A DNA stretch of 64,000 nt, from positions 13,726 through 77,725 of the forward strand of contig JAYOTF010000013.1 in the NCBI GenBank assembly GCA_038150265.1, written 5' to 3'. The translations under genes were made by a program, and so were the position numbers. Shown here in pieces: positions 1 to 64,000 of this stretch (positions within the stretch are counted from its first letter, which is position 1; each line of letters opens with the position of its first letter). This DNA comes from Deltaproteobacteria bacterium (GTDB taxonomy: Bacteria; SAR324; NAC60-12). A model generated the notes under the pieces. It worked only from the letters and a program-made list of their open reading frames with translations, was not told the DNA's origin and did no database searches.

Positions 1-2871
1 GCTTGAGCCATCCGGACCCAGCAGGAGCTGCCCCCGTCCGGGAGCTTCCACCCCATCGATGGTGCCTTCGACATCCTGACCATTGGTCTGGGTCGCAGAA
101 GAGAGCCCCAGGGCATCAAGGTTCTTGTCTTCTCCAGGTTCGACCTCCACTGAGGAGTTCTTGCCGTAGGAGCCCGACACAAACCGCAGCCCTCCCTGGA
201 AGGCCTCGACCTGAATGCCACGCCGTCCCAGAACCTTGTCCTCATTGAGGCTCTTCTGGATCGACTTGGCCAGGCTGGAGACGGTATAGACGTCCTTGCG
301 TAGCTCAATCGGGTCCGAGGCCCGACCGTTGTTCCGGACAACGAGCACGTTGTTCGTGTCATCAATCCGGACCATGCCTCCCGGAATGGCTTCTCCCAGC
401 AGGGTGCCCTTCTTGGCCACCTGGGTGACATCGACCTTGTACCCTTCCGGGCTGATCTTGGTCTTGTCGCCCAGTCCCACAAAGGAGACTCCGGGGTTGT
501 CGGATTCGCCGTTGCTGCGGAACAGGTTGGCGACCGACACAAAATCGTTCTCAATCTTCTCACTGAGCTTCTTGTCGTCCAACGACATGGTGCCCTTGTC
601 GTTGATGCGCAACCCGATGGAGAAGAGCATGTTGGTCGCCGGAGGCAACCCCGCCACGGTGGCAATGGTCGTCGTCGCAATGTCGTTGGTGATCTGCGTG
701 AGGTTGCGATCACTCAACAGCGGCGCGGCCGTGTTCGTGGCCTTGTCAAACTTCGACAGCTCCTTGGCCGTGGCCTGATAGGTGTTGTACGCGTCCACAA
801 AATCCTGAACCCGTTCCCGGGCCTTGTCCGTGTCGCCAATCACCGAAACGGTCACCAGGTCCTTGCTTGGAGAGAGGAACTCCAGGTCCAGGCCGGGAAT
901 GATGTCGTTGGCCTTGTTCTCCGACCGGCGGACTTCGAGGCCGCCCCCCTGATCCGACGCCCCAAGGCGCAGGACCAGATCCTTTGCCTGCCGCACCGTT
1001 GAGGTGTAGGTCCGGATCTGGAAGCGATCTCCTTCGTACAGGTCTCCGGGGCCAAGCGCGACATTCAGGCCACTGTCAAAGGGAACCGGTGTCCCCGGGC
1101 GGTAGCCTTCGCCCATGTTGATGACCCCTTTGTTGCCCTGGTCATCTTCCCAGTCGACCAGCAGGGCTCGGGTGATGCCCACGCCGCCTCGACGCCGCAC
1201 CGAAAAGGTGTACGTCTTGGCCAGGTCCTGATCGAAGGAGCCGGTGACGCGGATTTCCGCGGTGCTGACGTTGCCTCCGTATTCCGGAAGCCCATCTTCC
1301 ACTTTCGGACGGTTGGCATCCCGAACTTCAGGATCCTGGTCCTCGTAAGGGCTCCACTCGGCCACCTCATCGACCTTCCCGGTCACGCCCCGAACCTCGT
1401 CAGGGAGCCACCACCAGCTTTCGGAGGTGGGAGCCTTGAGGTCGATCTCGGCGGTGTCTCCGTCTTGCAGCACACCGGGGGGAACCTCAATGAACAGCCC
1501 GTTCCCGATGGGCAGCGACGTGGGCCCTGCCTGGGCGCCGTCTTCGCCGTTGAACTTCAGGTCAAACAGCGCTTCGCCGTCTTTCGAGTCGTAAGCGGTC
1601 GCCGTTGCCGGATCACGCTGGTCCACCGACTCGGACTGATACGGGTAGCTGAGGCTCAGCTCGCCCTTTTCCCCAGTCTCCGTGAACTCGTAGTGCAGCA
1701 CCAGGGGCGTCTTGCCGCCGACCTGACCACTGCCCTGAACGCGGAAGATGACCTGCTGGTCGTCTTCGCCTTCGTACTGCCCGGTGACGTGAATGCCCCC
1801 CTTCTCCCCCTTCAGTCCCCAATCGCTGGGCGAGTAGACCTTGGAGGCGCGGTCGGCGTCACTGAGCCACCACAGCATGTCGGAGCGGGCGGCTCGGGCC
1901 TTGACCTTGAAGCTGTCGCCACTGACGATCTCACCGTCACTGAAGCGCAGCTGGATGCCATCAACCACGTCCACAGGGGTGCCTGGGGAGTAGTTGTATT
2001 CATTGATCTCAATCTGCCCCTCACGGCCCTGGCTGTCGGACCAGCCGAGGACCACGCCTTCAGGCGATGGGACCATTCCGGCTTTCAAGACCCGGAAGGT
2101 GAGCTCAATGTCTTCCTCCCCGGTGTAGTTGCCGGTGGAGTCGATGATCGGTGTGGAGGCTCCTGCGCCTCCTCGCTCAATCGGCTTGGGCGGAGCGACC
2201 TCCAGTCCTTCCCAGCTGGCCGTCTCGTCGTGCCGGTTCCGGAAGTCGGGGGCATTGTCGGCGCCCTGGAGGTTGACGGAAATGTTGATCCGTCCCTCTT
2301 CCCCCGTCCGTTTGCTGGTCAGCAGCAAGCGGTAGGGCTGATCGCCATGGGTGCGGGCAATGAAGGCCTCCACCTCGGCTTCCGACTCGTTGATGGTCCG
2401 TCGGAGGCCTTCCAGCGTGTTGTTGTCGTCGTCAATGGTCAGCGTGACTGGAGAATCCTCCTCGTTGTTGCCGACCTTGATGCTGATGGAGCCGGTGCCA
2501 ATGCGGGTGTCTTCCGAGTCAAAGCCCTGCGAAGCAATCTGGTGCGAGAGGGCGACGGAATCGACCGCAATGACGGTCTTGCCGGGCTTTGCATCCCGAC
2601 GGGCTCGGGCCACCACGACTTCCGGGTGACTGGACTCGACGCTGCGAGCCTCCCAGATGTCGGTGCTGTCAAGCGAGGTGACGACGTCCTGCAGCTTGTC
2701 GAGCTCTGCTTTGACAATGCTCCAGGATTCAATCTCCTTGAGCTTCTCATCCTTGCGTTGCTGGATGGGCTCAAGCTTCCGTTTTTCGATTTTGACGAAG
2801 CGGTCAACAATCTCCTGGGTGTTCATCTTGGAACCCAGACCGGTTACCGCATTCGGATTCAGTTCCGCCAA
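1..2871 (-). CDS. fliD: Flagellar filament cap protein FliD (HAP2), unusually large (>957 aa); 3' end lies outside the window
   Basis: Absent from the ORF track because it runs off the edge. Hand translation from TTG at 2871 gives MAELNPNAVTGLGSKMNTQEIVDRFVKIEKRKLEPIQ (FliD N-terminus), ...HQIASQGF..., YRLLLTSKRTGEEG, and ...DTDKARERVQDFVDAYN (FliD_C). The frame at position 1 matches the start. Lies directly downstream of flagellin. Confidence 0.88.
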   Translation of the reverse strand, partial: MAELNPNAVTGLGSKMNTQEIVDRFVKIEKRKLEPIQQRKDEKLKEIESWSIVKAELDKLQDVVTSLDSTDIWEARSVESSHPEVVVARARRDAKPGKTVIAVDSVALSHQIASQGFDSEDTRIGTGSISIKVGNNEEDSPVTLTIDDDNNTLEGLRRTINESEAEVEAFIARTHGDQPYRLLLTSKRTGEEGRINISVNLQGADNAPDFRNRHDETASWEGLEVAPPKPIERGGAGASTPIIDSTGNYTGEEDIELTFRVLKAGMVPSPEGVVLGWSDSQGREGQIEINEYNYSPGTPVDVVDGIQLRFSDGEIVSGDSFKVKARAARSDMLWWLSDADRASKVYSPSDWGLKGEKGGIHVTGQYEGEDDQQVIFRVQGSGQVGGKTPLVLHYEFTETGEKGELSLSYPYQSESVDQRDPATATAYDSKDGEALFDLKFNGEDGAQAGPTSLPIGNGLFIEVPPGVLQDGDTAEIDLKAPTSESWWWLPDEVRGVTGKVDEVAEWSPYEDQDPEVRDANRPKVEDGLPEYGGNVSTAEIRVTGSFDQDLAKTYTFSVRRRGGVGITRALLVDWEDDQGNKGVINMGEGYRPGTPVPFDSGLNVALGPGDLYEGDRFQIRTYTSTVRQAKDLVLRLGASDQGGGLEVRRSENKANDIIPGLDLEFLSPSKDLVTVSVIGDTDKARERVQDFVDAYNTYQATAKELSKFDKATNTAAPLLSDRNLTQITNDIATTTIATVAGLPPATNMLFSIGLRINDKGTMSLDDKKLSEKIENDFVSVANLFRSNGESDNPGVSFVGLGDKTKISPEGYKVDVTQVAKKGTLLGEAIPGGMVRIDDTNNVLVVRNNGRASDPIELRKDVYTVSSLAKSIQKSLNEDKVLGRRGIQVEAFQGGLRFVSGSYGKNSSVEVEPGEDKNLDALGLSSATQTNGQDVEGTIDGVEAPGRGQLLLGPDGSS

Positions 2872-3027
2872 GGCAGATTTCGCTTCTCAGACGTGTAAGT
2901 TTGCCGCTACCTAGGAAGAAATTGCCTTGGCAGCTTAAACGCAAACCTCTGAAATGATTGGCCATCCTCTGAATCGTCAAAAAGACGGAGAGGGGGCACT
3001 CAGAGGCTTCAAGAAGCGTTCCAGCGC

Positions 3028-4785
3028 TTAGTTGCCCACGTTCAGCAGTTGCAGGACGGAGCGAGGAACCTGGTTGGCCTGGGCCAGCATGGCGGTTCCG
3101 GAGGAGAGCAGGATCTGGTTCTTGACCAGGTGGCTCATCTCTTCGGCCATGTCGGTGTCAGCCAGCTGCGATTCGGAAGACGTCAGGTTCTCACGAGCAA
3201 CCCGCAGGTTGTTGAGGTTGGTCTCCAGAGAGTTCTTCTGGAAGGACCCCAGACGTCCCCGCAGGGAGGAAACATCGCCGATGGCCGCATCGACCACCAG
3301 CAGCGCGTCCTGAGCGAGATCCGCTCCTCGGACGTCGATGTCTGCCAGGCTGCGGAAGCCACTTCCGTTTTCGACGTTGGTGGCCAGGAATTCCGGATTG
3401 ATGCTCCGGACCGAAATCTTTCCCTGTTGGCCGTAGTTGGGGCCAATCTGGAAGTTCAGGGAGTTCTGAGTGACGTGGACGTAGCCGTCAATGGGCTCGC
3501 CGACGAGCAGGTCGTTTCCGTTCTCCTGCTTGAAGAGTCCCGCCACTCGGTTGTCAATGCGGTTGAAGACTTCGTAGATGACGTCGTCTGTGGTGTTGGA
3601 GTACCGAACCTTGACGCCTTCTGCCGGAGTTCCGGGAGCGCCGGTGAGGTACTGGCCTTCTCCGAGGGCTGGCTCGCCAACACCAGTCTCCGGGTTCCCG
3701 CCGATCGAGCCTTCCACATCCCGTCCGGGGATGGAGAAGATGGCTTCGTTGGCCGGTGTGTCTTCCTGGAAGAAGTAATCCAGGGTCGTGGAGACGGTAA
3801 AGTTGGGCGCGCTGCCGAAGTCTCGGTGGCGGATGACGATCACCTCTTCATCGCCCACCAGGTCCTTGATTTCCCCCGGGTACTCGGCGAGCTTGCGCAG
3901 CGCGTCGTCCAGGGTGTTGAAGTCGGAGATGTATTCGCCCAGTCGCTCGGAGGGGCGGTAGACCATCACTTCCACGTTCATGCCGGCGTCATCCACCTGC
4001 CGCTGCATCTCACTGACGATGAGCTGCTGAACCGCTCGCTCAGCCCGGTAGATGGCATCCGGGGAGCCGTCGCGCAGAGCGGCGCTGGCCAGCTTTTCGA
4101 TCTGGCTGTTCAGCTCCTTGTTCTTGTTGAGGTCAATGCCAACGGTGCGTTTGCCTTCGTTGATCACAAAGGACACGACCTTGTTCGGGTCGGAAGAGAC
4201 CACGTCTTCCAGGTGCAGGGCACGGGTCGCGACCAGGAAGGACCGGGTGGCGACCTGGGTGATGTCCACCTTGTAGCCTTCAGCAGGAGACGACTTGCTG
4301 ACCTCCGTGGCGCCGATGAAGTCCAGTCCGTTGCCGACGGCAACACCGGTTGCGGCATTGCTGCCGTCCAGCAGCGTTTGGGTGCCGAACTGCGTGTTCT
4401 TGGCAATGTTCCGGATGGTCGCCAGCAGGTTCTCAATTTCGATCTGGTCCGCCTCGAGCATCTTCTCATCGTTGGCCCCTTCGTTGGCCGCGTGCACCGC
4501 CAGCTGGCGGAGGTTGATGAGGATGTTGCTGACCTCGCTCAGGGCGCTTTCCGTGGTTTGAATCATGGAGATCGACGTCTCCGAGTTCTGAACGGCTTGC
4601 CCAAGCGACTCAATCTGAGACTTCATTTGCTCGGAAATCACCAGGGAGGCGGGTCCGTCGGCGGCGCGATTCAAGCGTCGTCCCGAGGAGAGCCGCTCCA
4701 GGTTGCCCGTGAGTTCTCGCTCCGTGCGGTTCAGTTGCCGCAGAGCGTTGAGGGCTGCTATGTTGGAGTTGACCCGAAGTGCCAT
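3028..4785 (-). CDS. fliC: Flagellin, 585 aa, with a large central insert
   Basis: Conserved N-terminus MALRVNSNIAALNA...LERLSSGRRLNRAADGPASLVISEQM and C-terminus RGRLGSFQKN...ADTDMAEEM...AMLAQANQVPRSVLQLL. Confidence 0.96.
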   Translation of the reverse strand: MALRVNSNIAALNALRQLNRTERELTGNLERLSSGRRLNRAADGPASLVISEQMKSQIESLGQAVQNSETSISMIQTTESALSEVSNILINLRQLAVHAANEGANDEKMLEADQIEIENLLATIRNIAKNTQFGTQTLLDGSNAATGVAVGNGLDFIGATEVSKSSPAEGYKVDITQVATRSFLVATRALHLEDVVSSDPNKVVSFVINEGKRTVGIDLNKNKELNSQIEKLASAALRDGSPDAIYRAERAVQQLIVSEMQRQVDDAGMNVEVMVYRPSERLGEYISDFNTLDDALRKLAEYPGEIKDLVGDEEVIVIRHRDFGSAPNFTVSTTLDYFFQEDTPANEAIFSIPGRDVEGSIGGNPETGVGEPALGEGQYLTGAPGTPAEGVKVRYSNTTDDVIYEVFNRIDNRVAGLFKQENGNDLLVGEPIDGYVHVTQNSLNFQIGPNYGQQGKISVRSINPEFLATNVENGSGFRSLADIDVRGADLAQDALLVVDAAIGDVSSLRGRLGSFQKNSLETNLNNLRVARENLTSSESQLADTDMAEEMSHLVKNQILLSSGTAMLAQANQVPRSVLQLLNVGN

Positions 4786-4825
4786 TGGTGGTTCCGAGAG
4801 TTGAAGTTAACTGTTCCTGAATGCC

Positions 4826-4852
4826 TTATCGGTGTCTGAGCAGAATTCTTTA
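4826..4852 (-). promoter_or_regulatory. Sigma-28 (FliA) promoter, proximal, for flagellin
   Basis: Minus strand reads TAAA-gaattctgctcagac(15 nt)-ACCGATAA; consensus is TAAA-N15-GCCGATAA. Confidence 0.8.
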
Positions 4853-4917
4853 GCGATCAGATGAATTTTTTTTTCATCCGTCGCTGTTCCGTTCTGCCGA
4901 ACCGCGACCTGTGTTCC

Positions 4918-4944
4918 TTATCGGACGCTCCGTCCAAGACTTTA
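4918..4944 (-). promoter_or_regulatory. Sigma-28 (FliA) promoter, distal, for flagellin
   Basis: Minus strand reads TAAA-gtcttggacggagcg(15 nt)-TCCGATAA. Confidence 0.75.
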
Positions 4945-4951
4945 ATAAAAA

Positions 4952-6016
<1,065 letters not shown>

Positions 6017-6108
6017 CGCTTTTTTCTTGCATTTCCCCAGCGTCCATGGATTCATGAGGGACCGCCGTCGTGGCGGGGATCCTTCAAAACCTCAGTAAGG
6101 AGTGGCTA

Positions 6109-6393
6109 ATGAAGAAACTCGCTTGTGTCTTCGTAGGTGGCTTGATGCTTGCCGGAACCGCTTGGGCCGGCTGCTCGGGGCACTCGAACCTGACCATGGC
6201 CAAGATGTCCAAAGGGCAGGAAGTCATCATGGTTGTGGAAGTCAACGGCATGCAACTGGAAGAGGTTCGTGGAACCTCGGAAGCACCCGTCTACAACGTC
6301 AAGAGCACCCTGGGACAGGTGGTGGCCAAGGAAATTTCCAAGGACCAACTCTCCACTCAGTTCCCTGAGCTTCACAAGGCCCTCGCTGGCTAA
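6109..6393 (+). CDS. Small secreted hypothetical protein
   Basis: RBS AAGGAG upstream; signal peptide MKKLACVFVGGLMLAGTAWA followed by GCSGH; followed by a palindrome. Confidence 0.7.
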   Translation: MKKLACVFVGGLMLAGTAWAGCSGHSNLTMAKMSKGQEVIMVVEVNGMQLEEVRGTSEAPVYNVKSTLGQVVAKEISKDQLSTQFPELHKALAG

Positions 6394-6401
6394 GTCCTGC
6401 C

Positions 6402-6421
6402 TGCGCCCGAATTCGGGCGCA
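6402..6421. terminator. Perfect 20-bp palindrome between convergent genes (probable bidirectional terminator)
   Basis: tgcgcccgaattcgggcgca lies between the stops at 6393 (+) and 6445 (-). Confidence 0.55.
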
Positions 6422-6444
6422 TTTGCCTTCCTGTTCCGCTTTCC

Positions 6445-6642
6445 CTAGACGAACTCTCCGTCCAACTCGGCTTCCCAGTCCGAGTCTTCCAGGTTCAGCA
6501 TGCCGCCGCCCAGATTGACCCGCCGACGGGTGTCTTCGGAGTTGGTGGAGTCCAAACGCGTGATGGTGCCTCCGCGCTGAAGGAATTCAGCCACGGCCTG
6601 GTCCAATTCGTTTCGGGTGATTTCGGGTTCGCGCTGTTGCAT
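6445..6642 (-). CDS. Small acidic protein with a SutA-like RNA-polymerase-binding motif
   Basis: MQQREPEITRNELDQAVAEFLQRGGTITRL...; the EFLxRGG[KT]I motif resembles the SutA core; acidic tail LEDSDWEAELDGEFV. Confidence 0.6.
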   Translation of the reverse strand: MQQREPEITRNELDQAVAEFLQRGGTITRLDSTNSEDTRRRVNLGGGMLNLEDSDWEAELDGEFV

Positions 6643-6762
6643 GCGAGCAAACTGAGGAGAGGGAAGTGGTTTCACGAGAAGACCTTGAATGAGGAAAACC
6701 AAAAATTATCGGATGACTTGATGGAGGTGTCAACCTAAATTCAAGGGCTCTCGTGAAAATTC

Positions 6763-7818
6763 TCAGGACCGGTCCAGGGGGTGCCGGAAGTGAGCAGGCG
6801 GGAATTCCTCCAGTCCGGAGATGTTGGGGTACTCCTTCTCGACCCACTCAAGGGGGTAGCCGTGCTTGAGGCGTCCCACTTCATCCAGGCGTTCCCAGTG
6901 TTCCTGAGGCAGGTTCCACTCGGCGACAGCCAGGGAGTCCTGCACATGCTCCACCGTCCGGGGGCCAATGATCACGGAGCTGATGCGCTTGTCGCCAAAG
7001 AGCCACGCCAGCGCCACCTGTCCGGGGGTCTTCCCCACGGCCTCGGCGACCTCCTTGAGGGCCTCGACGATGTCAAACGCCTGGTCGCTGTAGTAGCGGG
7101 GAATGTCCACGTTCTTGCGGAACGAGATGCGCGAGCCTTCCGGGGGCTCGGCGTTGCGTTCGTACTTGCCACTGAGGAAGCCACTGGCGAGCGGGCTCCA
7201 GCAGAGCATCCCCAGCCCCTGATCGGCACAGGCGGGAAGGATCTCGCGCTCAATGTCCCGGCGCACCAGGTTGTACAGGTGCTGGGCGCTGATGAGGCGA
7301 GCCCAGCCGTAGCGCTCAGAAAGGGCGTTGGCCTTGACGATCTGCCAGCCGTAGTAGTTGCTGCACCCGATGTAGCGCACCTTCCCGGCGCGGACGAGGT
7401 CGTCGAGCGCCCGCATGGTTTCTTCCATCGGGGTGAACCAGTCCGGACCATGAATCTGGTAGAGGTCCACGTAGTCCGTGCCCAGCCGCTGCAAGCTGGC
7501 GTCCAGGGCTTCCACAAGGTGCTTGCGGGAAACGCCCTTGGCGTTGGCGCCGGAACCCATCCGAAACCACCCCTTGGTGGCCACCACCAGATCGTCTCGT
7601 TTGTGGTGCGCGATCGCCTTCCCCAGCATGGTCTCAGACATCCCGGCGCTGTACATGTCCGCTGTGTCCAGAAAGTTCCCTCCGGCTTCCACAAACTTGT
7701 CCACAATCTGAGTCGCGGCGTCCTGGTCGCATCCCCAGTTCTTCATCCCAAAGGTCATGGTGCCCAAGCAGATCCGCGAAACCAGGAGTCCTGAGCGTCC
7801 TAAGTACCGATAGTGCAT
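6763..7818 (-). CDS. Aldo/keto reductase
   Basis: YRYLGRSGLLVSRICLGTMTFG, DTADMY, SLQRLGTDYVDLYQIH, GKVRYIGCSN, WSPLASGFLSGKY. Confidence 0.94.
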   Translation of the reverse strand: MHYRYLGRSGLLVSRICLGTMTFGMKNWGCDQDAATQIVDKFVEAGGNFLDTADMYSAGMSETMLGKAIAHHKRDDLVVATKGWFRMGSGANAKGVSRKHLVEALDASLQRLGTDYVDLYQIHGPDWFTPMEETMRALDDLVRAGKVRYIGCSNYYGWQIVKANALSERYGWARLISAQHLYNLVRRDIEREILPACADQGLGMLCWSPLASGFLSGKYERNAEPPEGSRISFRKNVDIPRYYSDQAFDIVEALKEVAEAVGKTPGQVALAWLFGDKRISSVIIGPRTVEHVQDSLAVAEWNLPQEHWERLDEVGRLKHGYPLEWVEKEYPNISGLEEFPPAHFRHPLDRS

Positions 7819-8041
7819 GTGTGGCCTTCTCTTCCATCGTTAAAGGGTGATTCAGCAACGGTGCTGGAGTGAGTGTTTGCGTAGCATGACCGAGAGTGCA
7901 CCGGAGGTCAATCTTTCATTTGGGCCCGGAATTTTGGGAAAAACGGTTTTTCCACAATCCACCGGAGCTGGGCACTTGATCTTTTCCTGAAAAGGATCCA
8001 GATTTCCTCAAATCGGAAAGACCCCCTGATGGTGAAGCCTC

Positions 8042-9571
8042 ATGTCTCCAACACCGACCGCTGCTCCAGCCTCCACAAATGACTTCATTGGCGCCGAGAT
8101 CTCCAGGCTCGGGAAGAGCAAACCCTCGCTGAAGGCGCTCTTTTCGCTGGTGGAATTTTCGGGCACGCCGGTCATGATCACCCGCCTGAGTGACGGAGAG
8201 GTGCTGTATGCGAATACGGCCATGGAGGAGCTGGCGCAGACGACGCGGACGGAGCTGATTGGGCGCATGGCCCCCAGCCTGTACCAGCGGGAAGAAGACC
8301 GCGCCCCCCTTGTGGAAAAGCTCTATGCGGAAGGACGGGTCCGGAACTACCGAATTGATGTGCGAGGGGTCCAGGGGCGGGAGTTCACGGTGCTGTGCAA
8401 CGCGGAAATAGTGGACTACCTTGGCGAGCAGGCCATCCTCAACACGTACCTGGACGTGACGGAGGTCCAGCGTGAGCTGCTCCGCCAGCAGCAGTTTCAC
8501 CTCCTGACGGCGTCGTTTTTGGGCGTTGGGTACGGAACCTACCACCTCGAAACGGGGACCATGACGGTGGATGCCAGCGTTCAGGAACTGCTGGAGCTGG
8601 GGCCCGAGGAGTCGTTTTCGCTGCCGTGCTTCCTGAAGCGCATTCCGGAGGCAAACCGGGAGTTTGTGACCCAGCGGGTGGAGCAGGCCTTTGAGCAGCT
8701 CAAGTCTGGAACGCGTACCCAGGAGGAGTACCTCCTGCACCTGCCCAGCGGTCAACAGCGCATTGTCCGCATCAGCTCCCTGCCCTTCCAGGATTCCGAA
8801 AAATGGGTGGTGCACTTCTTCCAGGACATCACGGAGCGGGAGCTGCTGCGTCGCAAGTCTCGGCAGCAGGAGCGGCTTTCCTCACTGGGGCAGCTCACCG
8901 CTGAAATCGTTCACGACCTGCGCTCTCCGCTGGCTTCCATTGCGCTCAACACCGAGGCCCTGTACCGTCTGGCCCGTCAGGCCTCGCCGGCCAAGGCCCA
9001 GTGGCTTTATGAAAACTCGATGCAGTCCGTCCAGCGGGCATCAGACCTGATGAACCGGACCCTGGAGCAGACACGCCAGGGCGAGGTCAAGGTGGCGGTG
9101 AAGTTGAGTCAGGAAGTGAAGCGGGTCCTGGAGTCCCTCCAGACCTTTTTGCTGAAGCGCCGGATTTCAGTCAGCACTCAGCTGGTGGGCATGACAGAAG
9201 AGACGGAGCCGGAACTGGAGGTCAACCCGTTGTTGCTACAGCAGTGTCTGCAGAACCTCATCACGAACGCGGTGCAGGCGACGGTCCCCGTCATCAACAC
9301 GGGAATTCCTCCGGCGCAGGTGCCCATTGAGCTGCTCCTGAGTCCGCACAAGGGGTTCATGAAGCTGGAGGTTCTGGATTGCGGAGTGGGCATTCCAAAG
9401 GCGGATTTGCCTCACATCTTTGATGAGTTCTTCACCACTCAAGAAGGCGGAAACGGCATTGGCCTGGCGCTGTCTCGGAGGATTGCTGAAGAACACGGTG
9501 GGCACCTCGATGCGCTCAATCGCAGCGACCGCACCGGCGCCCGGTTGGTCCTGCAGCTTCCTCTCGCCTAG
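8042..9571 (+). CDS. PAS-domain sensor histidine kinase (soluble, orphan)
   Basis: PAS-like N-terminus (PVMITRLSDGEVLYAN), H-box EIVHDLRSPL, N-box QNLITNAVQA, G1 DCGVGI, F-box IFDEFFTT, G2 GNGIGL. Confidence 0.9.
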   Translation: MSPTPTAAPASTNDFIGAEISRLGKSKPSLKALFSLVEFSGTPVMITRLSDGEVLYANTAMEELAQTTRTELIGRMAPSLYQREEDRAPLVEKLYAEGRVRNYRIDVRGVQGREFTVLCNAEIVDYLGEQAILNTYLDVTEVQRELLRQQQFHLLTASFLGVGYGTYHLETGTMTVDASVQELLELGPEESFSLPCFLKRIPEANREFVTQRVEQAFEQLKSGTRTQEEYLLHLPSGQQRIVRISSLPFQDSEKWVVHFFQDITERELLRRKSRQQERLSSLGQLTAEIVHDLRSPLASIALNTEALYRLARQASPAKAQWLYENSMQSVQRASDLMNRTLEQTRQGEVKVAVKLSQEVKRVLESLQTFLLKRRISVSTQLVGMTEETEPELEVNPLLLQQCLQNLITNAVQATVPVINTGIPPAQVPIELLLSPHKGFMKLEVLDCGVGIPKADLPHIFDEFFTTQEGGNGIGLALSRRIAEEHGGHLDALNRSDRTGARLVLQLPLA

Positions 9572-9605
9572 ACGCTCCGGCCCCCTGCCCCTGGACCCGG
9601 AAGCC

Positions 9606-10457
9606 CTAACCTTCAGCGACAAAACGCTGAAAGGCTTCGGCATAGTCCGGATGCCAGCGAGAAAGCGGAGGCCGGTTTTCGATCAGATCCCCCATTGCCC
9701 ACGCCATCCGCTTTTCATCCAATTCCCGAGTCACGTCATTGTCCGGACAGAGGATGTAGAAGTCCCCGGCTTCCAGGCGTGCCATGAGGAAGTCTGCCGT
9801 TTGTTCCGGAGTCCAGGCGCCCGCCGGTTTTTCGGTGCGGCCGTTTCGCGTGAGGTCGGTGAAGACAAACCCGGGAATGAGCAGGTGCGCCGTCAGCTGG
9901 TGCCGGGCGGTGTTGCGGAGTTCATGAGCAAGGGCCTCGGTGAAGGTCTTCACTCCGCTCTTGCTGACGTTGTAGGCGGGGTCTCCGGGAGGAGTCGTGA
10001 TGCCTTGCTTGGAGCCCGTATTGATGATGAGGCCCGGGCGTGCCCGCTCAATCATGCGGGGCAGGAAGACCTGAGTGCCATGGACCACGCCGCCCAGGTT
10101 GACTCCAAGGATGCGGAGCCAGTTTTCCGGATCTTCGAGGAGGGTGCTGCCAGGCTGGGTCCCGGCGTTGTTCATGAGGACATCGGTGCCTCCCCAGCGG
10201 TCGGCGATTTCGACTTCCAGATCAATCAAGGCGTGCCGGTTGGAAACGTCCACCGTCCGGGTCAGCACTTCTGAGGCGCCTGCTTGCCGGACCTGTTCGG
10301 CGGCGTTTTCCAGCTGCGGCGCCCGGAGGTCCACCAGCACGATCTTCATGCCAAAGGCCGCGAATTTCCGGGCGGCAGCGAGTCCAATTCCAGCGGCGCC
10401 TCCGGTGACAACAGCAACGGAATGCTCCGTAAAGGCGGGGTGCGTCATGAGTTCCAT
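9606..10457 (-). CDS. Short-chain dehydrogenase/reductase
   Basis: VVTGGAAGIG, MNNAG, catalytic YNVSK. Confidence 0.93.
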   Translation of the reverse strand: MELMTHPAFTEHSVAVVTGGAAGIGLAAARKFAAFGMKIVLVDLRAPQLENAAEQVRQAGASEVLTRTVDVSNRHALIDLEVEIADRWGGTDVLMNNAGTQPGSTLLEDPENWLRILGVNLGGVVHGTQVFLPRMIERARPGLIINTGSKQGITTPPGDPAYNVSKSGVKTFTEALAHELRNTARHQLTAHLLIPGFVFTDLTRNGRTEKPAGAWTPEQTADFLMARLEAGDFYILCPDNDVTRELDEKRMAWAMGDLIENRPPLSRWHPDYAEAFQRFVAEG

Positions 10458-10509
10458 CTCCTAGGGGGTGAGCAAGGGAGCCGAGGCCCAGCGGCTGGCT
10501 CGGGGGCCG

Positions 10510-11121
10510 TCAGAGGGTCCGTAAGCAGTAGACCACCCGGCCAATGACCGAAATTGAGGTGGTGGTGGACGCGTCAAAGACCATCTCCTGGTAAGCCGGA
10601 TTTTCGGAAATCACCCGCAGGGTCTGGGTGTCGGCCTTCCACTGGGTCTTTTTGAAGAAGACCATCCCCTCCACATTGAGGACGTAGTAGCCGTCCCCGG
10701 GCTTCTGCTTGGTCCGGTCCAGAATGATCAGGTCGCCGGAGCGGGCAACGGGCTCCATGGAGTCCCCTTCGATGCGCAGGCCCGAGAGCGAGTGGGGCGC
10801 CACCCGCAGCTTTTGCTCAATCCAGGCGCTTGGAAGCGGAACCTGCTCCACGACGGCGCACTCGTCCAGGCTGAAGGCGCCACTTCCAGCAGAGGCCGCG
10901 ACATCGTAAATCGGGATCATCCGAATGGACGCGGACTCTTCGGCCCGTTGCTCCGGACCATAGAGCAGTTGCTCCAGCAGCAGGGAGGTCGCCTTGTCAA
11001 TGGGGGCCCGCCCATTCATCCAACGGCTGATCGTGACCCGGTTCCGTCCGATGCGTTGAGCCAGCTCATCCTGAGTCCAACTGAGTTCAATCAGGCGTTT
11101 CTTGATCTGTTCCGGACGCAT
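10510..11121 (-). CDS. XRE HTH plus S24 peptidase autocleaving repressor (CI/LexA-like)
   Basis: HTH WTQDELAQRIGRNRVTISRWMNG; Ala-Gly cleavage site ASAG; catalytic Ser GDSMEP; catalytic Lys FFKK; SENPAY. Confidence 0.9.
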   Translation of the reverse strand: MRPEQIKKRLIELSWTQDELAQRIGRNRVTISRWMNGRAPIDKATSLLLEQLLYGPEQRAEESASIRMIPIYDVAASAGSGAFSLDECAVVEQVPLPSAWIEQKLRVAPHSLSGLRIEGDSMEPVARSGDLIILDRTKQKPGDGYYVLNVEGMVFFKKTQWKADTQTLRVISENPAYQEMVFDASTTTSISVIGRVVYCLRTL

Positions 11122-11143
11122 GGCGGCTTCGTAAATTATCGTA

Positions 11144-11172
11144 TTGACTCAATGTTAACTTAAAGCTACAGT
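11144..11172 (+). promoter_or_regulatory. Sigma-70-type promoter divergent from the repressor gene
   Basis: TTGACT-17 nt-TACAGT in an AT-rich patch about 20 nt from the repressor start codon. Confidence 0.6.
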
Positions 11173-11321
11173 GGCGTCGCTTTTTGTTTCATGGCTGTTC
11201 AATCTAGCACAGATCCACAGGAGTACAAGGAGCAACGTGGGCCCTAGGTCCCGATGAATAAACCGGCCGTTTGGGCCTAGTTGGAAACCGTTTCGTGGAA
11301 GACTCGACCAGAAAGGATCCG

Positions 11322-11471
11322 ATGATTCGAAGTGAAGTCATTTTAAGGGCGCTCCGAGAAAGCCGCAACCAGCGCAACCAGCTGGCTGAGATCGGCCGAG
11401 CAACCGGACTGAAGGGCTGGTGGCTGCGCCTGGTCCACTCACGCCGCCTGAGCACCTCTGATTTTTCCTGA
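11322..11471 (+). CDS. Small basic hypothetical protein (49 aa)
   Basis: RBS-like GAAAGGA before ATG; MIRSEVILRALRESRNQRNQLAEIGRATGLKGWWLRLVHSRRLSTSDFS. Confidence 0.4.
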   Translation: MIRSEVILRALRESRNQRNQLAEIGRATGLKGWWLRLVHSRRLSTSDFS

Positions 11472-11706
11472 GGCTCCTCCTCCTCCTTGAGGACGGGTCG
11501 GGCCACGGTTGTGGCAAGGCTGGTCCTCGACCCTACAGGGGCTTGTTCTCCGGGCTCCTCAATTCCTGAGTTCTTGCTTTCGCATGGGCCTCTTCCGGAA
11601 AACCTGCTAAGCTGTTGGGCTTGGCAGAAACCGTTGATCATGCCCTCCCGTCAAGCGCTTGCCCCTTCCGGGAAGCCAGAGCAGGGCAGCACCTGAAGAG
11701 AAACCT

Positions 11707-12549
11707 GTGTCAGAAGCAATCGATCTTTTTTGGGCCGAACACTCAGCCACACTGATGAGTGTCGGGTACAAGGCGTTCCTCAGCCTCATCATCCTGGTGG
11801 TGAGCCTGTTGGTGGGCAGAGGCGTGAAGCAGTTCATCCGAGGCGCCAACCATGGCCTGGCGCGGGTGGACGCCACGCTGGTTCCTGTGCTGGGAACCAC
11901 GGCCGCCTACGCGGTTTACACGATCGGGGCCGTGTTCATCCTCGACATCTTTGGGGTGAACACTGCCAGCCTGATTACCCTGCTGGGGGCTGCAGGGCTG
12001 GCGATTGGGCTCGCCTTGAAGGACACCCTGAGCAACATTGCAGCCGGCATCATGCTGCTGGTGCTCCGTCCCTTCCGGACGGGGGATTTTGTGGAATGCG
12101 GGTCCCTTACGGGCTCGGTCAAGGAGATCAACCTGTTCACGACTGTTCTGGAAACAGCAGATGGGCTCTATGTGGCCTCGCCCAACAGCCTGGTCTGGGG
12201 CAGCACCATCACCAACTTTACCCGGAACGGCAAGCGCCGCATGGACCTGGTGGTGGGCATTGCGTACTCCGATTCCATTGAGGCCGGCCTTCAGGTGCTT
12301 CAGCACATTGCCGACACGGAGCCACGTTTCCTCCAGGACCCACTGCCTCAGGTGATGGTGCAGTCGCTTGGAGACAGCTCCGTGAATCTGCAGCTCCGGG
12401 GGTGGGCGTCAACGGAGGATTACTGGAAGGCGTGGTGGGACCTGAACCGGAGGGTCAAGGAAGAAATTGAGCAGGCCGGCCTGACGATTCCCTTTCCGCA
12501 GCGAGAGTTGCACCTGCCGGCAGGCTGGAATCCGGGAGCACCTCAGTAA
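11707..12549 (+). CDS. mscS: Small-conductance mechanosensitive channel
   Basis: LLGAAGLAIGLALKDTLSNIAAGIMLLVLRPFRTGDFVE, ITNFTR, IPFPQRELH; GTG start chosen. Confidence 0.93.
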   Translation: MSEAIDLFWAEHSATLMSVGYKAFLSLIILVVSLLVGRGVKQFIRGANHGLARVDATLVPVLGTTAAYAVYTIGAVFILDIFGVNTASLITLLGAAGLAIGLALKDTLSNIAAGIMLLVLRPFRTGDFVECGSLTGSVKEINLFTTVLETADGLYVASPNSLVWGSTITNFTRNGKRRMDLVVGIAYSDSIEAGLQVLQHIADTEPRFLQDPLPQVMVQSLGDSSVNLQLRGWASTEDYWKAWWDLNRRVKEEIEQAGLTIPFPQRELHLPAGWNPGAPQ

Positions 12550-12566
12550 CCGGGCGCTCCGGTTAC
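12546..12566. terminator. Hairpin whose arms contain the stop codons of both convergent genes (mscS and livM)
   Basis: gtaaccgg-gcgct-ccggttac. Confidence 0.5.
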
Positions 12567-13912
12567 GCGCGAGAGGTCTGTTCCGGAAGGATGCCCCGGG
12601 GACGGAAGCGCAGAACCAGCAGCAGCAGCAGGCCCATGACGACCATCCGCATGTGGGGGGCTGCCTCGAGGAGGTGCTGGCGCAGGGGGCTGCTTTCTTC
12701 CAGGGTGCTGGCAATGCCTCCCATCGCCCAGAGGCCAACGGGCTCGGCTTCGACCCAGAAGAACCAGGTGATGAAGCCTCCGATGACGGCTCCCAGGTTG
12801 GAGCCACTGCCCCCAATGATCACCATCACCCAAATCAGGAAGGTGTAGCGAAGCGGGTTGTATCCTCCGGGGGTGAACTGTCCATCCAGTGTGGTGAGCA
12901 TGGCCCCGGCAATGCCAATGACGGCTGAGCCGATGATGAACACTTCACGGTGCCGGCGGACCACATCCTTGCCCATGGCGGACGCGGCGACTTCGTTGTC
13001 TCGAATGGCCCGCATCATCCGGCCCCAGGGCGAGTTGAGCGCCTGAACCGCCAGCCCGAGGATGACGAGCAGCACAACCAGGAACAGCCCGGAGTAGCAC
13101 AGCTTCACAAACACGCCGGAGGCGGTGACCAGCGCTTCCGAGAGCGCTTCCGGATCCTCGATTCCCTGCCACCACGACACCAGCGACGCAAACCACTCGG
13201 CCTGCTGCAGGTCCAGTTCGTAGGGGACGGGCCGGTCCAGTCCGGAAACGTTCTTCACCCCTCGGGTCAGCCAGTCCTCGTTTTTCAGCACCGAGATGAC
13301 AATTTCAGAAATGCCAAGGGTGGCAATCGCAAAGTAATCCGAGCGGAGGCCCAGGGCAATGCGTCCCACCAGCCAGGCCAGTGCAGCGGCAACGAGTCCC
13401 CCAGCCAGCCACGACGTGAGGATCGGGAGGCCCAGGCCACCGAGGAAGCCGGTTTTTCCCGGGTCCACGCGCTCAATGGCACGGACCGCTTCATCAAAGA
13501 AACTGCGGATGAACCAAAGCCCAAGGAGCAGAACCACGGTGACCCCCAGGTTCCGGACCCGACCGGCTGGAATCTGACGACGCACCAGCCAGACGCCGAA
13601 AAGGGTCGCCAGCACCCCCACCACGCTGAGGACCAATCCGGTGGCTCCCACGGACCACGCCTCACCGACCGGAGAGTAGGAAACCAACACGGCGGTGGCG
13701 CCTCCCACTGCAGTTGAGGCCATGACTCCGGCGTTGAAGAGCCCGGCATAGCCCCACTGAATGTTGAGTCCAAGCGCCGTGAGCGCCGAGATGAAGCAGA
13801 GGTTGAGGATGGCCAGGGCCACGTTCCACGACTGGGCCATGCCCACCCAAACCAGCAGCAGGCCCATCAGGGTGAAGCTGACCCAGGCGCGGGCGCGGTC
13901 ATGCCTCATCAT
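12563..13912 (-). CDS. livM: Branched-chain amino acid ABC transporter permease LivM
   Basis: LGLNIQWGYAGLFNAG, LRSDYFAIATLG, SPWGRMMRAIRDNE, VIIGGSGS; ATG overlaps the livH stop. Confidence 0.9.
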   Translation of the reverse strand: MMRHDRARAWVSFTLMGLLLVWVGMAQSWNVALAILNLCFISALTALGLNIQWGYAGLFNAGVMASTAVGGATAVLVSYSPVGEAWSVGATGLVLSVVGVLATLFGVWLVRRQIPAGRVRNLGVTVVLLLGLWFIRSFFDEAVRAIERVDPGKTGFLGGLGLPILTSWLAGGLVAAALAWLVGRIALGLRSDYFAIATLGISEIVISVLKNEDWLTRGVKNVSGLDRPVPYELDLQQAEWFASLVSWWQGIEDPEALSEALVTASGVFVKLCYSGLFLVVLLVILGLAVQALNSPWGRMMRAIRDNEVAASAMGKDVVRRHREVFIIGSAVIGIAGAMLTTLDGQFTPGGYNPLRYTFLIWVMVIIGGSGSNLGAVIGGFITWFFWVEAEPVGLWAMGGIASTLEESSPLRQHLLEAAPHMRMVVMGLLLLLVLRFRPRGILPEQTSRA

Positions 13913-14919
13913 AAGACCCTCCCCCGCAGCAGTCCGGTGGGACGGATCAGCAGCACCACGACCAGGATGATGAAGGAGACGGCAAACTTGTACTCGGTGG
14001 ACAGAAACTGAACGAGCCCCTCCGGCGCCCATGCTTCCGGCACCAGGTACCCGAGGAACTTCTTGTAGGCGTAGGTGGCCATCACTTCGGAGAAGGCGAC
14101 AACGAAGCCGCCGAGGATGGCCCCGATGGGCTCTCCGATGCCTCCGACAATGGCGGCGGCAAAGATGGGCAGGAGGAGGTGGAAGTAGACGAGTGGCTTG
14201 TAGCTCTTGTCGAGTCCGTAGAGGACCGCAGCGAGGGTGGCCAGCACGGAGGCAATGGCCCACGCCGTCATGACGACGCGCTCCGGATTGATTCCCGACA
14301 GCAGGGCCAGGTCTTCATTGTCTGAAAAGGCTCGCATGGCCTGCCCCATCCGCGTCTTCTGCAAAAACCAGAACAGCGCCAGCACCGCGACCAGGGCCAG
14401 GAGGACGGTCAGGACCTGGTTCTGCTTGATCACCAGAGCCTCGCCGAGGCCAGTCATCTGCTTGAACTCCCGGGCCTTGATGAGGAACTTGTTTCCGTCG
14501 GAAAAGACGATTTCATCGGTGCCAATGAGCAACCGGACGAGGCCGTTCATGACAAACATCACCCCGACCGAGGCGATGACCAGAATGACCGGCTTGGCCT
14601 TGCGCTGGCGGTAAAAGCGGAACACGCCACGCTCAACCCCCAGCGAAAAGAGGATGGTGGCCACCATGCCCAGCGGAAGCGCCAGCAGGGCGGTGGGAAG
14701 GGGGTCGATGCTCAGGCCAAGGGACTGAAACCACCAGGTGACGTAGATCGTGACCATGCCCCCGAAGGCCATCAGCTCGCCGTGAGCAAAGTTGGCAAAG
14801 CGGAGGATGCCGAAAATCAGGGTGACCCCCACCGCTCCCAACGCGAGCTGAGCCCCGTAGGAGAGGGCCGGGATGAAGACAAAGTTGGCAAACAGCACCA
14901 GGGCGTTGAGCAGTTCCAT
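13909..14919 (-). CDS. livH: Branched-chain amino acid ABC transporter permease LivH
   Basis: GVTLIFGILRFANFAHGE, TRMGQAMRA, AAIVGGIG, RPTGL. Confidence 0.92.
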   Translation of the reverse strand: MELLNALVLFANFVFIPALSYGAQLALGAVGVTLIFGILRFANFAHGELMAFGGMVTIYVTWWFQSLGLSIDPLPTALLALPLGMVATILFSLGVERGVFRFYRQRKAKPVILVIASVGVMFVMNGLVRLLIGTDEIVFSDGNKFLIKAREFKQMTGLGEALVIKQNQVLTVLLALVAVLALFWFLQKTRMGQAMRAFSDNEDLALLSGINPERVVMTAWAIASVLATLAAVLYGLDKSYKPLVYFHLLLPIFAAAIVGGIGEPIGAILGGFVVAFSEVMATYAYKKFLGYLVPEAWAPEGLVQFLSTEYKFAVSFIILVVVLLIRPTGLLRGRVL

Positions 14920-15623
14920 CAGCCTCCGAGAAAGGTGCGGCGGACCTCCGGGTCAGCGAGCAGCGCCGCGCCGGTGTCCGTGAAGCGGTTCTCTCCGGTG
15001 ACCAGCACATACCCCCGATCAGCAATTTCCAGCGCCTGCCGAGCGTTCTGTTCCACCATGAGGACGGCAATTCCCGCTTGCTTGACCTCAAGGATGCGGT
15101 CGAAGAGTTCGTCCATGACAATCGGCGAGACGCCAGCAGTCGGTTCATCAAGCAGCAGCACCTGCGGGCGGGTCATCAAGGCGCGCCCCACCGCCACCTG
15201 CTGACGTTGCCCGCCAGACAGCTCGCCAGCCGCCTGGTGCTGCTTTTCCCGGAGGATGGGGAAGAGCCCATAGACCTGCTCCATGGTTTCCTCAATGCCG
15301 TCCCGACGCAGGTGGGCGCCAATCTTGAGGTTCTCCTCAACCGTCATGGAGGGGAACACGTTTTGAGTCTGTGGCACAAAGGCCAGGCCGTGCTTGACGC
15401 GTTCCTGGGGAGACAGGCGGCTGATGTCGGTGCCGTTGAGGAGAACGCGTCCCTTGCGGAGACGGAGCAGGCCCAGCAGGGCCTTCATGGCCGTGGACTT
15501 TCCGGCACCGTTGGGGCCCACAATGACCGCGACTTCGCCCTGATCCACGCCAACGGTGCAGCCGTTGAGGATGTCGGCAGCGCCGTAGCCCCCGACCATG
15601 GCTTCTCCGACGAGGAAGCTCAT
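14919..15623 (-). CDS. livF: Branched-chain amino acid ABC transporter ATPase LivF
   Basis: GPNGAGKST, LSGGQRQQ, LLLDEPTAG, VEQNA. Confidence 0.93.
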   Translation of the reverse strand: MSFLVGEAMVGGYGAADILNGCTVGVDQGEVAVIVGPNGAGKSTAMKALLGLLRLRKGRVLLNGTDISRLSPQERVKHGLAFVPQTQNVFPSMTVEENLKIGAHLRRDGIEETMEQVYGLFPILREKQHQAAGELSGGQRQQVAVGRALMTRPQVLLLDEPTAGVSPIVMDELFDRILEVKQAGIAVLMVEQNARQALEIADRGYVLVTGENRFTDTGAALLADPEVRRTFLGG

Positions 15624-16402
15624 GCGGGCTCCTTGGGTTTGTTCTTCAGCCCGGTTCCCAGGTACGCCTCAATGACCTCTTCGTTGTTCCGGACCTCGGT
15701 TGGCGTCCCCTGCGTCAGCACCTTCCCTTCTGCCATGACGACCACGGGGTTGCAGAGCCGGCTGATGAAGTCGATGTCGTGCTCAATCATGCAAAACGTG
15801 TAGCCCCGTTCCTGATTGAGCTTGAGGATCGCGTCTCCAATTTCGTTGAGCAGGGTCCGGTTGACCCCGGCGCCGACTTCATCCAGCACCACCATCTTGG
15901 CATCGACCATCATGGTTCGGCCCAGCTCCAGCAGCTTTTTTTGTCCGCCCGAGAGGTTCCCGGCAAGTTCGTGGGCCACATGATTGAGGTTGAGGAACTC
16001 AATGACCTCCTCGGCGCGCTGGCGCAGCGTGGCTTCTTGCCGGGCGACGTCCTTGCGCTGAAACCAGGCGCCAAGCAGGCTTTCGCCCCGCTGTCCGGAA
16101 GGCACCATCATCAGGTTGTCGAGGACGCTGAGGCTGTGAAATTCGTGGGCAATCTGGAAGGTCCGGAGGAGGCCCTTGGAGAACAGCTGGTAGGCGGGGA
16201 GTCCGGTGACGTCTTCTCCGTCGAGGAAGATGGAGCCGCTGGTGGGCGGGGTCGCGCCGGCAATGAGGTTGAAGAGGGTGGTCTTTCCGGCACCGTTGGG
16301 ACCTATGAGCCCGGTGATGCTTCCGGTCTCAATGGTGAGGGTCACCCCATTGACGGCGTGAACTCCCCCAAAGCGCTTGGTCACATTTTGGACGGAAATC
16401 AC
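15620..16402 (-). CDS. livG: Branched-chain amino acid ABC transporter ATPase LivG
   Basis: GPNGAGKTT, RTFQI, LSGGQKKLLE, IEHD, VIEAYLG. Confidence 0.93.
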   Translation of the reverse strand: MISVQNVTKRFGGVHAVNGVTLTIETGSITGLIGPNGAGKTTLFNLIAGATPPTSGSIFLDGEDVTGLPAYQLFSKGLLRTFQIAHEFHSLSVLDNLMMVPSGQRGESLLGAWFQRKDVARQEATLRQRAEEVIEFLNLNHVAHELAGNLSGGQKKLLELGRTMMVDAKMVVLDEVGAGVNRTLLNEIGDAILKLNQERGYTFCMIEHDIDFISRLCNPVVVMAEGKVLTQGTPTEVRNNEEVIEAYLGTGLKNKPKEPA

Positions 16403-16561
16403 AGGGGCAGGCGCGGGGCAGAGCGTTCAGAAAAGCGAACCGTTAGGAATTCGTCATAAAACTGAAATTTCTAAAGGAGATGGCCCCCAAAGTCAACTCA
16501 TTTGCAGGTGGGAGCGGGGTCGGCGAAAGGGACCTCCTGTGACCAATTTCAGAGTTTGAGC

Positions 16562-16589
16562 TTGCCAAATTCTTCCTCACCTTTATAGT
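16562..16589 (+). promoter_or_regulatory. Candidate sigma-70 promoter of the act operon
   Basis: TTGCCA-16 nt-TATAGT upstream of actA. Confidence 0.45.
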
Positions 16590-16714
16590 TTCTCGAGTTT
16601 TATCCACGGCCTTGTGGTTGCCGGTTTCGCAACAGGCCCCGAATGAAAATTCAGGAGCCTCTTCCCGCCGGACCAACCGGGCAAGCCCTTGTTACCAAAA
16701 CGCAGGTTTTCCTC

Positions 16715-17482
16715 ATGGATCATCGCCTCTCGCGCCTTCTCCTGAGCCTCGCTTTCTTCGGGGCCCTCTTCGTTGGCCTCCCCGGGGTCAGCTCTGCTCA
16801 GGTGCAGGCACCCCAGCAACCCATTGCGTTCGATCATCAGATCCACGTCACGCAAAATGGAATCTCGTGCCAGTACTGCCACCTCTACGCCCGTCGGTCT
16901 TACTCCTCGGGTGTCCCGCCCGTCAGCACCTGCATCGGGTGTCATGGCACCAATGACATGAAAATTGTCCAGCCCCCAGCCAACTCCCCGAAGGAGTGGT
17001 TGGACGGACTCGATACCCTCCGGAACCACTGGGACGAGGGGACTCCGATTCCGTGGGTGAAGGTTCACGACATTCCGGACTTTGTTCGCTTCCCGCACAA
17101 GGAGCACATCAACGTCGACAGCAGCCGCTTTGTGGAAGAGGCGGGCCGTGGGTGTGACATGCAGGCGAACCCCCGCTCGCTGGAGTGTCGGCTGTCTCAG
17201 TTCCGGGCTGGTGGGGATCAACGCTGCCAGGCGTGCCACGGCAATGTGTCTCAGATGAAGGTTGTGGCCAAGGTGGACCAGAACTTCGGATTCATGGGGT
17301 GGTGCATGGAGTGTCACCTTCAGGTGAAGGGGGCCGTGGAGCGCAAGCGCGCCATGAGTACCCTGGACGGGTGGTTCAATGCCAAGGAGAATGACGCCAA
17401 ACGCGAAGCGGCAATGCATCTCGTCGATGACAAGGGGTACCACACTCCGAACATGAACGACTGCTTCACCTGTCACTACTGA
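16715..17482 (+). CDS. actA: Alternative complex III pentaheme cytochrome c subunit ActA
   Basis: PQQPIAFDHQIH, five CxxCH motifs (CQYCH, CIGCH, CQACH, CMECH, CFTCH), PIPWVKVHDIPDFVRFPHKEH. Confidence 0.9.
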   Translation: MDHRLSRLLLSLAFFGALFVGLPGVSSAQVQAPQQPIAFDHQIHVTQNGISCQYCHLYARRSYSSGVPPVSTCIGCHGTNDMKIVQPPANSPKEWLDGLDTLRNHWDEGTPIPWVKVHDIPDFVRFPHKEHINVDSSRFVEEAGRGCDMQANPRSLECRLSQFRAGGDQRCQACHGNVSQMKVVAKVDQNFGFMGWCMECHLQVKGAVERKRAMSTLDGWFNAKENDAKREAAMHLVDDKGYHTPNMNDCFTCHY

Positions 17483-17519
17483 ATCCCCCACCCTTTCGTC
17501 AAACACTCGGAGTTTTCTG

Positions 17520-20465
17520 ATGAGCAAAGGCCTGAGTCGAAGAAATCTATTCAAATACATGGGGGTTGCGGGCGCCACTGCAACTGCAGCTGGCTGCCAA
17601 CAAAAGCCTGAGAAGCTGATTCCAATGCTGGTCCCGCCGACCAACTTCGAATACGCCCCCAGCGAAGCGTACAACTACATGACCACCTGCCGGGAGTGCG
17701 ATGCTGCCTGTGGCATGATGGTCACGGTTCGGGAGCACCGCGCCCAAAAAGCCGAAGGCAACCCCAACCACCCCCTCAACCAGGGCGCCCTGTGTGCCCG
17801 AGGTCAGGCGTCCATGCAGGCGCTCTACAATCCGGATCGCCAAGCGGCTCCTTCCAGCAAGGCCGGTGGCGCCCTTACCTGGGAACAGGGCCTTCAGGAG
17901 TTCACCCAGCGCCTCAACACCGCAGGCGGGCAGGTGGTCTACCTGGGACGTCCGGAAACCGGAACGCACAAGGCGTTTGTGGCCGAGTGGCTGCAAGCCG
18001 TTGGCGGAGGCCGCAAGGTGACCTTTGACCTGCTCAGCCGGAACGCCCTCATTGAGGCCAACCGCATTGCCTTCGGCAAGGCGATGGTCCCGGATTATGC
18101 GTTTGAGGAAGCACAGATGCTGATCAACTTCAGCAGCGACTTCCTGGAAAGCTGGGGCAACCAGGTGGAGAACAGCCGCCGGTTTGTCAACATGCATGCC
18201 TACCAGGACGGCAAGCGCCGCGAGTTTGTGCAGGTGAGCCCACAGGTGTCCCTGACCGCGTCCAAGGCCGATCGCTGGGTGGTGATCAATCCTGGAACCG
18301 AGGGCGTCATGGCCCTGGCGCTGGCCCATGTGGTCCGGAACCAGAAGGGCGGATACGACTGGCTCGAGCGCTACCTGGAGGCCTATGCTCCGGAGAAGGT
18401 CGCCGCTGTCGTGGGCGTGGAAGCTGAAAAAATTGTGGAACTGGCTGAAGCCTTCAGCAACGAGACCCCGAGTCTGGCGCTGGGAGGCGGACCTGTTGCC
18501 GCCACCGAGGCTGCGGTCGAGATGCAGGTTGCGATCAACATCCTGAACGCTGTTGCCGGCAACCTCAACCGCACCGTTGTGTTCCCGGAGTTCAGCCCTG
18601 CAGAAGACACCTCGCACCAGCAGATCGTGGACCTGATTCAGGACCTGAACGCTGGCCGTGTGAAGGTGCTGGTCGTGGACGATTCCAATCCGCTCTATGG
18701 CCTGCCCCCTGAACTGGGAATGGCCGCCGCGCTGCAGAAGGCCTACGTCGTGAGCCTCTCCTCGCTGAAGAGCGAGACCGCTGGGGCTGCCGACCTGGTG
18801 CTTCCGGCGCTCACACCTTATGAAAGCTGGGGCGATGCCGCCCCGCGTGCCGGTGTCCGGAGCCTTCAGCAACCGGTCATGGCCCCCGTCAATGTGTTTG
18901 ATGCGAAGGCTCGGGAAGATGTCATGATCACCGTGGCCAAAGGCGTCCGCCGCAGTGCATTTGAGGGCATCACCACCTACAAGGATTACCTCCAGAAGGC
19001 CTGGATGCAGGTGCAGAGTGAGACCGGACGCTCCGGGCTCTTCGACAACTTCTGGGTGTCGGTGCTTGAAGAAGGCGGGGTCTTTGGTTCGACTCCGACC
19101 ACGAATGTGGAACTGGCCAACAGCGTGACACGTGTTTCGCTGCCAACTCCCGCTGCCAACGAAGGCCTGACCCTGCTGGCTTCCTCTTCTCTGCTGAAAG
19201 CAGACGGAAGTGGCGCCAACAAGCCGTGGCTGCAGGAGGTGCCGGATCCGATGTCGCAGATCGTGTGGGACTCCTGGTTGGAGATCCATCCGGACACGGC
19301 CAAGGAAATGGGCATTGACGACCGGGATGTGGTGGAAGTGACCACGTCTCAGGGAACGCTCAGCCTGATGGCCTACTACTACTATGGCATCCACCGGAAC
19401 GCGGTGGCCATTCCGATTGGTCAGGGGCACGAAGGCTCCGGAGCTGCTGCAGACGGATTTGGCGTCAACGTGATGACGCTCCTTCCCGCCAAGCAGGATG
19501 CCTCTGGAAACCTGGTGTTCTCTGGAACAGCCGTCGAGGTCAAGGGCACGGGCAGCAAGGGCTACACCGTCAACATGGACGGCAACCCCCGTCAGGCGGG
19601 ACGCGACATTGCGGCGGCCACCACCGTGGCTGCTCTGGCTTCTGGAGAGGAAGGACACGGCGGACACAAGCGCCGGACCGAAATCTACCCGGACCGTGCA
19701 GAGACCGCCGGCTACTACAAGCCGTATCGCTGGGGCATGACGATCGACCTGGACCGCTGCACCGGATGCTCGGCCTGTGTCGTGGCGTGCTACGCCGACA
19801 ACAACATCCCGGTGGTGGGAAAAGAGCGCGCCGCTGTGGGACGGGAAATGTCCTGGCTTCGCCTGGAGCGCTACTTCGAAGGCTACGGCGACGAGTTTGA
19901 AACCCGGATTGTGCCGATGATGTGTCAGCAGTGTGGCAACGCCGGTTGTGAGCCGGTGTGTCCGGTTTATGCGACCTACCACAACCCGGAAGGCATCAAT
20001 GCCATGATCTACAACCGGTGTGTGGGAACCCGCTACTGCTCGAACAACTGCGCGTACAAGGTCCGACGCTTCAACTGGTTTAGCTACGAATTCCCGGCGC
20101 CGCTGGATCAGCAGCTCAACTCCACCATGACCACCCGTGAGAAGGGGGTGATGGAGAAGTGCAACTTCTGTGTGCCTCGTCTGACCTATGCCAAGCGGCA
20201 GGCCAAGGCGTTGGGACGAGACCTGCGGGACGGAGAGGTGATGACGGCATGTCAGCAGACCTGCCCCACCCAGGCCATTACTTTTGGGAACCTTTCAGAC
20301 CCGAACAGTCGGGTTTCTCAGTTGGCCATGCGTGACGACATGGAGCAGCGTGATCGTCAGTACGAGGTCTTCCCGGAACTCAACTTCAAACCCGCTGTTA
20401 CTTACCTCAAGAAGGTGAATACCCGTGAGGTGGGTGGGCACTCGGACAGTGCTGAGCACGCCTGA
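17520..20465 (+). CDS. actB: Alternative complex III subunit ActB (TAT-exported molybdopterin-oxidoreductase-like domain fused to an Fe-S domain)
   Basis: Twin-Arg SRRNLFK with lipobox-like AAGC; NKPWLQEVPDPMSQIVWD; CTGCSACVVAC, CQQCGNAGCEPVC, RCVGTRYCSNNCAYKVRRFN, GVMEKCNFC. Confidence 0.92.
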   Translation: MSKGLSRRNLFKYMGVAGATATAAGCQQKPEKLIPMLVPPTNFEYAPSEAYNYMTTCRECDAACGMMVTVREHRAQKAEGNPNHPLNQGALCARGQASMQALYNPDRQAAPSSKAGGALTWEQGLQEFTQRLNTAGGQVVYLGRPETGTHKAFVAEWLQAVGGGRKVTFDLLSRNALIEANRIAFGKAMVPDYAFEEAQMLINFSSDFLESWGNQVENSRRFVNMHAYQDGKRREFVQVSPQVSLTASKADRWVVINPGTEGVMALALAHVVRNQKGGYDWLERYLEAYAPEKVAAVVGVEAEKIVELAEAFSNETPSLALGGGPVAATEAAVEMQVAINILNAVAGNLNRTVVFPEFSPAEDTSHQQIVDLIQDLNAGRVKVLVVDDSNPLYGLPPELGMAAALQKAYVVSLSSLKSETAGAADLVLPALTPYESWGDAAPRAGVRSLQQPVMAPVNVFDAKAREDVMITVAKGVRRSAFEGITTYKDYLQKAWMQVQSETGRSGLFDNFWVSVLEEGGVFGSTPTTNVELANSVTRVSLPTPAANEGLTLLASSSLLKADGSGANKPWLQEVPDPMSQIVWDSWLEIHPDTAKEMGIDDRDVVEVTTSQGTLSLMAYYYYGIHRNAVAIPIGQGHEGSGAAADGFGVNVMTLLPAKQDASGNLVFSGTAVEVKGTGSKGYTVNMDGNPRQAGRDIAAATTVAALASGEEGHGGHKRRTEIYPDRAETAGYYKPYRWGMTIDLDRCTGCSACVVACYADNNIPVVGKERAAVGREMSWLRLERYFEGYGDEFETRIVPMMCQQCGNAGCEPVCPVYATYHNPEGINAMIYNRCVGTRYCSNNCAYKVRRFNWFSYEFPAPLDQQLNSTMTTREKGVMEKCNFCVPRLTYAKRQAKALGRDLRDGEVMTACQQTCPTQAITFGNLSDPNSRVSQLAMRDDMEQRDRQYEVFPELNFKPAVTYLKKVNTREVGGHSDSAEHA

Positions 20466-20492
20466 GCTTTTATCTAACACACGGAGAAATCC

Positions 20493-21956
20493 ATGCACGC
20501 AGCTGCGCTAAACCAATACGACGCTGACGCAGGTCGCGTTGTCATTGACGAGCATCTCGGGCACCCCGGCATTGAAGCAACGACTCTGGACTACGGACAG
20601 ATCAATGACGACATGCTGGCGATGCTGGAGAAGCCGCATCCCTCTTACTTCCTGCTCCTGCTCGGCTTCCTGACCGCGCTGGTGCTGGGAGTCATCAGCC
20701 TGGCGATTCAGGTTGATGTCGGAATCGGTTATTCCGGAATCAGCCACCCGATCATGTGGGGCTTCTACATCACCAACTTCGTCTTCTGGGTCGGAATTGG
20801 TCACGCCGGGACCCTGATTTCGGCAGTGTTCTACCTCACCCGAGCGCCCTGGCGGACGGCGATTTACCGCAGTGCCGAGGCGATGACGGTGTTTGCGGTC
20901 ATGACCGCGGGCCTCTTCCCGATCCTGCACACCGGACGTCCCTGGCTCGCCTACTGGCTGATTCCCTACCCGAACGAGCGGATGCTCTGGGTGAACTTCA
21001 AGTCTCCGCTTCTGTGGGACGTCTTTGCGGTCTCGACGTACATGACGGTTTCGATCATGTTCTTCATGCTCGGTCTGATCCCGGACATGGCGATTCTGCG
21101 AGACGAGGCCCTGCGCCGCGGACACAAGCTCAAGGCGCTCATCTACACGCCCATGGCCCTGGCCTGGAGGGGCACCAACCACCAGTGGGTGCACTACATG
21201 CGTGGTTACCTGATCTTTGCCGCTCTGGCGACTCCGCTGGTCTTCTCGGTCCACTCGATCGTGAGCTGGGACTTTGCGATGTCTTCGGTTCCGGGCTGGC
21301 ACACGACGATCTTTGCGCCTTACTTTGTGGCAGGGGCGATCTTCTCGGGACTCGCCATGGTGATGACGGTGCTGATTCCGGTCCGGGTCGTCTTCGGGCT
21401 GGAGCAGTACATTTCCACCCACGTTGTCAACAGCGTCTGCAAGGTGATCATCTTCACCTCGATGGTGGTGGGCTACGCCTATGCGACCGAGTTCTTCATT
21501 GCCTGGTACAGCGGCAGCCCTTATGAGCGGGCGATCTTCTACTTCCGTCCGTTCGGAGACATGACCAGCTGGACCCTGACGGGGGATCACAACATCACCT
21601 TCCCGCAGATTGCCTTCTGGCTGATGGTCTTCTGTAACGTCATTGCCCCAATTCCCCTGTGGCGCTACAAGGTCCGCCACAACCTCGTGGCCGTTTGGAT
21701 CATCTGTGGCCTCATCAACGTGGGAATGTGGTTTGAGCGCTTCAACATTGTGGGAAGCTCGCTGCAGCATGAATACGACCCGGCGTCTTGGGGTGAGTAC
21801 TGGCCGACCATTGTTGAGGTGGGCATCACGGTGGGAAGCTTCGGATTCTTCTTCACCCTGTTCTCCCTCTTTGCCAAAACCCTTCCGCCGATGGCGATCA
21901 TGGAGCTGAAGGAAGCGGCAAATCCTCCAATGAAACATTCTCCGAAGGAGCATTGA
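20493..21956 (+). CDS. actC: Alternative complex III quinol-binding membrane subunit ActC (NrfD family)
   Basis: ITNFVFWVGIGHAGTLISA, RSAEAMTVFAV, SPLLWDVFAVSTY, VHSIVSWDFA, PGWHTTIFAPYFVAGAIFSG, GMWFERF. Confidence 0.95.
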   Translation: MHAAALNQYDADAGRVVIDEHLGHPGIEATTLDYGQINDDMLAMLEKPHPSYFLLLLGFLTALVLGVISLAIQVDVGIGYSGISHPIMWGFYITNFVFWVGIGHAGTLISAVFYLTRAPWRTAIYRSAEAMTVFAVMTAGLFPILHTGRPWLAYWLIPYPNERMLWVNFKSPLLWDVFAVSTYMTVSIMFFMLGLIPDMAILRDEALRRGHKLKALIYTPMALAWRGTNHQWVHYMRGYLIFAALATPLVFSVHSIVSWDFAMSSVPGWHTTIFAPYFVAGAIFSGLAMVMTVLIPVRVVFGLEQYISTHVVNSVCKVIIFTSMVVGYAYATEFFIAWYSGSPYERAIFYFRPFGDMTSWTLTGDHNITFPQIAFWLMVFCNVIAPIPLWRYKVRHNLVAVWIICGLINVGMWFERFNIVGSSLQHEYDPASWGEYWPTIVEVGITVGSFGFFFTLFSLFAKTLPPMAIMELKEAANPPMKHSPKEH

Positions 21957-22477
21957 TGGCTAAGTTCACCGGCGTTTGGGCCTCGTTTGCCCACTTGGAT
22001 GAGACGACGGAGACCATTGAGGAGGTCCGGACCAAAGGCGTTCAGCCGACGGTGCTTTCCCCCTGCCCGCGTCATGAAATCGACCATGCTCTGGGGGAGC
22101 CTCAGAGCATTGTTCCCTGGATTGCCCTCGCGTTTGGCGCACTGGGAACCCTCATCGGCTACAGCCTCCCGGCGTGGACGGCTTCCGACTGGGTCCTTCC
22201 GGTGAGTGGCAAACCGATTCTGGCCATTCCCCCGTTTACGGTGATTGGGTTTGAGCTGACGATCCTGATGGCCGCCTTTCACACGCTGGCCGGGCTGGCG
22301 CTGCTGGCGGTCATTGACACCCTCCGGCATCCGATGCCGGCAGGAGTCAAGAAGTACCTGCGCTTCCAACGGGATCGGTTTGGAGTCGTGGTCCGATGTG
22401 ACGAATCGCGCTTGGACGAGTTCATGGAGATCATGAAAAAGAATGGAGCAGAGGAGGTTCATGTCGAACGTACTTAA
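21956..22477 (+). CDS. actD: Alternative complex III subunit ActD (DUF3341)
   Basis: Two TM helices, VSGKPILAIPPFTVIGFELTIL, C-terminal GAEEV; positioned after actC. Confidence 0.88.
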   Translation: MAKFTGVWASFAHLDETTETIEEVRTKGVQPTVLSPCPRHEIDHALGEPQSIVPWIALAFGALGTLIGYSLPAWTASDWVLPVSGKPILAIPPFTVIGFELTILMAAFHTLAGLALLAVIDTLRHPMPAGVKKYLRFQRDRFGVVVRCDESRLDEFMEIMKKNGAEEVHVERT

Positions 22478-23141
22478 GCGAAACTGGAAACGGGCGCTGG
22501 CCGGGTGTGTCCTCCTGGGCGTGGGCGCCTCCATGCTCTCGGCAGTCGATCGGAACCCGTACTACGATCCGAAGGAAGAGGGCTACAACATCACCAACGA
22601 TGACCGTCCCTGGTTTGACGGTCAGGATTACCCCTTCTACCGAGACATGTACGACGGCAAGAGCCTGAAGCCTCAGGAAGAGGGCTCCTATCAGGAGTTT
22701 GCTGAAAACTCTGTGCCCGTCAAGGTGGTGTTGGGCAAGATCAACAAGATCTATGACCCCTTCATTCCTGCTGTGGTCGGAGACGGTTCGGGTCCGGAAG
22801 GACACCCTCGGGAGTTCTATCCGAAGAACCCCACCCGCGCAACGACGACCTCCTTGCAACGGGGTCAGGTGCTCTTCAACACCTACTGTGCTGCCTGTCA
22901 TGGACAGGATGGACTGGCCAACACCGTGGCTGTTCAAAAAGGCGTACCGGCTCCGCCCATTGTAGCGATCTTCTCGATTCCTACTGCCGAATCACATCTG
23001 TACAACAAGATTAAATACGGAAGTTACTATCAGACCCCACGGGGCCTGATGCCAGCCTTTGGAGCGCAGACGTCCGTTCAGGATCGCTGGGACATGGTGA
23101 ACTACATGGTGAGCGACCAGTTCGGTAAGGAGATTCAATGA
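22461..23141 (+). CDS. actE: Alternative complex III monoheme cytochrome c ActE
   Basis: DMYDGKSLKPQE, RGQVLFNTYCAACHG, MPAFG, DRWDMVNY. Confidence 0.88.
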   Translation: MSNVLKRNWKRALAGCVLLGVGASMLSAVDRNPYYDPKEEGYNITNDDRPWFDGQDYPFYRDMYDGKSLKPQEEGSYQEFAENSVPVKVVLGKINKIYDPFIPAVVGDGSGPEGHPREFYPKNPTRATTTSLQRGQVLFNTYCAACHGQDGLANTVAVQKGVPAPPIVAIFSIPTAESHLYNKIKYGSYYQTPRGLMPAFGAQTSVQDRWDMVNYMVSDQFGKEIQ

Positions 23142-24412
23142 AAGAGATTGCTGAAAAGTCATTGTTTGAGATCCCGAAAGGGATCAAGACCCTGCTTTGG
23201 GCCTTCGTGGCACTGGGCGTGGCGATGTTCGTCATCGGTCAGGTCGGAGACGAAGAAAGCGTGCTCCGGGCGTGGCAGACCTTCCTGATCAACGTCATGT
23301 TCTGGGGCGGCATTGCTCAAGCCGGGGTCATCTTTGCGGTGATCTGGCAGATCACGGATGCCAAGTGGGGGCGCCCCTTCAAGCGCCTGGCTGAGGCCTG
23401 TGCCGGGTTCTTGCCTGTTTCGTTTGCAATGTTCCTGGTGGTGTTCTTTGGCGCCACCGTGCTGTATGAGTGGACCCACACGCCCTTCCTGCACCATGGG
23501 CATGCGGTGAAAGCTGGCTGGTTGAACCTGCCCTTCTTCATCTCCCGCAACATCTTCTGGCTGTTGCTGATGTACGGCATTTCGTACTGGTTTGTGAAGA
23601 CCTCCATCAAGCCGGACGTGGCCCTGGCCCGCAAGCTGCTCGGCAGCAAGTGGGGCGGCGCCTTTGCCGACAAGATGCTCGACGGCTACGGCAACCATGA
23701 AGACGAAGTGATCCGCCTGGAGCAACTGTCCCGACGCCTGGCACCTGCGCTGGCCATCCTCTATGGCGTGGGCGGGTCGTTCCTGGCCTGGGACTTTGTG
23801 ATGACCCTGGATCAGGAATGGTTCAGCACCCTGTTCGGGGTGTTCTTCCTGATTGGCAACATGCACGCCTTCCTCGGGCTGATGCTGGCCATCTCGGTCA
23901 CCGTCCGGAACAAGTTTGGACTGGCAGACTACATTACGGTCAATCGCCTGCACGACCTGGCCAAGATGGCATTTGCCTTCTCACTGCTCTGGACGTACAT
24001 GGGGTATTCGCAGTACCTGCCGATTTGGTACGCCGACCTCCCTGAGGAAACGCCGTACCTGATCGTCCGGACCATGGAGCAGCCCTGGCAGACGGTCTTC
24101 CTCGTCGTCCTGGCCTGGGTCTTCTTCTCGGTGTTCCTCGGGCTGTTGCCGAAGACCCTGTGCCGCAACCCGGCATACATTCGGGTGATGGGCATCTGGA
24201 TCGCAGCCGGTCAGTGGCTGGCCATCTACCTGATGGTTGTCCCGTCGCTTCAGCACGAAGGGCACTACCATGTGTATCTGGGACTGACGGAACTGCTGAT
24301 CACCCTCGGCTTCCTGGGGGCGTTCTTCCTGTCCTATCTGTCGTTCCTCGGAAAACTGCCGCTGCTGCCGATTTCCGACAAGCACCTTTGCAAAACCTGG
24401 CACGGTCACTAA
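23138..24412 (+). CDS. actF: Alternative complex III membrane subunit ActF
   Basis: Polytopic membrane protein; WLNLPFFISRN, WDFVMTLDQEWFSTLFG, LHDLAK, SQYLPIWYADLPEET. Confidence 0.9.
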   Translation: MKEIAEKSLFEIPKGIKTLLWAFVALGVAMFVIGQVGDEESVLRAWQTFLINVMFWGGIAQAGVIFAVIWQITDAKWGRPFKRLAEACAGFLPVSFAMFLVVFFGATVLYEWTHTPFLHHGHAVKAGWLNLPFFISRNIFWLLLMYGISYWFVKTSIKPDVALARKLLGSKWGGAFADKMLDGYGNHEDEVIRLEQLSRRLAPALAILYGVGGSFLAWDFVMTLDQEWFSTLFGVFFLIGNMHAFLGLMLAISVTVRNKFGLADYITVNRLHDLAKMAFAFSLLWTYMGYSQYLPIWYADLPEETPYLIVRTMEQPWQTVFLVVLAWVFFSVFLGLLPKTLCRNPAYIRVMGIWIAAGQWLAIYLMVVPSLQHEGHYHVYLGLTELLITLGFLGAFFLSYLSFLGKLPLLPISDKHLCKTWHGH

Positions 24413-24428
24413 ACCGTCCACGGTCTCT

Positions 24429-24452
24429 TCCGGAGCGTTTCGGCGCTCCGGA
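24429..24452. terminator. GC-rich hairpin after actF
   Basis: tccggagcg-tttcgg-cgctccgga. Confidence 0.45.
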
Positions 24453-24467
24453 CTCTCCGACCTCCCC

Positions 24468-25190
24468 ATGTTCCGGACTGTTTTCCTGACCCTTGCCGGA
24501 GCACTCTCCCTGATCAGCCTCTGGGCGATCTCTCCTTCTCCGTTGTCCGCACAAGTTCTGCCCTGGGAAGATCCGTACCTGGATCCGGAGGCGGCCCAAC
24601 CCGTTGGGCGACGAGCTGACAAGGACTTTGGCTTCCTGATCGGTACGGGCTACGGCCTCCACCCCATGTACCTCCCGGCGCCTCCTCTGGTCGTGGGGTG
24701 GTACCAGGACCCGTTTGTCATCAATGTGGAACGCAGTGACACCGAGCAGGCTCAGGTCCTGACCAAGGAACGTCTGGAATCCTTTGGCACCTCACGCTTT
24801 CAGAACACGGCGCTGGTGGGACGGTACTTTCTGGGACAGTCGCTCGTGGTCATGGCGACGTTGGAGGAGCGGAAGCTGGACCTGTGGAACCGGACCTTCA
24901 ACCGGCAGCAAGGAGAAGCCAGCTTCGACCAGCACCTCAAGGCAACGGTTGCCACCGGAGGCGTCGGGTTCATGAGCTTCTCCAATTACTCGTTTTTTGG
25001 AGTTGATGTGCTACGATACGCGGTACCCCTGAGTGAGTCCGCCGAGGTGGTGGAGCACTACGAAACCTGGACGCTGATCAGTGGCGACCGCTCCCTGCTG
25101 GATGAAAACATCGAGGGGCGCAATGAGACCTGGCTCGATTTGCTCAAGGTGCCGTCCGGGTTCGTCATCTACTGGGGCTTGTGGTTCTAG
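24468..25190 (+). CDS. Secreted hypothetical protein, possible outer-membrane beta-barrel
   Basis: Signal peptide; alternating aromatic/Gly strands; C-terminus FVIYWGLWF ends in Phe. Confidence 0.6.
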   Translation: MFRTVFLTLAGALSLISLWAISPSPLSAQVLPWEDPYLDPEAAQPVGRRADKDFGFLIGTGYGLHPMYLPAPPLVVGWYQDPFVINVERSDTEQAQVLTKERLESFGTSRFQNTALVGRYFLGQSLVVMATLEERKLDLWNRTFNRQQGEASFDQHLKATVATGGVGFMSFSNYSFFGVDVLRYAVPLSESAEVVEHYETWTLISGDRSLLDENIEGRNETWLDLLKVPSGFVIYWGLWF

Positions 25191-25191
25191 G

Positions 25192-26382
25192 TCAGGAAGT
25201 CGCCGGGGCCGGCACCCGGATCCGGACGTACCAGAGGATCAGCCCGGCGACCCCTGCCAGCAGCGGAAGGGCCAGCAGGTTGACCCACTGCCAGCCCAAG
25301 AGGTTCAGCAGCACTCCGGCCATCAGTGATCCTGTGGCGGCAAAGGCAAACACCAGCATGTCGTTGGCGCCCTGTACGGCCGCTCGCTCTTCCGGACGGT
25401 AGGTCTCTGTCAGAAGCGCGGTTCCGGCCACAAACATGAAGTTCCAGCCGACTCCGAGCAGCACGAGGGCCGTCCAGAAGTGCCACCAGCTTTGCCCGGT
25501 CAGGTTGATGGCGACACAAATCGCATTGAGCAGAATTCCAGTGAGGATGATCCGTAGGCTCCCGAAGCGCTGAATGAGGTTTCCGGTGAAAAACGAAGGG
25601 GCGTACATGCCCACGACATGCCACTGGATCACCAGCGCTGCATCTGGAAAGGCGTGGTGGTGGTGCGTCATGGCCAGCGGCGTTGCGGTCATCACCAGCG
25701 CCATGACGGCATATCCGATGGCCGCGCTCACCACCGCAACGATCAGCTTCGGCTGACGGAAAATTTCAGGCAGGGGACGCTGGGAGGTGCTTTCGCCCGG
25801 AGTGCTCATGGACGGGAGCTTCAGGAAGCTGAGAATGAGCGCAATCACCGCGTACAGCGTGATGATCGCCAGGTAACTTCCCGCAAAGGCCGCCTCTGGA
25901 ATCAAGTCCCGGGCGTAAGCCGCAATGCCCGGGCCCAGCACCCCCGCGGCAATGCCTCCGGCCATGACCAGGGAGATCGCCCGCGACCGGAATTCCGGCT
26001 CTGCGACATCAACGGCGGCAAAGCGATAGAGCTGTCCGATGCCGAGCAGCAACCCGATGCAGAAGATGGCCATGCAGAAGAGGACAAAGTTTTCCTGCAT
26101 GATGGCAACCGCTGCGGTTCCGGCGCCGATGGTGCCCAGCAGCACCCCCAGCAGGAACACCGCCCGGCGTCCGTAACGGCGCATCAGCAACGAAGCCGGC
26201 AGCCCGGCAGACATCGTCCCCAGCAAGTTGAGGGACAGCGGAAGCGTGGCCAGGGCCTTGTTTTCCGCAATGGTGTTGCCAACCAGAGACGCGGCAGCAA
26301 CGTTCAGGCTGGCGGAGGTGGCCGAAAAGGCAAAGCAGACGCCCAGTAGTGAGACCTGGACCCGTGAAGACAGTGTGGGCAT
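25192..26382 (-). CDS. MFS transporter
   Basis: LMRRYGRR motif A, QLYRFAAVD, MTATPLAM, IQWHVVGMYAPSFFTG; about 12 TM segments. Confidence 0.92.
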   Translation of the reverse strand: MPTLSSRVQVSLLGVCFAFSATSASLNVAAASLVGNTIAENKALATLPLSLNLLGTMSAGLPASLLMRRYGRRAVFLLGVLLGTIGAGTAAVAIMQENFVLFCMAIFCIGLLLGIGQLYRFAAVDVAEPEFRSRAISLVMAGGIAAGVLGPGIAAYARDLIPEAAFAGSYLAIITLYAVIALILSFLKLPSMSTPGESTSQRPLPEIFRQPKLIVAVVSAAIGYAVMALVMTATPLAMTHHHHAFPDAALVIQWHVVGMYAPSFFTGNLIQRFGSLRIILTGILLNAICVAINLTGQSWWHFWTALVLLGVGWNFMFVAGTALLTETYRPEERAAVQGANDMLVFAFAATGSLMAGVLLNLLGWQWVNLLALPLLAGVAGLILWYVRIRVPAPATS

Positions 26383-26474
26383 ACCCGTGTACTCCATATC
26401 ATGAATCTGTTTCCAAAGTGATCAAGCATAGCGATGCCTTCTGACGAAACCAAGCCCTATTCCCGGACCTGTTG

Positions 26475-27611
26475 ATGAACTGGAGTGACTACTGGACCTT
26501 TTATCATGCGTCGGTCGCGCTCTTCTTTCTGGCCGTCCTGTTTCTGCTGATCCGCTGGATCTTCCTGCGCAAGGGATCGGGTTCCAAGGAGCCCCGCCTG
26601 CGCTTCAAGCACTGGAACCGTCAGTTTGCCCAGAGCGAGGAGCAGCTTCAGGATCTGCTCGAGGAGTTTCCTGCGTTGCCCAAGGACGCGGTGAAGCTCA
26701 TCCGGAAGCGCCGCAAGCAGGACCGGAAGGCGGAGAAGCAGAAGCAGCAGGCCCGGCAAATGGAGCAGACCACTGCCATTCGGCAGGCGCTTGAAGAGGG
26801 GCAGTCGAGCAAGGAGGTGCTGCGTCAGCACTCCAACCGTGTGTATGTCCTGGACTTCAAGGGCAACGTCATGGCCAGCGAGGTGGAGCACCTGCGAGAT
26901 GAAATCACCTTCCTGATTCAGGTGGCAACCCCGTCCGATGAGGTGGTTCTGCGCCTGAACAGTCCCGGCGGTGCCGTGGCCCAGTATGGCCTCGCAGGCT
27001 CTCAGGTGGCTCGGTTGCGTCAGGCCGGGCTGACCTGCGTGGTCTGTGTCGACGTGGTGGCGGCCAGCGGCGGCTACATGATGGCAGCAGCGGCGGACCG
27101 CATTGTTGCCGCGCCCTTTGCCTTCATCGGCTCCATCGGGGTTGTGGCAGGCATGCCCAACTTTCACCGGGTTCTGCAGAAGAATGAGGTCGACTACCAC
27201 CTCTTCACTGCGGGCAAGTACAAGCGCACCGTGACGCCCTTTTCGGAGGTCCGGGAGGAGCACAAGGAGAAGCTTCAGGAAAACCTGGAGGCAATCCATG
27301 AAGCCTTCAAGAATCACGTCCGTGAGGCCCGTCCGGACCTGAATCTGGACGAAGTGGCCACAGGGGAAGTGTGGCTGGGCTCGGAAGCGCTTGCGCTCAA
27401 GCTGGTGGATGAGCTGTCCACCAGTGACGACTACCTCCTCCAGAAGGCGGAAGCCGGGTGCGAGGTCATCGTCATTTCAACAGAGACCCCCGGGTCTCCC
27501 ATGGATAAAATCTTCCGTCGTGCAGAAGGGGTGCTGGGGCGGCTGTCTCCGTGGGGGCAGCGTCCGGAGTCCAGCTTCTGGGGCGGTTCTTCGTCACAGT
27601 CCCTCTCATGA
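26475..27611 (+). CDS. sohB: S49 family protease SohB
   Basis: N-terminal TM, VYVLDFKG, RLNSPGGAVAQYGLA, VAASGGYMMA, TAGKYKRT, VATGEVWLG. Confidence 0.92.
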   Translation: MNWSDYWTFYHASVALFFLAVLFLLIRWIFLRKGSGSKEPRLRFKHWNRQFAQSEEQLQDLLEEFPALPKDAVKLIRKRRKQDRKAEKQKQQARQMEQTTAIRQALEEGQSSKEVLRQHSNRVYVLDFKGNVMASEVEHLRDEITFLIQVATPSDEVVLRLNSPGGAVAQYGLAGSQVARLRQAGLTCVVCVDVVAASGGYMMAAAADRIVAAPFAFIGSIGVVAGMPNFHRVLQKNEVDYHLFTAGKYKRTVTPFSEVREEHKEKLQENLEAIHEAFKNHVREARPDLNLDEVATGEVWLGSEALALKLVDELSTSDDYLLQKAEAGCEVIVISTETPGSPMDKIFRRAEGVLGRLSPWGQRPESSFWGGSSSQSLS

Positions 27612-28276
27612 AGCAGTTCTTCCTCCTCGGGAGCGTCATGCTCCTGCTCCTCTCGGCCTGCAAGGGGCCTGCGGTCTTCAGCGAAACCAACCTCCTCCCC
27701 CACATGAAGCAGCCCACGCTGGTGCTGCTTTCAGGACGTCCGGCCCTGATTCCCCGGAATGAGTGGACCACCCTGCTGCAAGAGGTGGAGGCGGAGCTGC
27801 AGGCGATGCCGCAGTTTGGCACCCTGCTGGTGGCGGAAGCACAGCAGCAGATCTGGCAGCAGGCTCCGCACCTGAAGCCGGCTCAGGCGCAGTACCAGGC
27901 GACCCTGGCGGCCACTGGGGTCTCGGACAAGGCGCTGGCCCAGACGCTTCGGGAGGCGTATGGCACCTCCCGGTTCCTGCTCTTTCAATTTGAGTCCTAC
28001 TCCTGTACCAAGGAGTGTGCTGGAACACGGCAGTGGCTCATCCGCCTGACGGTTCTCAATCCGGAATCTGGAAAACCCGTGTACCGCATCCGGACGCAGC
28101 GCCAGTTGACGCCTGACGAGGAACAACCGGACGCGGCTCAGGCGTTGGCCCGGACCCTGATTCGGGACCTGCTTCAGCAGTTTGAAGCCGAATTCACTGT
28201 CCCCTGGCACCAGTGGCGCTTTGAGCACCTGCGGCGTCCGGAGTCTCGTATCGAACGGGCCTCCACCGGTCTTTAA
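27608..28276 (+). CDS. Hypothetical lipoprotein
   Basis: MKQFFLLGSVMLLLLSAC lipobox; ATG overlaps the sohB stop. Confidence 0.7.
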   Translation: MKQFFLLGSVMLLLLSACKGPAVFSETNLLPHMKQPTLVLLSGRPALIPRNEWTTLLQEVEAELQAMPQFGTLLVAEAQQQIWQQAPHLKPAQAQYQATLAATGVSDKALAQTLREAYGTSRFLLFQFESYSCTKECAGTRQWLIRLTVLNPESGKPVYRIRTQRQLTPDEEQPDAAQALARTLIRDLLQQFEAEFTVPWHQWRFEHLRRPESRIERASTGL

Positions 28277-28294
28277 TCCTCACCTTGATTCACC

Positions 28295-28966
28295 ATGCAT
28301 TACTCCGAATGGGCTTCCCGCTGGGAACAAAACCGCATCGGTTTTCATGTTCCGGAAGTGAACCCCCGCCTGATCCGTTACGCGGAAACGCTCCTGACGC
28401 CACGTCCCGACCGCATCCTGGTGCCCCTCTGTGGCAAGAGCCTGGACCTGCTCTGGCTGATGGAGCGGACCGATGAAGTGGTGGGAGTGGAGCTGATCCC
28501 GAAAGCCATCCACGACTTCTTTGACGAGCACGGCCTCGAGGCCACCGTTGAGGACGTGGGCGCACTGAAACGCCACCGGTGCCAGAACCTCACCCTTTAT
28601 GAAGGCGATGTCATGGACCTCACTCCAGAGGTCGCAGGCACCTTTGATGCGATCTACGACCGGGCGGCCCTGATTGCCCTGGACCCGGAAGAGCGGGCCA
28701 GCTACCGTCCGCACCTGCTGGACTTTCTCCGTCCGGGAGGGCACATGCTCCTCATTACGCTGGACTACCTTCCACGGACCGGAGGGCCCCCTTACAGTGT
28801 CGGAGAAGACGAGGTCCGGAGCTTCCTGGCGCCTCATGGCGTACTCGAAGAAGTGGAACACCATGATGCCACAGAAGAAAGCACCAACCTTCGGCAGCGT
28901 GGGGTGAATCAGGTATTCGAAAATGCCTACCGCTTCATCAAGAACTCTGTGGCACCGGAGGGCTGA
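28295..28966 (+). CDS. tpm: Thiopurine S-methyltransferase family protein
   Basis: WASRWEQNRIGFH, ILVPLCGKSLDL, YDRAALIAL, GPPYSV. Confidence 0.93.
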   Translation: MHYSEWASRWEQNRIGFHVPEVNPRLIRYAETLLTPRPDRILVPLCGKSLDLLWLMERTDEVVGVELIPKAIHDFFDEHGLEATVEDVGALKRHRCQNLTLYEGDVMDLTPEVAGTFDAIYDRAALIALDPEERASYRPHLLDFLRPGGHMLLITLDYLPRTGGPPYSVGEDEVRSFLAPHGVLEEVEHHDATEESTNLRQRGVNQVFENAYRFIKNSVAPEG

Positions 28967-29700
28967 TGGGCGTCCTGGCGGTGATCCCGGCGCGCTATGC
29001 GTCCACTCGGTTTCCCGGAAAGCCCCTGGCTCCGATCCTGGGCAAGCCCATGATTCAGCACGTTTGGGAGCGGGTGCAGCAGGTTCCGTCCATTGATGAG
29101 GTGCTGGTTGCGACAGATGATGCGCGCATCGCTGAAGCGGTTCAGGCTTTCGGAGGAGCGGTGGCCCTGACGTCTGCCGACCATGAGACCGGAACCGACC
29201 GGATCGTTGAAGCCATCTCTGGGCAGACGCATGACTGGGTCCTGAATGTTCAGGGCGACGAGCCGACGCTGAGTGGTGGTGACCTGGAGACCCTCATTCA
29301 AACGGCCACAGCGCGTCCGGAGGTCTCTGTTGCGACCCTGATGCACCGCATCACGGATCCGGAGCAGCTTCAGGACCCGAACATTGTCAAGGTCACGGTG
29401 GCGGCCAATGGGCAGGCTCTTTACTTTTCACGCTCGCTCATCCCCTTCCCGCGGCAGCCTCCGGAGTCGGGACCTGCGGCGTGGCGGCACCTGGGGGTGT
29501 ACCTCTTCCGCCGGACCTTTCTCCTCGATTTTCACCGTTGGCCCCGGACACCGCTGGAGCAGTGTGAGCAGCTGGAGCAACTCCGGATTCTGGAAAATGG
29601 GCACTCGCTGCTTTGTGTGGAAGCTCAGGAAGATGGCGTGGGAGTGGACGTGCCGGAGGACATTTTGCGAGTGGAGGCGCTGCTGAAACAAGGGGGATGA
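28966..29700 (+). CDS. kdsB: 3-deoxy-manno-octulosonate cytidylyltransferase
   Basis: IPARYASTRFPGKPLA, TGTDR, NVQGDEP, ALYFSRS, EQLEQLR. Confidence 0.96.
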   Translation: MGVLAVIPARYASTRFPGKPLAPILGKPMIQHVWERVQQVPSIDEVLVATDDARIAEAVQAFGGAVALTSADHETGTDRIVEAISGQTHDWVLNVQGDEPTLSGGDLETLIQTATARPEVSVATLMHRITDPEQLQDPNIVKVTVAANGQALYFSRSLIPFPRQPPESGPAAWRHLGVYLFRRTFLLDFHRWPRTPLEQCEQLEQLRILENGHSLLCVEAQEDGVGVDVPEDILRVEALLKQGG

Positions 29701-29799
29701 TCCGGAAAAACCCTGCTGAGGCCGTCCGGGAAAAATCTTGCCTTGCCCAGGGAGCTGTCATAGGATGGCCGACTGTTCACTTCCACTCAATCGCTGTAG

Positions 29800-30603
29800 A
29801 TGTTGACGGAATCCACCCCCGCACCCGCCGTTCCCGCTTCTGAATCCTCCTTCGCTGATCAAGTCGATCAGGGACGCTTGCCCCAGCACATTGGCATCAT
29901 CATGGATGGCAATGGACGCTGGGCGAAGAAACGACTCTTTCCACGCTTTCAGGGGCACCGCAACGCGGTCCGAGCGGTTCGGGAAACGGTAGAAATTGCG
30001 GTTGAGCTGAAGCTCCCGGTTCTGACCCTGTACGCCTTTTCAACCGAAAACTGGTCTCGTCCCAAACGCGAGGTGACGGTCCTCATGGACCTGTTTGCCG
30101 AGTACCTCGACAAGGAGCTGGAGACGATGCTGCAGCACGGGGTGCGCTTCCGGGTGCTGGGAGATCGAACGGGGCTCCCGGACTTTTTGCAGGAACGCCT
30201 CTCGAAGGCCCTGGCGGCAACTGCGGCGAACCCCGGGCTGCTCCTGAACCTGGCCGTCAACTACGGAGGCCGCGCCGAGCTGGTCCGAGGCATGCGCCTG
30301 ATCGCCGAGCAGGTCCGCGCAGGGCAGCTGAATCCTGAAGACATCACCGAGTCACTGATTTCGGATCACACCTACACCGCCGGGGTGCCTGATCCGGATC
30401 TGATCATCCGAACCAGCGGGGAGCAGCGGACGTCCAATTTCCTGACGTGGCAATCCGCGTATTCGGAACTCTATTTCACGGAAACCCTCTGGCCCGACTT
30501 CACGAAGGCGGACTTTGTGGAGGCGATTCGGGTGTTTCAGTCCCGCGATCGTCGCATGGGAGGGGTTCCTTCAGCAGACCCTGAGGACCACGAGGCGTTA
30601 TGA
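29800..30603 (+). CDS. uppS: Undecaprenyl diphosphate synthase
   Basis: HIGIIMDGNGRWA, YAFSTENWSRP, NYGGR, IRTSGEQRTSNF. Confidence 0.96.
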   Translation: MLTESTPAPAVPASESSFADQVDQGRLPQHIGIIMDGNGRWAKKRLFPRFQGHRNAVRAVRETVEIAVELKLPVLTLYAFSTENWSRPKREVTVLMDLFAEYLDKELETMLQHGVRFRVLGDRTGLPDFLQERLSKALAATAANPGLLLNLAVNYGGRAELVRGMRLIAEQVRAGQLNPEDITESLISDHTYTAGVPDPDLIIRTSGEQRTSNFLTWQSAYSELYFTETLWPDFTKADFVEAIRVFQSRDRRMGGVPSADPEDHEAL

Positions 30604-31421
30604 TCCCTGCGGCGTTACAAAATCCGGATGTTCTGACCCGCGTCAAGAGCGGGGTGCCGCTGGCCCTGGGGGCCACGTTGCTGCTCGGGTATGCGCCGCT
30701 CAGTTGGGTCGCCGCCCTGGTGCTGATGATTGGCATCATTGGCGCGTGGGAGTTTCAGCAGATGTTTGCGCAGACTCCCGGACGCCTGCCCTGGGGCCTG
30801 TTGCCCCTTGCCGCGTTCCTGTGTGGCCTCAGTGCCTGGCTGGGGGGCATTGCCGGGCTGAGCGCCGGGTTGCTGATCAGCGTGGTGCTGTGGCTGGTGC
30901 ATGAGCTCATCTACCGGCCCAAGGTGGCGCTGATGGAACTCTATGCCATGGGCATTGGCCTCTTTGGCCTGTTCTGGGTCGTCTGGTCCATTCAGCACTT
31001 CACCCTCATCCGGGCGCTTCCGGAAGGGGTGGCGTTGCTGTTCTTCCTGCTGCTGGTGATCTCCTTCAGTGACATTGCCGCCTACTTCGGAGGCAAGCGG
31101 CTGGGGAAGACCAAGCTGGCTCCCACCATCAGCCCCAAAAAAACCTGGGAGGGCAGCGCCTGCGGCGTGCTGGTGGCTGCGCTCGTGGGACTCCTGCACG
31201 CCGGGATCTTCTTGACCTTAACCTGGCAGGAGGCTTTACTGCTGGCAGTGAGTACTGCCGTTGTGGGACAGATTGGTGACCTGGTGGAGTCGAAGATCAA
31301 GCGCTTGTGCGAGGTCAAGGACTCGGGCTCCCTGCTCCCCGGACACGGCGGCATCCTGGATCGCATCGACGGGCACCTGCTGGCAGCCCCCTTGTTTTAC
31401 TACCTCATGCTCCTCACATGA
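30600..31421 (+). CDS. cdsA: Phosphatidate cytidylyltransferase
   Basis: SDIAAYFGG, ISPKKTWEG, GDLVESKIKR, KDSGSLLPGHGGILDRID. Confidence 0.95.
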   Translation: MIPAALQNPDVLTRVKSGVPLALGATLLLGYAPLSWVAALVLMIGIIGAWEFQQMFAQTPGRLPWGLLPLAAFLCGLSAWLGGIAGLSAGLLISVVLWLVHELIYRPKVALMELYAMGIGLFGLFWVVWSIQHFTLIRALPEGVALLFFLLLVISFSDIAAYFGGKRLGKTKLAPTISPKKTWEGSACGVLVAALVGLLHAGIFLTLTWQEALLLAVSTAVVGQIGDLVESKIKRLCEVKDSGSLLPGHGGILDRIDGHLLAAPLFYYLMLLT

Positions 31422-32623
31422 CTTCGGGAAAGCGTCTAGCGGTTCTGGGATCAACCGGCTCCATTGGCACCAGCACCCTGGACATCGTCCGTCAGTTTCC
31501 GGAAGCCTTCCTCATTGATGCGCTGACCTGTCACACCTCGGTGGCGCGTCTGGCCGAACAGATTCAAGAATTTCATCCCCGTGTCGTCTGCGTTCAAAAG
31601 GAGTCGGATGCTCAGGACCTGCGGGCCAGCTTTCCCGACCTGATCGTCGAGGTGGGTCCGGATGCGCTGTGTGAGGTCGCTGCCGCCGCCTCCGTCGATC
31701 TGGTGGTGGCCGGAATCGTCGGGGCCGCAGGGCTGGGCTCGGTCTTTGCTGCGGTGCGGGCAGGAAAGCCGGTGGCGATTGCCAATAAGGAACCACTGGT
31801 ACTGGCGGGAGAGCTGCTGCTGGAGGAAGCCAAACGGACCGGCGCTGTGTTGCTCCCGACCGATAGCGAACACAATGCCATCTTTCAGGCGCTGCAGGGC
31901 CAGCAGCAGGATCGCGTCCGGCGCTTGATCCTGACCGCGTCCGGAGGAGCCTTCCGCGACCGTCCGCTGGAAACCTTTGAGGCCATCCGTCCGGAGGAAG
32001 CCCTGGCCCACCCCAACTGGAGCATGGGGCCGAAGATTACGGTTGACTCCGCGACGATGATGAACAAGGGGCTGGAGGTGATTGAGGCCCACTGGCTGTT
32101 TCAGGTGCCAGTAGACGCGATTCAGGTGGTGCTGCATCGGCAGAGCATCGTTCACTCGCTGGTGGAATACGTTGACGGCTCCTTCCTCGCTCAGCTGGGG
32201 CAACCGGACATGCGCATTCCGATTTCCTACTGCCTCGCCTATCCGGACCGCCTGCCCATCACGCTTCCGGAGCTGCGCATTGACGCCTTGGGCACCCTTG
32301 ACTTTCAGCCCCTGGACCCCAGCCGCTACCCCTGCCTCGGTCTGGCTGGAGAAGCCGCTCAGTACGGAGGCAGCGCTCCAGCGGTGTTGAATGGCGCCAA
32401 TGAAGTGGCGGTGGAGGCCTTCCTCAAGGACCGTTGCCGCTTCACCGACATTGCCACGACCCTCCGGAGGGTTCTTGACCTGTGGCACACAACCCTTCAA
32501 ACTGAATCCTGCCCCGTCTTTCTTCAGGCTCTTCAATCCATCAGCGACGCAGTGGCGGCTGATGCCTGGGGACGTGCCCAAGCCGAGCAGTGGCTGGAGG
32601 CACCGGCGACGTTTGTTTCCTGA
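31418..32623 (+). CDS. dxr: 1-deoxy-D-xylulose-5-phosphate reductoisomerase
   Basis: LGSTGSIG, IANKE, PTDSEHNAIFQ, LTASGG, HPNWSMGPKITVDSATMMNKGLE. Confidence 0.96.
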   Translation: MTSGKRLAVLGSTGSIGTSTLDIVRQFPEAFLIDALTCHTSVARLAEQIQEFHPRVVCVQKESDAQDLRASFPDLIVEVGPDALCEVAAAASVDLVVAGIVGAAGLGSVFAAVRAGKPVAIANKEPLVLAGELLLEEAKRTGAVLLPTDSEHNAIFQALQGQQQDRVRRLILTASGGAFRDRPLETFEAIRPEEALAHPNWSMGPKITVDSATMMNKGLEVIEAHWLFQVPVDAIQVVLHRQSIVHSLVEYVDGSFLAQLGQPDMRIPISYCLAYPDRLPITLPELRIDALGTLDFQPLDPSRYPCLGLAGEAAQYGGSAPAVLNGANEVAVEAFLKDRCRFTDIATTLRRVLDLWHTTLQTESCPVFLQALQSISDAVAADAWGRAQAEQWLEAPATFVS

Positions 32624-32647
32624 GATCCCTCCGAATAAGGCACTTTT

Positions 32648-33952
32648 ATGACCACGATTGTCATTTTCCTGCTGGTTCTGAGTTTTTTGGTGTTCATCCA
32701 TGAGCTGGGCCACTACCTGGCGGCCCGTCACGTTGGCGTTCGGGTGGAGTCCTTCTCCATTGGCTTCCCCCCAAAGGTGTGGGGCAAGCGCGTGGGCGAT
32801 ACGGAGTACATGGTCTCCGCCATTCCGCTGGGCGGCTACGTCCGGCTGTTTGGACAGAATGTGGACGATGAAGACCCCACCGACCCGCAGAACTATGCGG
32901 CCAAGACGCGCCTGCAGCGCCTGTACATCCTGGTGGCCGGTCCGGCTGCAAACTTGCTGCTGGCTCTGATCTTCATGCCCCTGGTGTTCTGGATGGGAAC
33001 CGAGGTTCCGTCGTACCTGAAGGAGCCTGCACAAGTGAGCGCCGTTGCGGAAGGCAGTGTGGCGGCTGACCTGGGCATGCAGGCACAGGACTGGGTGGTC
33101 TCGCTGAATGGCACCCCCACCCCGACCTGGCAGGAAGTCAACGACGCCCTCAGCAAACTGGGTCCGGGAGAGACCCTGCGTGTGGAGTACGACCGAAGTG
33201 GGGAGCTGCTGGAAGGCAGCGTGCCTGCCGAGCGCTTCCACCGGGCAGGGGCATTGGGGTGGTCTCCCTTGATTCCTCCCGTGGTGGGACGTCTGGTTCC
33301 CGACTCGCCAGCGGATCAATCCGGCATCCAACCGGGAGACCGGATCCTGAGCATCAATGAGGTGGCGATTGGGGAGTGGTCGCAGATCACCCAGACCGTG
33401 ATGGACCTGGAAGCCAGCTACGAGTCGCCGTTGCCCCTGACGTTGCAGCTTGACCGCAACGGAGAGGCCCTGGAGGTGCAGCTGACCCCCTACCTGGATC
33501 CGGAGTCGGATCGGCTGTTGCTCGGCATGGGCATGGCGATGGAGAACCGGAGCTTCCCGCTGGGGGAAGCCGTGATCCGCGGGGTGGACCGGCTGGGCTT
33601 CATGATTGGAGCAACCTTTGGCTTCATCGGCCAGATGCTTTCCGGACAGGGCTCCATGGACGACCTGGGGGGGCCGGTTCGCATTGGCATGGTGGTGGGA
33701 CAGGCTGCCGAAAATGGCTGGACGGAGCTGTTCTTCATGATGGCGGTGATCAGCCTGCAGCTCGGGATCTTCAACCTCCTCCCCATTCCAGCCCTCGATG
33801 GCGGACACATCCTCATGCTGGGAGTCGAGAAGCTCAAGGGCGGCCCCCTCAGTGTCACCCTCCGGGAGCGGACCCAGATGCTTGGGTTTTCGGTGCTGCT
33901 GGCCCTGATGCTGTTTGTGACCTACAACGACCTCATCCAGGTCGTCAACTGA
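32648..33952 (+). CDS. rseP: RIP metalloprotease RseP
   Basis: HELGH, IPLGGYV, AGPAAN, two PDZ-like segments, NLLPIPALDGGH. Confidence 0.95.
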   Translation: MTTIVIFLLVLSFLVFIHELGHYLAARHVGVRVESFSIGFPPKVWGKRVGDTEYMVSAIPLGGYVRLFGQNVDDEDPTDPQNYAAKTRLQRLYILVAGPAANLLLALIFMPLVFWMGTEVPSYLKEPAQVSAVAEGSVAADLGMQAQDWVVSLNGTPTPTWQEVNDALSKLGPGETLRVEYDRSGELLEGSVPAERFHRAGALGWSPLIPPVVGRLVPDSPADQSGIQPGDRILSINEVAIGEWSQITQTVMDLEASYESPLPLTLQLDRNGEALEVQLTPYLDPESDRLLLGMGMAMENRSFPLGEAVIRGVDRLGFMIGATFGFIGQMLSGQGSMDDLGGPVRIGMVVGQAAENGWTELFFMMAVISLQLGIFNLLPIPALDGGHILMLGVEKLKGGPLSVTLRERTQMLGFSVLLALMLFVTYNDLIQVVN

Positions 33953-34012
33953 TCCGTTCTGAGGGAGCGGCAATGCTCCCTCCCTTCCTCTTGTGACACG
34001 CCGGAGGCAAAG

Positions 34013-35275
34013 CTAAAGCCGCGCCTCAATCCAGTCTGCCCACGCCAGCGTTTCCGCATCCCTTCCGGGCGCGCCCAGCACCTGCACCCCGACGGGTAGC
34101 TGGTTGGGGCCCAGCCCCACCGGCAGGTGAATGCCGGGTCCACCAAGCACATGCCAGATGCGGTTGAAGAGCGGGTTGCCCGTGTTGTCAATCCCATAAG
34201 GCGCTTCGCCTCCGGCGCTCAAGCTCAGCACCACATCACACGTCTCAAAGACGTCCGGGAGGCACTGCTGGGCAGCCTGGACCGTGTTCTGGGCCTCCAC
34301 CCAGGTGCTAAAGGGCCACTCAAGCGCTGGCTCGAGCAGCCCCCGGATGCGGTCACTCAGGTTTTCCGGTTGACTCGAGAGCTCCGGAAGCGCACTCCGG
34401 GCCGACTCATAAACCTGAATGGTGCTCTGAGCCTGCGTCAGCGCGTCTTCATCGACGGGTAGCTGCAGGTCCTGCACCTGAGCTCCAGACTCCCGAAGGG
34501 TCTGGGCCGCCTGCTCCAGGGCTTTTTGCACCGAGGGGTCTGCCTTTTCCCAGTGAACCGTCCGGTGCAGGCCAATCCGGGGGGCTTCATGGGGGGCCGG
34601 GCGCGGCGCCTCGCCCAGGAGCCCCTGCCGGACCAGCTTCAGGTCGGAGACGCAGCGGGTGAAGAACCCGAGGGTGTCGAGTGACGGGGCCATCAGCTTG
34701 GTGCCGGCAATGGGGAAGTGTCCGAAGGTGGGCTTGTACCCGACCACTCCACAGAAGGCGGCTGGACGGATGACCGAGCCTGCTGTCTGGGAGCCGACCG
34801 CTAGAGGCGTCATCAGAGAGGCCACCGCTGCGGCCGAGCCGCTGGAGGAACCACCGGGCGTGTGGTCCGGATTGACAGGATTCCGGGTGGGCCCCGGGGA
34901 AAACATCGCAAACTCGGTGGTGACCGTCTTGCCCATCAAAACCGCTCCGGCCCGCCGCAGAGCCGCAACACAGGCGGCATCGGCTGCGGGTTGGTGTCCG
35001 GAATACGCCTTGCTGCCGTACTCGGTCGGGAAGTCGCAGGTGTCCAGCAGGTCCTTGACGCCAACCGGGATGCCATGCAGCGGCCCGCGTCTGGGGATGC
35101 GATCCAGGATCTGTGCCTGCGCCAGGGCGACTTCGGGGGCGAGGTAAGCCCAGGCCTGCACCTCGGGTTCGCGCTGGTGCGTGTGGTTCAGGCAATCGGC
35201 CACCAGCTGTTCGCTGGTAATGTCACGGCGCTCCAGCATCCGGGACGCTTCGGTCAGGGTCAGGTCAATGAGCAT
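34013..35275 (-). CDS. Amidase signature family enzyme
   Basis: GPLHGIPVGVKD, TPGGSSSGSAAAVA, GSQTAGSVIRPAAFCG. Confidence 0.93.
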   Translation of the reverse strand: MLIDLTLTEASRMLERRDITSEQLVADCLNHTHQREPEVQAWAYLAPEVALAQAQILDRIPRRGPLHGIPVGVKDLLDTCDFPTEYGSKAYSGHQPAADAACVAALRRAGAVLMGKTVTTEFAMFSPGPTRNPVNPDHTPGGSSSGSAAAVASLMTPLAVGSQTAGSVIRPAAFCGVVGYKPTFGHFPIAGTKLMAPSLDTLGFFTRCVSDLKLVRQGLLGEAPRPAPHEAPRIGLHRTVHWEKADPSVQKALEQAAQTLRESGAQVQDLQLPVDEDALTQAQSTIQVYESARSALPELSSQPENLSDRIRGLLEPALEWPFSTWVEAQNTVQAAQQCLPDVFETCDVVLSLSAGGEAPYGIDNTGNPLFNRIWHVLGGPGIHLPVGLGPNQLPVGVQVLGAPGRDAETLAWADWIEARL

Positions 35276-35295
35276 GGTTGAAGTGAGTCAAGCAG

Positions 35296-36519
35296 TTAGG
35301 CGCCAGCGCCAGATGCGGCGGCTGGTCGGGCACGAAGGGTCCAGATCAGAGCCATCACCTGAGCCACGAGCAGTCCCCCCAGCGCGGCCTGATAGCCAGC
35401 TGGGTCATAATGTCCGGAGGCATCCACCGGCCACAGGTCGATCAACGCGCCAATTCCCCACTGGACCACAAAGGCTCCTACAAAAACCAGCAGGTTCAGC
35501 AGCGTGTTCACACGTCCGGCAAGGTGCCGGGGGAACTGCTGGGAGAGCGCTGCATAAGGAAGGATGCCGGAGGTGGCAAAGAAGCTGAACCCCAGCAGCA
35601 GGACGAAGGGCGCTGCCGTCCACTCCAGGACCATCAGCAGCTGAAAGCCCATGAAGATGATCATGGCAATCAGGGCAATTTTCAGCGGAGGGAGCCCCAG
35701 GGTTCGGGAAATCCGGGCGGTCAGGGAACCCAGCCCCATGAAGCCGGCAATCATGGCCAGCGTCATCCAGAAGAGCATCGACGCGGCCTGATCGGCCTCG
35801 AAGCCCAGCACGTCCCGCATCCACGGCTTCACCCACAGCCCCTGAATCGCCAACTGGGCCGCCTGCGACAGCATGGTCAGGGGGGCAATCCCCCAGAAGA
35901 GCGGGCTCCGCACCACGCTGAGGAGGCCCTGCCGCTGCTGCTCAAGGCTTTCGGGCTCGCCTTCCAGCGGACGTTCCGGATGGACGAGCCAGAGGAAGGC
36001 GGAGGCGACGAGGGTGGCCCCAGCGAGTCCCCAAAAAATACCGCGCCAGCTGGTGAAGTTCAGGGCCCACTGCAAAGGGGCCGTGGCGCTCAGGGCCCCA
36101 ATGCCTCCGGCAACCATCTGCAGTCCGTTGATCAGCGGAAGCCGCTCTGGCGGAAACCACATCACGTACGCCTTGAACGCGGCCATCAGGCAGGCCGACA
36201 CCCCAAAGCCGATCAGCAGCCGCCCGACGATCAGTCCGGAGAGGCTGTCGGCAGTGGCAAAGACCATGGCGCCTGCGGCAGCAAAGACCAGCAGCGTTCC
36301 TTCTGTCTTCCGGGTGCCAAAGCGATCAAGCAGCAGGCCCAGCGGCAGCTGAAAGGCGGCAAACGAGATGAAGTAGGCGCTGGTCAGCAGCCCCAGACTG
36401 GAGGCACTGAGGGCCAACTCGTCCACCAGGTCGGCTTCAATGATGGCATTCGCATTCCGGAAGAAGTAAGAGAGGGCATACCCCAGGGCAAGGGGCAGGT
36501 AAACCCTGAGAAACAGCAT
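35296..36519 (-). CDS. MFS transporter
   Basis: QLPLGLLLDRFGTR motif A; multiple TM helices. Confidence 0.9.
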   Translation of the reverse strand: MLFLRVYLPLALGYALSYFFRNANAIIEADLVDELALSASSLGLLTSAYFISFAAFQLPLGLLLDRFGTRKTEGTLLVFAAAGAMVFATADSLSGLIVGRLLIGFGVSACLMAAFKAYVMWFPPERLPLINGLQMVAGGIGALSATAPLQWALNFTSWRGIFWGLAGATLVASAFLWLVHPERPLEGEPESLEQQRQGLLSVVRSPLFWGIAPLTMLSQAAQLAIQGLWVKPWMRDVLGFEADQAASMLFWMTLAMIAGFMGLGSLTARISRTLGLPPLKIALIAMIIFMGFQLLMVLEWTAAPFVLLLGFSFFATSGILPYAALSQQFPRHLAGRVNTLLNLLVFVGAFVVQWGIGALIDLWPVDASGHYDPAGYQAALGGLLVAQVMALIWTLRARPAAASGAGA

Positions 36520-36530
36520 GAGGGAGGCTC

Positions 36531-37190
36531 CTAGAATTCGATCCCGACCCGGGCACGGACTCCCTGGTCAAAGTGGTGCTTGACCTTGCGCATCTCGGTG
36601 ACCACATCGGCCCGCGCCAGTACTTCCTCATGCGGGTAGCGCCCGGTGAACACCAGCTCCACCTGCTCCGGACGTCCGTCGATCACCTTGAGGACCTGCT
36701 CCAGGTTGATGAGGCCACGGTGCAAGCAGTAGTTGATTTCATCAACAATCACAAGGTCATGGGCTCCCGAATGGACCTGCTCATAGAGGTCTTCCATTTC
36801 GGGAACCATCTCGGCCCGCATGGCATCAATGTCCTGCTTGACGTTCTTGCTGACGCACAGCGCCCAGTAGTGCGGAACGTTCCGGAAGGTGAGGTTGGGG
36901 TGAAAGCCGGGCTGGCCACAGAGCTTGAGCTCTCCCGTCTTCCAGCGGGGCTTGAGCATGCGCAGGTAGTACACCTTCAGGCCGGCTCCCAGGGCCCGGA
37001 GCATCAGGCCCAGGGACGCGGTGCTCTTGCCCTTGCCTTCGCCGGTATAGATCTGGAAGGCCCCGTGCTTCATGCGGGGGCGCTTGGTGACCTGCAGGGG
37101 GGCGCGTTCAAAGGATTCAGTCTCTTGCATCGCGTCGGGGTGGTCTTCCAACCCCTGAGAAGTCGTGGTCATGGCAACGGATTGAGTCAT
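36531..37190 (-). CDS. cobO: Cob(I)alamin adenosyltransferase (CobO/BtuR type)
   Basis: QIYTGEGKGKSTA, VDEIN, ELVFTGR, ADVVTEMRKVKHHF, GIEF. Confidence 0.9.
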   Translation of the reverse strand: MTQSVAMTTTSQGLEDHPDAMQETESFERAPLQVTKRPRMKHGAFQIYTGEGKGKSTASLGLMLRALGAGLKVYYLRMLKPRWKTGELKLCGQPGFHPNLTFRNVPHYWALCVSKNVKQDIDAMRAEMVPEMEDLYEQVHSGAHDLVIVDEINYCLHRGLINLEQVLKVIDGRPEQVELVFTGRYPHEEVLARADVVTEMRKVKHHFDQGVRARVGIEF

Positions 37191-37331
37191 GTCAGGTGAG
37201 GATCACCCAGGACTGCGGGGTGGTCCACTTCCCTGGTCAGGAGGGGGCAATCATTGTTAGGCTCAGAGCATAGCACAAGCAAAGTTGTCCGGAAATTGCT
37301 TTCTCCTCCTTAACCCAATTCAGGAGTCGAC

Positions 37332-38162
37332 ATGAAAGAGGATTTGCAAAGTTTTGGGGTCGCGCTCGGAGGCGGGGCCTTTCGAGGAGCGGCTCACCTG
37401 GGCGTGCTCAAGGCCCTCGAGGAAGAGGGCCTCAAGCCGGGCTTCCTTGCGGGAACCAGTGCGGGCGCCATGGTCGCCGCCTTCTACGCCTTCGGAGTCT
37501 CTCCGGAAGAGATCCGCCAGCTGGCCCGGGAGCTGAAGTGGCTCCGGGTGTCGAGCTTTACGCTCTCGAAGATGGGGCTGCTGTCGAACGCCGAGATTGG
37601 GCGCTTCATGGAGCAGCACCTGGGGAACGTCCTGCTGGAAGATGCCCCCATTCCGCTGGCCGTGGTGGCCACCAACATCCAGACGGGAGAAAAGGTGGTC
37701 ATCAAGAGCGGACCCGTGTCTCATGCCGTGATGGCCAGCACCTGCATTCCGGGGCTCTTCACGCCGGTGCAAACGGAAAGTCAGATGCTTGTGGACGGAA
37801 TGCTCGTGGAGAATGTGCCCGTTTCGGTGCTCAAGGCCATGGGCGCCCCGCTTTCAGTCGCGGTGCACCTGAGCAGCGATCACTACCGCAAGCCCCAGAG
37901 CCTGGCGGAGGTCCTGCTGAACGCCCTGAGCGTTGCTGTGGACCAGACGACCCAGCGTCAACTGGCGCAGGCGGATGTGATTGTGCATCCGAACCTGGAC
38001 GGATATGGCCTGATGGACCCCGGAAACAGCGTCAAGCTCTATGCCGAAGGCTACCGGGCCGGAGTGCTGGCCGTGGAGCACATTCGGCAGGAACTGGAAA
38101 AACGCGGGCCGTCTTCATTTGAAATCCTGGAGAAGCGCTTCCGCCAGTGGCTTCATTCCTGA
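37332..38162 (+). CDS. Patatin-like phospholipase
   Basis: GGGAFRG, GTSAG, ASTCIPG, VDG. Confidence 0.92.
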   Translation: MKEDLQSFGVALGGGAFRGAAHLGVLKALEEEGLKPGFLAGTSAGAMVAAFYAFGVSPEEIRQLARELKWLRVSSFTLSKMGLLSNAEIGRFMEQHLGNVLLEDAPIPLAVVATNIQTGEKVVIKSGPVSHAVMASTCIPGLFTPVQTESQMLVDGMLVENVPVSVLKAMGAPLSVAVHLSSDHYRKPQSLAEVLLNALSVAVDQTTQRQLAQADVIVHPNLDGYGLMDPGNSVKLYAEGYRAGVLAVEHIRQELEKRGPSSFEILEKRFRQWLHS

Positions 38163-39739
38163 GCGCGGCGCCGGTTCCGGAGGCGGCTCAAGAGCTGCAG
38201 CAGCTGCGGATCTCGGAGCGCCAGTAGCAGGAGCGCGTAGAGGAGCCCTCCTCCTGCAAGGAGCCCAAGGAACCACCCCCAGTTGAGCCATGCCCCCGGA
38301 CCCGCAGACCAGTCATGCTGAGCGCCGGCGTAAACCACGGCGCCCATGAGCCCGGAAGCCAGCCCATAACGCAGGCCTGCTCCCCCGGCGCCCCTTCCGG
38401 GCAGGCGTCGGTGCAGCAGCGTTTGCAGAACCAGCCACTGAAAGGTGGTTCCGGCCGATAGTCCCAGCGCCAGACCGGTCACGTTCAGAGACTGGCTCCA
38501 CCACCACCCCAATCCCCCCGTTACCCCAATGCTGAGGAAGGACACCCGCACCGGCGTCCGGGCGTCTTTCAGGGCGTAAAAGGCCGATGTCTGCAGGCGG
38601 ATCAGGGCGACGGCCGGAAGGCTGAGGGCAAAGGCCTGCAGCGCCTGCGCGGTCTGCTGCACGTCGTTCCACCCGTAGGCGCCATGCAGGTAGAGCATTG
38701 CGGTGATGGGCTCTGCGGCTGCCAGCAGTCCCGCTGCTGCAGGGAACACCACCAGCAGGGTGGAGGCGGTGCTGAAGCGGAGGATCGCCACGGCGTCGTC
38801 CCAGCGTTCCTGGGCCACCCGCTTGCTGAATTCCGGAAAGCTGGCGTTGGTGATGGCAAAGGCAAACACACCGAGGGTCAGCTCGGTGAGGCGGCTGGCG
38901 TTGTAGTAGTGGGTGACCTGACCTTCCGGAAGGAAGCTGGCGAGGTTCCGGAGGACAATCAGGTTGAGCTGGTAGGCCGCGACTCCGAAGAGAGACGGGC
39001 CCAGCAGCCGCAACAGCTTCCGGATGTCTGGAGCCCAGCCCTGCTGTGGCTGCCAGAAGCGCTGGGGCCGGAAGGCCTGCCCACACTGCCGCAAAGACGG
39101 AATCTGCAACAGCACCTGCATCCCGCCTCCCAGCAGCACGCCCCAGGCCACCGTTTCAATGGGGTGGTCGCTCCACCAGGTTCCCGTCAGAGCGGCTGCA
39201 ATGATGCCGAGGTTCAGCAGCACGGGCGCTGCGGCAGGGGCCGCGAAACGCCGCTCCGCGTTCAGGACACCCATTGCCCAGGCCACGATGGACACCAGCA
39301 GCAGGTAGGGGAACATCCAGCGTGTCAGGTCCACCGTCAGGGCAAACTGCTCCGGACGGTCGGCAAACCCGGCGGAAAAGAGCCAGACCAGCTGGGGACT
39401 GAAGAGGATGCCTGCAGCCACCAGGAGGCTGGTGACGGCCAGCACAAGCGCCAGGCCCTGGGCCGCAAATTGACGGGCGGCTTCCACGCCTCGCTGCTCC
39501 CGGACCTCGGTGTAGATCGGCACAAACGCGAGGTTCATCGAGCCCTCTGCGGTCAGGCGCCGGAAGATGTTGGGAATCGTGAAGGCCTGAATGAAGGCGT
39601 CAAGGGTTCCGGACGCGCCAAAGAGGTGGGAGAGCGTCAGGTCCCGAACCGCTCCCAGGAGGCGGGAGAGCAGGGTGAAGCCCGCAATGATCCCGGAGCC
39701 TCTGAGGATGCTCCGGGAGGACGACGTGGAGGCAGACAC
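38153..39739 (-). CDS. murJ: Lipid II flippase MurJ
   Basis: TLLSRLLGAVRD, AFTIPNIFRRLTAEG, AFVP, ASRLTEL, FYALKDARTP. Confidence 0.94.
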   Translation of the reverse strand: MSASTSSSRSILRGSGIIAGFTLLSRLLGAVRDLTLSHLFGASGTLDAFIQAFTIPNIFRRLTAEGSMNLAFVPIYTEVREQRGVEAARQFAAQGLALVLAVTSLLVAAGILFSPQLVWLFSAGFADRPEQFALTVDLTRWMFPYLLLVSIVAWAMGVLNAERRFAAPAAAPVLLNLGIIAAALTGTWWSDHPIETVAWGVLLGGGMQVLLQIPSLRQCGQAFRPQRFWQPQQGWAPDIRKLLRLLGPSLFGVAAYQLNLIVLRNLASFLPEGQVTHYYNASRLTELTLGVFAFAITNASFPEFSKRVAQERWDDAVAILRFSTASTLLVVFPAAAGLLAAAEPITAMLYLHGAYGWNDVQQTAQALQAFALSLPAVALIRLQTSAFYALKDARTPVRVSFLSIGVTGGLGWWWSQSLNVTGLALGLSAGTTFQWLVLQTLLHRRLPGRGAGGAGLRYGLASGLMGAVVYAGAQHDWSAGPGAWLNWGWFLGLLAGGGLLYALLLLALRDPQLLQLLSRLRNRRRAQE

Positions 39740-40255
39740 TTAGGGGCGGGGCAGAAAACGGTAGTTCTTGGGCGCATAGGGCGAGACGTCCTTGCGCTCC
39801 TGCCACAGGGTCTTGGCGTCATTGAGGCGCCGGTAGGCCAGGGGGTCGTTGGGCGACAGGTTCTCCAACGCCTTCTTGCGGGCCGCTGTGGTTTGCAGGC
39901 CCTGATAGTTCAGAGGCGTGTTCAGCGGAGGCGGATTGCGGTGGTACTCCTGAAGCTCTTCCACCGTGGTCCGGAGCCGGCGGTAGTTCAGCGAGCGGTT
40001 GGGGGATTCCACCGGAGGCGGATTCTTGGCTTCTCCCACGTGTTCCCGCAGCCCTCGGTAGTCCAGTGGCGGGTTCGGACTGTTGGCCGCCGTGGGGCGG
40101 AAGCGGGACTGCTGCTTGGCAACGCTCAGGATCGAGCGGGCCATGGAACCATTATCGGGAACGCGAGCAGGCTGGGTGGACTGGCTTTGGGCCAGGAGGA
40201 CCACCCCTCCGGTCATCATGCCCAACAGGCTTCCCCAGATTTTCCATCGTGTCAT
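39740..40255 (-). CDS. Secreted hypothetical protein with five short PxxYxxL repeats
   Basis: Signal-like N-terminus MTRWKIWGSLLGMMTGGVVLLA; repeats PLDYRGL, SLNYRRL, PLNYQGL, PLAYRRL, PKNYRFL; stop abuts the murJ start. Confidence 0.7.
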   Translation of the reverse strand: MTRWKIWGSLLGMMTGGVVLLAQSQSTQPARVPDNGSMARSILSVAKQQSRFRPTAANSPNPPLDYRGLREHVGEAKNPPPVESPNRSLNYRRLRTTVEELQEYHRNPPPLNTPLNYQGLQTTAARKKALENLSPNDPLAYRRLNDAKTLWQERKDVSPYAPKNYRFLPRP

Positions 40256-40354
40256 GATTGCGTGAAATGCGTGTGTTGGAAGGATGCCTCGCATCCGGAT
40301 GCTTAACCTCATGCAACCTTCGGCCCCGATTGGCGCATTCGGCCTCCGGAAGCG

Positions 40355-41143
40355 TCAGAACCCGCTACAGAATGGGCTCAGCTCGCTCCGGGCGGCGCAA
40401 AGGGCCTCGGCACACCGAGCCAGCTCCACGGGCACACGTCCGGACAGGTTCTGGCGAGCAGCACTGGCGCACCGGACCGTCCGGGCGGCTTCATCCGACA
40501 CGCGTCCTGATCCGGCAGCACAGACCTCGCCAACGGCTTTCAGCTCCGACCACTCCGGAAGCGACTGCAACTCGCGCAAAACGGGTTCCCGAACCCTCCG
40601 GAGGACCCGAACCTGCTGGCGTGGATCGGTCAGCTCCGCACACGTCGGGGCACGTTTCACAACCTCGGAGGAGCGCGACGGCTGGGGGTTCCAGAGCTGC
40701 CAGAGCGCCACCATCAGGGCGAGGCCAATGAGGATGAACAGGACCGCCAGCAGGCCGGCCCAGGGAAAGCGTCGGCGCGGCTTGCCCCGGTCTCGGAAGT
40801 GCAGCTGAAACAGCTGAACCTTGCCCTGCGAGGACTCTTCGTTGAGGCCGGGCGTTTTGCCAAAGTTGAGGACGGTGCCCACCAGCTCCACCCGTTCCAC
40901 CTCCGGAGCGTCCATGGCCTGGGCCACATCGGAGATGGCGATCAGCTTGCGGGTGTACTTGTCCAGAAGGCGCTGGACCTCCGGGCGTTCCTCCCAGTTG
41001 TCGCGGGTGATGTGCGGCGCGGTGATTTTGGCGAAGTCCGCCTTGCTGAAGATCTGAGCCTTGCGTCCGGCCGGAGGACCGTTGTCGCAGACCCCGATGG
41101 GGCGCCATTCGCTGAAGGGGATCTTGTCGTCCGGTGCCGGCAT
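40355..41143 (-). CDS. Bitopic membrane hypothetical protein with Cys-rich C-terminal domain
   Basis: TM segment PRRRFPWAGLLAVLFILIGLALMVALW; six Cys after it; starts 3 nt after the exbD stop. Confidence 0.7.
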   Translation of the reverse strand: MPAPDDKIPFSEWRPIGVCDNGPPAGRKAQIFSKADFAKITAPHITRDNWEERPEVQRLLDKYTRKLIAISDVAQAMDAPEVERVELVGTVLNFGKTPGLNEESSQGKVQLFQLHFRDRGKPRRRFPWAGLLAVLFILIGLALMVALWQLWNPQPSRSSEVVKRAPTCAELTDPRQQVRVLRRVREPVLRELQSLPEWSELKAVGEVCAAGSGRVSDEAARTVRCASAARQNLSGRVPVELARCAEALCAARSELSPFCSGF

Positions 41144-41146
41144 GGC

Positions 41147-41545
41147 TTATTTCGGAGACACGCCAAAGGACACCTTCTGGAACCCGGCTTCCTGGGCAAT
41201 GTCCATGAGCTCCACCACGCGTCCATGAGGAACCCGGCGGTCGATCTTCAGGGTCAGGGGGCGGTCGCCTCCGCTGGCGTGAAGGGTACGCAGGGCGCCA
41301 GGCAGCTGTTCGGGCGCAAGAGCGGTGTTGTCGAGCAGCATCTTCCCGTCGGCATTCATTTCCAGCACCAGCTCCACCAGAACCTCTGACTGCCCCTGAG
41401 CGCTTTCCGGAAGCTGCATCCCGACGCCCAGCTCGGAGTCGAGCCGAGAGGAGACGACAAAGAAGATGATGAGCAGAAAGAGGATGTCGATCAGCGGGGT
41501 CAGTGACACGCCCGGGGTCCGCCGTTTCTTCTCAAACAGCTCCAT
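41147..41545 (-). CDS. exbD: Biopolymer transport protein ExbD/TolR
   Basis: LTPLIDILFLLIIFFVV with the conserved Asp; DRRVPHGRVVELMD. Confidence 0.92.
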   Translation of the reverse strand: MELFEKKRRTPGVSLTPLIDILFLLIIFFVVSSRLDSELGVGMQLPESAQGQSEVLVELVLEMNADGKMLLDNTALAPEQLPGALRTLHASGGDRPLTLKIDRRVPHGRVVELMDIAQEAGFQKVSFGVSPK

Positions 41546-42195
41546 CAGCGCTTCTCCGGAGTCTTGGGCAGCAGCTTGCTGACCACGTAAAGCACCTCCT
41601 CTTCAATCCGGAGGGTGAGGGAGTCGACCTTGCGTCCGAGCAGGGTGAAGGCCATCAGGGCCGGAATGCTGACCCCAAGGCCAAAGACGGTGGTGACGAG
41701 GGCTTCGGCGATGCCACGGCTGAGGATTTCGTTACGGTCCGGACCCTCGAGGGACAGGTTTTCGAAGACGCTGATCATGCCAATGGCGGTGCCCAGCAGG
41801 CCAAGCAGCGGGGCAACGCCGACAATCAGCTCCAGCACCGCAAATCCACGCTCCAGGGAGTGGCGCTCGCGTCGCGCCTGGTCGGCAAGAGCCTCCCGGA
41901 ACTGCGAAGGCGTGCACGGCAGCGCCGTGATGGCATGCTGCAGGATGCGTCCAACCGGATGATCGGTGGCGGGCTGGAGCTTGGAGGGACGTCCGGGGTA
42001 GGTGTCCACGGCCTCCCGGAGGGCGTCCAGGGCGTCTCGGGGCAGCTGCCGCGGCGTCCGGAGGACCCAGAGCCGCTCCACAATGACCGCGACCGCGAGC
42101 AGCGAGCAAAACAGCAAGGGCCAGATCAAGGGGCCTCCTCGGTCCAGCACCAGTGTCAGGTTTGCCGAAAAGAGGGTCAGAAGGGAGTGTTCCAT
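41545..42195 (-). CDS. exbB: MotA/TolQ/ExbB proton channel protein
   Basis: GGPLIWPL, IVERL, APLLGLLGTAIGMI, GIAEALVTTVFGLGVSIPA. Confidence 0.92.
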   Translation of the reverse strand: MEHSLLTLFSANLTLVLDRGGPLIWPLLFCSLLAVAVIVERLWVLRTPRQLPRDALDALREAVDTYPGRPSKLQPATDHPVGRILQHAITALPCTPSQFREALADQARRERHSLERGFAVLELIVGVAPLLGLLGTAIGMISVFENLSLEGPDRNEILSRGIAEALVTTVFGLGVSIPALMAFTLLGRKVDSLTLRIEEEVLYVVSKLLPKTPEKR

Positions 42196-42258
42196 GGGGG
42201 AATCCTAGTCAGTCATCAGTAGTAGCGGACACAACCGCCTGAAAAAATCAACCTGGGG

Positions 42259-43551
42259 TCAGCCGTCTCCCAGCAGCCCGTAGCGCTTCCGGACCTCCCG
42301 GAGCAGGTCGGCAAAGCGCTGGTGCGCGGGCTCCACCTGCACCACGCCCTTCATGGCCTTCTGGGCAAAGTTGAGGAGCGGGACCATCTGTTCGTGTGGA
42401 ATGGAGGCGACGCGACGCTGCTTGTGGGTAAACAGCGCAACCTGGGCAAATTCCATCAGGATCGGGACATCCGACTGGCTGGGCTGGCGGAGGGTGGTTC
42501 GCTTCACCGAGCGGTAGTAGGCTTCAATCACCCGGAGCAGCGTGGGACGCACCGCCTCGTCAACGGTGGTGTCGCCGCAGCGCAGACGGAGCAGGAGCAT
42601 CCGGAGTGCTTCCAGCCGGGTGCGGCCTTCCATGAGGAACGGGATCGGGTTTTTGGGCTCAATCGCCTGCATCCGTTCGGCGACCCGCAGGGCGAGGGCG
42701 TGGAGCGGGTAGACCTCCTTGATGACCTCCAGCACCGCCACCACCTTCCGGCTCAGCAGCGCCTTCTTGTCGGGGATGATCCGCGAGGAATGAATGTCTC
42801 CGAGAAACTGCCGGGCCTCGGAAGGCTTGGGGTCGTACTGGTTGAGCATCGACAGGTCGAGCGGGATGGAGAACGACGCCTGGAGGTTCTTCATCAGGTT
42901 CCGCGAGAGGTCCATGAGCCGGACCGCACACTCGACTTCCCGGACCAGATTGGCCTCGGGGGTGCCTTCTGCCCCCTGGGTGCTCTTCATCAGGTCCTGC
43001 ATGGAGATCATGTCCACGTTCACGCCCTTGAGCTGGCTGGAGCGGACGGTGAGGATCTTCTTCTTTCCGAAGGTGTAGACCATCTTCAGGTAGAGCCGGT
43101 ACGCCTGCACGGCCACCTGCAGGTGCTTGGGGGTGATGTGTCCGATGTAAAGCGGCAGGCAGGCCTGAATGAGGAGGTTCCGGTAGTCCTGAAAGGTTCC
43201 CTTGTGCCGAGACGAAAGGGCCGTCAGCACCAGCTTGAGGCGCGGCTCGGTAAAGGCCGGGTCGTCTTCGAGCTGCCGGACCCAGCTTTCCGACTCCCGG
43301 GAGCCGGCTTGAAAGGGCAGCAGGTCCCGGCCGTTGAGGTGCGCAACGGTGACCTCAGCGAGCACCTCCTCTTCGCCAAAGAGGCCCCTGAGGCGGTCCA
43401 CCACAGAGCGCTGGTGAAGGCGCTGGATGTCAGAGGTGATCTGGATCAGATCCGCCTGAATGGGGCCGAACTCAAGGTGCGGCATGCCCAGAGCCGGCGG
43501 TTTCCGCGACGAGGCCGCGGGAGCAGTCGGAGAGTCAGAAGCCACGGGCAT
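42259..43551 (-). CDS. Hypothetical cytoplasmic protein (about 430 aa, helical)
   Basis: Long ORF with protein-like composition between the TonB-C gene and exbB; ATG 4 nt after the upstream stop; no recognised motif. Confidence 0.7.
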   Translation of the reverse strand: MPVASDSPTAPAASSRKPPALGMPHLEFGPIQADLIQITSDIQRLHQRSVVDRLRGLFGEEEVLAEVTVAHLNGRDLLPFQAGSRESESWVRQLEDDPAFTEPRLKLVLTALSSRHKGTFQDYRNLLIQACLPLYIGHITPKHLQVAVQAYRLYLKMVYTFGKKKILTVRSSQLKGVNVDMISMQDLMKSTQGAEGTPEANLVREVECAVRLMDLSRNLMKNLQASFSIPLDLSMLNQYDPKPSEARQFLGDIHSSRIIPDKKALLSRKVVAVLEVIKEVYPLHALALRVAERMQAIEPKNPIPFLMEGRTRLEALRMLLLRLRCGDTTVDEAVRPTLLRVIEAYYRSVKRTTLRQPSQSDVPILMEFAQVALFTHKQRRVASIPHEQMVPLLNFAQKAMKGVVQVEPAHQRFADLLREVRKRYGLLGDG

Positions 43552-43555
43552 GGGG

Positions 43556-44476
43556 TTACGGGGCAAAATTCTGGACCTGGGCCTGAACGACATAACGCTG
43601 GTAACGCGCAATGGCCTCCGGAAGCGGAGCAAAGCGCAGCGTGGCGATGCCATTCAGCACCGCATCATCAAAGTCTCCCGATCCGCTGGTGACCAGCAGC
43701 TCCGGATCGACAGCCGTGCCATCGGGCAGAATCGAGAACTGGATCATCGCGCTCAGGCCAATCGGGTAGACCTGCAGGTTGAAGGACAGGTTCCGGAGGG
43801 CCCGGGCGACTTTGGGGTTGTACTGCTCCTGAGCCACAACATACGGGTCGACTTCGGCATCCAGGGGTTCAGGCTCCTGAACCATCGGGACCTCTGTGGG
43901 AAGGTCGAGGGGCTCCGGGGCCTGCTTCTGCTGAAGCGCCGGAGCCGGCTCGGCTTGTGGAGGCGCGGGCTTCCAGCGGTCCTGAGGCGGGATGGATCCG
44001 AGCAAGGCAAGTGCCACCCGGTCCGTCATCTGCAGGAGTCCGGTGGCCTGACAGGCGTCACAGAAGCTGGTGGCCGACCGTTCGATGGTGGTGGGCTGCT
44101 TCAGGTCCACCTGCTTGAGCATGAGCTGCGAGCTGCTTCCCACCCGGACGAGTTGAGGCAAGAAGATGCTCTCGGCCTGAAGGCGGTCACGGAGGTCTTC
44201 GAGGAAGCGGGACACCTCAAGCAGGCAGCGGCGGTCGGGGCAGGCTTCCGGGTCTGCCGAGTCGTAACCGCGCTCCTGAATGCGGCGCATCTCCACGGTA
44301 GAGAGCAGGGGGCCACGGTCGTTGAGGATCTCGGCCAGGCGGTTGGCAATCAGCTGCTGTTCCGCCTCTGGAACCTGACCGACCACATGGACGGGACCCA
44401 GCGCGTTGGGGGAGGCGGCCAGGCTGAGGCTCCCGATGAGGAGGAAGATGCTGGTAATCAGAACTCGAAATCGCAT
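43556..44476 (-). CDS. Exported protein with C-terminal TonB/TolA-like domain
   Basis: Signal peptide; Cys pairs CPDRRC and CDAC; Pro/Glu-rich linker (PAPPQAEPAP...EPEP); C-terminal IQFSILPDG...SGSGDFDDAVL...FAPLP. Confidence 0.75.
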   Translation of the reverse strand: MRFRVLITSIFLLIGSLSLAASPNALGPVHVVGQVPEAEQQLIANRLAEILNDRGPLLSTVEMRRIQERGYDSADPEACPDRRCLLEVSRFLEDLRDRLQAESIFLPQLVRVGSSSQLMLKQVDLKQPTTIERSATSFCDACQATGLLQMTDRVALALLGSIPPQDRWKPAPPQAEPAPALQQKQAPEPLDLPTEVPMVQEPEPLDAEVDPYVVAQEQYNPKVARALRNLSFNLQVYPIGLSAMIQFSILPDGTAVDPELLVTSGSGDFDDAVLNGIATLRFAPLPEAIARYQRYVVQAQVQNFAP

Positions 44477-44598
44477 GGAAACTCCGGGACATTCTAGTTG
44501 AAAACGATGGGCCAATTCGCTATAGTGCGGGTGGTTTTGCCCCAGGCCTGAGGACCAAGCCACCGGGGACTTCAACGAACTCTAGCAAATACTGTCCC

Positions 44599-44712
44599 AT
44601 GACGGAAACGACCTGGCAATTGATCATCACCATTTTCGCCGGAGTCCTTGGACTTCCCTTTTTGTTGGGCTACCTGTACTACCTGATGGACCCGAGCCGC
44701 AAGAAGAACTAA
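44599..44712 (+). CDS. Small single-TM protein (37 aa), not in the ORF track
   Basis: MTETTWQLIITIFAGVLGLPFLLGYLYYLMDPSRKKN; one hydrophobic helix with a basic tail; followed by a hairpin. Confidence 0.55.
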   Translation: MTETTWQLIITIFAGVLGLPFLLGYLYYLMDPSRKKN

Positions 44713-44719
44713 CGGTGCC

Positions 44720-44751
44720 GAGGCCTGGGGGCCTTCGTTTCCTCAGGCCTC
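44720..44751 (+). terminator. Hairpin after the small ORF
   Basis: gaggcctgggg...cctcaggcctc stem. Confidence 0.45.
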
Positions 44752-44810
44752 CCTCCTCCCCGGATCCTTCCCCTCCCTCTGCTGCTGCAACGCCCCCTGG
44801 CGATTGAGCA

Positions 44811-44838
44811 TTGACATTTCCCCCAAGCATCTTATAGT
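44811..44838 (+). promoter_or_regulatory. Sigma-70 promoter for ilvC
   Basis: TTGACA-16 nt-TATAGT. Confidence 0.65.
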
Positions 44839-44886
44839 TCGAAGGTTTGACCTCAGCAGTCCCTCTTACCCCTTTGGAGCATCCCA

Positions 44887-45936
44887 ATGAAGGAAATTGA
44901 AATCAACGGAATCAAAGAAACCATTATTGAGCGCTCGGATTACCCGATCGAGCAGTGCAAGGAGATCCTCTCCAATCAGACGACCACCATCCTCGGTTAC
45001 GGGCCTCAGGGGCGTGGTCAGGGGCTGAACATGCGGGACCAGGGCTTCAATGTCATTTTGGGGCTCCGCAAGGGGGGCAGCTGGGAAAAAGCGAAGGCCG
45101 ACGGCTGGGTGGAAGGCGAGACGCTGTTTGAGATTGAGGAAGCCGTTCAGCGGGCGGACATTGTGCAGTTCCTGCTTTCAGATGCCGGACAGATTCAGAT
45201 GTGGCCGACGGTCAAGGAAAACCTCAAGGACGGCGCGGCGCTCTACTTCTCCCATGGCTTCGGGGTCGTCTTCCATGAAGACACCAAGATCATTCCTCCG
45301 GACAACATCGACGTCATCCTTGTGGCCCCGAAGGGCTCGGGCCTGACCGTCCGGACGCACTTCCTGGCTGGCCGTGGCATCAACTCCTCCTTTGCGATCC
45401 ACCAGGATGCAACCGGCACCGCCCGCGAGCGCTGCATCGCGACCGCCTTTGCCATTGGGTCCGGACACCTGTTTGAAACGACCTTTGAGAAAGAAGTCAC
45501 CAGCGACCTCACCGGAGAGCGCTGTGTGCTGATGGGCATGCTGCAGGGCGCGTTCCTGGCCCAGTACGAGGTGCTCCGTGAGCATGGGCACTCCCCCTCC
45601 GAAGCGTACAACGAAACCATTGAGGAGGCCCTGCAGAGCCTCTATCCGCTTGTGGCCGAGAAGGGCATGGACTGGATGTATGCCAACTGCTCCACCACCG
45701 CCCAGCGCGGAGCCCTGGACTGGGCGCCACGCTTCTACAAGGCGATCAAGCCGGTTGTGGAAGAGTGCTACCAGAGCGTCCTCAGCGGCAACGAAGCCCG
45801 GATCTCCATTGAGTCCAACTCCCGTCCGGACTACCGGGTGCAGCTGGAGAAGGAGCTGGCCGAGATCGACTCGCAGGAGATGTGGCAGGCTGGAAAGCTG
45901 CTGCGTCCGCTGCGTCCGGAAAACGCGGAGCTGTAA
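44887..45936 (+). CDS. ilvC: Ketol-acid reductoisomerase
   Basis: GYGPQGRGQGLNMRD, FSHGF, VAPKGSG, SDLTGER, CSTTAQRGALDW. Confidence 0.96.
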   Translation: MKEIEINGIKETIIERSDYPIEQCKEILSNQTTTILGYGPQGRGQGLNMRDQGFNVILGLRKGGSWEKAKADGWVEGETLFEIEEAVQRADIVQFLLSDAGQIQMWPTVKENLKDGAALYFSHGFGVVFHEDTKIIPPDNIDVILVAPKGSGLTVRTHFLAGRGINSSFAIHQDATGTARERCIATAFAIGSGHLFETTFEKEVTSDLTGERCVLMGMLQGAFLAQYEVLREHGHSPSEAYNETIEEALQSLYPLVAEKGMDWMYANCSTTAQRGALDWAPRFYKAIKPVVEECYQSVLSGNEARISIESNSRPDYRVQLEKELAEIDSQEMWQAGKLLRPLRPENAEL

Positions 45937-45951
45937 GCCTTCCTTCCGTTT

Positions 45952-45974
45952 GGCGGCAGGCTCGGCTTGCCGCC
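45952..45974 (+). terminator. Hairpin after ilvC
   Basis: ggcggcaggc-tcg-gcttgccgcc. Confidence 0.45.
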
Positions 45975-46011
45975 TCACTCACCCTCTTCCCTCCTGTCTG
46001 TTGCATCCGAA

Positions 46012-46473
46012 ATGAAGTACTGGTTGATGAAGTCGGAGCCCAACGTCTTTTCCCTCCAGGACCTCCAGCAGTGTCCGAATCAGACGGAACCGTGGGACGG
46101 CATCCGGAACTACCAGGCCCGGAACTTCATGCGGGACGAGATGCGCATCGGCGACCGGGTGCTCTTCTACCACAGCAACATCAACCCCAGCATCGTCGGA
46201 ACCGCTCGCATTGCCAGCGAACCCTACCCTGACCCCACGGCGTGGGATCCGGACAGCAAGTACTTTGACCCCAAGAGTTCCCCTGAGAACCCGCGCTGGA
46301 TTTTGGTGGACGTCGCGTTTGAGTCCGAATTTCCTCGACCTCTGCCGCTTGCCGAGTTGCGTGAAACGCCGGGGCTCGAAGACATGCTCCTGCTCCGCAA
46401 GGGCCAACGCCTCTCGATTCAGCCCGTCACCGAAGCCGAGTTTGAGGTGGTCCTCAAGCTGGCGTCGTCGTAA
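46012..46473 (+). CDS. EVE domain protein
   Basis: MKYWLMKSEP, WDGIRNYQARNFMRD, FYHS, YFDPKS, RLSIQPV. Confidence 0.94.
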   Translation: MKYWLMKSEPNVFSLQDLQQCPNQTEPWDGIRNYQARNFMRDEMRIGDRVLFYHSNINPSIVGTARIASEPYPDPTAWDPDSKYFDPKSSPENPRWILVDVAFESEFPRPLPLAELRETPGLEDMLLLRKGQRLSIQPVTEAEFEVVLKLASS

Positions 46474-46728
46474 GCCTCCTCTTCTGCTGGCTCCGTCATC
46501 ATTGTGAGCCACCTGCGGGTGAACCCGCTCGCGCCCCGAACGCCTCCCCTTCCCCCTTCCCCTTGCCGCCTCTGAGGAGATCCTCGGGGCGAAGAGGCTT
46601 TTTTGGCCTCGATTCGGACGAAAAACGCAACAATTCCTTCTCAAGGCCTCGTTTTTCGTTATCATGTGGAACCAGATTACATTTCTTTGGGTTTATTTCT
46701 GTTGGATCTCATGTAAAGGAGGGGGGAC

Positions 46729-48519
46729 ATGGAGCAGCAAGTAGAGGTGAAGCACCGCAACTTGGTTGAGATGTTGGAGGAAGCGGTTCAGAAGTACCAG
46801 GACCGCCCACTGTACGGAACCAAGCGCAATGGGGTGTATGAGTGGACAACGTACCAGGAGTTCGCCCACCTGGTTGATCAGTTCCGGGGAGGCCTGGCTG
46901 CCTTGGGGGTGAAGCCCGGAGACCGGGTGGCCGTCATCAGCCGCAACACGCTCCAGTGGGCCGTGGGCGCCTATGCGGCGTATGGCCTGAAGGCGCAGTA
47001 TGTGCCGATGTATGAGACCCAGCTGACCAAGGAGTGGGAGTACATTACCCGCGACTGCGGCGCCACGGTGCTGCTGGCCTCCAGCCGGAGCGTCTACGAC
47101 CAGGTGGCCGACTTTCCGGAGCGGCTTCCGGAACTTCAGCACGTTGTGCTCCTGGATGAACCTGCGGCAGAGCACACGTGGGAGTCTCTGCTGGAAGTCG
47201 GACGTCAGCAACCGGTGCCAGCGCAGTATCCGGATTTTGAAGAGCCGATGGGGATGATCTACACCTCGGGCACCACCGGAAATCCCAAAGGCGTGGTGCT
47301 GAGTCACCGGAACATGCTCTTTGAGATTGCCTCCGGACTGATTGTGCTCCGGCTGGGTTGGGAACCGGGGCCCATGAAGAGCCTGTGCTTCCTCCCGTGG
47401 GCGCACGTGTTCGGGCAGGTGGTTGAGGTCCACGCCCTCATTCAGGAAGGCGGGTGTGCCGCGTTGGTGGAAGACGTCAACACGCTGGTGGATGAGCTGG
47501 GTGTGGTGCAGCCGACGGTGTTCTTTGCGGTGCCTCGGGTGTACAACCGGATTTATGATCGCCTGCTGGGGCAGATGCGGGAGAAGCCGGCGCCGATTCG
47601 GGCGCTGTTTCATGCCGGACTCGCCCGGGCCAAGCGAGAGCGCGAAGGGGAACCCCTCAGCGGACTCGACCGCCTCTTGTTGGGGATGGCCCGCAAGATC
47701 ATCTTCAGCAAGGTCCAGAAGCGCTTTGGCGGCCAGCTGAAAATGGCCGTCAGTGGCGCCAGCGCGCTCAGTCCGGAAGTTGCGGAGTTCGTCAACGACC
47801 TCGGCATTGACGTTTACGAAGGGTATGGCCTCAGTGAAAACACGGCCGCGCTCGCCGTGAACTACAAGGGCACCCGGAAGTTTGGCACCGTCGGGAAGCC
47901 GCTCCCTGGCGTCCGGATCGAGATCGACCCCAGCGTGGAAGGCTCAGTGGAAGGTGACGGTGAGATCATCGCCTATGGCGACAACATCATGGTGGGGTAC
48001 CACAACCTTCCGGACCGGACCACTGAGGTGCTGCAGCCCGATGGCGGACTCCGGACCGGGGACCTGGGGCACTTTGATGAAGACGGCTTCCTGCGCATCA
48101 CCGGACGCGTCAAGGAGCAGTTCAAGCTCGAGAATGGACGGTACGTTGCCCCGGCGCCACTCGAGGAGTCCCTGAAGCTCAGCCCCTTCATCAACCAGGC
48201 GATGATCTGTGGGCTGGGGCGTCCCTACACGGTGGTGCTGCTGGTGGTGGAGATGGGCTACGTCCGGAGCTATGCCGAGCGGCATCAGCAGTCCGGCACC
48301 GACGAGGAGCTGCTGGCGAGCGAGCTGCTGGCCAACCGCCTGAAGCGAGACATTGAACGCTATGGGGCGGACTTCAAGAATTATGAGGTGCCCAAGCGTT
48401 TCAAGCTGCTGACCGAGGAGTGGACCATTGAAAATGGCATGATCACCCCAACGTTGAAGCTGAAGCGAAACGTCGTGGAGGAGCGCTTTCAGGCCGAGAT
48501 TGAGGCGCTCTATCAGTAG
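46729..48519 (+). CDS. Long-chain fatty acid--CoA ligase
   Basis: IYTSGTTGNPKGV, YEGYGLSE, RTGDLG, ITGRVKE, TPTLKLKR. Confidence 0.93.
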   Translation: MEQQVEVKHRNLVEMLEEAVQKYQDRPLYGTKRNGVYEWTTYQEFAHLVDQFRGGLAALGVKPGDRVAVISRNTLQWAVGAYAAYGLKAQYVPMYETQLTKEWEYITRDCGATVLLASSRSVYDQVADFPERLPELQHVVLLDEPAAEHTWESLLEVGRQQPVPAQYPDFEEPMGMIYTSGTTGNPKGVVLSHRNMLFEIASGLIVLRLGWEPGPMKSLCFLPWAHVFGQVVEVHALIQEGGCAALVEDVNTLVDELGVVQPTVFFAVPRVYNRIYDRLLGQMREKPAPIRALFHAGLARAKREREGEPLSGLDRLLLGMARKIIFSKVQKRFGGQLKMAVSGASALSPEVAEFVNDLGIDVYEGYGLSENTAALAVNYKGTRKFGTVGKPLPGVRIEIDPSVEGSVEGDGEIIAYGDNIMVGYHNLPDRTTEVLQPDGGLRTGDLGHFDEDGFLRITGRVKEQFKLENGRYVAPAPLEESLKLSPFINQAMICGLGRPYTVVLLVVEMGYVRSYAERHQQSGTDEELLASELLANRLKRDIERYGADFKNYEVPKRFKLLTEEWTIENGMITPTLKLKRNVVEERFQAEIEALYQ

Positions 48520-48531
48520 CCGTCAGGCGGA

Positions 48532-50397
48532 TCAGGCGGCCTGAGCCGGGTTGGCCGTGGCGCCTTCGTCATCAGGAGCCAGGAAGCCTCCGGATTGCCG
48601 TTTCCACAGGTCAGCATAGATGGTGGAGTTCTGAACCAGCTCGGTGTGGGTTCCGGACTCCACGACCACGCCCTGGTCAATGACAATCAGGCGGTCGAGC
48701 TGGGCAATGGTGGAGAGGCGGTGGGCGATGGCGATGACGGTTTTCCCTTCCATGAGCCGGAGCAGGTTTTCCTGAATGGCCGCCTCGACCTCTGAGTCGA
48801 GCGCGGAAGTGGCTTCATCAAGCACCAGCAGCGGGGCATTCTTGAGAAAGACCCGGGCAATGGCAATGCGTTGCCGCTGGCCTCCGGAAAGCTTCACGCC
48901 CCGCTCTCCCACATGGGCATCGAGCCCCACCCGCCCCTGTGCATCTTCCAACCCCTGAATGAAGTCCCAGGCATTGGCCTGCCGGGCGGCAGACACAATG
49001 GCCTCGTCTGTTGCCTCCGGAGCCGAGTAGGCGATGTTGTCCCGGATGGAGCGGTGCAGCAGCGAGGTGTCTTGGGTGACGACGCCAATGTACGACCGGA
49101 GTTGGTCTTGTGGAACGGAAGCAATGTTCTGGCCGTCAATGCGAATCTCTCCAGACTGGAGGTCGTAGAAGCGCAGGAGGAGGTTCATCAGGGTGGTCTT
49201 TCCGGCGCCGGAGCGTCCGACCAGCCCGACCTTTTCTCCCGGACGGATGTGCAGGTTCAGGTTGCTGATGACGCCGCTGCTTTTGCCGTAGTGGAAGCTG
49301 ACCCCTTCAAAGGCGATCCCGCCTTCCTGCACCTGGAGGGGCTTGGGCTGGGGGGCATCGACCACGGTGTGGGGCTTGGTCAGCATGGCCATGCCGTCGT
49401 GGACGACTCCGATGTTTTCAAAGAGGGCGGAGACCTCCCACATGATCCACTGGGACATGCCGTTGATGCGCAGACACAGGCCAATGGCGATGGCAATGGC
49501 TCCCACGGAAACCACCGCGTTGAGCCACAGCCAGATCGAGATGGCGGCCACGCCAAACACCACCATGGCATTGTTGAGGTAGACGCTGACCTGAAACAGC
49601 GTCACCAGCCGCATCTGCCCATGAACGGTGCCCAGGAAGCCCTCCATGCCTTCTCGGGCGTAGGCGGCTTCGCGTCCGGCATGAGAGAAGAGCTTGACGG
49701 TCGCAATGTTCGTGTAGCTGTCCACCACGCGTCCGGTCATCAGCGAACGGGCGTCGGCCTGGTTCCGGGAGACCTCCTTGAGGCGTGGGACAAAGTAGCG
49801 GATGAGGGAGACGTAAACGAAGAGCCAGAGCAGCAGGGGCAGCATCAGCTTCCAGTCTGCCGAGGCCACCAGCACCAGCATGGAAAGGAAGTAGACCCCG
49901 ACGTACACAAAGACGTCCAGCAGCTTCATCACACACTCCCGGATCGAAAGCGAGGTCTGCATGACCTTGGTGGCAACGCGTCCGGCAAACTCGCTGGCAA
50001 AGAAGGCCATGCTCTGCCGGAGCAGCGACTGGTGCATCTGCCAGCGGGCAATCATGGGCACGTTTCCCAGCAGCGTCTGGTGGATGAGCAGGGACTGCAG
50101 GGCAACGATCAGCGGCAGCCCGACCAGCAGGACGGTGCCCATCCAGAGCAGGGTCCCTTGCTCCCGAGCGAGGAAGCCTTCCCGGTCGGCCGAGGACAGC
50201 CAGTCCACAATGTTTCCCAGAAATCCGAACAGGTACACCTCGCCTGCAGCAATGAGGGCGGTGATGATCGACATCAGCACCAGCCACGGAGCCGCCGGCT
50301 TCGTGTAGTACCAGCAGAAGGCGAGAAAGCCCTGGGGGGGCGTGGTGAAATTTTCTTCCGGAAACGGATTCAGGCGGGCTTCAAACCAGGAAAACAT
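48532..50397 (-). CDS. ABC exporter, fused permease/ATPase
   Basis: N-terminal TM domain; GRSGAGKTT, LSGGQRQR, LVLDEATSALD, IAHRLST. Confidence 0.93.
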   Translation of the reverse strand: MFSWFEARLNPFPEENFTTPPQGFLAFCWYYTKPAAPWLVLMSIITALIAAGEVYLFGFLGNIVDWLSSADREGFLAREQGTLLWMGTVLLVGLPLIVALQSLLIHQTLLGNVPMIARWQMHQSLLRQSMAFFASEFAGRVATKVMQTSLSIRECVMKLLDVFVYVGVYFLSMLVLVASADWKLMLPLLLWLFVYVSLIRYFVPRLKEVSRNQADARSLMTGRVVDSYTNIATVKLFSHAGREAAYAREGMEGFLGTVHGQMRLVTLFQVSVYLNNAMVVFGVAAISIWLWLNAVVSVGAIAIAIGLCLRINGMSQWIMWEVSALFENIGVVHDGMAMLTKPHTVVDAPQPKPLQVQEGGIAFEGVSFHYGKSSGVISNLNLHIRPGEKVGLVGRSGAGKTTLMNLLLRFYDLQSGEIRIDGQNIASVPQDQLRSYIGVVTQDTSLLHRSIRDNIAYSAPEATDEAIVSAARQANAWDFIQGLEDAQGRVGLDAHVGERGVKLSGGQRQRIAIARVFLKNAPLLVLDEATSALDSEVEAAIQENLLRLMEGKTVIAIAHRLSTIAQLDRLIVIDQGVVVESGTHTELVQNSTIYADLWKRQSGGFLAPDDEGATANPAQAA

Positions 50398-50489
50398 GGG
50401 GCTGGAGGTCACAGGGTTGGAAAAGCAGGTCGGTCTTCAAGATGGCGAGAAGCGGAGGAAGTGACAACCTGAAAAATGCCCGTCTGGCG

Positions 50490-50966
50490 TCAGAAGAAGC
50501 ACCGGAGCAGGATCAGGGTCGGGAGGTCGGTGTTGGCGGTCTTGAGGTAGAGGCGGTGTTCCTGTGGTCGCGCGTAGTCTTCCTTGAGGCGATTGTAGCG
50601 GCGGTCTCGGTTGCTGGCGGTGCAGACGAGCGGGCCTTCCAGCACCTGCTCGCCCTTGCGGCAGCTCAGCGTTTTGCCTTCCGCCACCAACTCGCTCCCA
50701 AGGGTGGTCCAGAATTTTCCAATGTCGCAGCCCCATCCCGTGACCTCCGTGAGGGTGCCTTCCGTGGTGACCGGAAGGGTTTCAAACGGACCCCGGGGGC
50801 CTTCCCGGAACACCAGCACCTCCCACTTGAAGAAATCGGCGTGGGCGGTCCACGGGTGGACGAGCAGCAGCAGGCCAACCAGGGCGTGCCGAACCCCCGG
50901 ATGTGAAAAACGCCTGCCGGAGCAAGGTTCGTTGAATGTTTCCAGGAGGTGTGAAAAACTGATCAT
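50490..50966 (-). CDS. Hypothetical, probably exported protein (start uncertain)
   Basis: Signal-like ALVGLLLLVHPWTAHA followed by a Cys-containing domain. Confidence 0.5.
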   Translation of the reverse strand: MISFSHLLETFNEPCSGRRFSHPGVRHALVGLLLLVHPWTAHADFFKWEVLVFREGPRGPFETLPVTTEGTLTEVTGWGCDIGKFWTTLGSELVAEGKTLSCRKGEQVLEGPLVCTASNRDRRYNRLKEDYARPQEHRLYLKTANTDLPTLILLRCFF

Positions 50967-51014
50967 TCTTGGGTTTCCGCCTTAATTTTGACACCTTTCA
51001 GTAGAACCCTTCCA

Positions 51015-51506
51015 ATGAGCGAAGACAATTCGATTTTCCAGGCCCATACCGTCACTTCCGAAGAGTGGGAGCTGACGATGGATCAACTCTTCATGGGGTG
51101 CATTCATCGCTCCAAACACGGCTTGGCCATGTACACCAACACGATGCGGGCCCGGACGGATGACAAAAAGGGGTTCGTGATGACCGATGTGAGCTTTCGC
51201 GTCAAGAACGGCCTGGACTCGAAGCTGGCCAAGGCGCTGAAGATTGAGCGGTCCGAGTTTGACGGTCTGTTGGAAATTGAACGATCAGCGACCCCGGTGG
51301 TCTATGATTTTTTCAAAGTAACGGATACAGTATTACCGAACAATGCTTTGATCAATTTTGTCCATGCCGGAGACCGTCACGCCATTTTGGTCTTCTCTCC
51401 CATTGAGGGCCGTCTGGAGATGATGCGGGTGATCAACACCTTCAACAGCATTCTGGATCCAGAAGGAACCCAGGCAGCAGAAGCAGGGCAGGCTCCGGAC
51501 GCTTAA
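51015..51506 (+). CDS. Hypothetical protein
   Basis: Protein-like ORF MSEDNSIFQAH... directly upstream of lon. Confidence 0.65.
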   Translation: MSEDNSIFQAHTVTSEEWELTMDQLFMGCIHRSKHGLAMYTNTMRARTDDKKGFVMTDVSFRVKNGLDSKLAKALKIERSEFDGLLEIERSATPVVYDFFKVTDTVLPNNALINFVHAGDRHAILVFSPIEGRLEMMRVINTFNSILDPEGTQAAEAGQAPDA

Positions 51507-51542
51507 CTGTGAACCCTCGCTTTTCAGTGTGAAAAGGTGCCC

Positions 51543-54032
51543 ATGCCTGACGACTCCCCCCTTGACTCCGAGTCCAACCTGGAAGACGCCTCTCCGGAGG
51601 TGGAAATTCTGGAACCGACCCCGGAGGACAAATCGATCATTCTGGCAAGTGAGCTGTTACCCGAACAGCTGATTCTGGTACCGCTGTACGATCGCCCCCT
51701 TTTTCCGAAGATGATGCTCCCGGTGGTCATCAGCAACACCGACCTGGAGCCGTTGCTGCTGGAGGAGGTCAAGAAGGACCTCAAGTTCATCGGCCTCGTC
51801 TACACCCGTCAGGACGACGACGCGGACGAGGACGACCCCGGAGAGCCGGCCTCGGTGGGCGTGGTGGCCCGCATCGTCCAGGCCACCAAGCCGCAGCCCA
51901 ACATTCCGCTCCACATTGTGGTGCAGGTGCAGGACCGGTTTGACCTCACCGAAATCCTGACCCGCGAGCCCCTGATGCGGGCCCGGGTGAGCTACTGGTA
52001 CGATACCCCGGACAACGGCGAAGGGGACGACCTGAAGGCCTACTCGCTTTCGGTGATCAACATCATCAAGGAACTGGTCCAGCTCAACCCCCTCTTCAAG
52101 GAAGAACTGGGGTTGCTGATGGGACGCATCAACCTCAAGGAGCCCGGAACCCTTGCGGATTTTGCCGCCTCCATGACCACCTCCACGGGGGAGGAGCTGC
52201 AGAAGGTTCTGGAAATCCGGACCATCAAGAAGCGCATTGAGTACGTGCTCTGGCTGCTGCGCAAGGAGCTGGAAGTGGCCCAGATGCAGACCCGGATTTC
52301 CAAGCGCATTGAGGAGCGCATGAGCCAGCAGCAGCGGGAATTCTTTCTGCGCGAACAGCTCAAGGAGATCAAGAAGGAGCTGGGCCTGACCAAGGAAGGC
52401 TCCGACAGCGAGGTGGAAAAGTTTCAGGCCCGCCTCAAGAAGCTCAAGCTTTCCGAGGAAGCCCGAGACCGCATTCAGGAGGAGCTGGAGAAGTTTCGGC
52501 TGCTTGAGCCCTCGTCTCCGGAGTACAACGTCAGCCGCGCTTACCTGGACTGGCTGACGGTGCTGCCGTGGGGCGTGTACAGCAAGGACCGCTACGACCT
52601 CAAGCGGGCCCGGACGGTGCTGGATCGCGATCATTACGGCCTGCAGGATGTCAAGGACCGCATCCTGGAGTTGCTCTCCGTGGGCATGATCAAGGGCGAC
52701 CTGGCGGGCTCGATTGTCCTGCTCGTGGGCCCACCCGGCGTGGGGAAGACCTCCATCGGCCAGTCGGTCGCCAAGGCGGTGGGGCGCAAGTTCTTCCGCT
52801 TCAGCCTCGGAGGCATGCGAGACGAAGCCGAGATCAAGGGACACCGTCGGACCTACATCGGCGCCCTCCCCGGAAAGTTCATCAATGCCCTCAAGACGGT
52901 CAAGACCGCGAACCCGGTGATCATGCTGGATGAGATCGACAAGATCGGGGCCAGCTACCAGGGGGACCCGGCTTCCGCGCTGCTGGAGGTGCTGGATCCG
53001 GAGCAGAACAAGGACTTTCTGGACCACTACCTCGACATCCGTTTTGACCTCTCGAAGGTGCTCTTTCTCTGCACCGCCAACACGCTGGAAACGATCCCGG
53101 CGCCGCTGCTGGACCGGATGGAGGTCATTCGCCTTTCCGGTTACATCCTTGAGGAAAAGGTTCAGATTGCCCAGCGGCACCTGCTGCCTCGTCAGCTCAA
53201 GAACCACGGCCTCCGCAAGAGCCAGTTTCAGATCAGCGAGCCGGTCCTCCGGGACGTCATTGACGGCTATGCCCGCGAAGCCGGGGTCCGGAGCCTGGAA
53301 AACAACCTCCGGAAGCTGATGCGCAAGGCGACTCGGCAGATTGTTGAGGACGGCAGCAAGAAGGTCGTCATCAAGCAGGAGGACCTTTCGAAGCAGCTGG
53401 GGAAACGGGTCTTTGCTGAGGAAGACCGCTACCAGGAGCCTCACGTGGGGGTGGTCACCGGGCTGGCCTACACCTCGCTGGGCGGGGCCACGCTGCACAT
53501 TGAGGCCACCGCCGTTTCGGCAAAAACCGGGGGCTTCAAGCAGACGGGGCAACTGGGTGAGGTGATGGTCGAGTCCTCGGAAATTGCCTTCACCTTCATG
53601 CGGGCGCTGCTCAAGGACCACCCGGAGGTGCAGGAGTTCCTCACGAACCACTTGATCCACCTGCATGTTCCCGCTGGCGCCACTCCGAAGGATGGCCCTT
53701 CTGCCGGCATCACCATGGCCTGTGCGCTCTACTCGTTGCTCACCCAGACGCCCATTCGGGCCCACCTGGCGATGACCGGCGAGCTGACGCTGACCGGGCT
53801 CGTCATGCCGATTGGGGGAGTCAAGGAAAAGACGATTGCCGCTCGACGCTCTGGCATCCGGACCCTGCTGTTTCCCGCAGAAAACCGGGAAGACTTCGAG
53901 GAGCTGGATGAGAGCATCCGGGACGGAATCGAAGCCCACTTCGTCAAGCAGTTCTCCGATGTGCTGGAAATTGCGTTTCCAGCGGCTGCCGAATCCACTG
54001 AACGTGCTTCTGCTGAGTTTTCTGATGAGTGA
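51543..54032 (+). CDS. lon: ATP-dependent protease La
   Basis: [57 protein letters not shown]. Confidence 0.97.
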
Positions 54033-54243
54033 TGTGACCTTTCAACCGACCCCCCGGGAGTTTCTGGAGAAGCTCCCGCGCAAGACCTCTGCTGACCACG
54101 AACGAGACCGTCGGCTCATGCAACAGCTGCCCCAGCTGCCTGAGGCGGTGCATGAGCACCAGGACTCCCAGCGCCAGGAAGCCCTGGAGGCTTCACGCCG
54201 TGCGCTGGCGCAGGTCATGGAGCAACTCCGGGCAAATGCCTGA
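54025..54243 (+). CDS. Small hypothetical protein coupled to lon
   Basis: ATG overlaps the lon 3' end; [20 protein letters not shown]..., helical. Confidence 0.5.
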
Positions 54244-54270
54244 ACCCTTTCTCTTTCTCTGAGCCTCTCT

Positions 54271-55665
54271 ATGGAATCAATGGTCCGGACCCTTTCTCCG
54301 TCTGATGGACGCGTGGTGGTCGAGCGCCCCTTTGCCTCTGCGGCAGAGCAAGCGGCCTGCCTTTCTCAAGCCCGTGCCGCACAGGCCAAGTGGCAACAGA
54401 CTCCACTGGCCACCCGCCAGGAAATCCTCACCCGGGCCGTCGATCGGATGGTGGCCCAGAAGGAGGAAATTGCTGCTGAAATCACGATGCAGATGGGACG
54501 TCCAATTGCTCAATCCCCCGGAGAGGTCAATGGCTTTGAGGAGCGCGCCCGGCACCTGATTTCCATTGCCGACTCAGCCCTTGCGAAGGTCGATCCCGGA
54601 CCCAAGACCGGCTTTGAGCGCTGGATTGAGCGCGCTCCTCTGGGCGTGGTGGTGGTCATTGCGCCCTGGAATTTTCCGTACCTGACTTCAGTCAATGCGG
54701 TCTGGACCGCCTTGCTGGCCGGAAACGCGGTGGTGCTCAAGCACTCGCCTCAGACGCCGCTGTGTGCCGAGCGCTACCAGCAGGTGCTTCAGGAAGCCGG
54801 GCTCCCGGAGGGCGTCTTCCAGTACCTGCACCTTGACCTGGACGGGACCACTGCGTTGGTGCAGGATCCGCAGGTGGACTTTGTGGCCTTCACCGGATCG
54901 GTGGAAGGGGGCCATGCCGTCACGCAGGCCCTGGCCCAGTCGTTCAAGGGCTGTGGTCTGGAACTGGGGGGCAAGGATCCGGCATACGTCCGGGCCGATG
55001 CCGACCTGACTCAGGCGGTCGAGACCCTGGTCGATGGGGCCTGCTTCAACTCCGGACAGTCCTGTTGCGGCATTGAGCGCATTTATGTTCACGAGTCGCT
55101 GTTTGATGCCTTTGTGGAGCAGGCGGCAGCGCTGATGGCCAGCTACCGGTTGGGCGATCCACAGGATCCGGAAACGAACCTCGGGCCGCTGGTGAATCCT
55201 CGCGCGGCCGACAAGGTCCGGAGCCACGTTCAGGAGGCACTGGAGCAGGGGGCCACCGCCCATGTGGACCCGGCGCTGTTTCCGGTCGCTCAGCCCGGGA
55301 CGTCCTACTGCGCTCCGCAGCTGCTGACCAACGTCACGCATGAGATGACGCTGATGCGTGAAGAAACCTTCGGGCCGGTCGTGGGGGTCATGAAGGTGCA
55401 GGATGATGAAGAGGCCCTGGCGCTGATGAACGACAGCCGCTACGGTCTGACCGCAGCGCTCTTCACCCGGGACGTGGCTGTTGCAGAGCAGCTGGCCGCC
55501 CGGCTGGAGACCGGGACCGTCTTCATGAACCGGTGCGACTACCTGGATCCGGCGCTGGCCTGGACCGGTGTCAAGGATTCTGGACGCGGCTGCACCCTCT
55601 CTGCCGTCGGCTTTGAGCACTTCACCCGCCCCAAAAGCTACCACTTCCGCCTGCCAACCTCCTGA
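54271..55665 (+). CDS. Aldehyde dehydrogenase family protein
   Basis: APWNFP, FTGS, LELGGKDP, FNSGQSCC, EETFGP. Confidence 0.94.
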   Translation: MESMVRTLSPSDGRVVVERPFASAAEQAACLSQARAAQAKWQQTPLATRQEILTRAVDRMVAQKEEIAAEITMQMGRPIAQSPGEVNGFEERARHLISIADSALAKVDPGPKTGFERWIERAPLGVVVVIAPWNFPYLTSVNAVWTALLAGNAVVLKHSPQTPLCAERYQQVLQEAGLPEGVFQYLHLDLDGTTALVQDPQVDFVAFTGSVEGGHAVTQALAQSFKGCGLELGGKDPAYVRADADLTQAVETLVDGACFNSGQSCCGIERIYVHESLFDAFVEQAAALMASYRLGDPQDPETNLGPLVNPRAADKVRSHVQEALEQGATAHVDPALFPVAQPGTSYCAPQLLTNVTHEMTLMREETFGPVVGVMKVQDDEEALALMNDSRYGLTAALFTRDVAVAEQLAARLETGTVFMNRCDYLDPALAWTGVKDSGRGCTLSAVGFEHFTRPKSYHFRLPTS

Positions 55666-55682
55666 TCGGCTCCCCTCCTCCC

Positions 55683-55703
55683 AGGCTCCCTCAAGGGGAG
55701 CCT
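55683..55703 (+). terminator. Hairpin after the aldehyde dehydrogenase
   Basis: aggctccct-caa-ggggagcct. Confidence 0.45.
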
Positions 55704-55717
55704 CCTGTAAAAAATTC

Positions 55718-55745
55718 TTGCAATCCTCACTTTTCTTGTTATTTT
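55718..55745 (+). promoter_or_regulatory. Candidate sigma-70 promoter with extended -10
   Basis: TTGCAA-16 nt-TATTTT with TGn immediately before the -10; AT-rich upstream element. Confidence 0.5.
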
Positions 55746-55751
55746 TGTGGA

Positions 55752-56035
55752 TTACCTACCGGCCTGATCCGGTAGGCGCAAGTCAGGCCCTCAGCACCCT
55801 GTTCTGGCTTAGCGTAGACGTCAGCACCCCCAGCATCGTCTTATGCCGGGAGTTGAAGGATTCGATTCATGCCAAATCCCCTTCGGGTTCTGACGGAACT
55901 TCATCAGTGATTGTTATGGGTAGTACAAACGACGAGAGGCGATGCCGAACGGAAGCGCGTGTCCGCGTTCCGGGTCGGAAGTCCGCAGCCTAGGCCGTCC
56001 TGTACTTCATAACGGGACTCGGCCTCGCTGAGCTT
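55752..56035 (+). ncRNA. Candidate structured non-coding RNA or leader upstream of speD-speE (family not recognised)
   Basis: Nested complementary segments and a 5' pseudoknot (see findings); starts right after the promoter; no credible CDS in this ~630-nt intergenic gap. Confidence 0.55.
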
Positions 56036-56297
56036 CCCTCCCCCCTTCCGTTCCTCGCACTCCGCATCCCTCTCGAAAACGGGCATTCCCGTGTTGGTTG
56101 GCTCCACGCAGGCAGCAATGGCTCCTGACGCTGAAGCCACGGTTTGGTTCGTTGACCCCTTCGAGTCCGCCTCATCCGCCTGAAATCGGTCTCCGTGTTG
56201 CCCCTGTGGTCCGGAAGCCTCGGGCCGCTCCGGTTGCGCCACAACGCCGCTGACGGGGCAGAGGCATGCGATCATCTTTTAGCAATGAGGAACCCCC

Positions 56298-56777
56298 ATG
56301 GCCTTGAACATCATTTATCGCGGAAAGAACAACCCGGCTCCCACCTTCCTGAAGGCACCGATTGACCTGGAAGATGAGTTGAACCGCAAGGACCACTTCA
56401 TCGTGAAAGACGGGGTCACCTGCGCGGGCACCCACGTCATCATTGACCTCTGGGATGCCACCGAGCTGGACAGCCTCGAGGCCATGGAAGCAGCCATGCG
56501 GGAGGCCGTTGAGGTCTGTGGCGCCACCCTGCTGCACATCCACCTGCACCACTTCACTCCAAACGGAGGCGTCTCTGGCGTGGCAGTGCTTGCCGAGTCG
56601 CACATCAGCGTGCATTCGTGGCCTGAGCGCGGTTTTGCCGCATTTGACGTGTTCATGTGTGGAGACGCCAAGCCTGAGCTGGCGGTGGATGTCTTCCGGA
56701 AGCACTTCAACCCACGCCGTGTGGAAGTTCACCAGCACCTCCGGGGCACTGTCGGGAGCAGCAATGGAACGGTTTGA
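56298..56777 (+). CDS. speD: S-adenosylmethionine decarboxylase proenzyme
   Basis: GTHVIIDLW, GGVSGVAVLAESHISVHSWPE (Glu-Ser self-cleavage site), DVFMCG. Confidence 0.96.
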   Translation: MALNIIYRGKNNPAPTFLKAPIDLEDELNRKDHFIVKDGVTCAGTHVIIDLWDATELDSLEAMEAAMREAVEVCGATLLHIHLHHFTPNGGVSGVAVLAESHISVHSWPERGFAAFDVFMCGDAKPELAVDVFRKHFNPRRVEVHQHLRGTVGSSNGTV

Positions 56778-57612
56778 AGAGCAGCTTTATCCGGAGTGGG
56801 CGCAGACGTTCAAGATCGATGAGGTGCTGTTTGAGCACCGGACCGAGCACCAGCACCTGATCATTTTCAAGAATGCCCAATTCGGACGCGTGATGGCGCT
56901 TGATGGCATCATCCAGACCACCGAGGCGGACGAGTTCGTTTATCATGAAATGCTGGCGCATGTGCCGCTCTTTGCCCATGGCGAAGCCAAGCGGGTGCTG
57001 ATCATTGGAGGGGGAGACGGAGGGTTGCTCCGGGAGGTGCTCCGGCATCCGGAAGTGGAGCATGTCACGCAGGTGGAAATTGACGGGCAGGTGATCGAGA
57101 TGGCGAAGGAGTTGCTGCCGAATCACTCGCAGGGCGCCTTTGACGACCCTCGGGTCCGCATCGTCATCCAGGACGGCATTGAGTACGTGAAGACCTGCAC
57201 CGAGGCGTTTGACGTGATCCTCAGTGACTCCACCGACCCGATGGGGCCAGGCGAGGTGCTCTTCACGTCTCCGTTTTACACCGGGTGCCAGCGTTTGCTC
57301 GGAGAGCAGGGCATTTTGGCCACCCAAAATGGGGTGCCTTACCTGCAGCTGGAAGAAGTCCGGGTGACGCACCAGCGCCTGAAGCCACTGTTTGCAGACG
57401 CCTTCTTTTATGGCGCATCGGTGCCGACCTATGTGGGAGGAATCATGACCTTTGGGTGGGCCACGCAGAATCCGGAGCTGCGGCAGCAACCGGCGTCCGT
57501 GCTGCGGGAACGCTTTGAGCAAGCGGGGTTCCGGACTCGCTTCTACACTCCGGAGCTGCACCACGGCAGCTTTGCGCTGCCTCAGTACGTCCTCGACAGC
57601 TTCCTGGGCTGA
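56764..57612 (+). CDS. speE: Spermidine synthase (polyamine aminopropyltransferase)
   Basis: ALDGIIQTTEADEFVYHEMLAH, LIIGGGDGG, VEID, DSTDP. Confidence 0.96.
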   Translation: MERFEEQLYPEWAQTFKIDEVLFEHRTEHQHLIIFKNAQFGRVMALDGIIQTTEADEFVYHEMLAHVPLFAHGEAKRVLIIGGGDGGLLREVLRHPEVEHVTQVEIDGQVIEMAKELLPNHSQGAFDDPRVRIVIQDGIEYVKTCTEAFDVILSDSTDPMGPGEVLFTSPFYTGCQRLLGEQGILATQNGVPYLQLEEVRVTHQRLKPLFADAFFYGASVPTYVGGIMTFGWATQNPELRQQPASVLRERFEQAGFRTRFYTPELHHGSFALPQYVLDSFLG

Positions 57613-57705
57613 TGCCTGAGCCTCTTCGGAGGCTCGCCTTCCTCCTCACTCCGTCACACAACTCACTCCGGACCCTGGGCTTCTGTGGGGTTCAGGCGTG
57701 AAGGC

Positions 57706-58380
57706 TCACTCCGGCGCCAGCCGCTGTTCCAGCCAGGCGACCAGGCGGGTCACCAGAAAATTCAGGACCAGGTAAAGGGCCCCGGCGACAATGAAGATCT
57801 CGATGGGGGCGTACGTCTTGGCGATGATGGACCGGGCAACCCCGGTCATTTCCATGAGGGTGATGGTGCTGGCAAGCGAGCTGGCCTTGACCATGAGGAT
57901 CATTTCGTTGCCGTAAGCCGGCAAGGCGATGCGAGTGGCCTGAGGCAAGAGGACCCGCCGGAAGCGCTGCAGCGGACTCATCCCAAACGCGAGGGCCGCT
58001 TCAATCTGCCCGTGTGGGACCCCCTGAAGGGCCCCTCGGAAGATCTCGCTCGCATAGGCGCCGGTGTTGAGCGTCAGCGCCAGCACGGCACACCAGTACG
58101 GCTCCCGTAGCAAGATCCAGAGCCAGCTTTCCCGGATCCATTCGACCTGCCCAAGTCCGAAGTAAATCAGAAAGATCTGCACCAGCAGCGGGGTCCCCCG
58201 GAAGACAAACACGTAGCTCTTGACGAGCTGAGTTGCCAGGGAACCGCCGTACACCCGCAGCAGGGCCAGCGCCAGCGCGAGGAAGAAGCCCAGCAGGAGC
58301 GACATCCCAACCAGCTGCAGGGTTTCTCCCAGTCCGCCCAGAATCTTGGGGAGGCTGGAGCTCATGAGGTCCCAGTTCAT
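57706..58380 (-). CDS. Polar amino acid ABC transporter permease (HisM-like)
   Basis: FRGTPLLVQIF, AYASEIFRG, GQIEAA. Confidence 0.92.
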   Translation of the reverse strand: MNWDLMSSSLPKILGGLGETLQLVGMSLLLGFFLALALALLRVYGGSLATQLVKSYVFVFRGTPLLVQIFLIYFGLGQVEWIRESWLWILLREPYWCAVLALTLNTGAYASEIFRGALQGVPHGQIEAALAFGMSPLQRFRRVLLPQATRIALPAYGNEMILMVKASSLASTITLMEMTGVARSIIAKTYAPIEIFIVAGALYLVLNFLVTRLVAWLEQRLAPE

Positions 58381-59078
58381 GTGCGTGATGCTCCACGGTT
58401 GGCCCAGCGTTCGGCGCGGACAAAGCCACGTTCACTGAGGGAGGTCAGAACGAGGAACAGCACGGCAGCGGTGCTGTAAAAGAGAAACGGGCTGCGTTCG
58501 GATCCGGAAGCGACATAGGCCTGCCGCATCAGCTCCACCAGTCCGGTGACTGAGATGAGGGCCGTATCCTTGAGGGTGAGCTGCCAGACGTTTCCCATGC
58601 CAGGCAGGGCCAGCCGGGCCGTCTGCGGAACCAGCACCCGGGAAAACAGCGTCATGCGTGGCATGCCGATGGCGTGCGCGGCTTCCAGCTGTCCCTTTGA
58701 AACCGCCTGCACCGCGCCTCGGATGACCTCGGTGGAGTAGGCGCCGCTGATCAGTCCGACCGCAACCACGCCAATGGCAAAGGCGGGAACTTCAATGTAG
58801 CCCTCATGTCCGAAGATGCTGGCAACGAACATGACCGCTCCATTGCCTCCGAAGAAGAGGAGGTAGATGATGAGCAACTCCGGAACCCCTCGGATGAGGG
58901 TGGTGTAGCCATTGGCCAACCAGCGCAGCACCCGGGGACCTGAGAGCTTGACCCACGCCAGCAGGGTGCCAATGACGGTGCCCAGCAGCAGCGAGCAGAC
59001 TGAAACCGCCAGCGTCATGAGCATGGCGAGGAGCATTTCGTCTCCCCAGCCGTTGGGGCCAAAGGCGAGTTTTTCCAT
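58377..59078 (-). CDS. Polar amino acid ABC transporter permease (HisQ-like)
   Basis: RGVPELL, AYSTEVIRG, GQLEAA, LKDTAL. Confidence 0.92.
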   Translation of the reverse strand: MEKLAFGPNGWGDEMLLAMLMTLAVSVCSLLLGTVIGTLLAWVKLSGPRVLRWLANGYTTLIRGVPELLIIYLLFFGGNGAVMFVASIFGHEGYIEVPAFAIGVVAVGLISGAYSTEVIRGAVQAVSKGQLEAAHAIGMPRMTLFSRVLVPQTARLALPGMGNVWQLTLKDTALISVTGLVELMRQAYVASGSERSPFLFYSTAAVLFLVLTSLSERGFVRAERWANRGASRT

Positions 59079-59133
59079 GAAGGCGCACGTCAGGTGAGGT
59101 GGGGGCGGGATGCCGAAGCACCCCGCAGAGGGC

Positions 59134-59979
59134 TTACATGGAGATGTCTTTGCCGAACCACTGGTTCGAGATGCGGCTCAGGGTTCCGTCGGCCCGGACG
59201 GAGTCAATGGCCTTGTTGAACAGACCCAGCAGGTCGGTGTCGCTCTTGCGCAGACCAATGCCCACGCCAGCGCCAAAGACGTCTCCGCTCATGCGCGGTC
59301 CAGCGAAGGTGAGGGACTGACCGGAGTCGGACTCCAGGAATTCCTCAAAGGCGCCCGTGTCGGCGAGGGCGGCGTCAATCCGTCCAGAAGCCATGTCGAG
59401 GTTGAGGTCGTCCTGCGTCTGGTAGGTCCGCATGGTGGAGCCGGTGAGGTACTTCTCCACAAAATTGGCGTGGATGGTCGCCGACTGCACCCCGATGGTT
59501 TTGCCGTCAAGGACTTCCACAAGTCGATCAATGGCGGCTTTCTCGTTGGCGCTCATGCGGTCGAGGTTGATCTTCTCCGGGAAGCTGGAGCTGTCGAGGT
59601 CACTGCCCTTGGCGGTGATGAAGGACGCGCCATCGGTCATGTAGCCCTGGCTGAAGTTGATCACTTCCTGACGCTCCGGTGTGATCGACATGCCCGCGAT
59701 GATGGCGTCGTACTTGCCTTGCTGCAGCGCCGGGATGATGCCATCCCAGTCCTGGGCGACAAAGGTGCACTCGACCTGCATGCGCTTGCAGAGCTCGCGG
59801 CCCAGGTCGATCTCGGCGCCGACCAGGTTGCCATTGGCATCGGTGGCGTTCCACGGCGGGTAGGCGCCTTCGGTGCCGATCCGAACCGTTTTCCATTCCT
59901 TGGCCTGGGCGGTGAGGACCATCCCCAGCGCCAGGGCCAGAGACAGCCACAGGGTTTTCTTGAACATCATGCTCTCCAT
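59134..59979 (-). CDS. Basic amino acid (Lys/Arg/Orn/opine) ABC substrate-binding protein
   Basis: Signal peptide; IGTEGAYPPWN, WDGIIPAL, GMSITPER, GVQSATIH. Confidence 0.9.
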   Translation of the reverse strand: MESMMFKKTLWLSLALALGMVLTAQAKEWKTVRIGTEGAYPPWNATDANGNLVGAEIDLGRELCKRMQVECTFVAQDWDGIIPALQQGKYDAIIAGMSITPERQEVINFSQGYMTDGASFITAKGSDLDSSSFPEKINLDRMSANEKAAIDRLVEVLDGKTIGVQSATIHANFVEKYLTGSTMRTYQTQDDLNLDMASGRIDAALADTGAFEEFLESDSGQSLTFAGPRMSGDVFGAGVGIGLRKSDTDLLGLFNKAIDSVRADGTLSRISNQWFGKDISM

Positions 59980-59984
59980 TGCAA

Positions 59985-60764
59985 TTAGAAGTGAGTGACG
60001 CTGGCCAGAAACTGGCGGCAGCGTTCCGTGGTTGGGGCTTCAAAAACCGAAGCCGGAGGGCCCCATTCCCCCACGACTCCTTGGTCCAAAAAGAGGACAT
60101 TGCTGCTGACATCGCGGGCAAAGCGCATTTCATGAGTGACCACGAGCATGGTCCGGCCTTCTTCCGCGAGCGCTCGCATGACCTTGAGCACCTCGCCCAC
60201 GAGTTCGGGGTCAAGGGCGCTGGTGGGCTCATCGAAGAGCAGCACCTCCGGCTCCATGGCCAGGGCCCGGGCGATGCCGACGCGTTGCTGCTGTCCTCCG
60301 GAAAGCTGAATCGGCCAGGCTGCGGCACGGTCCGCTAGCCCAACCTTTTCCAGGTAGTGAAGGGCGCGGTCCCGGGCTTCGGCCTTCGGCACCTTGAGCA
60401 CGTGGATGGGGCCTTCAGTGACGTTGTCGAGGACATTGAGGTGCGTCCAGAGGTTGAAGGACTGGAAGACCATCCCGCACCGCTGCCGCAGCTTCACAAT
60501 GTCGCGCCGGGGGGCTCCCGCCTGAAAGACCTGTCCGGAGAGTGCGATGGTGCCCCGGTCGGGTTCTTCAAGAAAGTTGATGCAGCGCAGGAACGTGCTC
60601 TTCCCGGACCCGGAAGACCCGATGATGGAGACGACGTCTCCTTCGTGGGCGTCGAGAGAGATGCCCTTGAGCACTTCCACTCCTCCAAACGACTTGTGGA
60701 GGTCGGTCACGCGCAGGCGGCTTTCAGAGGCATTCGCCGAGGCAGTGGAGGAGGGATTCGACAC
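59985..60764 (-). CDS. Polar amino acid ABC transporter ATPase (HisP-like)
   Basis: GSSGSGKST, LSGGQQQR, FDEPTSALDPE, VTHEM. Confidence 0.94.
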   Translation of the reverse strand: MSNPSSTASANASESRLRVTDLHKSFGGVEVLKGISLDAHEGDVVSIIGSSGSGKSTFLRCINFLEEPDRGTIALSGQVFQAGAPRRDIVKLRQRCGMVFQSFNLWTHLNVLDNVTEGPIHVLKVPKAEARDRALHYLEKVGLADRAAAWPIQLSGGQQQRVGIARALAMEPEVLLFDEPTSALDPELVGEVLKVMRALAEEGRTMLVVTHEMRFARDVSSNVLFLDQGVVGEWGPPASVFEAPTTERCRQFLASVTHF

Positions 60765-60894
60765 AGTGGTATTGGTAAGATGAGATCCGTTGGGTTCTTC
60801 ATTAAAACCTCATATTAAATGGAGAACCTGCTACTTTGTAAAGGTCAAAGCTACATTTTTCGCCGTTTCTGTTGATTTCTCCCCAAGGAGCCGG

Positions 60895-62025
60895 ATGCCT
60901 CGTGAAACCTTCTTGCCATTGACCCTGACGGCCCCTGGAACGCAGCGCGCGCTGCGGGTGCTGGATTTTGGTCCTGCTGACGCCACGCCGCTGATCTACC
61001 TCCAGGCCTCAATTCATGCTGATGAAATTCCGGCGCTCGCAACCGCGCATCGGCTGGAGCAGAGGCTCACGCAACTGGAAGCCGAGGGCGCGTTTCGTGG
61101 ACGGGTCCGGCTGGTTCCCGTGGCGAACCCGGTGGGGCTGGACCAGCACCTGATGGGGCAGCACCTGGGGCGCTTCGAGTTTTCCAGCCGCGACAACTTC
61201 AACCGGGGCTATCCGGAGTTGGGGGACGTGCTTCCGGAGCGGCTGAAGGGGGTGCTGACGGACGATCCCGACCAGAACGTCCGGGTGATCCGGGAGGCGA
61301 TCCGGGCCGTGCTGGCAGAGCGCCCGCCTGTGAGCGCTCCGGAGGAGCACAAGCGTCTGCTCTTTGAGCAGGCTCTGGACGCCGACCTGATTGTGGACCT
61401 GCACTGCGACGATGAAGCCGAGCTGCACCTGTACACCAGCCCCTCCGGGTGGGACGCTTTTGAAAGCCTCGCTCGCCTGTTGCACATTCCGGTGGTGATG
61501 CTGGCTGACGATTCCGGAGGAGCCAGCTTTGACGAGGCCCTGCCGGGGCTGTGGACCGCTCTGCAGCAGGCTCTTCCGGAGGCGCCTCTTCCCTCGGCCA
61601 CCCGAGGCTGTACGGTGGAGCTGCGTGGCATGGAAGACGTCCGGCTGGACCTGATTGAGCAGGATACCGAGGCGATTTTGGCCTTTCTGCAGCGTCAGCA
61701 GGTGCTGGAGGGGGCCGAGGTGCCCCTCCCGGAGCCGGTTCCGCATGTGGTTCCGCTGGAGGCGGTGGACTTCCCGGCTGCACCGGTGGCCGGGATTGTG
61801 CTGTGGCACAAGCAACTGGGGGAGGAGGTCACTGAAGGAGAGCCGCTTGCGGAAATCTGGGTGCCGGGACAGGCCAGCCAGCCTCCGATTTCAGTCCGGG
61901 CCCGCTGTTCCGGACGCCTGTTTGTGCGCACTCGCCAGCGCTTTGTTGAGGCGGGCGCCAGCCTGGGGAAAATCTGCAGCGCGGCCCCGTTGCCGTGGCG
62001 GAAGGGCTACCTGCTCAACGCCTGA
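60895..62025 (+). CDS. Succinylglutamate desuccinylase/aspartoacylase (M14) family protein
   Basis: QASIHADE, ANPVG, NFNR, DLHCD, TVELRG. Confidence 0.88.
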   Translation: MPRETFLPLTLTAPGTQRALRVLDFGPADATPLIYLQASIHADEIPALATAHRLEQRLTQLEAEGAFRGRVRLVPVANPVGLDQHLMGQHLGRFEFSSRDNFNRGYPELGDVLPERLKGVLTDDPDQNVRVIREAIRAVLAERPPVSAPEEHKRLLFEQALDADLIVDLHCDDEAELHLYTSPSGWDAFESLARLLHIPVVMLADDSGGASFDEALPGLWTALQQALPEAPLPSATRGCTVELRGMEDVRLDLIEQDTEAILAFLQRQQVLEGAEVPLPEPVPHVVPLEAVDFPAAPVAGIVLWHKQLGEEVTEGEPLAEIWVPGQASQPPISVRARCSGRLFVRTRQRFVEAGASLGKICSAAPLPWRKGYLLNA

Positions 62026-62157
62026 GCCGCGCCTTGATTTTGACTCTTTGGGGGACTTTGCTAAGTTGGCGAGGCGTTGCTGCCGCAGCAAGGCCCACTC
62101 ACCCCGGAGGCCCGTGCCGGGATTCTTTCCGAATTCTTCACTTACTACAGGAACGCT

Positions 62158-63849
<1,692 letters not shown>

Positions 63850-63857
63850 GAAAGGGA

Positions 63858-63886
63858 TTGACTCTCGGGACCACTTCCCGTATCTT
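63858..63886 (+). promoter_or_regulatory. Sigma-70 promoter for tRNA-Lys
   Basis: TTGACT-17 nt-TATCTT, 18 nt upstream of the tRNA. Confidence 0.6.
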
Positions 63887-63904
63887 AGCAGATTCTGTTG
63901 CGTT

Positions 63905-63980
63905 GGGTCGGTAGCTCAGTTGGTAGAGCATCTGACTTTTAATCAGGTGGTCCGGGGTTCGAGCCCCCGCCGACCCACCA
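63905..63980 (+). tRNA. tRNA-Lys (anticodon TTT)
   Basis: 76 nt; acceptor stem gggtcgg/ccgaccc, D-arm gctcagttggtagagc, anticodon loop cttttaa, T-loop gttcgag, encoded CCA. Confidence 0.97.
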
Positions 63981-64000
63981 ACGGAATCAGTGAGTTAGGC

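Follow-up and report, generated by a model that had tools for sequence, protein, structure and literature searches.

The palindrome TCCGGA is present in large excess throughout the genome of SAR324 NAC60-12 (G000; an assembly of 87 contigs, 97.8% complete), and its copies are placed with respect to one another. Pairs 11-29 bp apart are avoided, and the spacings of more distant pairs are phased with a period of about 10.5 bp, fading by approximately 300 bp. This exclusion and phasing go beyond the original prediction, which had described a window-wide highly iterated palindrome, and no earlier account of the iteration or phasing of TCCGGA was found in the literature searched. Hyper-abundance and helical phasing extend over several SAR324 genera, in which the word is actively gained and kept.

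Within the window, by which we mean the whole 64,000-nucleotide stretch that was analysed, a count by position gives 166 exact copies (positions 11..62172; the first at 11-16, the last at 62167-62172), or 2.59/kb, with 4-17 copies in each 4-kb bin; they lie between genes as well as within them, in every frame. Base composition predicts 21.2 copies (0.33/kb), and the control palindrome ACCGGT occurs 15 times. The original prediction had rested on hand counts, and these were accurate: exact copies stand at all seven of its example positions (11, 333, 366, 1011, 1283, 3392 and 3405), its approximately 30 copies in the first 14.3 kb and 11 in 28.0-30.7 kb became 31 and 12 on recounting, and both its expectation of about 0.3/kb and the relative rarity of ACCGGT agree with the computed values. 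The excess is a genome-wide signal and no peculiarity of the window: the genome has 9,711 copies in all (2.9/kb, about 1 per 350 bases), of which those of the window are a sample; the density is 1.2-3.8/kb on 70 of the 70 contigs longer than 8 kb.

Observed/expected ratios under Markov models of orders 0-4 were 8.7, 7.6, 3.95, 2.4 and 1.22 for the genome and 7.8, 6.8, 3.9, 2.2 and 1.18 for the window. TCCGGA ranks first of the 4096 hexamers genome-wide at each of these orders, and is only fifth at order 4 in the window alone. The fall to 1.2 at order 4 and the moderate excess also seen in distant relatives are what might be expected if TCCGGA were a functionless by-product of context-dependent mutation, codon usage or codon-pair usage, an explanation that we consider very improbable. 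The small order-4 ratio arises because the pentamers TCCGG and CCGGA themselves mostly come from TCCGGA, and the word remains the top residual (1.42x, z=69) in a fit of all 2-4-mers at 545,750 fourfold sites, which argues against a by-product.

The coding and non-coding portions of G000 were separated using our own gene calls. Synonymous-codon shuffling within genes yields 2,116 copies, as opposed to the 8,939 observed, an excess of 4.1x, 3.2x and 5.2x in frames 0, 1 and 2; when the shuffle is made stricter by conditioning on the following amino acid, the excess is still 2.65x, 1.97x and 1.97x. The enrichment thus survives the Markov and codon-shuffle checks that had been proposed for it, and does so in all three frames. 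Non-coding DNA carries 1.88 copies/kb where 0.30 are expected (about 6x). The half-sites CCCGGA and TCCGGG are also enriched about twofold, and five genomes of family f7 contain 0.5-0.7 TCCGGA/kb in which phasing is absent (40 vs 41 pairs), so part of the excess reflects a wider TCCGG bias.

Comparison of G000 with a congener reveals that TCCGGA is gained at 2.2-3.8 times and lost at 0.28-0.48 times the background rate, rates that are rough because 48% of fourfold sites differ between the two genomes. Each of the three frames shows slowed loss, a further point against a by-product; in frame 0 a free fit is better than a selection-like one by 6.5 log units and than a gain-only one by 5.9, and this near equality of gain-only and selection-like turnover speaks for it. 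Conservation of sites (Jaccard 470/1378 = 0.34) is second among the 24 same-GC palindromes listed, after CCATGG (0.39). Four of 40 listed strain differences, beyond which there are 1,045 further ones, toggle a TCCGGA, and a viral scan covered 80 of at least 124 loci, picked by TCCGGA itself; we draw no inference from either.

The spacing of TCCGGA pairs is periodic at 10.4-10.5 bp (10.50 bp in G000), with an amplitude of 0.24 at lags of 30-130 bp and 0.12 at 130-300 bp. Pairs at lags 41-43 number 129 and those at lags 61-63 number 145, against 83 expected in each case. The ratio of peak to median was 7.1 and 5.0 for TCCGGA and at most 2.5 for ten control hexamer sets. Of the 639 hexamers that form 300 or more pairs, TCCGGA ranks first, with a phasing statistic of 52.7; the best word that does not overlap it reaches 5.9, and the median is 0.68. 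In 200 permutations, which preserve every protein sequence and eligible position, the amplitude was 0.023 +/- 0.014 (maximum 0.065) compared to 0.148 observed, and the 254 pairs at 11-29 bp compare to 461 +/- 18 in the null. Phasing stays when repeat-like pairs are removed (39 of 28,338), holds across reading frames, and is also found for pairs spanning gene borders (n=596, z=2.1) or including intergenic sites (n=664, z=2.6). The A/T tracts of the same genome have an amplitude of just 0.01-0.05, at about 10.9 bp; TCCGGA is not phased with A-tracts, and in the hexamer screen only TCCGGA itself is phased with TCCGGA. The null and the controls reject A-tract phasing, repeats and the periodicity of protein helices as causes of the spacing. 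No comparable short-range depletion is seen for six other palindromes or for ten inverted word pairs (the lowest being 44 vs 59), from which we conclude that the exclusion is not hairpin avoidance.

Taken by itself, the window shows marginal phasing (n=49, z=2.2) and no depletion at short range (10 pairs vs 7.9). It nevertheless provides illustrations of a pattern that is statistical: pairs 42 bp apart at 29316..29363 (four turns, the favoured class), 63 bp at 9742..9810 (six turns), 52 bp at 41555..41612 (five turns) and 41 bp at 48009..48055 (four turns). Four copies at 38832, 38925, 38947 and 39019 (38832..39024) have spacings of 93, 22, 72, 94 and 115 bp, and five copies in 40294..40602 follow one another at 51, 94, 115 and 43 bp, in both cases approximately whole turns. 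Any single pair proves nothing; the evidence lies in the genome-wide statistics.

No regularity is apparent on the kilobase scale, where the variance/mean ratio is 0.96-1.15 (dispersion to 5 kb, near Poisson) and the coefficient of variation of the gaps is 0.98; the gaps are exponential, and a density set point is rejected on this ground. No clusters occur in G000 (at most 7 copies in any 400 bp), and occupancy stays at 0.44-0.50 whatever the level of expression, as judged by a proxy from codon bias. Taken together, these results mean that a location-specific role is not visible.

The dependence between sites was examined in 681 aligned genes of G000 and its congener G002. Phasing is 0.20 for pairs of a shared and a private site (n=767, z=4.0) and 0.30 for two private sites of one genome (n=446, z=4.5), while private sites of G000 and private sites of G002 are unphased with each other (-0.01, n=396). 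Since private sites are phased within genomes but not between them, TCCGGA sites set each other's phase. Eligible positions are occupied at a frequency of 0.48 with an in-phase neighbour, 0.37 with one out of phase and 0.23 with one within 30 bp. Local context cannot couple sites 40-300 bp apart, and the cross-genome control thus contradicts the by-product explanation. The helical phasing favours chromosome organisation, one of the roles originally offered for the word.

The helical repeat of relaxed B-DNA is 10.4-10.5 bp, equal to the period of TCCGGA, and the word is phased only with itself, by sites that set each other's phase. Both features would suit a model lacking any reader, in which the word is an intrinsic bend or kink in the DNA, and selection on the curvature or flexibility of the chromosome governs how many sites there are and in which phase they lie. 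We think this improbable: intrinsic curvature should favour spacings of one to two turns, whereas pairs at lags 11-29 are only about half as frequent as expected, and the f7 genomes carry the word unphased.

The comparison of genera also bears on this model. Whole turns are favoured in genera g1 (two of three genomes), g11 and g4, and half turns in genus g12. Pairs at lags 36-38 and 41-43, respectively, number 64/129 in G000, 44/67 in G002, 14/79 in G018, 3/19 in G022 and 10/36 in G005; the relation is reversed in G013 (75/10), G023 (58/7), G019 (26/0) and G001 (63/22). Lags 94-96 and 99-101 give the same signs (116/73 in G000, 43/19 in G018; 135/204 in the pooled reversed group, p=2e-4), ruling out a period of 9.5 bp for g12 that had been hinted at by 420 kb of G013. 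The spacing spectra of G013 and G001 rest on 420 kb each, and in G001 the anti-phase is weak over that length (-0.07, z=-0.8). Phasing is not significant in G012 (20/29), G015 (7/11), G021 (10/10), G004, G011 and G030. Sister genera with the same word therefore differ in the sign of the phase, contrary to what curvature of TCCGGA itself would predict.

Even genome-wide spread and selection-like turnover would fit molecular drive, and TCCGGA might spread in this way as a signal for DNA uptake or recombination biased towards self DNA. Known uptake sequences are 9-12 bp long and non-palindromic, and a word common to genera of 39-61% GC would be a poor marker of self; drive alone predicts neither the 11-29 bp exclusion nor a helical phase of two signs. 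A link between HIP1 and uptake has been proposed (PMC13756078, in the part consulted), but for TCCGGA such a role appears still less probable than curvature.

It had been predicted that TCCGGA is perhaps the target of an orphan DNA methyltransferase coupled to repair, and a search for a BspEI/AccIII/Kpn2I-like methyltransferase or a Vsr partner was suggested. In G000 neither a C5 methyltransferase (PF00145) nor Vsr, the two components that characterize Dcm/Vsr very-short-patch repair, was matched. PF00145 likewise had no match in G001, G013, G018, G019, G022 and G023, and its presence in 14 of 41 genomes does not track TCCGGA enrichment; PF01555 had no match in G018 and G022. A six-frame motif scan of G000 identified just two DNA-type amino-methyltransferases. 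No C5 or N4/N6-family gene is common to the enriched genomes, other methyltransferase families having been checked by motif scan in G000 only.

One of the candidates, an N4/N6 gene on contig C45, adjoins a retron-like reverse transcriptase and, among the matches listed, has a close one only in G001; it was rejected. An alpha-type N4/N6 methyltransferase-like gene on C51 is order-wide, being matched in 36 of 41 relatives whether enriched or not. Its catalytic motif, SPPY, is intact in G000 and decayed in several enriched lineages (CPPY, NPPY or RPPY in g12, RPPL or RPPF in g4). In G018 and G050 the flanking genes remain but the gene between them has been lost, and it is missing there by profile as well. 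The predicted structure (pLDDT 94) is a class I methyltransferase fold with a helical insert; the best structural matches include Trm11 (Z 16.1, rmsd 2.5, 176 aligned) and, among many, Dam, so that the model would be compatible with more than one substrate. Motif decay under a dN/dS of about 0.05 raised the idea of a pseudo-enzyme that reads TCCGGA, which was dropped because G018, a strongly phased genome, and G050 are without the gene. Motif decay and loss of the gene also speak against TCCGGA as the target of an orphan methyltransferase coupled to repair.

A related explanation is that an enzyme outside the searched families (in relatives, D12, Eco57I, MT-A70 and phosphorothioate are among those outside) modifies a base or the backbone of TCCGGA, that modification-directed repair ratchets sites in, and that a complex for repair or modification, acting at two sites, phases them. 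Biased repair would also raise gain and lower loss, MutL is present, the C51 gene of G000 has its intact SPPY, and the roughly multiplicative enrichment of half-sites (T before CCGG) resembles a two-step ratchet, as far as PMC4390886 was consulted. We nonetheless hold it unlikely, if the strongest of the alternatives, given the missing PF00145, PF01555 and Vsr, the distribution, decay and deletion of the C51 gene, and the lack of a density set point, with 0.6 to 2.9 TCCGGA/kb among enriched genomes.

Seven candidates or families were tried as writer or reader of TCCGGA, and none fit. At E 0.01, G000 had no match to SeqA (PF03925; the E. coli control was positive) or histone (PF00808), a model that divergent bacterial histones could escape, and of 41 genomes searched with PF00808, no enriched one had a match that passed the cut-off. 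A ChiS-like DNA-binding family has 16 copies in G000, also 16 in the non-enriched G010, and none found in the enriched G022. A 75-aa ribbon-helix-helix-like protein occurs in 3 of 72 genomes, in genus g1 only (single-sequence query), and a 102-aa winged-helix protein in 6 of 72, four of them from the non-enriched g2. G000 contains three ordinary copies of HU/IHF. An AbrB/MazE-like protein of 107 aa is also present. A crude test found no CCGG-family nuclease motif in G000. Near dnaA we saw neither a TCCGGA cluster nor DnaA boxes, so that dnaA need not mark the origin.

HIP1 was recognised three decades ago and, to our knowledge, still lacks both a function and a binding protein; in Elhai's model, modification-directed repair is said to ratchet its sites in. 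Kpn2I/AccIII/BspEI-type restriction-modification systems target TCCGGA, and restriction usually depletes its own target; unlike in such systems the word is enriched here, and no cognate methyltransferase is common to the enriched genomes. In prokaryotic genomes A-tracts recur with a period, about 11 bp in bacteria, that is read as a sign of nucleoid structure. TCCGGA is similarly periodic at the helical scale, but it is one GC-rich word, its period is 10.5 bp, and its amplitude exceeds that of the A/T tracts of G000 by a factor of 5-25. E. coli SeqA requires hemimethylated GATC and binds closely spaced pairs (PMC2691817, as far as consulted); by contrast, close TCCGGA pairs are avoided, G000 has no match to SeqA, the motif scan shows no Dam-type enzyme, and the copies do not cluster near dnaA.

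The cyanobacterial HIP1 is GCGATCGC, and alternate HIPs are GGCGCC, rCCGGy and GCsGC (PMC4390886, PMC5861425). Judged from the passages searched in these two papers, TCCGGA resembles HIPs as a short palindrome that exceeds one copy per gene, lies in every frame and in intergenic DNA, is lineage-specific and more conserved than most controls, and has no known binding protein. It is the top word against Markov models, frame-independent and conserved, at an order-2 ratio of 3.95, below the ratio of over 16 used for 'HIP1-rich' octamers (PMC5861425), which are words of a different length. It differs from cyanobacterial HIPs in word and phylum. HIPs generally have a methyltransferase that acts on the word or on its core, according to the same passages, and none is common to the TCCGGA-enriched genomes. 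The lineage-specific HIP-type motif originally proposed thus stands, through its excess, frames and non-coding copies; its role as a methyltransferase target is not supported. HIP1 has a reported period of 18-94 kb (PMC4390886, PMC5861425), and those passages mention no helical-scale period; TCCGGA differs in its 10.5-bp period, short-range exclusion and two opposite phases.

We put roughly even weight on TCCGGA being the site of an abundant putative DNA-bending or site-bridging protein, a suggestion drawn from sequence patterns. Weighing against it are the failure of all seven candidates or families tried, the lack of a visible location-specific role, the wider TCCGG bias and the genomes in which phasing is weak or not significant. 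A symmetric (dimeric) protein would read the palindrome, and two bound proteins would clash when less than about three turns apart. At longer range they might interact through the DNA, by looping or adding bends, and a new site would hence be favoured on one helix face only. Such sites could be fixed by weak selection, of about 2 in scaled units for each site, or by a repair bias that the bound protein introduces, and changed protein geometry may have flipped the favoured face in g12. More tentatively, the nucleoid of a SAR324 clade may be built with an architectural protein that recognises a specific sequence and belongs to a new family, docked on a methylation-independent palindrome every 350-800 bp, with through-helix interaction, a pairwise phase code, and a change in the protein that switched one lineage from whole to half turns.

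TCCGGA represents a HIP-like word outside cyanobacteria, in an abundant aquatic lineage and apparently without a methyltransferase. The spacing of its copies bears a physical signature: they avoid each other at less than three turns, are phased at 10.5 bp and take opposite phases in sister genera. Through this a vague idea of chromosome structure becomes directly testable. Across a whole bacterial chromosome, synonymous positions place constraints on one another at distances of 40-300 bp; if the proposed architecture is true, this would amount to epistasis among synonymous sites on the scale of the genome, and the sequence alone would suffice to read it.

TCCGGA occurs as 166 exact copies in the window (2.59/kb), where base composition predicts 21.2, and the palindrome ACCGGT is rarer at 15 copies. 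The window-wide excess of the original prediction is therefore real, and its listed positions and hand counts were correct, with 31 copies in the first 14.3 kb and 12 in 28.0-30.7 kb. The gene content of the window is ordinary housekeeping and metabolic. It carries a MutY-type glycosylase (4952-6016, + strand), an Alternative complex III-type operon (16715-25190, +) and an EVE-domain gene (46012-46473, +). A dihydroxy-acid dehydratase gene (62230-63849, +) is devoid of TCCGGA over 1.6 kb, where four to five copies are expected; beyond four close relatives, the matches listed for it are mostly from Methylococcales and Verrucomicrobia, at ~70%.

The signal is genome-wide and more structured than a reading of the sequence alone could show. 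The source genome (G000; 3.39 Mb, 87 contigs, 61% GC, 97.8% complete) contains 9,711 copies (2.86/kb), and TCCGGA ranks first among the 4096 hexamers at every Markov order from 0 to 4 (observed/expected, O/E, of 8.7, 7.6, 3.95, 2.4 and 1.22, respectively). The half-sites CCCGGA/TCCGGG are also about twofold enriched. Preference in the flanking bases is only weak, so that the word is the hexamer. Eligible positions are 44-50% filled in each decile of a codon-bias expression proxy, the bias being weak in this genome. Genome-wide, CTAG (O/E 0.05) and TTAA (0.20) are strongly depleted.

The excess is not a coding artefact. A self-trained model called 2,986 genes, and those free of N and no shorter than 300 bases (2,769) were used. 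Relative to a synonymous-codon shuffle within genes the excess is 4.2-fold overall (4.1, 3.2 and 5.2 by frame), and conditioning the shuffle on the next amino acid still leaves 2.65, 1.97 and 1.97. Non-coding DNA carries 1.88 copies/kb versus 0.30 expected; thus, in the codon-shuffle and frame-independence checks that had been proposed, the excess persists in all three frames and outside genes. A fit of all 2-, 3- and 4-mers at 545,750 fourfold sites leaves TCCGGA as the largest residual (1.42x, z=69). We give almost no credence to the excess being a by-product.

To estimate turnover, 681 genes (231,997 codons) of G000 were aligned with its congener G002 and with a further locus at equal distance, and the two free positions were modelled with 16 states. 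Gain of TCCGGA is multiplied by 3.8, 3.3 and 2.2 by frame and loss by 0.48, 0.28 and 0.41 (bootstrap ranges exclude 1), these rates being rough at a divergence of 48% of fourfold sites. Fits with gain only or loss only are poorer in all three frames; a selection-like fit with a single parameter (scaled strength 1.7-2.5) does as well as the free one for frames 1 and 2 and lies 6.5 log units below it in frame 0. Only 34% of sites are common to the two genomes, which implies that individual copies are replaceable.

At the kilobase scale the sites follow a Poisson distribution (variance/mean 0.96-1.15, gap CV 0.98) and form no clusters. Pairs separated by 11-29 bp occur at half the expected number (279 versus 556), and above 30 bp the counts rise and fall every 10.4-10.5 bp, with maxima at whole turns: where 83 pairs per lag class are expected, there are 129 at 41-43 bp, 52 at 46-48, 145 at 61-63 and 72 at 67-69. 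The phase z in successive bands up to 303 bp is 8.3, 4.9, 3.8 and 3.1, with no signal beyond. Taken by itself, the window shows marginal phasing (n=49, z=2.2) and lacks the 11-29 bp dip. Controls included ten other hexamer sets, A/T tracts and a ranking of 639 hexamers, in which no other word was phased with TCCGGA; the phasing was rechecked with repeat-like pairs removed and for pairs spanning different frames, different genes or intergenic DNA. In 200 permutations keeping proteins and eligible positions the amplitude reached at most 0.065 versus 0.148 observed, and in a hairpin-avoidance control (six palindromes, ten inverted pairs) CAGCTG alone reached z=2.3. Intrinsic DNA mechanics of TCCGGA are an unlikely source of the pattern, and an uptake signal is a very unlikely one.

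Sites private to G000 or G002 keep phase with shared sites (0.20, z=4.0) and, inside one genome, with one another (0.30, z=4.5). Between G000-only and G002-only sites, which have a gene scaffold but not a molecule in common, there is no phase (-0.01, n=396). Neighbouring sites therefore determine the phase, which continues to be written.

A conserved gene has close homologues whose database names assign the organism to the SAR324 cluster. Density was compared over 72 genomes of the class, with a smaller set of 41. It is 2.2-2.9/kb in all three genomes of g1 (the genus of G000), 1.4-2.3 in the three of g12, 0.6-2.1 in the twelve of g11, 0.7-1.1 in the three of g4 and 0.1-0.25 in the six of g2. 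O/E, computed with GC from 4-24 kb samples, is ~7.5-9 in the measured g1 and g11 genomes, 4.4-7.5 in g12, 3-4 in g4, 2.3-2.7 in g3, g6 and g10, and ~1 in g2, g5, g9 and four measured genomes of family f2. The high-density group spans 39-61% GC. Six genomes of family f7 (G067, G069-G073) are nearly free of TCCGGA (15-267 copies versus 1,435-1,882 of AGGCCT); in their sister genera g32-g34 the excess is moderate and unphased. Five viral contigs (L371, L350, L370, L341, L342) carry 2-3.4 copies/kb at 38-44% GC once the three copies by which they were selected are excluded. A 21.6-kb Methylococcaceae locus (L032) has 20 TCCGGA (~4x expected) and 12 ACCGGT (~2.5x), which may reflect a WCCGGW bias of a different lineage.

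The sign of the phase was read by comparing whole-genome numbers of pairs 3.5 turns apart (lags 36-38) with those 4 turns apart (lags 41-43). Whole-turn phasing is found in G000 (64/129), G002 (44/67), G018 (14/79), G022 (3/19) and G005 (10/36), and the reverse, half-turn phasing in the g12 genomes G013 (75/10), G023 (58/7) and G019 (26/0) and in G001 (63/22) of g1. Phase is not significant in G012 (20/29), G015 (7/11) and G021 (10/10); pairs are too scarce for a call in G004, G011 and G030, and five f7 genomes at 0.5-0.7 copies/kb show none (41/40 pairs). A shorter period is ruled out, since lags 94-96 versus 99-101 repeat the signs (G000 116/73, G018 43/19, reversed group 135/204). In 420-kb subsets the anti-phase is upheld in G013 (-0.29, z=-3.2) and weak in G001 (-0.07, z=-0.8). 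Because kin are not independent, there were at most one or two phase switches.

The orphan methyltransferase of the original prediction found no support: TCCGGA is HIP-like (HIP, highly iterated palindrome), yet no cognate methyltransferase was found for it. In the 97.8% complete G000, C5 methyltransferase, Vsr, SeqA and PF00808 histone all lack a match. MutL and three HU/IHF genes are present, as are two amino-methyltransferase genes; that a cryptic modification system acts on TCCGGA is conceivable, if doubtful. A retron-like locus on contig C45 (L001:35-3159) encodes a reverse transcriptase of retron type (St85-like; its 200 bits fall short of the 235 cut-off), an overlapping beta-type N4/N6 methyltransferase and then a 311-aa gene without Pfam/NCBIfam match, and is possibly a defence locus. 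An alpha-type N4/N6 methyltransferase-like gene on contig C51 (L002:2-1387), whose product has a long, basic N-terminal extension, is order-wide in SAR324 (orthologues L003-L022, L210, L211, L291-L319). Its catalytic motif is intact in G000, G001, G002, G012 and 9/9 aligned non-enriched orthologues, and reads CPPY, NPPY and RPPY in g12, RPPL/RPPF in g4, and APPA and NPPM in g3 and g6. The dN/dS is near 0.05 and the SAM-binding motif is invariant despite this decay; to judge from sequence, the protein in the decayed lineages (g12, g4 and the g3/g6 branch) is a conserved pseudo-enzyme. G018 and G050 keep the flanking genes but cleanly lack this one between them. As G018 (1.5 copies/kb) has the strongest in-phase signal, the gene is rejected as a required writer or reader of TCCGGA, unless it was lost recently.

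ChiS-like, RHH-like and wHTH candidates were rejected as readers because their distributions do not follow the trait. The ChiS-like family comprises 16 G000 genes over several contigs, with a shared C-terminal domain lacking a curated Pfam match, and occurs in 21 of 41 relatives, all f1. Tandem arrays of histone-fold matches in the 12-Mb bin G006 (C7, C488; L212-L226) are possibly eukaryotic contamination.

An open full-text search, covering neither subscription journals, REBASE nor bioRxiv supplements, listed no paper dealing with over-represented TCCGGA, with palindromes or methylomes of SAR324, or with helical phasing of a HIP. TCCGGA is absent from passages of PMC4390886, and PMC5861425 gives periods of 18-94 kb for HIP1; PMC13756078 proposes that HIP1 is connected with uptake, and PMC8092284 and PMC12379486 were also covered. 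"SAR324" was not found among the first matches in text and supplements of the marine methylome papers PMC8919816 and PMC9516812, whose genomes may bear other labels.

The chances are about even that a bound, symmetric DNA-bending or -bridging protein explains the TCCGGA pattern, the protein, its bending or bridging and its benefit all being putative. Two-site proteins loop DNA in a phase-dependent manner. The proposed protein would bend or bridge DNA at TCCGGA, and selection, or repair biased by the protein-DNA complex, would favour one geometry; exclusion below about three turns, decay of phase over ~300 bp and dependence on co-occurrence are expected from it. SeqA prefers sites that share one helix face (PMC2691817). 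An altered protein geometry would flip the sign of the phase while the word stays the same, and is the simplest route to a reversed sign with a kept word. TCCGGA works like a HIP, differing in that no cognate methyltransferase was found and in helical phasing of either sign.

Follow-up and report, generated by a model that had tools for sequence, protein, structure and literature searches.

Among the closest described counterparts of the RNA reported here is the spermidine riboswitch, which, according to Salvail et al. (2023; PMC10853860), is a SAM-I variant with 13 examples in a few Gram-positive genera. The same paper calls polyamines likely riboswitch ligands and describes earlier claims as unconvincing. 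Two further polyamine-related leaders depend on Rho. For the speF leader, which is 516 nt long and carries orf34 (SpeFL), a Rho-dependent short transcript is shown by Ben-Zvi et al. (2019; PMC6386406), and for the mdtJI leader with mdtU, premature Rho termination gives a leader RNA of about 280 nt according to Adams et al. (2021; PMC7815308).

The locus compared here lies in a stretch of 64,000 nt (the window) from a bacterial genome of 3.39 Mb that is 97.8% complete (G000). An aldehyde dehydrogenase gene (54271-55665) and speD (56298-56777) are separated there by 632 nt, and within this gap we found a folded RNA of about 343 nt (55751-56093, the element), which is real and conserved in three related uncultured bacteria. 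The comparison set contained the three genomes of the genus (G000 and its relatives G001 and G002) and 88 genomes of the phylum, 35 of which are at least 90% complete. Both speD and speE are single-copy in G000 and score above curated cut-offs. Most probably the element acts as a switch, not described before, that controls the synthesis of polyamines; we regard it as a real and new structured leader of narrow distribution and as a fair candidate for a riboswitch.

The element begins with two 5' hairpins, continues through a three-way junction and a conserved linker into a 3' rod, and ends in a terminal hairpin (Table 1); its length is 343 nt in both G000 and G002. The original prediction had placed the RNA at 55752-56035; a real RNA is indeed there, and it runs about 60 nt beyond 56035. 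Within those narrower limits, the predicted excess of folding over shuffled sequences did not appear on the plus strand (z -1.32, 21 of 200 shuffles as good); the minus strand gave z -3.09. At 55751-56093, the plus strand folds better than chance (z -3.70, 0 of 100 shuffles as good). In the comparison of strands and genomes, the whole element gave z -3.5 (G000) and -3.3 (G002) on the plus strand and -3.6 and -1.4 on the minus strand, and the rod with the terminal hairpin (161 nt in each genome) gave -6.4 and -5.4 on the plus strand versus -3.7 and -2.5 on the minus strand. The plus strand thus appears favoured by the rod scores, together with the promoter and the G-U pairs in H2.

Table 1 Features of the element and the adjoining genes (positions in the window).
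Feature	Position	Strand	Basis or remark
Sigma-70-type promoter TTGCAA-16-TATTTT	55718..55745	+	inferred; A-tract before it; predicted start near 55751
H1, 5' hairpin	55755..55776 (55755-62 with 55769-76)	+	pair probability 0.4-1.0
H2, hairpin (bulged A55811 invariant, loop variable)	55777..55814 (55777-87 with 55803-14)	+	pairs and shuffles
Three-way junction P1/P2/P3	55819..55895	+	22 pairs, 4 sequences
P1	55819-28 with 55886-95	+	conserved Y-U mismatch
P2	55829-36 with 55843-50	+	invariant loop CGUCUU
P3	55854-59 with 55880-85	+	variable loop
Conserved linker/switching strand GGAAC ... GGGUAGUACAA ... GAGAGGC ... GCCGAA	55896..55953	+	nearly invariant
Possible S-turn hairpin	55895-55926	+	folding z +1.86
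Possible pseudoknot	P2 loop with 55931-34	+	4-5 candidate pairs
3' rod (55933-39/56069-75, 55941-45/56064-68, 55947-55/56045-53, around H7)	55933..56075	+	folding z
H7, hairpin inside rod	55977-56037	+	one compensatory change
C-rich, G-poor tract, rod 3' strand, candidate Rho loading site	56036..56075	+	composition
Terminal 5-bp hairpin and G/U tail, candidate 3' boundary	56079..56092	+	stem kept, loop differs in G002
Candidate small frame, 16 aa	55843-93	+	
Candidate small frame, 25 aa	55916-93	+	
Candidate small frame, 29 aa	55942-56031	+	stop just before C-rich tract
speD ribosome site GAGGA	56287-91	+	
speD, S-adenosylmethionine decarboxylase	56298..56777	+	TIGR03330 131 bits, cut-off 75.65
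speE, spermidine synthase	56764..57612	+	overlaps speD end; PRK00811 378 bits, TIGR00417 330 bits, both above cut-off

For six of the helices originally listed, the complementary stretches lie at the given positions and all pairs are standard in G000, and the relatives separated the conserved ones from the rest. The 5' hairpin (cctaccgg/ccggtagg, H1) stood, with 8/8 pairs and one C-G to U-A change in G002 and an equivalent hairpin of other sequence in G001. The H-type pseudoknot drawn over it (ggcctga/tcaggcc) did not hold as a conserved feature: it keeps 6/7 pairs in G002 and, by eye, only 3/7 in G001, and its 3' strand is part of H2. Scored as a nested helix, by a program that does not handle pseudoknots, it has a probability of 0.00-0.06. 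H2 has 11/11 pairs in G000, 11/11 in G002 and 10/11 in G001, with changes (G000, G002, G001) at 55780/55810 (A-U, C-G, G-C), 55782/55808 (G-C, G-C, A-U) and 55785/55805 (A-U, G-U, C-G), and its shuffle P values are 0.003, 0.002 and 0.03, the G001 5' strand being placed by best pairing. Two other helices tried at these columns, the long-range 55806-14/56026-34 and 55806-14/55899-905, show some compatible changes but were rejected at a probability of 0.00-0.01, and H2 fits the same columns better.

The nested rod first drawn over 55790-56032 largely dissolved: ctcagc/gctgag retains 3/6 pairs in G002, cctgtt/aacggg 0/6 and ggcttag/ctaggcc 4/7, and the pair probability of the first and last is 0.00 in G000. 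The helix gcatcgtctt/gaggcgatgc (55833-42/55936-45) is complete in G002 (10/10) but keeps 8/10 pairs in the G001 type, whose substitution re-forms the local hairpin P2 rather than this helix. The hairpin at 55993-56024, proposed as a competitor of two rod helices, is kept in relatives with one G-C to A-U change. The 9-mer tcagcaccc does occur at 55791 and 55821, but its first copy is unconserved in G002. The expected conservation in relatives was seen as compensatory changes in H1, H2, P2, P3 and H7; these apparent compensatory pairs come from only three species, too few for covariation statistics.

The junction is paired in 88 of 88 cells over its 22 pairs in four sequences, versus 30-46% in slid controls; two pairs changed on both sides, and 19 of the 22 never vary. 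Its folding z values are -2.2, -3.6 and -4.1, and its shuffle control, in which 20 of 500 shuffles score at least as well, was not significant. For the invariant strand 55896-55953, the possible partners are an S-turn-like hairpin, a pseudoknot with the P2 loop, the 55833-42/55936-45 helix, the rod, and a helix with 55996-56005, and three sequences cannot decide among them. The hairpin 55895-55926, which has an S-turn-like motif, found no thermodynamic support in its folding energy (z +1.86). The closing 7 pairs of the rod are invariant. Its C-rich tract has 24 C and 4 G in 42 nt in G000 (22 C and 4 G in G002), and 414 of 6,780,290 genome windows are as skewed.

Each of the three genus genomes carries one copy of the element, always ahead of speD-speE. 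Over the 143 columns of the core, identity is 92% for G000-G002, 79% for G000-G001 and 80% for G001-G002, while the four-fold sites of speD give 53%, 52% and 49% for the same pairs. The corresponding values for other RNAs of these genomes are 95/78/79% for the SAM-I riboswitch, 99/74/74% for 6S, 96/87/86% for RNase P and 97/88/88% for tmRNA. Since the core is about as alike as the genomes' own SAM-I riboswitch and far more alike than the four-fold sites, it is under selection as strong as that on a real aptamer. Likeness to the G001 type falls to 37-43% over the 3' part, which is hidden in G001 by an assembly gap with conserved pieces on either side. In two separate assemblies of the G001 species, the sequence breaks off inside this part or directly behind it (L003:1397-1496; end of L039), and the one contig found by a metagenome pattern scan, of the G001 type, extends 50 nt into the gap and then ends.

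The range of the element is narrow. A DNA search of 61 genomes returned both same-genus relatives and two short chance matches, and the covariance model found 3 matches in the 88 phylum genomes, all genus members and none in the other 85. Two sequence patterns allowing 3 mismatches also gave 3 matches each in these 88 genomes. Among 86 speD loci the model matched that of G001 only (0 of 85 others), with a best E of 1.3 when the filters were off for 23 of those loci, and nothing was found in five gammaproteobacterial genomes with a close SpeD or by blastn in plasmids and phages. Three viral pattern scans gave 15, 0 and 0 matches, the 15 having unrelated flanks. Laxer filters on 40 family genomes yielded six weak matches (E 0.12-0.78), all without the junction and rejected. 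Their source is a repeat element of at least 200 nt, also without the junction, of which three near-identical copies lie at L170 (G016:C30; around 440-640, 1445-1645 and 1760-1960) beside frame fragments that, by their look, presumably belong to a REP-associated transposase.

The genes themselves may have come from elsewhere. The nearest SpeD proteins outside the phylum are mostly from Gammaproteobacteria, with 60-73% identity (best 80 of 561 matches), and within the family SpeD was found in this genus and one other genus only; because of these nearest relatives and this patchy occurrence, horizontal acquisition of speD-speE is a possibility. The flanks on both sides are different in G001 (a divergent HlyD-like gene upstream, an endonuclease/phosphatase gene downstream), and the RNA, speD and speE still adjoin, so the element and speD-speE have been kept as one block. 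Adjoining speE in G000, an arginine/ornithine-type ABC transporter (four genes on the minus strand) and a gene of the succinylglutamate desuccinylase/aspartoacylase family occupy 57706-62025; together with speE they form a plausible arginine-polyamine neighbourhood, which is found in G000 and G002 and absent from G001. In genus g2, a second small gene with an IETSH motif directly precedes speD, about 500 nt upstream, at 8 of 8 loci (L012-L019); we take it by its look to encode another SAM-decarboxylase-type protein, and no leader RNA was found upstream of speD at these loci. Elsewhere in the window, two frames at 50490-50966 (minus strand) and 50988-51506 (plus strand) have no NCBIfam or Pfam match, the latter being 94% identical in G002 and followed by a frame that is presumably a Lon-type protease by sequence. 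The window ends with a tRNA-Lys (63905-63980), and a selenocysteine tRNA lies elsewhere in the genome (G000:C2:106403-106497).

As the original prediction stated, the structured RNA stands directly behind a candidate promoter and ahead of speD-speE. The promoter-like site is conserved and lies at equal distance to the first hairpin in G000, G002 and G001. It matches the consensus at 8/12 positions in G000 and G002 and at 7/12 in G001, below the 9/12 threshold of the promoter scan, so that the stricter scan does not report it. In sequence it is similar to the promoters of several tRNA genes and of RNase P in G000. Between the element and speD there is no comparable promoter in G000, and the best site in G002 reaches 5/12. 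speD starts 204 nt beyond the element end, the spacer being 59% alike in G002, and the whole leader would be about 547 nt from the predicted start to speD. No terminator-like site was scored in 55500-56500, and the hairpin 56079-92 did not score as a terminator either. We consider it highly probable that the element is the 5' part of the speD-speE transcript. Upstream, a strong 9-bp hairpin follows the aldehyde dehydrogenase stop (55683-55703, z -2.98); an A-run and no U-run comes after it, and it is absent from G002.

Part of the stretch occurs in five public runs. Four RNA libraries were compared as contigs of depth 2-3, the runs having been chosen because they contain part of the stretch, and each of the four holds one record at least 99% alike (55771-56010, 55767-55995, 55940-56090 and 55777-55924). 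All four records fall inside the predicted element and jointly cover 55767-56090; among the records listed for these libraries, none is identical to G000 on the aldehyde dehydrogenase gene, speD or speE. A rough placement sum for four records all inside the element gives 1e-4, in which the four runs may be one campaign and which is no measure of abundance or termination. The G001-type element is also in the RNA libraries, in three runs clearly and in one probably. These records show presence in libraries only, since the contigs carry no strand, ends or level.

The equal 343-nt length in two species and the tRNA-like promoter count against the leader reading, as they fit a stand-alone RNA equally well. 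On that reading, a stable RNA of about 343 nt would act independently or have a dual function, its own role being exerted via a protein partner or an antisense seed in 55913-55953, and speD-speE would only be read through from its strong promoter; we see this as a minority possibility that deserves weight. The similarity of its promoter to those of tRNAs and RNase P, its terminal hairpin, the occurrence of both G000-type and G001-type RNA in the libraries and the lack of a homologous leader at other speD genes all agree with this reading. However, the RNA stays linked to speD-speE though both flanks change in G001, its 3' half is poorly conserved in the G001 type, and its G000-G002 conservation is below that of 6S, tmRNA and RNase P. 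The housekeeping RNAs are all accounted for elsewhere in the genome, and no stretch of more than 15 nt elsewhere in the genome was found to be complementary to the conserved segments (the longest outside matches are 15-17 nt, and the 17-mer is sense).

The search of Rfam supported the earlier expectation that no known family would fit. At the gathering score only tRNA was found in the whole window; in E-value mode, 55600-56350 gave radC (16.8 bits) and WT1-AS_5 (12.8 bits), both far below their cut-offs and rejected. The homologue loci gave one E 4 match outside the element, and 20 of the 80 speD loci gave two SRP RNAs and nothing else. The claim that the element is not SAM-I, tmRNA, RNase P or SRP also held, each of these having no match here and a place elsewhere in the genome; for tmRNA there was neither a family-model match nor an ARAGORN call. 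6S RNA (RF00013), tmRNA (RF00023), RNase P RNA (RF00010) and SRP RNA (RF00169) resemble the element in size class and promoter, but their models do not score here. The option of a divergent 6S-like rod can be dropped: 6S RNA is a single rod of about 180 nt with a central bubble, whereas the element is multi-branched, and the true 6S lies at G000:C35:4374-4547 and in both relatives. No description of the element was listed in the openly accessible literature searched, though an uncatalogued motif could stand in supplementary tables. On this sequence comparison, the element appears to match no catalogued family and to be an undescribed structured speD-speE leader of narrow distribution.

A degenerate SAM-I or spermidine-variant aptamer in 55923-56005 (CGAGA, GGC..GCC and GA, as in the base of SAM-I P2) is very improbable and already largely refuted. 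The genome's own SAM-I has the same short letter run, a four-helix order can be drawn by eye, and the gene context fits PMC10853860. No SAM-clan match was found, however, at E up to 10 in 55600-56350 or at E up to 5 in the homologues, and the 3' strands that would match are unconserved in the G001 type. By eye against the genomes' own SAM-I, the element lacks the long P2 arm and the P3 strands GCAACC/GGUGC; the P2 arm of SAM-I has kink-turn and pseudoknot roles. RF00162 finds only true SAM-I at another locus in each of the three genomes. These riboswitches score above the Rfam cut-off, that of G000 lying at G000:C21:48001-48113 (L172) before a gene that, by sequence, we take to encode O-acetylhomoserine sulfhydrylase.

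Our preferred reading is that the element is a structured 5' leader of the speD-speE mRNA acting as a riboswitch-type OFF switch, a tentative model to which we give slightly less than an even chance. Sensors and their platforms commonly show an invariant sequence that pairs with different partners in different species. The invariant strand with its variable downstream partners, the C-rich tract and the rho gene, which is present in all three genomes, together suggest such a switch. The sensor would be the three-way junction with the invariant strand 55896-55953. Without ligand, this strand would pair with the C-rich tract 56045-75, so that the rod forms, the tract is hidden and transcription reaches speD-speE. 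With ligand, the strand would stay folded compactly against the 5' domain, for instance against the invariant P2 loop, leaving the tract exposed; Rho would then terminate, and after trimming as far as the hairpin 56079-92 a leader fragment would remain. We infer the ligand, the direction and the role of Rho; the putative ligand is a guess from pathway logic, with spermidine first, followed by dcSAM, MTA, SAM or putrescine.

Constrained folding of a transcript ending just after the element is consistent with this model: when 55896-55953 is kept from joining the rod, the C-rich tract opens up, its mean unpaired fraction going from 0.38 to 0.67 in G000 and from 0.28 to 0.55 in G002. In the fold up to the speD start, the exposure is unchanged (0.36 vs 0.39). 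The rod is more stable than the held-open state by about 25-28 kcal/mol. Ligand binding by itself would not make up so large a difference, so the decision would need to be kinetic and co-transcriptional. In G001, the GAGAGG strand has a possible partner (-8.1 kcal/mol) in the pyrimidine run that immediately precedes the ribosome site of speD, and the gap hides the rest. As in riboswitches, a conserved structured domain in the 5' leader of three species precedes a more variable platform with mutually exclusive helices; but where a riboswitch motif would stand before linked genes in many lineages, this one occurs in 3 of 88 phylum genomes and at 0 of 85 other speD loci. This narrow range, unlike that of most metabolite riboswitches, counts against the OFF switch, as does the C-richness, for which the rod pairing alone is explanation enough.

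The leader might also respond to a protein, or to general effects of polyamines, Mg or temperature on folding, with no selective pocket, which we think unlikely. All evidence for a leader applies here too, many competing helices have similar reach, and a hairpin surrounds the speD ribosome site and start codon in G000 (56260-56305) and G002 (L002:2080-2125). Yet shuffles fold as well as this hairpin does (z 0.02 and -0.72), the long invariant unpaired stretches ask for a specific partner, and no regulator gene was identified among the neighbours scanned around speD-speE. A tiny frame also starts at 56266 in both G000 and G002.

Somewhat harder to credit is a ribosome-mediated attenuator of the SpeFL/MdtU kind, in which translation of a small frame would control the access of Rho, as it does in the two enterobacterial polyamine leaders of PMC6386406 and PMC7815308. 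The region 55843-56031 contains three indels, every one of 3 nt (chance expectation about 1 in 27), the 29-aa frame is of equal length with the same stop (56029-31) in G000 and G002, the third genome having a gap there, and the 16-aa frame is open in all three genomes (with a GTG start in G001). Against this, no synonymous excess was seen in any of the six frames (5-8 synonymous vs 25-29 non-synonymous changes), the C-termini of the peptides are unconserved, and no frame has a well-placed Shine-Dalgarno site; moreover, the altered start codon in G001 belongs to a compensatory pair of P2. Two longer coding readings were rejected, a 141-aa frame (55568-55993) that has no family and is broken in both relatives, and a +1 frameshift at UUC UGA (55888-93), which meets a stop four codons on in G001.

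As an unrelated fold before speD-speE, the element allows a concrete and inexpensive test of whether RNA evolved selective polyamine (or dcSAM/MTA) sensing more than once, with three natural variants in hand and a core of about 150-200 nt; if the RNA instead stands alone, an uncultured lineage would have a stable RNA that is new. The general weight of the element is limited by its narrow range. In its fullest form the model describes a second, structurally unrelated class of polyamine-sensing riboswitch, with a three-way junction and a strand forming an S-turn or pseudoknot, which arose in one genus and controls horizontally acquired speD-speE by unmasking a Rho site and leaving a stable 343-nt leader RNA; we find this complete picture possible and rather doubtful.

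Set beside the spermidine riboswitch of PMC10853860, the element is likewise a structured leader of speD/speE-type genes with a narrow range and an expected OFF logic, but it has no SAM-I fold or Rfam score, a three-way instead of a four-way junction, no intrinsic terminator, a host that is not Gram-positive, and a putative ligand only. With the speF leader of PMC6386406 it shares a long leader before a polyamine-synthesis gene (516 vs about 547 nt), the lack of an intrinsic terminator and alternative structures; the Rho-dependent short transcript shown there would have its counterpart here. The sensor of that leader is a conserved and efficiently translated 34-codon frame, whereas the element displays nucleotide and base-pair conservation and no coding selection. 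The mdtJI leader of PMC7815308 is also a long leader of spermidine-linked genes, with premature Rho termination, but it serves an exporter induced by spermidine through a conserved peptide, while the element precedes biosynthetic genes for which repression is expected and has no conserved peptide. By these analogies, the element would work like the spermidine riboswitch or like the Rho-controlled speF and mdtJI leaders, and it belongs to none of them.
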